From IMG/VR virus record IMGVR_UViG_3300044759_000011, positions 1 through 30,747 of that record: a stretch of 30,747 nucleotides of DNA. One strand, given 5' to 3'. Below, in pieces: positions 1 through 30,747 of the stretch (within the stretch, counting starts at the first letter, position 1; each line of letters starts with the position of its first letter). The stretch comes from a virus. Taxonomy: Duplodnaviria > Caudoviricetes. The notes under the pieces were generated by a model. It ran no database searches and had not been told where the DNA came from. It was given only the letters and a program-made list of their open reading frames with translations. Position numbers and translations under genes: made by a program.

Positions 1-2
1 CT

Positions 3-2936
3 GCTCGCCAGTTGACGGTCACCACGGCCACGGCCAACCTGTCCAAGCTGGCTGGCCTGTCCTACGACACGCCTGGGCGGCTGGCCGAGTCGTCCGCCGG
101 CCCGATCACGGCCTACGTGGCCGGCATCCCCATCGACCAGCAGGGGCGCATGGTGGTCGCCAACGCGGCGGCCGTGCGCTATGCCCCCAATGCCATCCCC
201 ATCACGGCCACGGGGGCCGTGGCCTTGGCGGGTGGTGTCCCGCCCGACAGCACGGCCCCGACAGATCCGACCGGGCTCCTGGCAACGCCCAACTCCGAGA
301 CCCAGGCCACCCTCACCTGGACGGCCTCGACCGACGCCGTGGGCGTTACCCTGTACCGGATCGAGCGCTGCACGGGCGCTGCTTGCGTCAACTTCGCGGA
401 GATTGCCACCGACAACGCATCGCCCTACGTGGACACCACCCTGGCGGCGGCCACGGCGTACCGCTACAGGATCCGCGCCCAGGACGCTGCGCTCAATCTC
501 AGCGGCTACAGCAACATCGCATCTGCTGCCACCCCGGATAACACGGCACCGACCGCGCCGAGCAGTCTCGTGGCAAACCCTGTCAGCGAGACTCAGGTGG
601 ACCTGACCTGGGCGGGCTCGACCGACAACGTGGCCGTCACTGCCTACCTGCTGGAGCGTTGCACGGGTGCTGGGTGCTCCAGCTTCGCTGAGATAGCCCA
701 GCCCACGGCCACGAACTACTCCGACACCGGGCGGGCGGCCAACACGGTCTACCGGTATCAGGTGCGCGCCCGCGACGCGGCGAACAACCGCAGTGGCTAC
801 AGCAACATCGCCCAGGCCACGACGCCAGATAACACTGCGCCGACCGCGCCCACGTCCTTGGTGGCGACGCCCAACTCCGAGACACAGATCACGCTGACGT
901 GGACGGCGGCCACCGACAACGTGGCGGTCACCACATACAGGATCGAGCGTTGCACTGGCGTGGCCTGCAGCAACTTCGCGGAGATTGCCACCGACCCGGC
1001 GTCGCCCTACGTGGACACCGGCAGGACGGTGAACACCACCTATCGCTACCAGATCCGGGCGCAGGATGCGGCCAATAATCTGGGGCCGTACTCCAACATT
1101 GCGACTGCACTCACGCCCGACCAGACCGCGCCGACCGCTCCCACGTCCCTCATCGCCAACCCCGACAGTGCCAGCCAGATCACGCTGACCTGGGCGGCGG
1201 CCACTGACAACGTCGCAGTCGCAGGCTACAACCTGGAGCGTTGCGCGGGCGCGGGGTGCTCCAGCTTCGCTGAGATTGCCACGCCGGCAGCGTCGCCCTA
1301 CTCGGACCCTGGCCTCGCGGCTGGCACCACGTACCGCTACCAGATCCGGGCACGCGACGCCGTGCCCAACTTCGGGCCGTACTCCAGCATCGCGGAGGCC
1401 GTCACCACGGCACCGCCGGCCGGGGCCATCACCCCGCCCGATCTGTTCCTGGCCGGCGAGCTTGGCGGCTGGTGGGATCCCAGCGACATGTCCACCATGT
1501 TCCAGGACACCGCTGGTGCCACGCCTGTCACGGCCGTGGGCCAGCCTGTCGGGCGCATCAATGACAAGAGCGGCCGTGGCAATCATCTGACCCAGGCTAC
1601 AGCCGCCAGCAGGCCGCTGCTGCAGAACGCCAACTTTGAGAATTATCTCGACTTCGACGGGGTGGACGACTTCCTGGTCAGTCCCACGATCAACTTCGCC
1701 ACTGCTGTTGTCAACAGCATGTCGATCTGGCTGGGGGTTAACAAGACCACGGATACACCCACCGGCAGTGCCATCGAACTGAGCGCGAATAGCTCATCGA
1801 GCAACGGCGTGTTCATGTGGCAGATCCCAGGCACGTCGCCCAATGGCTATTTCTACCGGTCGCGGGGCACGGCCGACCCGCAACTGAACATCAACGGGTT
1901 CCTGCAGCCGCGCCTGGACGTACTGTTCTCGATGTCCACCATCACGACCGATAGCATCATCGCCCGCATCAACGGCGTCCAGGTCGCCGGATCTGTTGGC
2001 GACCAGGGTGCTGGTCCCTACGGCAATTGGCCGATCTACATGGGCCGGCGCGGCGGCACCAGCCAGCCATTCAAGGGCCGCATCTACCAAGCCATCGTGC
2101 GCGGTGCGGTCACCACGGCGCAGCACATCATCGACATCGAGCGGTACGTGGCCGGCAGGACCGGGGTTGCCATCACGGCGACGCCGCTCGACCTGTTCCT
2201 GGGCGGCGAGGTGGGTAGCTGGTGGGACCCGAGCGACATCAGCACCCTGTTCCAGGACGCGGCCGGCACAACGCCCGTGACGGCCAGCGGCCAGCCCGTG
2301 GGGATGATCCGGGACAAGTCTGGCCGGGGCAACCACCTGACGCAGACCACGGCCGCATCGCGCCCGACCTACATCGATGACGGCACCTTGAAGTCCCTGC
2401 AGTTCGACGGGGTGGACGACTGGATGGTCAGTCCCACGGTCAACTTCGCGCCCGGGGGCGGGGTCATGAACATGTTCGCTGGCCTGTTCGCGGACACGAA
2501 CGTGGGCGTCGGGCTGGTGTGCGAACTGAGCGCAACGTCCTCGGGCAACAACGGCACCTTTGCGCTCCAGGCTCCACCCGGCGACTTGGACGGGTTCTAC
2601 TGGCGCAGCAAGGGCACGGTGGACACCGTGCTCGACGTGGACGGCATCTCGTTGCCGACGACCAAGGTAATCCACGGGCAGAGTGGCATCCCATCCGACT
2701 ACTCGCAGATACGTGTAAACGGCACGCAGGCACTGCAGTCACTGGCCGACCAGGGCACGGGCACCCACGGCAACTTCCCGATCTACGTGGGTCGGCGCGG
2801 CGGCACCACGTTCCCCTTCAAGGGCAAGATCTACGGCCTGATCCTGAGGGCGGCACCCTGCACCACGAAGGAGCAGGCCGACACCGAGCAGTACCTTGCC
2901 GGCAAGTCGGGCATCTCCTTCGTGTCGAACCCGTAA
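3..2936 (+). CDS. Virion adhesin/tail-fibre-like or decoration protein with 4 fibronectin type III domains and 2 LamG/ConA-like domains (probably 5'-partial)
   Basis: Frame is open to the window edge (GCT CGC CAG TTG). Four 97-aa FN3 units (PDxTAPTAP..LTW.ASTD.V.V..Y.IERC.G..C..FAEIA..YRY.IRA.DAA.N) are followed by two WWDPSD..FQD.AG.TPV..GQPVG.I.DKSGRGNHL..FDGVDD domains. N-terminus is paralogous to 2946..4046. Confidence 0.8.
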   Translation, partial: ARQLTVTTATANLSKLAGLSYDTPGRLAESSAGPITAYVAGIPIDQQGRMVVANAAAVRYAPNAIPITATGAVALAGGVPPDSTAPTDPTGLLATPNSETQATLTWTASTDAVGVTLYRIERCTGAACVNFAEIATDNASPYVDTTLAAATAYRYRIRAQDAALNLSGYSNIASAATPDNTAPTAPSSLVANPVSETQVDLTWAGSTDNVAVTAYLLERCTGAGCSSFAEIAQPTATNYSDTGRAANTVYRYQVRARDAANNRSGYSNIAQATTPDNTAPTAPTSLVATPNSETQITLTWTAATDNVAVTTYRIERCTGVACSNFAEIATDPASPYVDTGRTVNTTYRYQIRAQDAANNLGPYSNIATALTPDQTAPTAPTSLIANPDSASQITLTWAAATDNVAVAGYNLERCAGAGCSSFAEIATPAASPYSDPGLAAGTTYRYQIRARDAVPNFGPYSSIAEAVTTAPPAGAITPPDLFLAGELGGWWDPSDMSTMFQDTAGATPVTAVGQPVGRINDKSGRGNHLTQATAASRPLLQNANFENYLDFDGVDDFLVSPTINFATAVVNSMSIWLGVNKTTDTPTGSAIELSANSSSSNGVFMWQIPGTSPNGYFYRSRGTADPQLNINGFLQPRLDVLFSMSTITTDSIIARINGVQVAGSVGDQGAGPYGNWPIYMGRRGGTSQPFKGRIYQAIVRGAVTTAQHIIDIERYVAGRTGVAITATPLDLFLGGEVGSWWDPSDISTLFQDAAGTTPVTASGQPVGMIRDKSGRGNHLTQTTAASRPTYIDDGTLKSLQFDGVDDWMVSPTVNFAPGGGVMNMFAGLFADTNVGVGLVCELSATSSGNNGTFALQAPPGDLDGFYWRSKGTVDTVLDVDGISLPTTKVIHGQSGIPSDYSQIRVNGTQALQSLADQGTGTHGNFPIYVGRRGGTTFPFKGKIYGLILRAAPCTTKEQADTEQYLAGKSGISFVSNP
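243..1406 (+). repeat. Four tandem FN3-coding repeats, 291-bp period
   Basis: Units begin at 243, 534, 825 and 1116 (PDSTAP, PDNTAP, PDNTAP, PDQTAP); each has a CxGxxC Cys pair. Confidence 0.92.
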
Positions 2937-2945
2937 AGGCACACC

Positions 2946-4046
2946 ATGGCACTCAACGGATCGATTGCCGCTGCTGCCCCCGGGGGTGCGCTGCGCACCG
3001 ACACGGGGCCACCCGTGAGCTTCAATGCCGGCACGCCGCTGCTGGCCGACAACCACGTCGCCACCACCGACACTGCCCAGGCGGGCCGCTATGCCGGCCT
3101 GTCCTACGACCCCGCAGGCCGGCTGGCCGTGGCCGTGGGCGGCACGCCAGTGGTCTGGGTGGCCGGCGTGCCGGTGGACGCGAGCGGACGCACGGTCGGT
3201 GAGGTTGGTGCTGCGGTGGCCTACGCGCCCAATGCGGTGCCCATCACGGCCTCTGGCAGGGTCGCCATGCAGGCTACCGGTGCTCCTGCATTCAGCCCAG
3301 CGCAACTGTTCGCGGCCGGCGAGCCCGGTGGCTGGTGGGACCCGAGCGACATCACCACACTGTTCCAGGATGCGGCCGGCACCATCCCGGTCACGGCCAC
3401 GGGGCAGCCCGTGGGGCGCATCAACGACAAGAGTGGCCGTGGCAACCATCTGGTCCAGGCCACCTCGTTCTCGCGTCCTGTATATACAGTAGCTGGGGCT
3501 TTACGGTATCTCGCCTTTGATGGGGCGAATCATTGGATGGTGTCCGTAGCCAACCTGAACATGTCCACCACCGATGCGCTGACGGCGTGGATAGGCGTGA
3601 CCAAGATCGCGGACAAGACGTTTCACCAGATGCAGTTTGAGTTGTCTGCCAATCTTGGCAACAACGTTGGCTCCTTCTACCTCAACCATCCCGATGCCAA
3701 CGCTCCCTTCTACGAATTCCTCTCTCGCGGGAACGTGGTCAACTTCAACGTCACCGTAGCCACGGCGGCCGCCGGCATGTCCACCAACGTCATCACCGGG
3801 CAAGCCGACATCTCGTCCGACATCAACATCGCACGCAGCAACGGCGTGCAAACGGCCAGCAACACGTTCGACCAGGGTGGCGGCAACTACGGCAGCTATC
3901 CGTTCTGGGTCGGCTGCCGGGGCGGCACCCAGTTCCTGGCCGAGATGAACCTGTACGGCCTGATCATTCGTGGTGCCGCGAGCGTGGCCGGCGACGTGAC
4001 GGCGGCTGAACAGTGGATGGCTGCGAAGGCCGGTATCACGTTCTAA
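2946..4046 (+). CDS. Virion protein with one LamG/ConA-like domain; shorter paralogue of the upstream gene
   Basis: Shares AGLSYD..GRLA..VAG.P.D..GR..YAPNA.PITA.G and WWDPSDI..FQDAAGT.PV..GQPVG.INDKSGRGNHL segments; AAGG RBS upstream. Confidence 0.8.
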   Translation: MALNGSIAAAAPGGALRTDTGPPVSFNAGTPLLADNHVATTDTAQAGRYAGLSYDPAGRLAVAVGGTPVVWVAGVPVDASGRTVGEVGAAVAYAPNAVPITASGRVAMQATGAPAFSPAQLFAAGEPGGWWDPSDITTLFQDAAGTIPVTATGQPVGRINDKSGRGNHLVQATSFSRPVYTVAGALRYLAFDGANHWMVSVANLNMSTTDALTAWIGVTKIADKTFHQMQFELSANLGNNVGSFYLNHPDANAPFYEFLSRGNVVNFNVTVATAAAGMSTNVITGQADISSDINIARSNGVQTASNTFDQGGGNYGSYPFWVGCRGGTQFLAEMNLYGLIIRGAASVAGDVTAAEQWMAAKAGITF

Positions 4047-4117
4047 CCCCTGGGGATACACGACCCTGCTAGACTGGTTCTCCGCCCATTACGTTACTGG
4101 GCATTAAGGAGAACCCA

Positions 4118-4285
4118 ATGATCCAGTGGAACATCACGGAGAAGCAGGCCGACCAGATCCTGCAGACCCTGGCTACGCGGCCGTTCGCGGAAGTCAACGA
4201 ACTGATCCAGGAACTGCTGCGGCAGGCGCAGAAGCCGCGCCCCCTGGAGGTGGTGCCGCCGGTAGTCGAGCCCGGGGCAGCGTGA
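4118..4285 (+). CDS. Small helical phage protein (55 aa, MIQWNITEKQADQILQTLATRPFAEVNELIQELLRQAQ...)
   Basis: Strong AAGGAG RBS; too short for the ORF track; TGATG overlap with the next ORF. Confidence 0.75.
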   Translation: MIQWNITEKQADQILQTLATRPFAEVNELIQELLRQAQKPRPLEVVPPVVEPGAA

Positions 4286-4386
4286 TGGACGACAACCGCT
4301 ACCGTGTCATCGTCTGGCGGTGCTGCGCGGCCGTCCTGGCAGCCTTCTGGACCGCCGTGGTCTGGCTGACCATCATCAACATGTAG
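4285..4386 (+). CDS. Small single-pass membrane protein (33 aa)
   Basis: ATG overlaps the previous stop; hydrophobic stretch VIVWRCCAAVLAAFWTAVVWLTII. Confidence 0.55.
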   Translation: MDDNRYRVIVWRCCAAVLAAFWTAVVWLTIINM

Positions 4387-4388
4387 AC

Positions 4389-4420
4389 AAAAGGACGGCC
4401 CCCGAGGGGGCCGTTTAAAC
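4389..4420. terminator. Probable bidirectional intrinsic terminator between convergent modules
   Basis: ACGGCCCC-CGAG-GGGGCCGT hairpin with an AAAA run just to the left (U tract on - strand) and TT on the right; lies where + and - transcription converge. Confidence 0.75.
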
Positions 4421-4447
4421 TCTCGGAGGAGAGGAGGGAGGAAACGA

Positions 4448-5110
4448 TTAGGGAGCGGCTGACGGGTCAATATACGACGGGCCAGTCTTGAGGCACACCG
4501 GCATCCCGGCCCGCTTGGCGACCTTCTTGTCCGCGTAGCAGACCGGTGTCGTCACCGACTGTCCCGTCCGGGAAGACACAGGCACCTCCGCCTGACTCAA
4601 CAGTACAGCCCTGCAGGGCATGCCAGCCCGTGCGTAGGCCGCAGCCACCGTAGGGTCCACGCACAGCACCTCCCTGGCTGCCTCGGCGTGGCCGAATGAG
4701 TGCATCAGGGCCGCTGCGGCGCGACGTTCGCAGCCGTCATCCTTGTGGCCGCTGCCACCAGAAAAGCCCCAGCCCATACCAGCGATGCCAACTGAAGAAC
4801 CGATGACGCAAGGAGAAGTGACCCCAACAGGCGGAGCGTAAGCCTGGGCTGCGGACTTGATGCGGTGGGTTCCACCGTACTCGACGTACTGATGAGTCTC
4901 TCCCGATTGCTCGATGCGCTGCGTGCCATCTGAGCGGTTGACTGTCTCGATGCGCTGGACTTCCGGCGCACTGGAGTTGAATGTGATGTTGTTGCCGTAG
5001 GCGGCAGTCTCGCTGGACGATGAGCTTGTGGCCGACCTGTCGGGGTTGGCCGTCTGCGCACAGACCGGCAAGGCTGCCACCATGGCAAGCCCGATGATGA
5101 GCTTGTGCAT
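4448..5110 (-). CDS. Secreted Cys-containing protein with Gly-rich amphipathic beta-hairpin (unknown function)
   Basis: Sec signal MHKLIIGLAMVAALPVCA|Q; motif APPVG..SPC.IGSSVGIAGMGWGFSGGSG.KDDGCERR...AAREVLC.D..V..AY..AG.PC; six Cys in the mature chain; AGGA RBS. Confidence 0.85.
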   Translation of the reverse strand: MHKLIIGLAMVAALPVCAQTANPDRSATSSSSSETAAYGNNITFNSSAPEVQRIETVNRSDGTQRIEQSGETHQYVEYGGTHRIKSAAQAYAPPVGVTSPCVIGSSVGIAGMGWGFSGGSGHKDDGCERRAAAALMHSFGHAEAAREVLCVDPTVAAAYARAGMPCRAVLLSQAEVPVSSRTGQSVTTPVCYADKKVAKRAGMPVCLKTGPSYIDPSAAP

Positions 5111-5126
5111 GGTGGCTTCCTGCTAC

Positions 5127-5756
5127 TTACGGAGCGACGCCAAGGGAGGCAGAACCACCCAGGAACGCGCCTGCACCGGCACCAGCGGCATTGCCCAGGT
5201 TCAGGCCGAACGATGCGCTCGCGCCGACTGCGTCGGTCACGGTGCTCGTGGTCGCGCCCGGGACGGCGGTTGCCGTGCCAGTCGTCGCGGCACCAACGGC
5301 GTTGGTGTGGAACGACAGGCCAGCACCAGGGCCGGACTGCGACAGGCTACCCGAGCCGACCTGGATGGCCGACACGCTGGAGGCTTGGTCGCCACCACCC
5401 GGGTTCGACTGCGCCGTGGCACCAGCAATGCCCGTCTGGGCTGCGCCGGCCGCGCTGGCGGCATTGCCGACGCTCACGCTGAACGTGGTGTCGGTCCCGA
5501 CGCTGGCTGCGCTCGTGGTTGCCGAATCCTGGCCGGCTGCGCTCACTTGCGCGGCGGAGGCCGTGCTGTTGTTCTGAGCGTGCGACACCGCCAGGGTGGC
5601 ACCACCGGAAGGTCCCGGGGTGTTGGTCGAGGCGGATCCACCGGCCACGGTGGAGAGCGATCCACTCAGGGCCGACGTGTCGGTGGTCTGAGCGAAAGCG
5701 GCACCACCAGCGGTGGCGAGGGCGGCGGCTGCCACAAGAGTGCGGATCATCTTCAT
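5127..5756 (-). CDS. Secreted Ala/Gly/Ser/Thr-rich low-complexity protein with two ~90-aa internal repeats (fibre/adhesin-like)
   Basis: Sec signal MKMIRTLVAAAALATAGGAAFA|Q; AAGGA RBS before ATG at 5756; mature chain has no K, R, E, C, W, Y or M. Confidence 0.85.
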   Translation of the reverse strand: MKMIRTLVAAAALATAGGAAFAQTTDTSALSGSLSTVAGGSASTNTPGPSGGATLAVSHAQNNSTASAAQVSAAGQDSATTSAASVGTDTTFSVSVGNAASAAGAAQTGIAGATAQSNPGGGDQASSVSAIQVGSGSLSQSGPGAGLSFHTNAVGAATTGTATAVPGATTSTVTDAVGASASFGLNLGNAAGAGAGAFLGGSASLGVAP

Positions 5757-5808
5757 TTGGAAATTTCCTTGCAAGTTACTGGCCTAAACCCGGGCCAGCG
5801 ACGGGATT

Positions 5809-6099
5809 CTAATGTACCTCGGGGCTTCCTGCCGAAGTTTCTTCAACCGGTGTGCGAATTTCGACACCGGTCGGTGAAAGCCCCAGGATCTGCTCTGCGA
5901 ATGACACGCCGATGACGGCGGACAGATGCACGATTGCGTCATGTACCTCCTCGGACAGATACGCAATGTTCTTATTGACGAGGGCCGCCGTGAAACAGTC
6001 CTTCGTGGTCGGCCCCTTGCATATCAGTATACGCACGGAATGCTCGTCCTCCCTAATGGCGACCCGGATCGGGGCCTCCTTGATATGCACGTCTGTCAC
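5809..6099 (-). CDS. Hypothetical protein (96 aa)
   Basis: GTG start overlaps the upstream stop (GTGA) with AAGGAG RBS; normal protein composition. Confidence 0.7.
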   Translation of the reverse strand: MTDVHIKEAPIRVAIREDEHSVRILICKGPTTKDCFTAALVNKNIAYLSEEVHDAIVHLSAVIGVSFAEQILGLSPTGVEIRTPVEETSAGSPEVH

Positions 6100-6455
6100 T
6101 TTGTCTCCTTGGGCTTGTAGGCGTCGGGCCGCAGCAAGGATGCGGGGATCCTGAACACCTTGGCAAGCTGGGCGGCCCGCAGGATGGGCACGGGGAAGTT
6201 GCGGTCACGCCTGCAAGCGGCTTCCCACTTGTAGAGCGACTGCGGCTTGATGCCCAGGGTCCGTGCGATGTCGGACTTGGTTGTATCCCTGGGCATCTTG
6301 TAGGTCATGGCCCACAACAGTGGGTGGTCGGTGGTCATCCTGCCCCCAGGCATCTCGGTGGGCAGCGACAACACTGGCTGGCGTGCTCCGTGGTTGACTG
6401 GCTTCTTGATGGCTGGAGGCTTGACGGCCTTGCGGACGTGCGTTGCGTTCTTCAT
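6096..6455 (-). CDS. Cro/YdaS-like helix-turn-helix DNA-binding protein
   Basis: TKSDIARTLGIKPQSLYKWE HTH and C-terminal IPASLLRPD; ATG at 6455 overlaps the helicase stop (ATGA). Confidence 0.8.
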   Translation of the reverse strand: MKNATHVRKAVKPPAIKKPVNHGARQPVLSLPTEMPGGRMTTDHPLLWAMTYKMPRDTTKSDIARTLGIKPQSLYKWEAACRRDRNFPVPILRAAQLAKVFRIPASLLRPDAYKPKETK

Positions 6456-7861
6456 GGGGTACCTTTCAGGCGACCGAGGATTGCGGACTGGACATCGGCC
6501 TTCTCTGCGAGGGCCTTGGCGATGTCTTCGTCCACGGTCCCCTGGGCCGTGAGGTAGTGTATCACCACAGGCTTCGTTTGACCCTGACGGTACACGCGAG
6601 CGTTGAACTGAATGTGTTCCTCCAAGTTCCAGGTCAGACCGAACCAGCACACTGCGTGCCCGCCTGCCTGGAGATTCAACCCGTGGGCCACCGACGTGGG
6701 GTGGGCCAGCAGGACAGGCAGCTTACCAGCATTCCAGTCCTCGATGATCTTGTCGGCCGCTGCCCGGGTGACCCCGCCGCCCAGGTACGGCACTTGCTGG
6801 CCTGGGGGCAGTACGTCCTCCAGGGCCTCCTTGATGGCCGGCACCTCGTGCAGGAAGGCCACGGCCACCAGCAGCGGGGTGCCCTGCATCTCCTCGACCA
6901 GTTCAGCCAGGGCGTTGACCTTGGCGTTGTGGACGAAGGCCGATTCGCCGCCCTCGTGGTACGCCCACCCGTTGGTGATCTGGCGCAGCTTCATCACTGC
7001 CGCCGCTGCGTTGGCGGCCGTGAGCACGGCGTTGCCGTTCGTCTTTGCCACCAGTTCCTTGGACAGTTGCTCGTAGGTGCCGCGAGCGTAGCCCGGAAGT
7101 TCAACTGGAATTACGTTATACGAAATTGCCGGCATCGACAGGTAGTCCTCTGCCTGCAGGCGCAGGGCGATGTCGGCTATCTTGGTCGACACGGCGATGT
7201 CCGCGTCGCCCTTCGGGTACCACTTGGTGACAGTCTTGCCGCCGCCGACGCGGATCTCCTCGGGCTCCATGAACTGCTTGCGGAAGTAGGTGATGTAGCG
7301 GCCCAGCCGCTGGCCGTCATCCACGATCTGCATCTGGGCGAACATGTCCTCGATGCTCTGCGGGGCCGGCGTGCCGGTCAGGATCAGGCGACGCTTGAAG
7401 AACGGCAGCATGTGCTTGAGGGCCTTGAACCGCTTGCTGCTGGGGTTCTTGAACCGGGTGCTCTCGTCCACGATCAGTAGCTCGGGCTTGGTGCCGAACA
7501 TCTGGATGACGTGATCCGACAGGTTGAACAGCCAGTCGGTGTTCTCCGGGTTGATCAAGTAGATGTCGGCCTTCGCGGCCAGGGCGGCGAGCCTCTCCTT
7601 GGGCGTGCCGTGGATGATGCTCACCTTGAGGTGGTTGAACTGCTCCCACTTCTTGATCTCGGCCGGCCACGTCAGGTACAGGGGCCGCAGGGGCACGATG
7701 ACCAGGGTGGCCTGGATGGCCTTGTGATGCTGGAGCACGAGGTGCGCGGCCAGGGCAATGGCCGTCTTGCCCATGCCGGGATCGAGCAGCATGGCCGTGC
7801 CTGGATTGCTGCAGATCATCTGGATGGCCTTGGCCTGGAAGGGGTAGGGTGCGTATTGCAT
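6452..7861 (-). CDS. SNF2-like superfamily 2 DNA helicase
   Basis: Motif I LLDPGMGKT, motif II IVDES, motif III LTGTP, motif V HGLNLQ, motif VI QFNARVYRQGQ. Confidence 0.95.
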   Translation of the reverse strand: MQYAPYPFQAKAIQMICSNPGTAMLLDPGMGKTAIALAAHLVLQHHKAIQATLVIVPLRPLYLTWPAEIKKWEQFNHLKVSIIHGTPKERLAALAAKADIYLINPENTDWLFNLSDHVIQMFGTKPELLIVDESTRFKNPSSKRFKALKHMLPFFKRRLILTGTPAPQSIEDMFAQMQIVDDGQRLGRYITYFRKQFMEPEEIRVGGGKTVTKWYPKGDADIAVSTKIADIALRLQAEDYLSMPAISYNVIPVELPGYARGTYEQLSKELVAKTNGNAVLTAANAAAAVMKLRQITNGWAYHEGGESAFVHNAKVNALAELVEEMQGTPLLVAVAFLHEVPAIKEALEDVLPPGQQVPYLGGGVTRAAADKIIEDWNAGKLPVLLAHPTSVAHGLNLQAGGHAVCWFGLTWNLEEHIQFNARVYRQGQTKPVVIHYLTAQGTVDEDIAKALAEKADVQSAILGRLKGTP

Positions 7862-7896
7862 GTCTTTGGTTCGTGTACTGAAGCCTCAGTCTACCT

Positions 7897-8172
7897 TCAC
7901 CCCAGCAGGCCGTCAAGCAGGGCCTTGAACTGTTGTGTGCTGTAGACAACAGCTACACGGTGGCCGATGCCCTCCAGTTCAGTGTGCCGGTACACCTGAC
8001 GGGGTGACAGGCGGCCGTCTGGCATCTTGAATTCGACCAGGATGCAGCGGCCGTTGGGCAGCAGGACCAGACGGTCGGGGTCGCCGGCCACGCCGCCATA
8101 CAACTTGATCGAGATGAGGCCCCGCTTGATGACGTACCGGCGGCACTGCTGCTCCATTGCGGCTTCACTCAT
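7897..8172 (-). CDS. VRR-NUC domain nuclease (putative Holliday junction resolvase)
   Basis: G.PDRLVLLPNGR..LVEFK.P.GRLSP.Q, the PD-(D/E)XK VRR-NUC signature. Confidence 0.92.
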   Translation of the reverse strand: MSEAAMEQQCRRYVIKRGLISIKLYGGVAGDPDRLVLLPNGRCILVEFKMPDGRLSPRQVYRHTELEGIGHRVAVVYSTQQFKALLDGLLG

Positions 8173-10513
8173 TTGTCACCTCGGGCTTGGCAATATGCAA
8201 TTTGAACTGGCGCACCTCCTGGTCGGTGGCCTGGATGATCCAGCGGTCCTGCTTGGTCGGCGCACCCCGCTTGTACAGGTCGCGGCCCGGACCCAGCATC
8301 CTCGCCAGGACGACACCCGCACTGCGCAGGTTCTTCGGGTGCAACCTGTCCAGGTCGCACAGGGCCAGCATGTGCTGCGGCCCGATGATCACCTGGATGG
8401 GGTACTTGTCGATGTCCTTGCGCCGCTCCAGGCTTTCCAGGATGTCCTCGGGCACGGGGTCAGGTGCCTGGAATTTGTCGGAGGCGGCGGCACGCAGGGC
8501 CTCCTCCTCGTCGGTCAGGTACCACTGCTCGCCGGCCTCCCAGGCTACATACATCTGTGCCCAGAATTGCTGCATGTCCACGCCGTGGTCCACGTGCGGG
8601 CGGCCGATCACCTTGACGGCCAGGAACCGGCCGCTGCCGGTGGGATCGTTGAGAAACTTCTCGTCGTTGACTGACCCGCAGAAGGACGTGCAGCGTGGCC
8701 GGCACAACCAGATGGCCGCGTATGGCAGGCGGTACTCGTCTGTCTCCTCGGTGATGAATGCCTTGAGGGCGGCGATGTCGGACTTCCTGAGGGTGCCGTC
8801 CAGTTCGCCCAGTTCCACGATGCCGCCCTGCAGGGCCTCGTGCTTGCTGTCGCGTGCGCCCAGGCCGTTCAGGTTCAGGTGCTTGCCGATCTTGCCGAAG
8901 CCCGGGGCCAGCGACATCAGCCAGCGGGACTTGCCGATGCGCTGGTCGCCCACGAGCACGAGCACCATGCCCTTCTGCGACTCGCGCCGCACCGTCCAGC
9001 CGCACGTGGCCTCGATGGTTTGCAATGCCCAGCGACGTAAATACCGCCGCCACAGGTCGGGGCGGGTGGTTGTCACCGACCCGGCCAGTAGCTCCAGGCG
9101 GTCCTTGCCGTCCCACTTCTTCGCCAGGATCCAGTCGCGCATCGGGTGCCAGTAGATGCTGTTGGCGATCCGGGCGAAGCAGTCTTTCAACTTCTGCTCG
9201 CTTTTCATGCGAGCGCGGCCGAAGACATCGGTCAACGCAGCTTCCACCATGTCGGCAATCTCCCGCTCGGACTTGTTGCCGAAGCGGTGCATCTCGATGC
9301 GCTCGGGCAGGATGTAGCTGGTCTTGGCCGTCATCAGGTTCAGCCGGGGATGCACGTCCAGCAGGCGCAGGCCGGCCTCGACGTTCTCGTAACTGGTCGG
9401 CTGGATGGCCTTGGGCTTGCCCTCTGCCGTGTTCTCGATGTGGGGCAGCATGCCCACGTCTATGTGCCCCAGGGATGCGCGCAGGCTGACAAAGTCGTAC
9501 AGGTTATGGTCTTGCACGTTGTGCTCCAGGGTGGGCACCGTTACCGGTGGGGGTGGGTCCTCCCTGAAGCTGGCGGCCTCGCGCAGGATCTTTGCGAAGG
9601 CTTCCTGTACGGAGTCCTCGACAACCTCCTTCTTATTCGGGGCGGCTGGTTGCTTCAGCACCCAGTCGATGACCCGCTGGGCGTACTCGGCCTCCTTGCC
9701 GAACTGGCCGTGCGTGTGGTTGCAGTAGGGTAGGCACTTGCCAACGTCGCTGTCGGCCTTGTGCATGTACTTGGCTTCCAACCGGCCGTCCGTGTGCTCC
9801 TCCGGGAATGGGCACAGCATCGGCCACCAGCCGGCATCGTTCTTCGGGCCGATGATGTACCCGTGGTCCAGCAACCAGTCGAAGATAGGGTCGGGCATGC
9901 CGGCCGCTGGCGGCGTCTCGGGCTTGACGCGCCTGGGCTTCGGCGGACCCGGAAAAATTTTTAAAGAGGCTGCGAGACTCTCTAGCGTGTAAACGCTGAG
10001 TGGGTCGAAGTGATGCAGCACCGCCTCGAACGAGTCGCGGCCTTCCTTGTCGTTGATCGAGCCGGGGATCCTGAACAGGCGGCAGGCCCGGTTGACGGCC
10101 TTGTCCTGCATCTTGGCCTCTACGAGGGCGGCCACCAGGGCGTCGGCCGCCGGCACGTCCATGCACCACTCCTCCAGCAGGAAGCCCCACTGGAAGTTGC
10201 CGGGGCTTGTCTCCAGGATCCAGGTCGGGGTGGCGTGGATCATCTTTGCGTCCACCTTCGTGCCCACGTCATCGATCACGATGGCGCGCACGGCGTGCGT
10301 GTTCACGTCCTGGCGCAACTTCTTGTGGTCGCTGGCCCCGGTGTAGAAGTACCAAGCCCCGGGCGGCAATTGCTTGCCGTCCCAGGCCCACGTGCTGAAG
10401 TATTCGCCTTTCTTGAGGGTCACCAGGAAGTGAAGGCCCTCGGGGCAGCCCCGGGCGAGGAGGGAGAGAAAGTTGTACTGCGTGCTAACATTCGCGTCAT
10501 CTTGGGTTGACAT
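8165..10513 (-). CDS. DNA primase-helicase: N-terminal RepB-like primase plus C-terminal VapE/VirE-type P-loop ATPase
   Basis: IVIDDVG, PTWILETSPGNFQWGFLL and RLFRIPGSIN (RepB primase); LVLVGDQRIGKS Walker A, IVELGELD, and FCGSVND..FL.DPTGSGRF (VapE). Confidence 0.9.
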   Translation of the reverse strand: MSTQDDANVSTQYNFLSLLARGCPEGLHFLVTLKKGEYFSTWAWDGKQLPPGAWYFYTGASDHKKLRQDVNTHAVRAIVIDDVGTKVDAKMIHATPTWILETSPGNFQWGFLLEEWCMDVPAADALVAALVEAKMQDKAVNRACRLFRIPGSINDKEGRDSFEAVLHHFDPLSVYTLESLAASLKIFPGPPKPRRVKPETPPAAGMPDPIFDWLLDHGYIIGPKNDAGWWPMLCPFPEEHTDGRLEAKYMHKADSDVGKCLPYCNHTHGQFGKEAEYAQRVIDWVLKQPAAPNKKEVVEDSVQEAFAKILREAASFREDPPPPVTVPTLEHNVQDHNLYDFVSLRASLGHIDVGMLPHIENTAEGKPKAIQPTSYENVEAGLRLLDVHPRLNLMTAKTSYILPERIEMHRFGNKSEREIADMVEAALTDVFGRARMKSEQKLKDCFARIANSIYWHPMRDWILAKKWDGKDRLELLAGSVTTTRPDLWRRYLRRWALQTIEATCGWTVRRESQKGMVLVLVGDQRIGKSRWLMSLAPGFGKIGKHLNLNGLGARDSKHEALQGGIVELGELDGTLRKSDIAALKAFITEETDEYRLPYAAIWLCRPRCTSFCGSVNDEKFLNDPTGSGRFLAVKVIGRPHVDHGVDMQQFWAQMYVAWEAGEQWYLTDEEEALRAAASDKFQAPDPVPEDILESLERRKDIDKYPIQVIIGPQHMLALCDLDRLHPKNLRSAGVVLARMLGPGRDLYKRGAPTKQDRWIIQATDQEVRQFKLHIAKPEVTNE

Positions 10514-10555
10514 CAGTTACTCCGAGGTGCCGCGTGGTGGCGGCCTGTCTCAAGG

Positions 10556-10590
10556 AGGCCCCGGGAGCGATCCCGGGGCCTTTCTCATTT
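10556..10590. terminator. Stable hairpin (11-bp stem, GCGA loop) between polymerase and primase
   Basis: AGGCCCCGGGA-GCGA-TCCCGGGGCCT followed by TTCTCATTT on +; the U tract is better on the antisense (+) strand. Confidence 0.6.
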
Positions 10591-12666
10591 GACGTACCGC
10601 TGGCCGGTCTTGATTTCGCAGCCGAGTGGGAAGCCATCCAGCCATTCTGGCACCCGGCGCATCTCGCGCTGCAGGATCCGAGCCGCCATAGCGGATTCCC
10701 CAGCCTTGCTGTCGAGCAACAGTTCGTCATGTGTGTGACCGATGACGATGGCATCGATCCGGTGCCGCCGCAGGGCCTCGTCTGTGCGTGCTGCACAGTC
10801 GCGCAGCAGGGTGGCGCACAGGGCCTGGGTGACGTTCTCGGCCAGCAGGCCGTGCCAGATGCGCTCGGTGCGGAAGCCATTGGGCAGGGCCTTCTTGAAG
10901 GTCACCTCGGTTTCCCAGGCGTCGATGGGCTTGCCGCTCCAGCCATCGGTCTTGCCGTCTAGCTCGATGGGCGGGCGGCCACGCTCGACCACGGTCCCCC
11001 GGATGCCGTGGTAGTACAGGGTGGTCAGGCCGGGTAGCTCGCAGGCGACGCTGATGGTCTTGGGCAGCAGCGGCGGGATACGCTTGTAGGCCACGTGCCC
11101 GAGCCTCGTGTCGGTGCCCAGCACGGCCTGCATGAAGGCCCCGTACAGGCCCTTGCTGAACACCGTGGCCCACGGGTTGGCCTCGCGCCACGCGAACACC
11201 ACGTTCTCGGCATCGGCCGGGTGCAGGCTGATGCCGTAGCCCCGGGCCATCGAACGCAGCGCGCCCCTCGCGCCGCCGAACTGCAGCGACAACTCGGCCA
11301 CCTTGCCGATCTGCCTCTCCTCGTCGGGCACGTCGTCGTAGGGGGTGCCGAAGATGCTGGCCGCGTTGACCCGGTACACGTCGGTGCCGTCCCGGTACAG
11401 GTTCAGCTTCCACTGGCAGTCGGCCAACCAGGGCATGCCCTTGGCCTCCACGGCCGTCCAGTCGCCCCAGACCAGGGTGCGGCCCTCGGTGGCCCGGATG
11501 GTGGGCCGCAGCAGGCTCGCCAGGACGTGCATGACCTTGCCCTCTACCTTGTGCTCCAGCACGGCCTCGACGGTCGCCTGCACGTCCTTGGGCGTCTGCC
11601 TGGGGAAGTTGTGGACCTGGATGCCGGTGCTGCTGAACCGCTTGGTCTGGATGGCCCCGTAGCAGATGTAGGCACCCTGGGCACGGCCGCCCTCCTCGGC
11701 CCGACCGGCCATCTTGGCGTACTTGGCGACGCTGGCCTTGCCGGCGTCGTCCACTATCTCGATCAGGTCGATCACCTCGGGCTCGACATCCTTGGCCGCC
11801 TCCGAGCGCAGGAAGTCGGCGCGGGCGGCCTTGTCGGTCGATTCCTTCTCCACCTCCAGGTAGCTGCCGTCCTCCTGCTTCTTCCTGACCATGCGGACGA
11901 AGAATTGTTTAAACACCTCCTCGTCCAGCATGCTGCGAAGGGTTTCCTTGACGCGTGCGTGCTGGCTGGTGCTCGTGATGCGGCCGTCCGTGTCCTGCTT
12001 CAGGCGGGCGTTCAACTCGGCCTTCTCCTTGGCCCCGTATGTCTGGGCCGCCAGGGCCAGCGGCACGTCGATGGGCAGGCCGGCGTCGTTGATGCGCTCG
12101 GTCAGCATGTACTCCTCCTGCTCGTGCTTGAACAGGGGGACCAGCCTGGAGGCCACGAACACCTCGGAGATGACATCGTGCATGCAGTAGCGCATCAGGT
12201 CTATGTACTCGTTGGGGTCGTCGGCATAGCCCGTCAGAGGGGGCAGCAGCGGCTTGCACCACTTCAGCATGATGGCCGCACCCTTGCGCTTCTCGGCCAG
12301 GGACTGCCTGTTGCCCAGGTAGTCGAGGGCATCCTCCAGCCGACCGGGCAGGCCCCGGGCGCGGGCCAGGGCGGCCGTGCAACGCCACCTCTCCAGGGGG
12401 ATGTCCTTGTCCAGCACGTGGCGGGTGATCAGCCGCTCGAACTGGGCGTTCCAGGCGTGCATCTCGCACTTCGGGTTGCGGAAGGCGTCGCGCAGATCGG
12501 CGGGCATCTTGTGGCCGGCTGCGTTGGGCCAGCACTGGACCTTGCCGTAGTCGATGCTGTAGGCGCAGCACAGGATCCTGGTCGAGGGGTGTCTCGCGTA
12601 GACGTGGGCACCAACCATGCGAAGGTCGATGTCGGAGCGGGTTTCGTAGTCGAAGTGGCAGATCAT
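10585..12666 (-). CDS. Phage family A DNA polymerase with 3'-5' exonuclease domain
   Basis: ExoI DYETRS, ExoII AWNAQFE, ExoIII YCMHDV; motif A DWTAVEAK, motif B RQIGKVAELSLQFG, motif C HTHDE; start at ATG 12666 (MICHFDYE). Confidence 0.95.
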   Translation of the reverse strand: MICHFDYETRSDIDLRMVGAHVYARHPSTRILCCAYSIDYGKVQCWPNAAGHKMPADLRDAFRNPKCEMHAWNAQFERLITRHVLDKDIPLERWRCTAALARARGLPGRLEDALDYLGNRQSLAEKRKGAAIMLKWCKPLLPPLTGYADDPNEYIDLMRYCMHDVISEVFVASRLVPLFKHEQEEYMLTERINDAGLPIDVPLALAAQTYGAKEKAELNARLKQDTDGRITSTSQHARVKETLRSMLDEEVFKQFFVRMVRKKQEDGSYLEVEKESTDKAARADFLRSEAAKDVEPEVIDLIEIVDDAGKASVAKYAKMAGRAEEGGRAQGAYICYGAIQTKRFSSTGIQVHNFPRQTPKDVQATVEAVLEHKVEGKVMHVLASLLRPTIRATEGRTLVWGDWTAVEAKGMPWLADCQWKLNLYRDGTDVYRVNAASIFGTPYDDVPDEERQIGKVAELSLQFGGARGALRSMARGYGISLHPADAENVVFAWREANPWATVFSKGLYGAFMQAVLGTDTRLGHVAYKRIPPLLPKTISVACELPGLTTLYYHGIRGTVVERGRPPIELDGKTDGWSGKPIDAWETEVTFKKALPNGFRTERIWHGLLAENVTQALCATLLRDCAARTDEALRRHRIDAIVIGHTHDELLLDSKAGESAMAARILQREMRRVPEWLDGFPLGCEIKTGQRYVK

Positions 12667-12689
12667 TGGAGCCTCAGTCTTTATACGCG

Positions 12690-12722
12690 TAACGAAATAG
12701 GCCCCGGGTTGCCCCAGGGCCT
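12690..12722 (-). terminator. Intrinsic terminator-like hairpin downstream of the putative SSB
   Basis: Minus strand AGGCCCTGGG-GCAA-CCCGGGGCCT followed by ATTTCGTT. Confidence 0.55.
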
Positions 12723-12727
12723 GGGCC

Positions 12728-13429
12728 TCAGGCAGCCTTCTTGGCTGCCTTGAACGGGGCCGCCTTCTTGGCGGGCACCTTCTTGGCCGGTACGGGGGGC
12801 TTCGGGGGCATGGGCATGGCATCAATCTCCGGTAGTTGGTCCACCCAGTCTACAACAGTGAACAGGGGCGTGTACACAGTCCCGAAGGTACGATTCTTGT
12901 GCTTGTACGAATCGTTGGACAGGCTGACCACGGCAATCAGCCGCTTGGGATCCGCCTTGTACTGGGCGATGTACTCCTTCTTGAGGGATGCGATGGCATT
13001 GCGCCCACCGTGGGAGGTGGTGCTGTACTTCAGCGGCTGGCCGTTGAGCACCGCCGACAGGCCCATCAGTTCGGACCACTCGCGGCCGTTCTTGGGCACC
13101 TCTTGCGGGCACGGCGGCATGGGTTCGTGCATCGGGGTCCAGATGTCGCCCAGCAACTCGGTCTGCACGCCTGGAAGGTCGCTGTCGGCCCAGCACTGCC
13201 ACCCGTGGATGAAGCCACCCAGGTCGATATAGAGCACCTCGTCGTCCTCGACCGGTGTCTCCTCGACGCCGTGGGACCAGATGCCGGCCTTGCTCATCTT
13301 CAGGAACCCGACGCGGGTGGATCCACCCTCGCCCATGTTCACCATCAGGGCCTGGAATTTCTCCGGGTCCAGGGCCACAAGCTGGCCGCTTCCATTCCCG
13401 TTCGAACGGGTCGCTACTGCTTTCGTCAT
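12728..13429 (-). CDS. Putative single-stranded DNA-binding/annealing protein
   Basis: Position between exonuclease and PolA; motifs F.HGWQCW, YSTTS.GG, L..DSYKHK..FG.VYTP.F.VVDWV typical of phage proteins at this slot; GGAG RBS. Confidence 0.65.
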   Translation of the reverse strand: MTKAVATRSNGNGSGQLVALDPEKFQALMVNMGEGGSTRVGFLKMSKAGIWSHGVEETPVEDDEVLYIDLGGFIHGWQCWADSDLPGVQTELLGDIWTPMHEPMPPCPQEVPKNGREWSELMGLSAVLNGQPLKYSTTSHGGRNAIASLKKEYIAQYKADPKRLIAVVSLSNDSYKHKNRTFGTVYTPLFTVVDWVDQLPEIDAMPMPPKPPVPAKKVPAKKAAPFKAAKKAA

Positions 13430-13432
13430 TTG

Positions 13433-14563
13433 CTAACTCCTGTACTTTGCAAGTTCAAAATTCGCCATCAGACGTTCGATCTTCGTTGCTTCTGGCTTTA
13501 GTTCGGGCAAGGCCGGGGCTTCACCCGGGGGACACTTTACCAGATTGGTGCCGCTGGAAACCGCCACGATCATGTCCTTCAGTTCCTGCGGCATGTTGGG
13601 GTGGGCCTTCTCGGCCATGGCCGGGGACATCAGCTTGTCCTGCCATATCTTGATGCGCCTGCGGCGTGCGAATATCAGCACCTGTTCCTCACTCACCCAC
13701 TGGCGGGTCGCCCTTTTTGGTTTCAGCACGTACCCTGGAACCCCAGGTTTTCCCAGTGCAAGACACTCTGAGGCTGCCTTGTGGGCAGTCTCCCGCAGGG
13801 AGTTGATCCACGCATCCAGGCGGTCGGCCCGGTCGAGCCACAGGGCCACCGTCTGCAGGGTCATGCCCTTGGGCATGCCGGCCGCGCCCAGGGCCTCGAT
13901 CACCTCGCCGCGCAGGACGGGGCAGAAGGACTTGGCCTTGCAGAAGCGGCACCAATCACCAGGAACGATATCCGCGCCGCCGGCCAGGGCGGCATGGATG
14001 GCAGCCTCGGCGCGAACGCCCCAGGCCAGCACGTTGGTTGCGCTCGTGTCCCAGATCTTGACTTGGTCCTCGGTGTCGGGCGGCTGGACGATGGTGATGC
14101 GAACCTTGGGCGGGTGCAGCCCCATTTCCTTCAGCATGCGGGCCAGGGCCATGTAGGCGTAGGCCATGCCCTGGTCGTTGTTCATCGGGTCCACCAGGAT
14201 GCCGGCCCCGCACTTCAGGTCCACGATCTCCAGCAGGCCCTCGGCCTTGAAGTACAGCATCAGGTCGGGCGTGCCGAATAGCAGATCGGAGTGGTGGATT
14301 GTCTCCTCGATGGCGAAGGCACTGGCCTTCGCCATGCGGGCCATGGCGTAGTCCAGGTAGGGCCTGAGGAAGGTCAGGTCGGCCGGGTCGTGGTAGGCAG
14401 CCGGGTCGTTGCTCTCCAGGACGGCCTTGGCGACGCCGTGCAGGCGGCTGCCCTCGGCGGCGTACTCGCTGTCGGGCTCCTCGGGCCGCTGCAGCCCGAG
14501 GGCGAAGCTGCCGGGGCAGTTGATCCACCTCTTTGCGGAGGATGGGGCGAATGGTGCGTGCAT
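13433..14563 (-). CDS. DUF2800-family Cas4-like PD-(D/E)XK exonuclease
   Basis: HA.FAPSSA.RW.NCPGS, A.EGS.LH, FGTPD, IVDLKCG.G, Q..AYA and C-terminal WCRFCKAK..CP (four Cys, Fe-S type). Confidence 0.92.
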   Translation of the reverse strand: MHAPFAPSSAKRWINCPGSFALGLQRPEEPDSEYAAEGSRLHGVAKAVLESNDPAAYHDPADLTFLRPYLDYAMARMAKASAFAIEETIHHSDLLFGTPDLMLYFKAEGLLEIVDLKCGAGILVDPMNNDQGMAYAYMALARMLKEMGLHPPKVRITIVQPPDTEDQVKIWDTSATNVLAWGVRAEAAIHAALAGGADIVPGDWCRFCKAKSFCPVLRGEVIEALGAAGMPKGMTLQTVALWLDRADRLDAWINSLRETAHKAASECLALGKPGVPGYVLKPKRATRQWVSEEQVLIFARRRRIKIWQDKLMSPAMAEKAHPNMPQELKDMIVAVSSGTNLVKCPPGEAPALPELKPEATKIERLMANFELAKYRS

Positions 14564-14572
14564 GTTTAAACC

Positions 14573-15052
14573 TCAGGTTTCGTTGAAGCGGAGCGACATC
14601 ATCTCAGAGTAGCTGAACAACCCGGTGCATGCCCTGATGCCGACGTGGTGCCCGGTCAGCTTCAGGCATTCGCTGTCGTAGACCCAGGCCGTCTTCGGCA
14701 CCATGATGCGGCCCTCTGCGAAGTCCAGGCCGCTGGGCGTGATGCGCCAGAAGCCAGACACCTTGGCCTTGGGATCGTCGGGCTTCGGCAGTTCCTCTAT
14801 CAGGCCCCAATGCTTGAGGCTGGGGTAGTTGTGGGTCTTGACCATCCAGCGCGGGTACTGGTGCGTGCTGATCCATTCTCCGGGCCTGGACTGGTGTATG
14901 GCCCTGAACCACAGGATCGCACGCCCGCGTGCGGCGGCCGTGATGTGGAACGGGTTGACCTTCGCCCAGCGGCCACAGCACGGGCAGTGGGCACCCTCGC
15001 CGTTCATTTCGGCGCGCAGCCGTATCCGGGCTTCTGCGAGCGTGTCGGTCAT
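14573..15052 (-). CDS. Hypothetical protein with CPCC motif and winged-helix-like C-terminal part
   Basis: HCPCCGR; LKHWGLIE...GFWRIT.SG.DF; tight packing with neighbours. Confidence 0.75.
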   Translation of the reverse strand: MTDTLAEARIRLRAEMNGEGAHCPCCGRWAKVNPFHITAAARGRAILWFRAIHQSRPGEWISTHQYPRWMVKTHNYPSLKHWGLIEELPKPDDPKAKVSGFWRITPSGLDFAEGRIMVPKTAWVYDSECLKLTGHHVGIRACTGLFSYSEMMSLRFNET

Positions 15053-15053
15053 G

Positions 15054-15179
15054 TCAGCGGCTTTCGCAAGTGACGTTGCCGTTGTAGTCGCGGTAGCAGA
15101 CCAGCCGCTCGGCGTTGGCGTCCACGGCGACGATGAAGCCTATGCCGGCGATGATGAAGGTCAGAAGGGTCTTGATCAT
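15054..15179 (-). CDS. Small exported peptide (41 aa; predicted 18-aa mature peptide with 2 Cys)
   Basis: GGAG RBS; signal MIKTLLTFIIAGIGFIVAVDANA|ERLVCYRDYNGNVTCESR. Confidence 0.7.
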   Translation of the reverse strand: MIKTLLTFIIAGIGFIVAVDANAERLVCYRDYNGNVTCESR

Positions 15180-15303
15180 GTGAATCTCCAGTGTGGTGGT
15201 GCCCCGCCTAAGCACATTGGTCGAGGCGGCGGGGCGCATCCTCGGTATGACAGGCCCGGGGGTTACCAGGACCCGGGCCGCGCATGTGCCATGCGCTGTT
15301 ATG

Positions 15304-15654
15304 TCAGGCTATCTTGGTCACCCGAGCGTTGCTGCGCGCAACCCAGGCGGCCGTGCAGTTGGTGTTCGCGGCGATGATGGCGTCCAGGGCCTTGTCGGTC
15401 AGGCCGGCCTTCAGGGCCAGGGCCTGGGCCACGGCCTTCCAGTCGGTGGTCGAGCGCAGTTGGTTCGCCAGCGACAGGCGGAACAGTTCGCCCTCGTACT
15501 TGCCCTCGCCCGAGCGTTCAATCAGGACTTCCTTGATGGCGTCCAACTCGGTACCGATGTCGGCGGCGTCAGCCTTCAGGCGACCGAAGCGGTCTACCAG
15601 TTGGCCGGTGGCCGTGGAGGCGGGGGTCATGCGGGTGATGGTGGTGGTATTCAT
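15304..15654 (-). CDS. Hypothetical early protein (116 aa)
   Basis: GC3-biased frame, own promoter and A-rich leader upstream. Confidence 0.8.
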   Translation of the reverse strand: MNTTTITRMTPASTATGQLVDRFGRLKADAADIGTELDAIKEVLIERSGEGKYEGELFRLSLANQLRSTTDWKAVAQALALKAGLTDKALDAIIAANTNCTAAWVARSNARVTKIA

Positions 15655-15742
15655 GTCTGTCTTTCGTTTCGTTTGCTGCTGAAGGATTCAGTATATCAGT
15701 CCCCCAGGCTACGTGCGTGTAGCCCGGGGTTATGTAGGGTCT
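15655..15742 (-). promoter_or_regulatory. Leftward early promoter (-10 TATACT at 15690-15695) with inverted CCCCAGGCTAC/GTAGCCCGGGG boxes
   Basis: -10 near consensus; no good -35; shared box and AAACG-repeat leader. Confidence 0.6.
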
Positions 15743-16357
15743 TTAGCCGCCGACCGCCACGCCCTCGTGCGTGTGGCAGGCGGGGCAGGACATGTTGCCC
15801 TCGACCATCACGATGGCCGACTGCGACATGCGCCAGATCGCGCCGCAGTTGTCGCACGCACACTTCAGCATGCGGGTGGTCTGCTTCTTGACCGGGCTCT
15901 TGCTCTTGTCGAGCATCTGGTGGGGGAACGCGCCGTGCTTGTCGAGCATGCGCTCGGTGACCTTCGACAGAATCTCCGGGCGCAGGCCCATGGTGGTGGG
16001 CTTGCCCTCCAGGCCCATCCTGTTGGCGAGCATCACGAATGCCTTCTTGTGGCCGTTGGTGCAGTTGTCCACGGCATGCACCAGTTCGTGGGCCAGGATC
16101 GACATGACCTTGGCACTGTCCTCGATCTTCGGGCTGATGAAGATCTCGTTGATGCCGGCCTTGCTCGCCAGGGTGGACCAGCACTCCCCGATACGCTTCT
16201 GCGAGTCGCCGCCACCGGGCCACGAGCAGGACACCTGGACAGGCGGGACCACGATGTCGCTATCGCGGCGCATCGTTTCGGCGCGCAGCACCGACACGGC
16301 ATGCTGGAGCCACTGCTCGCGGGTGATCGACTTGACGGGCTTGGTGGTGGTGGTCAT
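15743..16357 (-). CDS. SprT-like zinc metalloprotease domain protein with C-terminal zinc ribbon
   Basis: EIFISP..LAHELVHA...GH...F (HExxH plus third His); C-terminal CACDNCG...CPACH. Confidence 0.85.
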   Translation of the reverse strand: MTTTTKPVKSITREQWLQHAVSVLRAETMRRDSDIVVPPVQVSCSWPGGGDSQKRIGECWSTLASKAGINEIFISPKIEDSAKVMSILAHELVHAVDNCTNGHKKAFVMLANRMGLEGKPTTMGLRPEILSKVTERMLDKHGAFPHQMLDKSKSPVKKQTTRMLKCACDNCGAIWRMSQSAIVMVEGNMSCPACHTHEGVAVGG

Positions 16358-16392
16358 GGGGTTCCTTGGTTGCTTGTTTAAACGACAATGAG

Positions 16393-16421
16393 AGTGTAGC
16401 TCGGGGCTATAACCTTGTCAA
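16393..16421 (-). promoter_or_regulatory. Sigma70-type promoter TTGACA-N17-TACACT
   Basis: Consensus -35, 17-nt spacer containing TAGCCCCGAGC, near-consensus -10; overlaps the end of the upstream gene. Confidence 0.85.
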
Positions 16422-16604
16422 ACGTCGGACATCCTGCTCCATGTTGCGCACCGCTCGCCAGTCGCCGGGTGTGCCGGCCCTGGTGTAGACGATGCCGCCG
16501 CGCAGGATCAGCACGAGGTGCTTGCCGCCCTTGTCCTGGCCGACCACAAGGCCCTCCTTGACCAGCCTCTTGATGGCCTGGGCGGCCTCTTTGCGATTGC
16601 ACAT
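16407..16604 (-). CDS. HicA-like (dsRBD-fold) small protein, possible mRNA interferase
   Basis: KGGKHLVL...G.V....GTPGDWRAVRN...DVRR pattern; GGAG RBS. Confidence 0.6.
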   Translation of the reverse strand: MCNRKEAAQAIKRLVKEGLVVGQDKGGKHLVLILRGGIVYTRAGTPGDWRAVRNMEQDVRRLTRL

Positions 16605-16655
16605 TCAATTCTCCGTAACGTAAAGCCCCAGGACACAGCCCGGGGCATGGGTGCC

Positions 16656-16766
16656 CTACTGGTCCATCCACTGCGTGATGACGCGAAACGCGAAGCACCA
16701 CCCGAGGGCGAATCCGATCACGAAGCCCACCACCAGGGTGATGAGGCCCATAAGCCAGACTTCCAT
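16656..16766 (-). CDS. Small single-pass membrane protein (36 aa, MEVWLMGLITLVVGFVIGFALGWCFAFRV...)
   Basis: ATG 2 nt after the upstream stop; GxxxG-rich hydrophobic helix; not in the ORF track. Confidence 0.6.
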   Translation of the reverse strand: MEVWLMGLITLVVGFVIGFALGWCFAFRVITQWMDQ

Positions 16767-16768
16767 GA

Positions 16769-17038
16769 TCAGCCGCCCTTCGCGGAGGTGAGGTAGACCT
16801 TCGACAGTTCAAAGGCGGCCCGGTCCATCGCACGCTGGGCCTCCATCTCGGCCATGTAGGCGTCGATGGCCCTGTTGCGATGGCCGGCGGCCATCTCGTT
16901 GTTGATGCCGTATGCCCTGTTGGCGGCCAGGGACTGGGCCTGGGCGGCAATGGTCCAGGCCGATGCGCGCACGTAGGCAATGGCGTATGCCTCGGCCTTG
17001 CCGATCAGCTTGTCGGTCATGGGATCAGAGTAGGTCAT
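16769..17038 (-). CDS. Hypothetical Ala-rich helical early protein (89 aa)
   Basis: GC3-biased frame; purine-rich GAAAGAGAA leader. Confidence 0.7.
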   Translation of the reverse strand: MTYSDPMTDKLIGKAEAYAIAYVRASAWTIAAQAQSLAANRAYGINNEMAAGHRNRAIDAYMAEMEAQRAMDRAAFELSKVYLTSAKGG

Positions 17039-17046
17039 GGGTTCTC

Positions 17047-17067
17047 TTTCAAAGGCCCCGAAGGGCC
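17047..17067 (-). terminator. Intrinsic terminator-like hairpin with C(UUCG)G loop
   Basis: Minus strand GGCCC-TTCG-GGGCC-TTT right after the DUF6011 gene stop. Confidence 0.6.
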
Positions 17068-17077
17068 GGGTGGTGGT

Positions 17078-17737
17078 TCAAAACTTCTCGGCGCAGATCG
17101 GGCCGATGCCGCGCTCGATGGACTCGGGATCGGTCAGGTCGCGGTTGCAGATCGAGCAGCGGCCCGACGCACGGCCGTGCAGGACGGCGGCGGCCTCGGG
17201 ATCCTTCTCGATGGCGAGCAGGGCATCGTTGAGGGTGGCGACGTTGATGCCGGGGCGGGTCCACAGGGTGAGCATGCCGCCCTCGGTGATGCGCCCGACC
17301 ACCTTCTCGGCACCCTCGTGCTTGATCCAGCACAGGGAATCGCCGTTCTTGCGCACGATCTGGATCTGGCCGATGGTCAGCTTCGCCAGCCGCTGCATCA
17401 GGGTGAACAGCTTGGGCAAGGCCGGGGCAACAGGCAGGGCCTGCGGGGCCGCCACGGCCTGCTGGCGGGGCTTGCTCCACTCGACCAGCTTGCGGGCGAA
17501 GTCGGCCTGCTTCTCCGACACGAAGCTGCCGTACTTGATCAGCTTGCCGGCCATGTCGCGGCACGTGGCACCCTTGCCAGCGGCGAAGGCATCGGTGCGC
17601 GCCTCGAATCTGCAGGCGGCTGCGTGCAGTTCCTCGGCCTGCAGCATGGCCGGGGTGTTGCCCTCGGTGGTGCCACGGTCCTGCTCGCGGCGAATGGCGG
17701 GCATCGTGAAGGGGAAGTTGGCGGGGTTGAAGCTCAT
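17078..17737 (-). CDS. DUF6011-domain zinc-binding protein
   Basis: C-terminal GRCSICNRDLTDPESIERGIGPICAEKF; AAGGA RBS before ATG 17737. Confidence 0.85.
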   Translation of the reverse strand: MSFNPANFPFTMPAIRREQDRGTTEGNTPAMLQAEELHAAACRFEARTDAFAAGKGATCRDMAGKLIKYGSFVSEKQADFARKLVEWSKPRQQAVAAPQALPVAPALPKLFTLMQRLAKLTIGQIQIVRKNGDSLCWIKHEGAEKVVGRITEGGMLTLWTRPGINVATLNDALLAIEKDPEAAAVLHGRASGRCSICNRDLTDPESIERGIGPICAEKF

Positions 17738-17774
17738 TTCGTTTCCTTGTTTCGTTTCGTTTGCTGAAGCCCAG

Positions 17775-17804
17775 AGTATATCAGCCCTGGGCTTCAAAGG
17801 GCAA
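17775..17804 (-). promoter_or_regulatory. Leftward promoter TTGCCC-N18-TATACT with AGCCCAGGGCT box in the spacer
   Basis: Read directly from the reverse complement. Confidence 0.7.
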
Positions 17805-17816
17805 AGCCCCTACAGA

Positions 17817-18254
17817 TCAGTAGCCATCGTCGTCCTCCTTCACGAGGGCCGGCTGGGCCTTGGCCTCCTGGCCGCCCAGTTCGGCCAGCATGCGAACGTC
17901 GGCGGCCACTTGCCGCCGCAGGGCATCGATGATGTGGACGGCCTTGAAGGGCAGCCCTGTCAGGTCGTGCGTGTTGGCCGCCAGGGCCTGGGCATCCTCG
18001 CGGGTGAACATGCGGGCCGCACCGGGGCACGTGATGTGCGGGTTGACCACGTGGCCGCTCGGGTCGGTGTCGAACGTGATGGTGTTGCCGTGGCCGTTCT
18101 GGACCACGTAGCCATGCCCTAGCAGCACGCGGCCAAACCGCTCCAGGGCCTTCTGGTTGGCCTCGATGCTGGCCCTCAGGTCCCTGATCAGTTGCGCCCT
18201 GAACAGGTCGGCGGCGGCCTTGGCGCGGGTCTTGATCACTTCGTCGTGGGTCAC
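17817..18254 (-). CDS. Hypothetical early protein (145 aa)
   Basis: GTG start with GAG leader; GC3-biased frame. Confidence 0.75.
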   Translation of the reverse strand: MTHDEVIKTRAKAAADLFRAQLIRDLRASIEANQKALERFGRVLLGHGYVVQNGHGNTITFDTDPSGHVVNPHITCPGAARMFTREDAQALAANTHDLTGLPFKAVHIIDALRRQVAADVRMLAELGGQEAKAQPALVKEDDDGY

Positions 18255-18263
18255 GTTGTTCTC

Positions 18264-18488
18264 TCAGTTGTTGGCGAACGCAGTGTACGTTGAGGACACA
18301 ACGTCGCAGATGGCCGCCAGCAGGGGCAGGGCCAGCAGGATGCCCAGGACGACCAAGCTGGGCATCGAAGGGTTGTTGAGGTTGTCCTGGTTGAAGGCGA
18401 GCCAGAGGCCGCCGTTGATGGCCCAGCCCAGAGGGCACAGGATGATCTGGCGAACGATGGCGAGGAGAGTGGGGGCGAGTAGGTTCAT
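18264..18488 (-). CDS. Small membrane protein with two hydrophobic segments (74 aa)
   Basis: LLAIVRQIILCPLGWAINGGLWLAF and LVVLGILLALPLLAAICDVV. Confidence 0.65.
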   Translation of the reverse strand: MNLLAPTLLAIVRQIILCPLGWAINGGLWLAFNQDNLNNPSMPSLVVLGILLALPLLAAICDVVSSTYTAFANN

Positions 18489-18497
18489 GGTGGTCTT

Positions 18498-18731
18498 TCA
18501 GCGAAGGTTGATGTAGCTGGTCATGCCCAGGGCCTTGGCGAGCCGCACGGCATCGTGGCGGCAGTCCAGGCGGGTGATCAGGTAGGTGGCGAGGGCACGG
18601 CCCTCGATGGTTCGGCACTGGGCCTGCTGCAGTTCGTCGTGCGTCAGGTTGGCCTTCATGCTGGCCTTGTGGTGGGCGTCGATGTCGGCGCGCAGGGTCT
18701 TGGCGAGGGCGGAGATGGAGCGTGCGTTCAT
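18498..18731 (-). CDS. Hypothetical early protein (77 aa, MNARSISALAKTLRAD...)
   Basis: AGGA RBS before ATG 18731; downstream of a promoter at 18766-18795. Confidence 0.7.
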   Translation of the reverse strand: MNARSISALAKTLRADIDAHHKASMKANLTHDELQQAQCRTIEGRALATYLITRLDCRHDAVRLAKALGMTSYINLR

Positions 18732-18765
18732 GGTGGGGTCCTGGTGGTGGTCGGTGCGAGGCTTG

Positions 18766-18795
18766 ATTGTAGCCCAGGGTTGGTACCCTGGGCAA
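18766..18795 (-). promoter_or_regulatory. Leftward promoter TTGCCC-N18-TACAAT overlapping palindrome GCCCAGGG-N7-CCCTGGGC
   Basis: Read directly from the sequence. Confidence 0.75.
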
Positions 18796-18805
18796 GTGTG
18801 GGGGT

Positions 18806-19033
18806 TTAAACGATGCTGTTGAGGTGGAAGCGTGCTTCCCAGCAGCACTTCTCGGCGTGCTCGGTGTTGCGCTCGGCGAACAGTTGGGCATCGGCAATGC
18901 GACGCAGGGCGATCTGCATGTGGGCACCAGCCGGGTGGGCGTGATGCAGCTTGGCCTTGGCGATCTTTCTCGCCTGGGCCTTGAGGACCTTGACAGTGGC
19001 GAGGATCTCGGTGGAGGTGGTGTAGGTGGTCAT
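18806..19033 (-). CDS. Hypothetical early protein (75 aa)
   Basis: AAGGA RBS; own promoter upstream. Confidence 0.75.
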   Translation of the reverse strand: MTTYTTSTEILATVKVLKAQARKIAKAKLHHAHPAGAHMQIALRRIADAQLFAERNTEHAEKCCWEARFHLNSIV

Positions 19034-19068
19034 TTCGTTTCCTTGGTTCGTTTGCTGCTGAGGAGTCT

Positions 19069-19099
19069 ATTGTAGCCCAGGGTTTCAATCCTGGGCTAT
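19069..19099 (-). promoter_or_regulatory. Leftward promoter (-10 TACAAT) overlapping palindrome TAGCCCAGG-N8-CCTGGGCTA
   Basis: Read directly from the sequence; -35 position is TAGCCC. Confidence 0.7.
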
Positions 19100-19109
19100 C
19101 GTAGGGTCT

Positions 19110-19382
19110 TTATTTCCAGATCCACTTGTTGGCCGCATCAGCCTTGGCATCGGCAGCCGCGATGCCTGACTCATACGAGGCATCGGCATCTGCTTGGCAC
19201 GTGATGACCTTGGGGGCGGCCAGGAATCGTGCGAGCCATGCCTCGGCGGCCTTCTTGGTGGTGAAGCCCATCTCGATCACGTCGTCCCCGTAGATCGGGT
19301 CATGTGCGACCACGGCCCAGGTCATGTAGCCCGGACGGTAGCCATTCTCGGTCTTCTTGGTGATGTACTGGTAGGTGGTCAT
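19110..19382 (-). CDS. Hypothetical early protein (90 aa)
   Basis: AAGGA RBS; near-consensus promoter upstream. Confidence 0.75.
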   Translation of the reverse strand: MTTYQYITKKTENGYRPGYMTWAVVAHDPIYGDDVIEMGFTTKKAAEAWLARFLAAPKVITCQADADASYESGIAAADAKADAANKWIWK

Positions 19383-19415
19383 GTTCAGGTCCTTGGTGCG
19401 TTGTTCAGAGATTGC

Positions 19416-19445
19416 AGTATAGCCCAGGGCTTAAAGCCCTGTCAA
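19416..19445 (-). promoter_or_regulatory. Strong sigma70-type promoter TTGACA-N18-TATACT
   Basis: Consensus -35 and 5/6 -10; spacer GGGCTTTAAGCCCTGGGC contains the shared box. Confidence 0.88.
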
Positions 19446-19456
19446 CAGTGGGGCGT

Positions 19457-19819
19457 TTAAACGAAGCTGTAGTTGTCCAGGTCGGTGTCCACGGCCGGGG
19501 CAGCACGCTTGCCCGAGGTGTGGCGGCGGTCGGTGATGTCCCAGCCGCCGATGCCCATGCCCTTCCAGTTGCGGTTCGCCAGGGCGAAGCGCAGCAGGTT
19601 GTTGACCACGTGCGTCTGATCGGTATCGAACATCTCGGCCAGGGCCTCGATGGTGGGTGCCACCTTGCCGTCCAGCCGCAGGGTCTTCACGGCATTGGCC
19701 TCTCGCCATGCACGTTGACGGGCCGCCGCATCGGCGTGCTTGGCAGGGCGGCCACGCTTGGCCTTGGGAGCGGCCTCGACTTGGGCCGGGGAGGTGGTGT
19801 CGATGAATGCTGTCGTCAT
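19457..19819 (-). CDS. Putative DNA-binding protein: AT-hook-like KRGRP plus ribbon-helix-helix-like domain
   Basis: AKRGRPAKH; KTLRLD..V...IEALAE.FD.DQTHVVNNLLRFAL (alternating strand followed by two helices); first leftward gene after the switch region. Confidence 0.65.
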   Translation of the reverse strand: MTTAFIDTTSPAQVEAAPKAKRGRPAKHADAAARQRAWREANAVKTLRLDGKVAPTIEALAEMFDTDQTHVVNNLLRFALANRNWKGMGIGGWDITDRRHTSGKRAAPAVDTDLDNYSFV

Positions 19820-20149
19820 GCTTCTATTATCGGTAGCCTGGGGCTTCACTTGAGGATTATCTGCGAACTGTTACATCTGGCCCCCAGGCCGCCCCAGGTG
19901 GTGCCCCACCCTGGCCGCAGGTGCCCTGTCATAGGGAGGCCCCAGTTCCCCCAGGGTTCCCCAACCTTATATATGGGTACGAATAAGTATTGGTGAACAT
20001 CCAGTTACAGGTGAGGGGGAATGTGGGGGGGTTAAGGCGGCCCAGGTAGGGTGGGGACCCTGTGCGGCCTGTTCTGCCCTATGAACAGCCTCCCTGCGGC
20101 CTGCGGCTGGGCCTTGTGCTGGACCCTGTGCGCGCCTATGCTCGGGGCC
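19820..20149. promoter_or_regulatory. Divergent non-coding switch region between early (-) and packaging/head (+) arms; candidate genome end/pac region
   Basis: Strand switch of all credible ORFs; -10 GATAAT (-) at 19826-19831; TTGTGC-N17-TATGCT (+) at 20114-20142; AT-rich core at ~19967-19991. Confidence 0.65.
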
Positions 20150-20515
20150 ATGGGCACGACTAAAACAGAAGGAAATAGGGACAACCCTAAGATGGGCAGG
20201 GCCGGCAACCCGCTGGCCGGCCGGCAGAAGGGCACGCCCAACAAGGTCACGGGCGAATTCAGGGACACGGTACGTGCCCTGCTGGAGGACAACCGCCACA
20301 ACGTGGCCCTGTGGATCCAGCAGATCGCTGAGGGTGCCCCGGCCGTCTACGACGCCAACGGCAAGCTGGTGTTCCCAGCACGCCCACCCGATCCCGTGGC
20401 GGCGGCCAGCCGGCTGGCCGCCCTGGCCGAATTCGCAGCACCCAAGCTGACCCGCACAGAGGTGACAGGCGAGGCCGGCGGTGCCCTCAACGTGATCATC
20501 CACAAGGTCGCCTGA
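20150..20515 (+). CDS. terS: Terminase small subunit
   Basis: N-terminal GRQKGTPNKVT motif, helical core, C-terminal APKL.RTEVTGE.GGAL.V.I; first gene of the packaging arm. Confidence 0.8.
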   Translation: MGTTKTEGNRDNPKMGRAGNPLAGRQKGTPNKVTGEFRDTVRALLEDNRHNVALWIQQIAEGAPAVYDANGKLVFPARPPDPVAAASRLAALAEFAAPKLTRTEVTGEAGGALNVIIHKVA

Positions 20516-20543
20516 GGCGACATTGCGTTACGGGGAATTGACC

Positions 20544-21068
20544 ATGACATGCGATCACAGGATGGGATGGGCACCAGCGGCTGGTGAAGACTTCAACGGG
20601 TGGTTCCACGTGGAACAACCCGAGGCTGCCAGCATGCCGGCCGAGCCACGCGAGGTGCAGCCCCGGCGTTGGGTGAACCCCAGGTGCATGACCAAGGGGG
20701 ACCACGAGGCCCGCGAGCGTGACCAGCAGATGGGCCGCCTGGGGCTGCCCATGTTCCACGTGGAACAGCCTGGGGTGCTGGTGTTCTACGATGGCCGCAG
20801 TGCGTGCGAGCCTCAGGCATACGAGATGGCGGCCTGCGGCCAGGGCCAGTCCGACATGATCCAGGGCCTGGAGGCCAAGGACCTGTCCGAGGCCCTGGCG
20901 GCCCTCAGGGAGGCCGAGTTGGCGGCGGCGCACGAGGCTGCGGCTGCGCATGCTCGCAGCATGGGCGAGGCGCACCAGCAGCGCATGCTCAAGCTGCAGG
21001 CCGAGGCGCATGCGTGCGTCGGCATGCAGCGCGGCGACAGTGGCTGGCGCGACTGGAACGATGGCTGA
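20544..21068 (+). CDS. Hypothetical protein carrying two parS sites in its coding sequence
   Basis: GGGGA RBS; stop overlaps the next ATG; helical Ala/Glu-rich C-terminus; FHVEQ twice is the translation of the parS palindromes. Confidence 0.55.
   Translation: MTCDHRMGWAPAAGEDFNGWFHVEQPEAASMPAEPREVQPRRWVNPRCMTKGDHEARERDQQMGRLGLPMFHVEQPGVLVFYDGRSACEPQAYEMAACGQGQSDMIQGLEAKDLSEALAALREAELAAAHEAAAAHARSMGEAHQQRMLKLQAEAHACVGMQRGDSGWRDWNDG
20602..20617. promoter_or_regulatory. parS: parS-type ParB binding site GGTTCCACGTGGAACA
   Basis: 15/16 match to the palindrome TGTTCCACGTGGAACA; fits the bacterial chromosomal parS consensus TGTTNCACGTGNAACA. Confidence 0.85.
20752..20767. promoter_or_regulatory. 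parS: parS-type ParB binding site TGTTCCACGTGGAACA (perfect palindrome)
   Basis: Exact 16-bp palindrome matching the chromosomal parS consensus. Confidence 0.9.
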
Positions 21069-21288
21069 CATGCCCAAGCTGTTTAAACTGCTGACAGGTG
21101 GGCGGCCCATGATGCGCAATGGGCTGGCCTTCAGGGACGCAGCCTCGGGTGCGTTCATCTACTTCTGGGTTGACACGCTCGGGCGTCGTTGGCTCGCAGA
21201 GGATGCGTGGTCGCTGCGGCGGGTGCCGGTCGGCCACGGCGAACGTGTGAAGCTGCCCGAGCAGGGCAATGAAGGACCTGGACCATGA
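21061..21288 (+). CDS. Hypothetical protein (75 aa, MADMPKLFKLL...)
   Basis: Overlaps the upstream stop and the downstream start (translational coupling). Confidence 0.6.
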   Translation: MADMPKLFKLLTGGRPMMRNGLAFRDAASGAFIYFWVDTLGRRWLAEDAWSLRRVPVGHGERVKLPEQGNEGPGP

Positions 21289-21530
21289 TGAAGAACGTGT
21301 TGTTGGCCCTTGTGGCCTGTGCGGCGGTCGCCACTGCGAACGCCCAGCCTGGAGGCTGGCGCGAGCGTGATCGGCAGCTTGACCCCGAGATACGCGAGGC
21401 CGTGCGCGACTACTGCCGGATCATGAACCGCCGCAGTGATCGCAACCGCGACGTGCGGCTGCCGCGTGTGTGCTACCGCCTGTTCCCTGGCGTGTACCAG
21501 CCCGCATTCCCGCCCCGGAGGCCGCAATGA
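21285..21530 (+). CDS. Small secreted Arg-rich protein with a Cys pair (81 aa)
   Basis: Signal MMKNVLLALVACAAVATANA|Q; AAGGA RBS; ATGA overlaps at both ends. Confidence 0.75.
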   Translation: MMKNVLLALVACAAVATANAQPGGWRERDRQLDPEIREAVRDYCRIMNRRSDRNRDVRLPRVCYRLFPGVYQPAFPPRRPQ

Positions 21531-21763
21531 AGACCTTCCTCGCCATGGCAGCCGTTGCCATCATCGCCGGCTGCGCCGTCACCACGCCTGATGGGGACAT
21601 CACCGTCACCATCCCGGCCATCGACATCGATGTGCGGCCCGAGCATCGCAACCGTGTCCACCTGACCCGCGAGTGGGTCGAGCGCGGCGTGCGGTACTGC
21701 AGGTACAGCAACGGCTACGTGGACCGGCACCACTGGCGTCAGGAGTGCGCGAGGGCGTACTGA
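21527..21763 (+). CDS. Small lipoprotein (78 aa)
   Basis: GGAGG RBS; MKTFLAMAAVAIIAG|C lipobox; second Cys pair YC...EC. Confidence 0.78.
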   Translation: MKTFLAMAAVAIIAGCAVTTPDGDITVTIPAIDIDVRPEHRNRVHLTREWVERGVRYCRYSNGYVDRHHWRQECARAY

Positions 21764-21873
21764 TGAAGGAGCCGCCCGTCTGGTTCCAGGTGATCATGTA
21801 CGTGATCACCGGTTTGGCGGCCGTCTGGCTGGGTGTCCACTTGGCATGGTGGCTGGGCGGCCTCTTCATATGA
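21763..21873 (+). CDS. Small single-pass membrane protein (36 aa)
   Basis: TGATG overlap upstream and ATGA overlap with terL; hydrophobic VWFQVIMYVITGLAAVWLGVHLAWWLGGLFI. Confidence 0.6.
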   Translation: MKEPPVWFQVIMYVITGLAAVWLGVHLAWWLGGLFI

Positions 21874-23231
21874 CCGATCTGATCCTGCCCAACGGGTTCA
21901 CCCCCCGGCCGCCGCAGAAGGAGTTGATGCGCTACTTCGACCACGGCGGCCTGCGGGCCGCCGCGTGTTGGCCGCGACGGTACGGCAAGGACCTGACCAT
22001 GGTCCACCAGACCGTCAAGATGATGTTTGAACGTCCAGGCATGTACTTCCACATGCTGCCCAACCACAAGCAGGCCAGGAAGGTCATCTGGGACGGGTTC
22101 GACAACACCGGCAGGAAGATCATCGACACCGCCATGCCGGCCAGCATCCGGCAGGACACGAATCGCACAGAGATGAAGATCACGCTGAAGAACGGCGCGA
22201 TCTGGCAGCTTGTAGGCTCGGACTACTACGACAGCATCGTCGGTGCCAACCCATTCGGCCTCGTGATGAGTGAGTCCGCCCTCTCAGACCCCCGGGCGTG
22301 GTCCATATTCCGCCCGATCCTTGCCGGCAACGGAGGCTGGGCAGCCTTTATAAGCACACCCCGGGGCTACAACCACTTTTATGACCTGATGCAGCTTGCG
22401 AAGAAGAATGATCATTGGTACCACAGCCATTTGAGTGTCGAGCACACCCGCCATATCCCGGAATCGGTCCTTTCGGACGAGCGGCACGAGATGCCAGACG
22501 AGTTGTACCGCCAGGAGTACGGGTGCGATTTCAGCGCGGCGAACGTCGGGGCCATTTTCGGCCGCTACATCGAGCAGGCCGAGAAGGAGGGCCGGATCTG
22601 TGCCCTGAACATGCCTGGGGATCATGAGATTTGGGTTACCAGCGACATAGGCTACAGGGACAAGGCCGCGTTCGTCTGGTGGCGGCGGTTCAGGGGCGGC
22701 TTTGAGATATTCCACTACGACGATGGGTCAGGCATGGACGCCGAGGAGTGGTCGGGCCGGCTGGGCAAGCAACCGAAGGCGGACGTGCTGGTGCTGCCCC
22801 ACGACGCGAAGGTGAAGACGTTTCAGAGCAAGCGGTCCACGGTCGAGACATTCCTCGCCAACCCACCCTGGCCCGGTTGCGAGATACGTGTAAACGAGAT
22901 ACGCAAGAAGGCCGACAGCATCAACGCCGGCCGGCTGATGATGCGCAGGGTCAGGATCAGCAACGAACCGGTGTGCGAGCCCTTCGTGATGGCTATGCGC
23001 GCCTACGCCTACAAGTACGACGAGGAAACCAAGACGTTCAGCAGCGAGCCAGAGCACAATTGGGCCTCCCACCCGGCCGATGCGTTCATGGAAGGGGCGG
23101 CGAGGTTGTCCGAGCTTGAGCCGGCACCGCCCAAGAGGACGATCATCGTGCCGTCCATCGACCGGGCCTTTACGCTTGACCAGTTGCACGAGGCGGTCAA
23201 CCCCAACACCCAGCGCAGCGGGAGGATCTGA
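21870..23231 (+). CDS. terL: Terminase large subunit
   Basis: FTPRPPQ adenine-binding motif, WPRRYGKD Walker A, LVMSE Walker B, FISTPRG.NHFY, nuclease SDIGYRD and H.WASHPADAF. Confidence 0.96.
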   Translation: MTDLILPNGFTPRPPQKELMRYFDHGGLRAAACWPRRYGKDLTMVHQTVKMMFERPGMYFHMLPNHKQARKVIWDGFDNTGRKIIDTAMPASIRQDTNRTEMKITLKNGAIWQLVGSDYYDSIVGANPFGLVMSESALSDPRAWSIFRPILAGNGGWAAFISTPRGYNHFYDLMQLAKKNDHWYHSHLSVEHTRHIPESVLSDERHEMPDELYRQEYGCDFSAANVGAIFGRYIEQAEKEGRICALNMPGDHEIWVTSDIGYRDKAAFVWWRRFRGGFEIFHYDDGSGMDAEEWSGRLGKQPKADVLVLPHDAKVKTFQSKRSTVETFLANPPWPGCEIRVNEIRKKADSINAGRLMMRRVRISNEPVCEPFVMAMRAYAYKYDEETKTFSSEPEHNWASHPADAFMEGAARLSELEPAPPKRTIIVPSIDRAFTLDQLHEAVNPNTQRSGRI

Positions 23232-25399
23232 TGCCCGGTCCCTACGACCAGCCCCCGGTTCCAGGCCAGCCGCCAATGCCGGGTGACGAAAAGGGCGGAT
23301 ACGCCAAGGACACCCCTGCCCAGCGCAAGAGCAAAGCGGAGGCTGGAAAGCAGCTTCCCGTGAAGGAGGCCCGCGAGGCCAAGAAGGATCCGGCCAAGAT
23401 GGCCGAGGTGTGGGAAAAGGAACTGCAGGCGGCCAAGAAGGAGTTGACGAAGTTCCACACCCAGGCCCGCAAGCTGGTCCAGCGGTACCTGGATGAGCGC
23501 GAGTCGTCGGCCATCGTGGACGGCGCGGATTCGCGGGTCAACCTGTTCTGGTCCAACACCGAAGTCCTCAAGTCCAGCCTCTATGCGAAACCGCCGAAGG
23601 TGGATGTCTCCAACAGCTACAAGGACAGCAACGACGACGTGGCACGCGTGGCGGGCAACATCCTCCAGAGGATGCTCAACAACGACGTGGAAGAAGACGA
23701 CGAGAGCACGTACCCGGAAATCACGAGGCAGGCGGTAGGCGACTACCTGATCGTCGGCCTGGGTCAGGTCTGGTACCGCTACGAGGTTGAAACGCAGACT
23801 TCGTCCACCGACCCAGTGACCGACCCCGAGACTGGCACGGTGCTGGCCGAGCCTGTCGAGTACGAGGCCATCACGCATGAGGATGCGCCGGCCGACTACG
23901 TCTACTGGGAAGACTTCTGGTGGTCGCCGGCACGGGTCTGGCAGGACGTGCGGTGGGTGGCGCGGCGGGTGTACATGAACCGCGAGGAGTTGATCGCACG
24001 GTTTGGCGACAAGATCGGCAAGGACGTGCCGATCAGCAAGCAGAAGCCCAGGGGTGACTCCATATCGCCCCAGAACGACCCCTGGGAGAAGGCCGGCGTG
24101 TTCGAGATATGGGACAAGACCACGAAGTGCGCCTACTGGCACGTCATGGGCTACAACATCATCTGCGACCACAAGGAAGACCCGATGAAGCTGCGCGGGT
24201 TCTTCCCGTGCCCCTGCCCGCTGATGGCGAACCTCACCACCAGCAAGTTCATGCCCCGGGCCGACTTCCTGATGGCCCAGGACCAGTACGCGCAGATCGA
24301 TGAGCTTTCCACGCGCCTGAAGTACCTCATCAAGGCTTGCAAGGTGGTTGGTGCCTACGACAAGACCAGCACCCCGCTTGGGCGGATCTTCAGCGAGGGC
24401 ATGGAGAACCAGATGATCCCGGTGGACAACTGGGCCGCCTTCGCGGAGAAGGGCGGCATCAAGGGGTCCATGGACTTCGTGCCCATCGAGATAGTGGCCC
24501 AGGTCATCGAGCGGCTGACCCAGCAGCGCGACATCCTCAAGGCTACCCTGTACGAGGTGCTGGGCATCGGGGACATCATGCGCGGCATGACCAACCCGGA
24601 TGAAACCCTGGGGGCGCAGCAACTCAAGGCTGAATTCGGCGGCAACCGTCTGCAGTTTAAACAGCAACAGATAGGATGCTGGGTAGCGGCCGGCCAGCGC
24701 ATCCGGTCCCAGATCTTCTGCTATCACTTCCAGCCCGACACGATCATCGAGCGGTCCAACATCATGCTCAGTGAGGACGCCCCCATGGCCCAGCAGGCCG
24801 TGGAATTCCTCAAGAGCGGGGCCGAGGCCAAGCAGTACCGCATTACGGTCGAGTCTGAAACGATGGCTATGGTGGACTGGGCACAGGAACGCGACAGCAG
24901 GACCCAGTTCATGGAAGCGGTCGGCGGGTTCCTGTCCAGCACCAGCGACGTGATGCAGACGATGCCCAAGGCGGTGCCCGTGCTGCTGCAGATGATGAAG
25001 TGGGGCCTGGGCGGCTTCCGGGTGTCCAAGGAAATCGAGACTGTGCTCGATCAGGCCATCAAGGAAGCCAGCACGCCGCCCGAGCCGGCCCCGCCGACAC
25101 CCGAGGACGACGCGGCGGTCGAGAAGGATCTGGCCTCTGCCGACCAGTCCCGTGCCACGGCCCTGGAGAAGCGTGTCCAGGCCGGCATGGACCTGTTGTC
25201 GGCCCAGCAGATGGGCCTGCCGGTCGCCGGCATGCCTCTCGGCCCGGAGATAGGCCCCAAGCCCCCAGGGCAGCCCCCAGGCGGCCCCCCAGGCCCGCCG
25301 GAAGGCCCTGGTGGGCCTCCGGGTCCTGGCGGCCCTCCTGGCGGCCAGATGCCGCCTCCTGGCGGCCCCCCGGGTCCACAAGGTCCACCACCTCAGTAG
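23231..25399 (+). CDS. Portal protein with Pro/Gly-rich termini
   Basis: Directly after terL; NLFWSN.EVLK..LYAKPPK.DV, G.GQVW.RYE, V.WVARRVYM, GFFPCP.PL and GI.DI.RG..ETLGAQQLK motifs. Confidence 0.9.
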   Translation: MPGPYDQPPVPGQPPMPGDEKGGYAKDTPAQRKSKAEAGKQLPVKEAREAKKDPAKMAEVWEKELQAAKKELTKFHTQARKLVQRYLDERESSAIVDGADSRVNLFWSNTEVLKSSLYAKPPKVDVSNSYKDSNDDVARVAGNILQRMLNNDVEEDDESTYPEITRQAVGDYLIVGLGQVWYRYEVETQTSSTDPVTDPETGTVLAEPVEYEAITHEDAPADYVYWEDFWWSPARVWQDVRWVARRVYMNREELIARFGDKIGKDVPISKQKPRGDSISPQNDPWEKAGVFEIWDKTTKCAYWHVMGYNIICDHKEDPMKLRGFFPCPCPLMANLTTSKFMPRADFLMAQDQYAQIDELSTRLKYLIKACKVVGAYDKTSTPLGRIFSEGMENQMIPVDNWAAFAEKGGIKGSMDFVPIEIVAQVIERLTQQRDILKATLYEVLGIGDIMRGMTNPDETLGAQQLKAEFGGNRLQFKQQQIGCWVAAGQRIRSQIFCYHFQPDTIIERSNIMLSEDAPMAQQAVEFLKSGAEAKQYRITVESETMAMVDWAQERDSRTQFMEAVGGFLSSTSDVMQTMPKAVPVLLQMMKWGLGGFRVSKEIETVLDQAIKEASTPPEPAPPTPEDDAAVEKDLASADQSRATALEKRVQAGMDLLSAQQMGLPVAGMPLGPEIGPKPPGQPPGGPPGPPEGPGGPPGPGGPPGGQMPPPGGPPGPQGPPPQ

Positions 25400-25406
25400 T
25401 AGCGCA

Positions 25407-26837
25407 ATGAGCGAAACCACCGATCTGCTGCGGGGCCGTGACACCCGCCCACCAGCGGAATTGAAGCCTACGCCACGGCACAAAGGGTGGGGAGCCTTGT
25501 CCGACCTTCTGCGCGGCGGGCGCGACATCGCCAACAAGGCGGATCTGCCCCTGGTGGGGCCGGTGGGCGACTTCGCCCTCGGGAAGATCCCCGAGGAGGT
25601 GAACGAGTGGTCCTACGGCAACTCGCCGGTCCAGATCAACCCCATGGCGGGCCGCACGGCCTCGTTCGTGCCCGAGATAAAGCGGGGGCGCAAAGAGGGC
25701 GTGGCGGACGTGCTGGGGTCCATCGGCAGCCCCACCGGCAGGAAGGCCCTGACGGCCGCTGCGCTGGGCGGCTTGGCCCCCAGCGGGGTGGATGCGGCCT
25801 CGTACCTCGCGCACACGGCCCTGAAGCCGCACCCGAAGGTGGGCACCCGGTTCGAGCGCGAGATGGTCGGCAAGATGGCCCCGAAGACGCCCCAGCGCAT
25901 CGAGGACATCGAGGGCGCGAGCATTACCGCCATGCCGTGGGACCAGAGCAGTCGGGGGCAGCGCATCACCAGCATCTCGGACGAGAAGTTGCCCAGTCCG
26001 ATCATCACCACGGGCGGCCAGGACTACGCCCGGGATCTGGCGAACATCGAGCAGGGCGTCGGTGGGGCGTCGAACCTGGGCATCGCCAAGCGGATCGCAG
26101 ACCGCAACGAGGCTGCCCGGGAGGCTGGCCTCGCAGGCGGGGGCAGCGGCCGGGTCATCATGATGCCGACCACGATGGGGGCCGACTCGGAGTTTTTCTC
26201 CACCATGCCGGCCGATGCCCTGGTGCAGTTGCTGCGCGGGCGTAACCTGGGCGCGAAGGACATCCAGAAGTTGAACGAGATGGTCCGCACCTCCCCGGTC
26301 AAGAAGCCTGGGGGCACGGAGCGGCCGTTCGGCAGGTTCGCCGGCTTTGAGGATCCCGACTTTGAGGAGCAGATGCGGATCGGCCTGGGCAAGGGTGCGC
26401 CGGCTGGGGAACTGCGCAAGGCCATTGCGGGGCAGCTTACGAAGGTCGGCCCGCAGAAGATGATCGGGTTCAACAAGCAGGACCTGATGAACGCCATTAC
26501 CGACCCCGACCTGATGGGCGTGGGCAAGGGGCACATGGGCAACACGCTGATCGAGGCCCTGCGGGGGACGCCGCTGACGAAGTCCGCGCACCCGGCTTAC
26601 GACACCGACTTCGCCGGCCGGTATGTCGGCAGCATGGGCGCGAACATCCCCATCGAGAGCGTGATGCCCAAGACCTACGCCGCCACCCTGCGCGAGATGC
26701 AGGGCAAGACGAGCGACCCGACCAAGCTGCGCAACATGACCATCGGCGCGATGCAGACGCGCAAGGGTGGCTTCTCCGAGTTGGTGGACAAGGAAACCAT
26801 CGACTCTGTCAACCGCTGGCTGGAGGCGAACAAGTAA
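25407..26837 (+). CDS. Uncharacterised head-region protein (476 aa)
   Basis: Long GC3-biased ORF starting 7 nt after the portal stop; TAATG overlap with the next gene; no motif recognised. Confidence 0.8.
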   Translation: MSETTDLLRGRDTRPPAELKPTPRHKGWGALSDLLRGGRDIANKADLPLVGPVGDFALGKIPEEVNEWSYGNSPVQINPMAGRTASFVPEIKRGRKEGVADVLGSIGSPTGRKALTAAALGGLAPSGVDAASYLAHTALKPHPKVGTRFEREMVGKMAPKTPQRIEDIEGASITAMPWDQSSRGQRITSISDEKLPSPIITTGGQDYARDLANIEQGVGGASNLGIAKRIADRNEAAREAGLAGGGSGRVIMMPTTMGADSEFFSTMPADALVQLLRGRNLGAKDIQKLNEMVRTSPVKKPGGTERPFGRFAGFEDPDFEEQMRIGLGKGAPAGELRKAIAGQLTKVGPQKMIGFNKQDLMNAITDPDLMGVGKGHMGNTLIEALRGTPLTKSAHPAYDTDFAGRYVGSMGANIPIESVMPKTYAATLREMQGKTSDPTKLRNMTIGAMQTRKGGFSELVDKETIDSVNRWLEANK

Positions 26838-27232
26838 TGCCCACCTACGACTTCAGGTGCGAAGCGTGTAAACGCGAATACAGTGTGCTCCGGTCGATCC
26901 GCGAGCATTGCATCAATCCCCGGCCATTCGTGTGCTGCGGCCAACCCGCCGAGCGATGGTTCACACCCGGCGGTACGGGCGTTGCACTGAACAACGCACT
27001 GGCCGGGGACCGGCACTACGAGGGTCTGCGGGCCACGGACGGCACCGACATCAGCACCCGCACCAAGCACCGCGAGTACATGAGGCGCAACAACCTGACG
27101 ACCATCGACGACTTCAAGGACACCTGGGCGAAGGCCCAGAAAATCCGCGAGGAGTACCGGCAGGGCAAGGGCCACGGCGCAATCACGCGTAACGATATTG
27201 CCCAGGTCATAGCCGACATGGGCGACCGCTGA
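26837..27232 (+). CDS. FmdB-like zinc-ribbon protein
   Basis: MPTYDFRCEAC...CCG.PAER N-terminal pattern. Confidence 0.8.
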   Translation: MPTYDFRCEACKREYSVLRSIREHCINPRPFVCCGQPAERWFTPGGTGVALNNALAGDRHYEGLRATDGTDISTRTKHREYMRRNNLTTIDDFKDTWAKAQKIREEYRQGKGHGAITRNDIAQVIADMGDR

Positions 27233-27264
27233 CGGCCGGTTTCGCCGCCCTACAAGGAGAATCC

Positions 27265-28365
27265 ATGGGACCCGAAGACGACGATCTGCGCGGCGATTTA
27301 GAGACTGCGTTTGGCGAGGATGGCGGCACCGAGGTGCCGCCCGCGCCGCCGCCGGTTGACAAACCGCTTGACACTCCGCCCGCACCCGAGTCAGTCGAGG
27401 CGGTTGCCCCGAAGGGCGAGCGCGACGCCCTCGGACGGTTCCTGAAGAAGGATGCCGCCGCTGCACCAACGCCGGGGGTGGCTTCTCCTCCCGCCCCGGG
27501 CGGGCCACTCGTCCCGGCCACTCCAGCGGCGGCACCCCCTGCCCCGGGCCTGCAGGCCCCGGCCGGGTGGGGGCCTGCGGTGCGTGAGCACTGGGCCAAT
27601 CTGCCCCAGCCCGTGCAGGAGTACGTCCACCAGCGTGAGCAACAGATGCAGCGGTGGGCTAACGACACGGCCCCCATGCGCCAAGCCGGCGAGCAGTTCA
27701 TCCGGGCGGTCGAGCCGTACATGATGACCATCCGGGCCGAGGGGGTGGACCCGTTGACGGCGGTGACCAACCTGATGCAGTTCGGCACCACCCTGCGCTT
27801 CGGCACGCCCCACGAGAAGGCCACGGTCATCTCGCAGTGCATCCAGCTATACGGGGTGGACATCCCGGCCCTGGACGCCCTGCTGGCCGGTCAGGCACCC
27901 CCGCAGGGGCAGGCACCGCAGATCAACGTCCAGGCCGAGGTGCAGCGTGCCCTGGCACCCCTGATGCAGCAGGCGCAGCAGCGGCAGCAGTGGGAATGGC
28001 AGCAGACCAACGAGCAGGCCCGCAGCGAGTTGCTGGCCTTCGCGGAGGACCCGAAGCACGAATTCATCTCGGACGTGCGCGAGATCATGGCCGACCTGAT
28101 CGAGGTGGCCGAGCGGCAGCGTTATCCCCTGCCGCTGCAGGACGCTTACGACAGGGCATGCGCTTTGCATCCCGAGGTGTCGAAGGTCATAATGGCAAGG
28201 CAGCAAGGTGTAAACGCCAGTAAGCTGACACAGAACGCCCAGCGGGCACGTGCCGCAGCGGTCAGTGTCAAAGGCGTGGCACCGGTTGGCAATCCGACTG
28301 CGGGCGAACCGTCATCGATACGGGAATCCATCGAGGCGGCCATCGACGCGCATTCGAGGGTCTAG
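27265..28365 (+). CDS. Putative capsid scaffolding protein
   Basis: Immediately before MCP; acidic/Pro-rich N-terminus with RD..GRF, AP.GW...W..LP, Gln-rich helices, C-terminal SIRESIEAA; AAGGAG RBS. Confidence 0.8.
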   Translation: MGPEDDDLRGDLETAFGEDGGTEVPPAPPPVDKPLDTPPAPESVEAVAPKGERDALGRFLKKDAAAAPTPGVASPPAPGGPLVPATPAAAPPAPGLQAPAGWGPAVREHWANLPQPVQEYVHQREQQMQRWANDTAPMRQAGEQFIRAVEPYMMTIRAEGVDPLTAVTNLMQFGTTLRFGTPHEKATVISQCIQLYGVDIPALDALLAGQAPPQGQAPQINVQAEVQRALAPLMQQAQQRQQWEWQQTNEQARSELLAFAEDPKHEFISDVREIMADLIEVAERQRYPLPLQDAYDRACALHPEVSKVIMARQQGVNASKLTQNAQRARAAAVSVKGVAPVGNPTAGEPSSIRESIEAAIDAHSRV

Positions 28366-28437
28366 GCGGAGTAGAACCGCCTCGGGGGCCTAGAACCGCT
28401 GCAGCGGCCATCGAACCCCCTGAGGAGCGGCCATCGA
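28336..28437 (+). repeat. Short direct repeats upstream of the capsid gene (GCGGCCATCGA x3; TAGAACCGC x2)
   Basis: GCGGCCATCGA at 28336, 28404 and 28427; TAGAACCGC at 28372 and 28391. Confidence 0.75.
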
Positions 28438-28494
28438 AAGCCCGGATGGACAAGGTAGCGTGTAAACGCAGGCTTAACTCATCCTGGAGGCTAT

Positions 28495-29460
28495 ATGGCT
28501 TTCCCCAATGTCTCGGACATCGTCGCCACGACGATCCAGTCGCGCACCCGCAAGATCGCGGACAACGTGACCAAGAACAATGCCCTCTACATGCGGCTGG
28601 ACCAGCGGGGCAACCGCAAGACGTTCAGCGGGGGCAATGTGATCTACCAGGAGTTGTCGTTCGCGCAGAACAGCAACGGCGGGTGGTACTCGGGCTATGA
28701 CTTGTTGCCGGTCGCTGCCTCGGACGTGATTAGCGCGGCCGAGTACACGATCAAGCAACTGGCCTGCCCCGTCACCATGAGCGGCCTGGAAACCATCCAG
28801 AACGCTGGCCGCGAGCAGATGATCGATCTGCTGGAGGGTCGCATCACGGTGGCGGAAGCCACCATGGCGAACCTCATGGCCGAGGGCGTCTACGGCAACG
28901 GCACCACGTTCGCCGGGAAGTCCCTGACCGGACTGGGGGCCGCCGTACCGGTGGATCCCAGCACCGGCATCTATGGTGGGATCGACAGGGGCACGTGGAA
29001 TTTCTGGCGCAGCCAGATCGTCCCCGCCGGCACCGCGCTGACGGCCTCCACGATCCAGGCGGCCTGGAACGGCCTGTGGGCTGCCCTGGTGCGCGGCACC
29101 GACCGTCCCGACCTTATCGCCGTGGACAACTTCATGTGGCAGACGTATCTGGCGAGCCTGCAGGCGCAGCAGCGTTTTGCATCGCCAGAGGTTGGCAACC
29201 TGGGGTTCCCAAGCCTGAAGTTCATGGACGCCGACGTGGTCCTGGACGGCGGCATCGGCGGCTTCTGCCCTGCCAAGACGGCGTTCTTCCTGAACACCAA
29301 GTTCATCTTCCTGCGCCCGCACAGTCAGCGTGACATGGTGTCACTCGACCCCAACAAGCGTTACGCCGTGAACCAGGACGCCGAGGTGTCAATCTTGGCC
29401 TGGGGTGGCAACCTCACCTGTTCCGGCGCACAGTTCCAGGGCCGGCTGATCAGCGGCTAA
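28495..29460 (+). CDS. Major capsid protein
   Basis: MAFPN.SDIVATTIQSR..KIADNVTKNNAL..RL, YSGYD.L, SG.E..QN.G.EQ.IDLL and W.GNLT.SG..FQG motifs; GGAGG RBS; position after scaffold. Confidence 0.92.
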   Translation: MAFPNVSDIVATTIQSRTRKIADNVTKNNALYMRLDQRGNRKTFSGGNVIYQELSFAQNSNGGWYSGYDLLPVAASDVISAAEYTIKQLACPVTMSGLETIQNAGREQMIDLLEGRITVAEATMANLMAEGVYGNGTTFAGKSLTGLGAAVPVDPSTGIYGGIDRGTWNFWRSQIVPAGTALTASTIQAAWNGLWAALVRGTDRPDLIAVDNFMWQTYLASLQAQQRFASPEVGNLGFPSLKFMDADVVLDGGIGGFCPAKTAFFLNTKFIFLRPHSQRDMVSLDPNKRYAVNQDAEVSILAWGGNLTCSGAQFQGRLISG

Positions 29461-29469
29461 TCTCCTTGA

Positions 29470-29498
29470 GGGCGGGCTTGCCACCCGCCCACCTTTTC
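29470..29498 (+). terminator. Intrinsic terminator after the capsid gene
   Basis: GGGCGGG-CTTGCCA-CCCGCCC followed by ACCTTTT. Confidence 0.65.
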
Positions 29499-29512
29499 AA
29501 CAGGAGCACCAC

Positions 29513-30226
29513 ATGCCCGCATCCCTTCCAGGCGCGACCCTTGCCGAGAACCTCGCCAACCCGAGCGCGGGCAAGGCCGTCCTCTATAGCCTCCTGTCCG
29601 GTCCCAAGGGCTCGCCCCTGGACAGGGATGTCCAGGTGCCGTATCTCGGCACCCCAGGCACCCCTGGCTACCCGGCCAGCGGCAACGCATCAACCGGCGG
29701 CCTGTCCAATGGCCTCGGGTTCGGCCCCAACCTTGTCATCGGCCTGACGGCACCGGCCAGCATCGTGGCCGCCGGTTATTCCGACGACTACACCCTGGGC
29801 GTCACGAAGCCTGACGGCACGGCGTCGGCTAACAGCACCCTCATGTACATCGGAGGCGGGCGCAGCAACCCGGACGGCACGGCGTTGCCCTACACCGCCG
29901 GCTTCGGCATCGGTGGTGCCGGCAACGGCGGCAGCCGCGACGCTGGCGCAGGACCGGCCTTCACTGGCTTCCTGGGCAAGATCGTCACGGCCGCTGCTGG
30001 CGTGGCGAACGGCGCAGTCGTTGAAACGGGCTGGGTCAACCGCTCGGGCGTGTCCCTGGTCACCGGCCAGAGCACCCTCGGACTGGCATCGGCGGCTTCC
30101 GCGACGCCGACCATCACGGAGCAGGTGATTCCCGAGCCGGATGAGCCCGAAGGGGCGATCCTGCGCATCGGGCCGGGGTACGAGGCGACGGTCCAGACGC
30201 CTGTGCGCGTGCGCGGGGGACGCTGA
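29513..30226 (+). CDS. Gly/Ala-rich putative virion (capsid decoration) protein
   Basis: AGGAG RBS; directly downstream of MCP; function inferred from position only. Confidence 0.7.
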   Translation: MPASLPGATLAENLANPSAGKAVLYSLLSGPKGSPLDRDVQVPYLGTPGTPGYPASGNASTGGLSNGLGFGPNLVIGLTAPASIVAAGYSDDYTLGVTKPDGTASANSTLMYIGGGRSNPDGTALPYTAGFGIGGAGNGGSRDAGAGPAFTGFLGKIVTAAAGVANGAVVETGWVNRSGVSLVTGQSTLGLASAASATPTITEQVIPEPDEPEGAILRIGPGYEATVQTPVRVRGGR

Positions 30227-30227
30227 C

Positions 30228-30386
30228 ATGCCAAGCAAGTCGCCGGCACAACGGCGGCTGATGGCAGCCGCCGCCCACAACCCGGCCTTCGCCAAGAAGG
30301 CTGGGGTTCCAACTTCCGTAGCCAAGGAATTCAACGCGGCCGACAAGAACAAGGCCACGGTGAAACTGCTGCGGGGGAAGAAGTAG
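30228..30386 (+). CDS. Small basic phage protein (52 aa, MPSKSPAQRRLMAAAAHNPAFAKKAGVP.SVAKEFN.AD)
   Basis: ATG 1 nt after the upstream stop; pattern I recognise as a recurrent small phage head-region protein. Confidence 0.75.
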   Translation: MPSKSPAQRRLMAAAAHNPAFAKKAGVPTSVAKEFNAADKNKATVKLLRGKK

Positions 30387-30409
30387 TGTTTTAACCCTAG
30401 GAGTACAAC

Positions 30410-30747
30410 GTGCCAGAATCGAAACTTGTAGTCATCACGCCCATCGAGGGCGCGTCGGTGGACAACAGCTTGCCGGGGAGCGACAGCGGTCGCCGCTGGC
30501 CTCGCCCCGATGGCAATCCTCCGTACCCCGATAACGGCCTACCCGATGGAGGCAACGTTGGCACCCCCGAGAACCCCGTGCAGCTTCCCGCCGCACCGCC
30601 GCCATATCCGAATGTCGGTCTGCCACCTTCTGTCTGGCCTGGGGTTCCGATCCATAAGCCCGCTCCGGGTGAACCTCCAATCACGCTCCCGCCGGGATCG
30701 GTGTATCCGCCGCTGCCCCCTGCGATAGGCAACAACGAGAACGTGCT
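30410..30747 (+). CDS. Proline-rich protein, 3'-partial (MPESKLVVITPIEGASVDNSLPG...PDNGLP...)
   Basis: AGGAG RBS plus GTG; frame open to the window end; absent from the ORF track because it has no stop. Confidence 0.7.
   Translation, partial: MPESKLVVITPIEGASVDNSLPGSDSGRRWPRPDGNPPYPDNGLPDGGNVGTPENPVQLPAAPPPYPNVGLPPSVWPGVPIHKPAPGEPPITLPPGSVYPPLPPAIGNNENV

Follow-up and report, generated by a model that had tools for sequence, protein, structure and literature searches.

The octamer GTKTAAAC, present in 14 copies in the 30,747-nt window (the whole stretch of DNA that was analysed), is very probably bound directly by a phage-encoded SprT-like protein, the product of the gene at 15743–16357, a reading drawn from sequence comparisons. 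The octamers would be read by the C-terminal zinc ribbon of this protein. The preliminary description had taken the words for a genome-wide DNA-level signal and had named a genome-organising or protective protein among the explanations; both ideas are supported, and the SprT-like protein is the likely candidate for the latter. The whole support for this reader, and for a protease acting at the sites, is correlation.

The window is part of a sediment phage of ~40 kb. A recount recovered all eight positions reported for GTTTAAAC and all six for GTGTAAAC, each of the six followed by G, as well as the reported absence of GTTTACAC from the window and the identical 15-mer at the sites at 2713 (adhesin) and 22888 (terL). 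Fourteen octamers are far above chance, and the excess survives both Markov and codon-preserving nulls: an order-2 Markov model predicts 0.01 and 0.11 copies for the two octamers, and eight sites were seen in called ORFs against a mean of 0.38 and a maximum of 3 in 1000 synonymous-codon shuffles. Almost every TAAAC in the window (14/15 copies) is part of the motif, its 32 single-mismatch neighbours show no enrichment there (9 seen vs 6.8 expected), and the flanks of the 8 bp core show just a C/G preference at two flanking bases. The codons involved are indeed rare, with GTA at 6%, AAA at 6%, TTT at 11% and CGT at 12% of their own amino acid. The sites had also been described as embedded in genes, which holds for the seven that are firmly intragenic and fails for two over stop codons and five in intergenic or leader positions, about one third of the window sites being extragenic (Table 1). 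The ORF caller placed the site at 21081 inside an ORF, hence the eight called-ORF sites.

Table 1. Octamer sites in the window and features of the SprT-like gene and protein
Feature	Position	Strand	Context
GTGTAAAC	2713..2720	+	fibronectin-repeat tail/adhesin gene, R-V-N codons
GTTTAAAC	4413..4420	.	between convergent genes, adjoins GC hairpin; kept in G002
GTGTAAAC	9987..9994	+	primase-helicase gene (minus strand, V-Y-T)
GTTTAAAC	11907..11914	.	in PolA
GTTTAAAC	14564..14571	.	between stop codon and ATG of DUF2800 exonuclease
SprT-like zinc metalloprotease fold + C-terminal zinc ribbon, 204 aa	15743..16357	-	putative octamer reader
Zinc ribbon, residues 154-201	15755..15898	-	C168, C171, C191, C194; K157, K158, K165, R176
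Specificity segment Q159-T160-T161-R162	15872..15883	-	Pro160 goes with T-ending words, Tyr162 with CTTTAAAG
HExxH motif H90-E91-x-x-H94 + third histidine H103	16049..16090	-	
GTTTAAAC	16376..16383	.	9 nt downstream of -10 box of SprT-like gene; operator position
Sigma-70-like promoter, TTGACA-17-TACACT	16393..16421	-	SprT-like gene; consensus match only
GTTTAAAC	18804..18811	.	over stop codon, 8 nt upstream of -35 box, promoter 18766-18795
GTTTAAAC	19455..19462	.	over stop codon of AT-hook/RHH-like gene
GTTTAAAC	21081..21088	.	directly after ORF 20547-21068; kept in G001
GTGTAAAC	22888..22895	+	in terL, R-V-N codons
GTTTAAAC	24655..24662	.	in portal gene, Q-F-K-Q
GTGTAAAC	26866..26873	+	in small zinc-ribbon gene 26837-27232
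GTGTAAAC	28208..28215	+	in scaffold-like gene 27265-28365
GTGTAAAC	28460..28467	+	leader of major capsid gene; kept in G002, G005, G010, G012

The strand polarity reported for the motif is real in the window (6:0) and does not generalize: pooled over 13 relatives, which are not independent, polarity with respect to the terL strand was 59:34, and Henoccus carries 23 forward and 20 reverse matches. With respect to gene direction, the pooled relatives have 33 sense and 29 antisense sites. The spacing, reported as typically ~2 kb, is only weakly more even than random in the window (CV 0.61 vs 0.90, p=0.057), and evenness is clearer across 19 non-independent genomes, all of which have a spacing CV below the null mean, 15 of them with p<0.05. 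Many sites lie outside ORFs (51/140, against 7% non-coding DNA), so that regulation fits as well. A site occurs within 110 bp upstream of the SprT-like gene in 27/51 loci, and relatives and cultured phages have the operator-position site at the same place or within the promoter spacer. The site at 19455 lies 9 nt upstream of the -35 box of a promoter at 19416–19445.

Close relatives use different words at the same density. We distinguish three dialects: type A (GTKTAAAC; 8–21 copies in each of eight large contigs), type B (CTTTAAAG; 17 copies in G020 and 16 in G021) and type C (RTKTAAAT; 10 in G022 and 9 in G024). GTGTACAC is probably a further such word. Most of the window clade has 10–21 sites per ~40 kb. 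The dialects are intermixed on a quick capsid tree, and the word changes independently of the capsid and terminase genes. Eight near-complete capsid relatives that lack the SprT-like gene have 0–2 sites; because they also differ in the whole replication module, this co-absence alone is weak. The site-rich G030, found by its capsid alone, carries the gene. A scan of genome collections for capsid relatives gave just two distant capsids, both without sites.

Individual sites can be followed through the dialects. The terL site reads CGT GTA AAC in 15/18 type-A rows and CGT GTA AAT in 3/3 type-C rows, a silent AAC to AAT switch, and is replaced by common codons in type B. At the PolA site, the same codons read CTTTAAAG in G020/G046, and G002 has GTTTACAC there, with Lys changed to Thr. 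The site at 9987 is kept in 5/7 other type-A genomes aligned, and the portal site is present in 5/16 type-A rows with the same peptide.

The pointer to the reader is the covariation of word and protein. Among 42 shared protein clusters compared, the SprT-like one alone showed two features together: its two type-B proteins matched each other as closely as either matched any non-B protein, and diagnostic columns fell in a segment likely to read DNA. The resulting residue rule was applied to a held-out set of 45 non-redundant loci, recruited by SprT alone at 35–48% identity. Loci with Q-x-x-R carried 232 type-A words against 20.8 expected (type C, 74 vs 67.1; type B, 14 vs 15.8), those with Q-P-T-R carried 68 type-C words against 3.9, and those with the tyrosine (x-x-x-Y) carried 11 type-B words against 0.0; all 28 significant calls in these classes agree with the rule. 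The control left out three CTTTAAAG loci (L105, L119 and L128). No significant call was obtained for 16/45 loci, some of them GC-rich with an intact strand, such as L248 and L250–L252, which have 1–2 sites in 9–12 kb. The code is incomplete, since most words of G030, which has Q-P-T-R, end in C, and type-A words occur in L254 with its D-T-C-R. The fragments G028 and G029 yielded no SprT gene. On the protease-domain tree, from which the distant Q-P-T-R group is absent as it lacks the domain-cutting motif, the tyrosine arises in two separate places.

Two other proteins were considered as readers and rejected. The first candidate, an AT-hook/RHH-like protein at 19457–19819 with a weak NikR match (E 0.25), has an identical core in type A (L152) and type C (L158) and a near-identical one in type A (L172) and type B (L157), and G004, G010 and G012 carry sites with no match to it. 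The helix of the HTH protein at 6096–6455 does not differ among the three dialects.

The SprT-like protein matches the phrog_6361 profile (E 1.7e-35) and scores 20.3 bits with Pfam PF10263 (SprT-like), below the cut-off of 25.6, a label carried by many close homologues. There was nothing above cut-off in NCBIfam or PADLOC, no PDB sequence match and no HTH match in profile searches, and the Atlas matches for the ribbon stayed below 0.9. In the predicted structure (pLDDT 82), the zincin fold matches abylysin (4jiu), SPRTN (6mdx) and Wss1 (5xbn) with VIA Z scores of 7.0, 6.7 and 6.6, which are middling scores over 90–102 residues at an rmsd of 3.7–3.9 (Foldseek best E 7e-3); IrrE and CapP are weak fold matches. 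Across 116 homologues H90, H94 and H103 are invariant and E91 is at least 90% conserved, and HExxH is retained in 119/120 and 86/92 homologues of two sets. Its loss from 6/92 full-length ribbon-bearing proteins indicates that catalysis is not always needed, and its retention in site-less homologues that the protease is independent of the array. The ribbon, modelled as two strands, a helix and a strand, has four cysteines that are invariant in 36 diverse sequences.

Gene and sites occur together well beyond the window clade. Cultured phages with an intact strand have 22 (Zeta1847), 24 (Lizalica), 42 (Henoccus), 17 (R5C), 16 (Pan1), 14 (4A), 17 (Maureen), 17 (Floof), 43 (Microdon) and 17 (Emotion) sites, with fewer in Mica (7), ep3 (4) and Persinger (4), and 0–2 copies of a control word. 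Those with a degenerate strand have none (Kieran, Bernstein, AvGardian, Epa5) or one (FP1). The cultured, intact-strand phages with 16–43 sites come from Arthrobacter, Microbacterium, Streptomyces, Dinoroseobacter and Pseudanabaena. The family comprises 164 phage and 73 plasmid records, and plasmids too carry both gene and sites. No tyrosine or serine integrase was found in 22/28 records, including 10/10 of the window clade; none was found in Henoccus, R5C, Pan1, 4A and ep3, and Zeta1847, Lizalica, Mica and Persinger have one.

Our preferred model is that the SprT-like protein, docked on the octamer in its own promoter, would repress its own synthesis, which we consider likely, and that it may bind the palindrome as a dimer. 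Parked every ~2–3 kb along the phage genome, the predicted zinc protease would then cleave proteins of the host as they load onto phage DNA or move along it; a self-repressing protease evenly parked in this way is, in our estimation, an evenly balanced proposition, and the same even chance attaches to proteolysis itself together with a substrate of host origin, for instance a silencer, a translocating nuclease or a trapped topoisomerase. The points counted for the protease step are HExxH conservation, even spacing, the lack of transcription orientation and the absence of integrases. More broadly, and a shade more tentatively, phages and plasmids of several phyla may carry within their own genes, every few kb, a private address of eight letters, which would restrict a Spartan-like protease to self DNA and let it clear away host silencers or defence enzymes there, with one or two residues reprogramming the address and whole genomes following by silent changes. 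If the protease reading is true, it would amount to a novel way of marking self DNA and countering defences, and would provide a reprogrammable DNA reader of ~50 residues.

The main rival is a stoperator-like immunity repressor. The same reader would silence the genome and confer superinfection immunity, the protease domain would be a self-cleaving induction switch and the dialects immunity groups; we think this possible, yet distinctly less probable. Sites at promoters and leaders suit such a repressor, as do the lytic cluster EB phages, with a degenerate strand and no sites, and the classification of G021 and G032 as proviruses by IMG/VR. AZ lysogens are immune and their repressor is not identified (10.1101/2020.11.21.392811). 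According to another preprint, Liebe, with a truncated SprT-like gene, forms clear plaques and Maureen turbid ones (10.1101/2025.05.26.655371). Maureen carries 17 sites, but three further changes separate the pair. According to PMC6550527, cluster A mycobacteriophages (L5, Bxb1) have 20–30 stoperators genome-wide, some at promoters, whose motif and protein co-diverge; these are asymmetric, transcription-oriented sites of 13–14 bp, read in temperate phages by an HTH repressor acting as a monomer. The number of sites and the location of some at promoters are alike, whereas the sites here are 8 bp long, (near-)palindromic and unoriented, the protein is a protease-ribbon protein and the elements mostly lack an integrase, all ten window-clade records included. 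Plasmids bearing gene and sites also count against a repressor. If true, this reading would name the missing immunity repressor of the Arthrobacter cluster AZ and Microbacterium cluster EH phages, and the array would be a variant of the stoperator kind.

A titration counter, in which genome copies soak up the self-repressing protein and thereby set when early expression gives way to late, is improbable: it accords with the operator-position site in the gene's own promoter and the site at the capsid leader, but needs number, not even spacing, and has no need for rare codons in essential genes or for a conserved active site.

The preliminary description had also named programmed nicks and packaging/ejection landmarks. 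T5, phiKMV-like and tf phages have programmed nicks at a short word repeated along the genome, and these words are asymmetric and on one strand, whereas the window word is palindromic, occurs in both orientations and is found on plasmids too. Regular spacing, and the inclusion of the nuclease YbeY in the zincin fold (Z 5.2), would suit a site-specific nicking or DNA-modifying enzyme. However, the (near-)palindromic words occur in phages with unrelated virions, change independently of capsid and terminase and lie at promoters, the best fold matches are proteases, and the catalytic Glu is conserved; this reading is not supported and we regard it as very improbable. Equally hard to credit is a host protein that binds or methylates the words, with the SprT-like link arising from shared hosts. 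One word recurs in phages whose hosts are Actinobacteria, Proteobacteria and Cyanobacteria, and on a single host species, M. foliorum, Floof has 17 sites and Kieran 0. In a check for a highly iterated host palindrome (HIP1-like), none of 201 sampled Gammaproteobacteria genomes (one class) approaches phage density, most being near the control word.

In ImmA/IrrE/CapP, too, HExxH proteases are linked with the control of genes on mobile elements; there, a separate repressor is cut after ssDNA sensing and, to our knowledge, the proteins lack scattered sites belonging to them. The DNA-dependent metalloproteases SPRTN and Wss1, whose proteolysis of DNA–protein crosslinks is DNA-activated, recognise DNA structure rather than sequence, whereas the window protein would read a sequence word. 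The window protein shares with them, and with cluster AZ Lizalica gp46 and phrog_6361, a HExxH zincin domain and a small C-terminal domain. The C-terminal domain of the AZ-phage SprT-like protease was previously predicted to be DNA-binding, and the part of that preprint available to us names neither a target word nor an array across the genome nor any recognition code for it (10.1101/2025.05.26.655371). Our searches of openly readable papers and preprint main texts found no octamer array described for the SprT-like family. The present analysis assigns a putative target word, with a small recognition code, to a phage protein that is widespread and annotated only as 'SprT-like protease'. Lizalica gp46 matches the window protein at 37% and belongs to the same family by sequence.

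The octamer GTKTAAAC forms a genuine array in the window, and such arrays are general across several host phyla. All 14 positions listed in the preliminary description were exact, whilst an order-2 Markov model predicts 0.01 and 0.11 copies of the two octamers. The reported enrichment withstood a codon-preserving null, as eight sites lie in called ORFs versus 0.38 on average, and never more than 3, across 1000 randomisations that preserved protein sequence and codon usage. Near-miss words were not enriched (9 observed versus 6.8 expected), so the word is sharp. The claim that the sites are embedded in genes applies to the seven that are firmly intragenic, but not to the two that overlap stop codons or the five in gaps and leaders. 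Sigma-70-like promoters adjoin three sites. The window, which is found in sediment metagenomes, is a 30.7 kb piece of a phage of approximately 40 kb, and encodes PolA, a primase-helicase, an SNF2 helicase, a DUF2800 exonuclease, terminase, portal and capsid.

In relatives, whole contigs contain 8–21 copies, which occur in both orientations. The strand polarity originally proposed (6:0 in the window) is not a rule, because sites pooled from 13 relatives were distributed 59:34 on the terL strand and 33:29 with respect to gene direction. Sites were spaced more evenly than random: all 19 of 19 genomes had a coefficient of variation (CV) smaller than the null average (p<0.05 in 15), with the window itself at p=0.057. 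The terL and sprT-leader sites are fixed among relatives; others are gained or lost while the peptide stays the same, such as the portal site, present in 5 of 16. Subtypes of PolA, primase and exonuclease are swapped among close relatives (contigs G002, G005, G008, G011 and G020–G023), and a methyltransferase-like ORF, absent from the window, precedes terL in many relatives.

In close relatives, other words, or dialects, occur at a density equal to that of GTKTAAAC (type A): CTTTAAAG (type B; 17 copies in contig G020, 16 in G021) and RTKTAAAT (type C; 10 in G022, 9 in G024). Dialects are intermingled on the capsid tree, for example at loci L085 and L086. One terL position reads CGT GTA AAC in type A (15 of 18 rows), CGT GTA AAT in type C (3 of 3) and common codons in type B; one PolA position holds GTTTAAAC in the window, GTTTACAC with a changed residue in G002, and CTTTAAAG in G020. 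These codon-level changes at aligned positions indicate that the genome has been recoded to match the word.

Proteins encoded on 36 contigs were clustered, and 42 clusters were compared by dialect. An RHH-like protein and an HTH protein were rejected as readers, as neither varies with the word. The SprT-like protein does vary with it, the segment ahead of the first cysteine pair being Q-x-x-R (A), Q-P-T-R (C) or x-x-T-Y (B), and this strong covariation of word and protein segment makes it the very probable reader. In most genomes, the word of the resident dialect lies in or beside the SprT-like gene promoter. Two plasmids with a strand ending R-H lack the type-A word and instead carry GTGTACAC (10 copies versus 0.37 expected, and 2 versus 0.35), including one just upstream of each SprT-like gene; with 4 copies versus 0.18 expected in contig G003, GTGTACAC is probably a fourth dialect. 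The SprT-like family and its predicted C-terminal DNA-binding domain are already in print; our literature searches found no target word, genome-wide array or recognition code for this family.

Searching with the SprT-like protein alone yielded 79 new loci, 54 outside the rule derivation and 45 once duplicates were removed. Observed/expected counts in the held-out Q-x-x-R class were 232/20.8 for A words, 74/67.1 for C and 14/15.8 for B; in the Q-P-T-R class, 68/3.9 for C, 11/3.1 for A and 0/1.5 for B; and in the Tyr class, 11/0.0 for B. All 28 significant calls in these classes agreed with the rule (28/28), 16 loci gave no call, and one with a D-T-C-R segment had type-A words. Tyr appears at two separate places on the protease-domain tree. 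An exception is contig G030, which has Q-P-T-R, yet words that are mostly C-ending. Control loci found by capsid gave a significant call in 0 of 41, leaving out L105, L119 and L128 (3, 4 and 7 CTTTAAAG; gene not found in half-genomes G028 and G029) and L132/L133, whose contig G030 carries the SprT-like gene. Eight near-complete capsid relatives without the gene had 0–2 sites. Homologues occur in 164 phage and 73 plasmid records; among the 18 phages and 3 plasmids examined for sites, 13 phages with an intact strand had 4–43 (control word 0–2), another five phages, in which the strand is degenerate or the ribbon is missing, had 0–1, and plasmid pSF4 had 8.

In the structure model (pLDDT 82), the zincin domain resembles abylysin, SPRTN and Wss1 with middling scores (Z 6.6–7.0), and the C-terminal ribbon has four cysteines and conserved basic residues. 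Of 120 close homologues, 119 retain the active site. When the 146 best single-ribbon matches from 1.8 billion proteins were considered, HExxH was present in 86 of 92 full-length proteins; the 54 shorter ones are often fragment-like. Homologues P0253, P0262, P0306, P0344 and P0345 are full-length with a ribbon and no HExxH.

Phage nick precedents, HIP1, parS and ImmA/IrrE/CapP biology are drawn on here as general background. Sites, spacing, promoter position and covariation are observed directly; on our model, the ribbon would recognise the word, probably in dimeric form, the protein would likely limit its own synthesis, and the array would distribute it along the genome. Conservation of the active site, even spacing, free orientation and the lack of integrase in most site-rich elements (neither integrase family in 22 of 28 records examined) lead us to lean slightly towards a protease that is docked on the sites and acts on host proteins. 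Host proteins have been suggested as the substrates of phage SprT-like peptidases by Iyer et al. (PMC7824862), and PMC12363180 remarks only on structural likeness to SPRTN. A repressor acting at dispersed sites, like the stoperators of cluster A mycobacteriophages (features from PMC6550527), is the rival reading, possible but less likely. Several published observations speak for it: Arthrobacter cluster AZ lysogens are immune though no repressor has been assigned (10.1101/2020.11.21.392811), Zeta1847 and Microbacterium cluster EH have integrases and no repressor, cluster EB being lytic (PMC7302621), and truncation of the SprT-like gene accompanies clear plaques in Liebe (10.1101/2025.05.26.655371). 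Docking of a protease and repression are compatible, and each may apply in different phages.

Features in the window, and one in contig G030
Feature	Position	Strand	Remarks
SprT-like gene	15743-16357	-	Site 9 nt below -10 box of sigma-70-like promoter
Two further sites			8 and 9 nt above -35 boxes of two sigma-70-like promoters
Small ORF, phrog_2089 (unknown function)	16407-16604	-	Immediately upstream of SprT-like gene in many relatives; SprT-like promoter overlaps end of this ORF; HicA-like in appearance
Conserved early gene	19457-19819	-	Contains an AT-hook and an RHH-like domain; 57-78% identity across 72 homologues; matches NikR weakly; rejected as reader
Single GTGTACAC	12870-12877		0.29 expected; word also in plasmids NZ_CP123772.1 and NZ_CP012607.1 and in G003
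Two 16-mers in ORF 20547-21068	20602-20617, 20752-20767		One perfect, one with mismatch
Early sigma-70-like promoters	17775-17804, 18766-18795, 19069-19106, 19416-19445		CCCAGGG/CCCTGGG-type inverted repeat in spacer; AAACGAAA repeats in leaders
Five clustered sites (G030)	17500-17724		Within about 220 bp, upstream of SprT-like gene region

The 16-mers, which we take to be parS-like, also occur in contigs G001 and G025, with two copies in each contig. No parA or parB was recognised within the window, and the phage may recruit host ParB. The SprT-like gene adjoins an AAA/MipZ-type partition ATPase or KfrB gene at plasmid loci (set L313, L314 and L315), and a ParB-like gene in phage Kieran. The promoter-spacer inverted repeats and AAACGAAA leader repeats are possibly sites of a second regulator.

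Follow-up and report, generated by a model that had tools for sequence, protein, structure and literature searches.

Why should a phage of lytic type carry two chromosome-type parS sites inside one of its genes, with no partition genes found in the same DNA? The window, which here means the whole stretch analysed (30,747 nucleotides), is a 30.7-kb viral contig of 65% GC. It is 56% complete by CheckV, with about 11 kb missing. A first-pass annotation had noticed the two sites and proposed that the phage recruits ParB from its host. The features on which the following analysis depends are listed below.

6452..14563, minus strand: replication module with SNF2 helicase, VRR-NUC, primase-helicase, family A polymerase and exonuclease (Pfam/PHROG matches)
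19820..20149, no strand: early/late divergent intergenic region (from ORF directions)
20150..20515, plus strand: putative terminase small subunit (terS), first late-strand gene (from position; homologues upstream of terL in relatives)
20544..21068, plus strand: parS-bearing ORF of 174 aa (14 homologues including itself)
20602-20617, no strand: parS site A, GGTTCCACGTGGAACA, one mismatch to the consensus
20752-20767, no strand: parS site B, perfect palindrome TGTTCCACGTGGAACA, exact consensus match
21870..23231, plus strand: terminase large subunit (phrog_2, E 1.4e-28)
23231..25399, plus strand: portal protein (phrog_12082, E 2.7e-157)
28495..29460, plus strand: major capsid protein (closest cultured match Stenotrophomonas phage BUCT555)

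The two parS sites and the phage genome

Sites A and B are 150 bp apart and were the only matches to the parS consensus with two or fewer mismatches in the window. Shuffled sequences gave a mean of 0.03 sites, and two or more sites were found in 0 of 100 shuffles. By sequence comparison with the P. aeruginosa sites given in PMC5098823, site A is the reverse complement of parS1 and parS4 and site B is identical to parS2 and parS3, so that both the presence of the pair and its likeness to the P. aeruginosa forms, as first described, were borne out. Site B is also identical to the Bdellovibrio parS probe given in PMC10547168. By sequence, each is a chromosome-type parS: a palindrome of 16 bp that agrees with sites to which chromosomal ParB binds. 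The suggestion that the parS variant might narrow the host failed, as the variant is common to several bacterial groups.

Both sites were spanned by contigs of runs X2, X4 and X6 with zero letter differences; because these contigs agree, an assembly error at the sites is unlikely. The early/late divergence (19819-20150) is some 450 bp away from the sites, whose flanks are phage genes, not host chromosome near oriC. Site A is read in frame as W-F-H-V-E-Q (F21) and site B as M-F-H-V-E-Q (F71). The surrounding DNA had been described as not otherwise duplicated, which proved incorrect: sites A and B have similar 3' flanks (23 nt at 87%, QPE versus QPG), which suggests that one copy may stem from a short local duplication. 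The first-pass annotation had placed the sites in an ORF just after terS. The position of the ORF is right, but the name terS comes from position and homology only, with zero Pfam or PHROG family matches for the putative gene.

The genome is arranged as a minus-strand early arm and a plus-strand late arm. Its genes point to a phage of lytic type with an autonomous replication module and no PF00589 match. The capsid protein is 69.5% identical to that of BUCT555, followed by those of Myxococcus phages Mx8 and Mx9 (58-61%), and the host is most likely Gram-negative. Two routes to a host assignment were given up: a TerL scan of genome contigs gave 2 distant, short MAG contigs, and the best polymerase matches reached only 27-35%. 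The ten holders sharing at least half of the window's sequence words were labelled sediment, outdoor or plain metagenome, and no RNA data set was among the listed holders of the window sequence.

Some other features of the genome were observed. Four sigma-70-type early promoters are predicted on the minus strand (16393-16421, 17775-17804, 18766-18795 and 19416-19445; shuffle mean 1.1). The inverted repeat GCCCAGGG-N6-CCCTGGGC, likely a phage repressor operator, fills the promoter spacer at 18772 and 19075 and is less exact at 19416-19453; a related repeat was seen at 19069-19106. A small Cro/HTH-like protein encoded after the helicase (6096-6431, minus strand), with weak Pfam matches below the cut-off, is a candidate binder of this operator. 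Downstream of the replication arm (4448-5774, minus strand) are two predicted secreted proteins rich in Ala, Ser and Gly, one of which matches phrog_20531, a family with no function attached. Positions 1-390 of the window are 100% identical over 390 bases to G002:C1:41937-42326, from a complete relative that is otherwise 69-87% alike; this may reflect a recent exchange of a tail module or an assembly effect.

The absence of parA and parB from the window, as first stated, was confirmed: neither ParB_N nor ParA-type AAA_31 was found in the 30.7-kb record (56% complete), and no plasmid Rep was found in its sequenced part. A cognate ParB elsewhere in the genome, which had been named as the sign of an ordinary partition system, did not come to light. 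Over most of its length, the record is colinear with G002 (42.3 kb), a complete relative, at 69-85% identity, and the roughly 11 kb absent from the record corresponds there to 30853-41937, a segment of virion-type genes with zero Par matches.

Occurrence in the gene family, in relatives and in viral contigs

The ORF at 20544-21068 has a GC3 of 0.84 for the frame from 20523. It is fast-evolving and belongs to a family of 14 members including itself; searches for its function gave no Pfam, PHROG or usable Atlas match, and its predicted structure was of low confidence (pTM 0.25). FHVEQ is present in 12 of the 14 family proteins and FHMEQ in one; that of G002 has neither. The motif sits at three positions in the family. 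Position A is occupied in the window, P0009 and P0012, and not in L001, L187 and L190. Position B is occupied in most members, with an exact orthologous site in L001/L186, L187/L189 and L190, and position C, 54 bp after B, in L001/L186 and L187/L189. P0012 has FHVEQ only at A, and L001 has it at B and C.

Homologues which keep FHVEQ with codons that break the palindrome had been named as evidence against a role of the DNA. None was found: all 7 copies with DNA (two in the window, two of the L001 type, two of the L187 type and one in L190) read TTC CAC GTG GAA CA. GAA makes up 20% of the Glu codons of the phage, and all four parS codons would be expected by chance at 0.079 per independent copy; independence does not hold among the 7 copies. 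Among four lineages, synonymous variation was seen at 16 of 37 other invariant codons and at 0 of 4 parS codons, a weak difference (P ~0.1, calculated by hand). The GVLV codons beside site B are invariant as well, so that shared ancestry or protein constraint may explain the codon invariance. In the family, E is followed by Q in every case and never by H, which fits duplication from one ancestor.

Of 48 TerL loci, 34 extended 1.5 kb or more upstream; L001 and L022 were the only ones to show a site with no more than one mismatch (2/34). L001 has two perfect sites; L022 has one GTTTCACGTGAAAC-type site within a terS-like gene. The TerL tree was made without L021 (stop codon), near-duplicates, partial loci and several distant loci. 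In the complete phage G006, from another terminase branch, two sites lie in non-coding DNA between the early arm and the late arm. BUCT555 (L272, MW291508) has five parS-like sites at 78, 472, 2370, 37884 and 39380, which span about 4 kb across the ends of the record and begin 0.8 kb from terS (approximate shuffle mean 0.07); one of them is identical to the chromosomal parS given for X. citri (PMC3937727) and M. xanthus (PMC3899335). Searches for PF00589 tyrosine integrases in G000, G002, G003, G006 and BUCT555 found none. A BUCT555 gene labelled integrase (11687-13957) had no PF00589 match and by eye is primase-helicase-like.

The proposed scan of relatives for parS and parAB favoured the use of host ParB in part. 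The complete, site-bearing G006 and BUCT555 carry no ParB_N, and neither does L022, but among the closest TerL relatives (79-90% identity) the site was present in 1 of 17 and absent from 16 of 17. The complete relatives G002 and G003 have no parS. From the TerL loci, G006, BUCT555 and L022 together, the site is seen on several branches near the early/late junction, and carrying it is an optional trait within the clade.

G002, which lacks parS and is the phage of the sole family member without FHVEQ or FHMEQ, encodes its own ParB_N protein of 351 aa (G002:C1:14742-15794, minus strand; L178), which has 78 homologues at E<=1e-30; the window holds another gene at this locus. Possibly this phage interferes with host ParB, or replaces it, by means of the protein instead; it is a single case, and G003 has neither. 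No co-occurrence of a G002-type ParB_N gene with the FHVEQ relatives P0004, P0007, P0012 and P0014 was seen among the 78 homologues, a comparison that is indirect and weak. Between terS and the ORF, G002 also has a repeated non-coding insert of GACATGGACGTACGTAGT-like units (L002, about 7830-8050).

The exact site B was estimated to occur in about 2600 stored viral stretches (from 3/64 parts) and the exact site A in about 590 (from 13/64 parts), while two control palindromes of equal composition had 3 and 3 occurrences and four synonymous FHVE[HQ] recodings had 79 together; these counts are of stretches, not species. About one viral contig per thousand has the exact site-B variant, several hundred times the control rate. 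Viral sites were both intergenic and intragenic, the latter in each of the three reading frames, for example as VPRGT and CSTWN (crude ORF calling). Because of the control counts and these non-coding and other-frame occurrences, it is the DNA palindrome and not the peptide which recurs in phages, and selection looks to act on the DNA.

We fetched 121 parS loci, which fell into 90 clusters. A hand count of genes within 3 kb in 80 scanned loci gave virion, packaging or lysis genes in 49/80, an integrase in 1/80 and a ParB-like gene in 1/80, the last adjoining a PAPS reductase gene. Some of the remaining loci may be host DNA, since PHROGs cannot name host genes. For comparison, 40 of 79 control loci were scanned, with the four longest ORFs per locus (three for L230). 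Closeness to the terminase as a general rule was rejected (17/80 parS loci versus 6/40 control loci, p 0.47), as was closeness to terminase or portal (24/80 versus 8/40, p 0.28). Integrase depletion near parS was not significant (1/80 versus 3/40, p 0.11), and single sites had no bias towards contig ends (10/80 versus 9/79).

Other arrangements were seen in the collection. In 32 viral stretches (L278-L309) two parS cores lie 20-50 bp apart, and 9/32 of these are within 500 bases of a contig end, which may be true termini or assembly breaks. The site also occurs in Microviridae (L060), and of 143 phage records that matched a 30-base query, 16 were Microviridae. Nine loci (L063, L080, L118, L122-L124, L130, L136 and L159; contigs of 42-105 kb where listed) share a parS neighbourhood; the site is within a gene of 307-357 aa, in the FHVE frame, in most of those fully fetched, and some members have additional degenerate sites close by.

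Proposed use of host ParB and other explanations

Taken together, sites A and B are probably sites for host ParB. The collection controls, the gain and loss of positions within the family and the ParB-less complete relatives indicate that a host-type parS is kept at the DNA level. To this extent the first-pass annotation was upheld, as host-type sites are kept in a phage for which no parAB of its own was found in the sequenced part; the five purposes it had listed (positioning or segregation, condensin loading, promoter silencing, resemblance to self DNA and titration of ParB) are not separated by the data. Positioning as reported for phi29 appears to be the best supported among the purposes considered. 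The chances are about even that the sites load host ParB so that host ParA and SMC treat the phage DNA as they would a chromosome origin, positioning and segregating it.

In this mechanism, host ParB would bind the phage parS and spread on the entering or stalled genome, and ParA would hold the ParB-bound genome on the nucleoid and hand it to daughter cells. A phage without an integrase would thereby have a means of staying in sediment hosts that grow slowly or lie dormant, until lysis becomes possible. For a host that forms no endospores, the benefit would be nucleoid placement and inheritance during a stalled infection. In P. aeruginosa, ParB was reported to bind four parS sites in ChIP-seq, and an ectopic parS to bind ParB wherever it was placed and to reposition the adjoining DNA (PMC5098823). 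Since an ectopic parS moves DNA there, a phage genome with two sites may be expected to be handled alike.

The rival that FHVEQ was kept or duplicated for the protein, with the palindrome as a by-product or neutral relic, is improbable. FHVEQPG(V/T)LV is the best-kept stretch in the family, the within-family synonymous test is weak (P ~0.1) and the 3' flanks are common to sites A and B, all in favour of this rival. Against it, viral contigs hold far fewer synonymous recodings than copies of the palindrome (79 versus about 2600), and the same 16-mer is elsewhere non-coding or read in other frames (VPRGT, CSTWN). Within the family, the residues before F are limited to M, V, L, W and R, all codable with an ending TG or GG, and the orthologue P0002 is without the motif. 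Ordinary phage-plasmid partition, with a cognate ParB and ParA encoded in the missing 11 kb, is very improbable. The record is incomplete (56% by CheckV) and the close relative G002 does carry a ParB_N protein; against this, the colinear G002 segment 30853-41937 holds virion-type genes without a Par match, the G002 ParB_N locus is sequenced in the window with another gene there, G002 has no parS, and the complete G006 and BUCT555 have sites and no ParB_N.

Two rivals accept the binding of host ParB and differ in its purpose. As a decoy, hundreds of replicated phage parS copies would titrate ParB off the host origin, block segregation and division and enlarge the burst. SGI1 is reported to destabilise its helper plasmid through parS mimics in a copy-number-dependent manner (PMC10954446), the loss of functional parS in P. 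aeruginosa to give about 25% anucleate cells (PMC5098823), and multiple copies recur (two in the window, five in BUCT555 and the 32 stretches with pairs 20-50 bp apart). We nevertheless regard a decoy as unlikely, since a short lytic cycle would give a segregation defect little time to pay and most sampled viral loci have a single site within 3 kb. Regulation, in which ParB spreading would dampen a nearby early sigma-70 or late promoter and time lysis to the state of the host, seems quite unlikely. It agrees with sites at or near the early/late junction in four branches of the terminase tree (window, G006, BUCT555 and L022), with consensus promoters 1.2-4.2 kb from the sites and with P. aeruginosa ParB spreading, which is reported to exceed 20 kb (PMC5098823). 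However, terminase closeness is not enriched across viral contigs (17/80 versus 6/40), many viral sites are within polymerase, baseplate or terminase genes, and the repression described for phi29 was due to Spo0A and not to Spo0J (PMC2731898).

The principle of a phage parS used with host ParB is already known from phi29. In the main texts of the open-licence literature we found no survey of host-type parS in phages; by the same measure, new here are the several-hundred-fold enrichment across viral contigs, the shifts of the site within one family and the five BUCT555 sites. The enrichment suggests that the use of host ParB is widespread. A tentative reading, to which we give somewhat less than an even chance, is that lytic phages have repeatedly evolved the carriage of a host centromere and commonly rely on it, far beyond the phages of spore-formers; they would then overprint parS on their genes and use host ParB, ParA and SMC for inheritance or shelter without integration. 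If true, this reading would provide a molecular basis for pseudolysogeny and bear on how a lytic phage lacking an integrase survives in cells that do not grow. BUCT555, a relative in culture that has five sites and whose host can be grown, gives direct experimental access. The parS variants might aid host assignment generally; that of the window is too widely shared.

Comparison with known systems

Phage-plasmids of the P1 and N15 type have their own parABS, with the centromere site on the phage genome. In contrast, the sequenced part of the window phage is without ParA, ParB and plasmid Rep, and its site sequence is chromosomal. The chromosomal ParABS systems described for P. aeruginosa (PMC5098823), X. 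citri (PMC3937727), M. xanthus (PMC3899335) and Bdellovibrio (PMC10547168) use two or more copies of a 16-bp palindrome that is the same as that of the window or differs from it by one base. Unlike these, the window sites are on a phage genome and adjoin neither parAB nor a host origin. SGI1, as described for its mimicry of the IncC parS (PMC10954446), is similar in having two parS mimics, no Par proteins and reliance on the ParB of another replicon; it is an integrative element aimed at a plasmid system, whereas the window has a chromosome-type site on a lytic-type phage.

The closest likeness in use is to phi29, a virulent Bacillus phage with five parS sites through which, as reported, host Spo0J segregates the phage genome into the prespore (PMC2731898). 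Common to both are several host-type parS sites and a proposed reliance on host ParB for genome movement, and the window phage, like phi29, appears to be lytic. phi29 has terminal proteins and uses its sites for endospore entry, whereas the window phage has a terminase, a portal and a capsid like those of BUCT555 and Mx8; entrapment in endospores is unlikely for it because its host is most likely Gram-negative. Its predicted sites are overprinted on a gene and differ in position among relatives.
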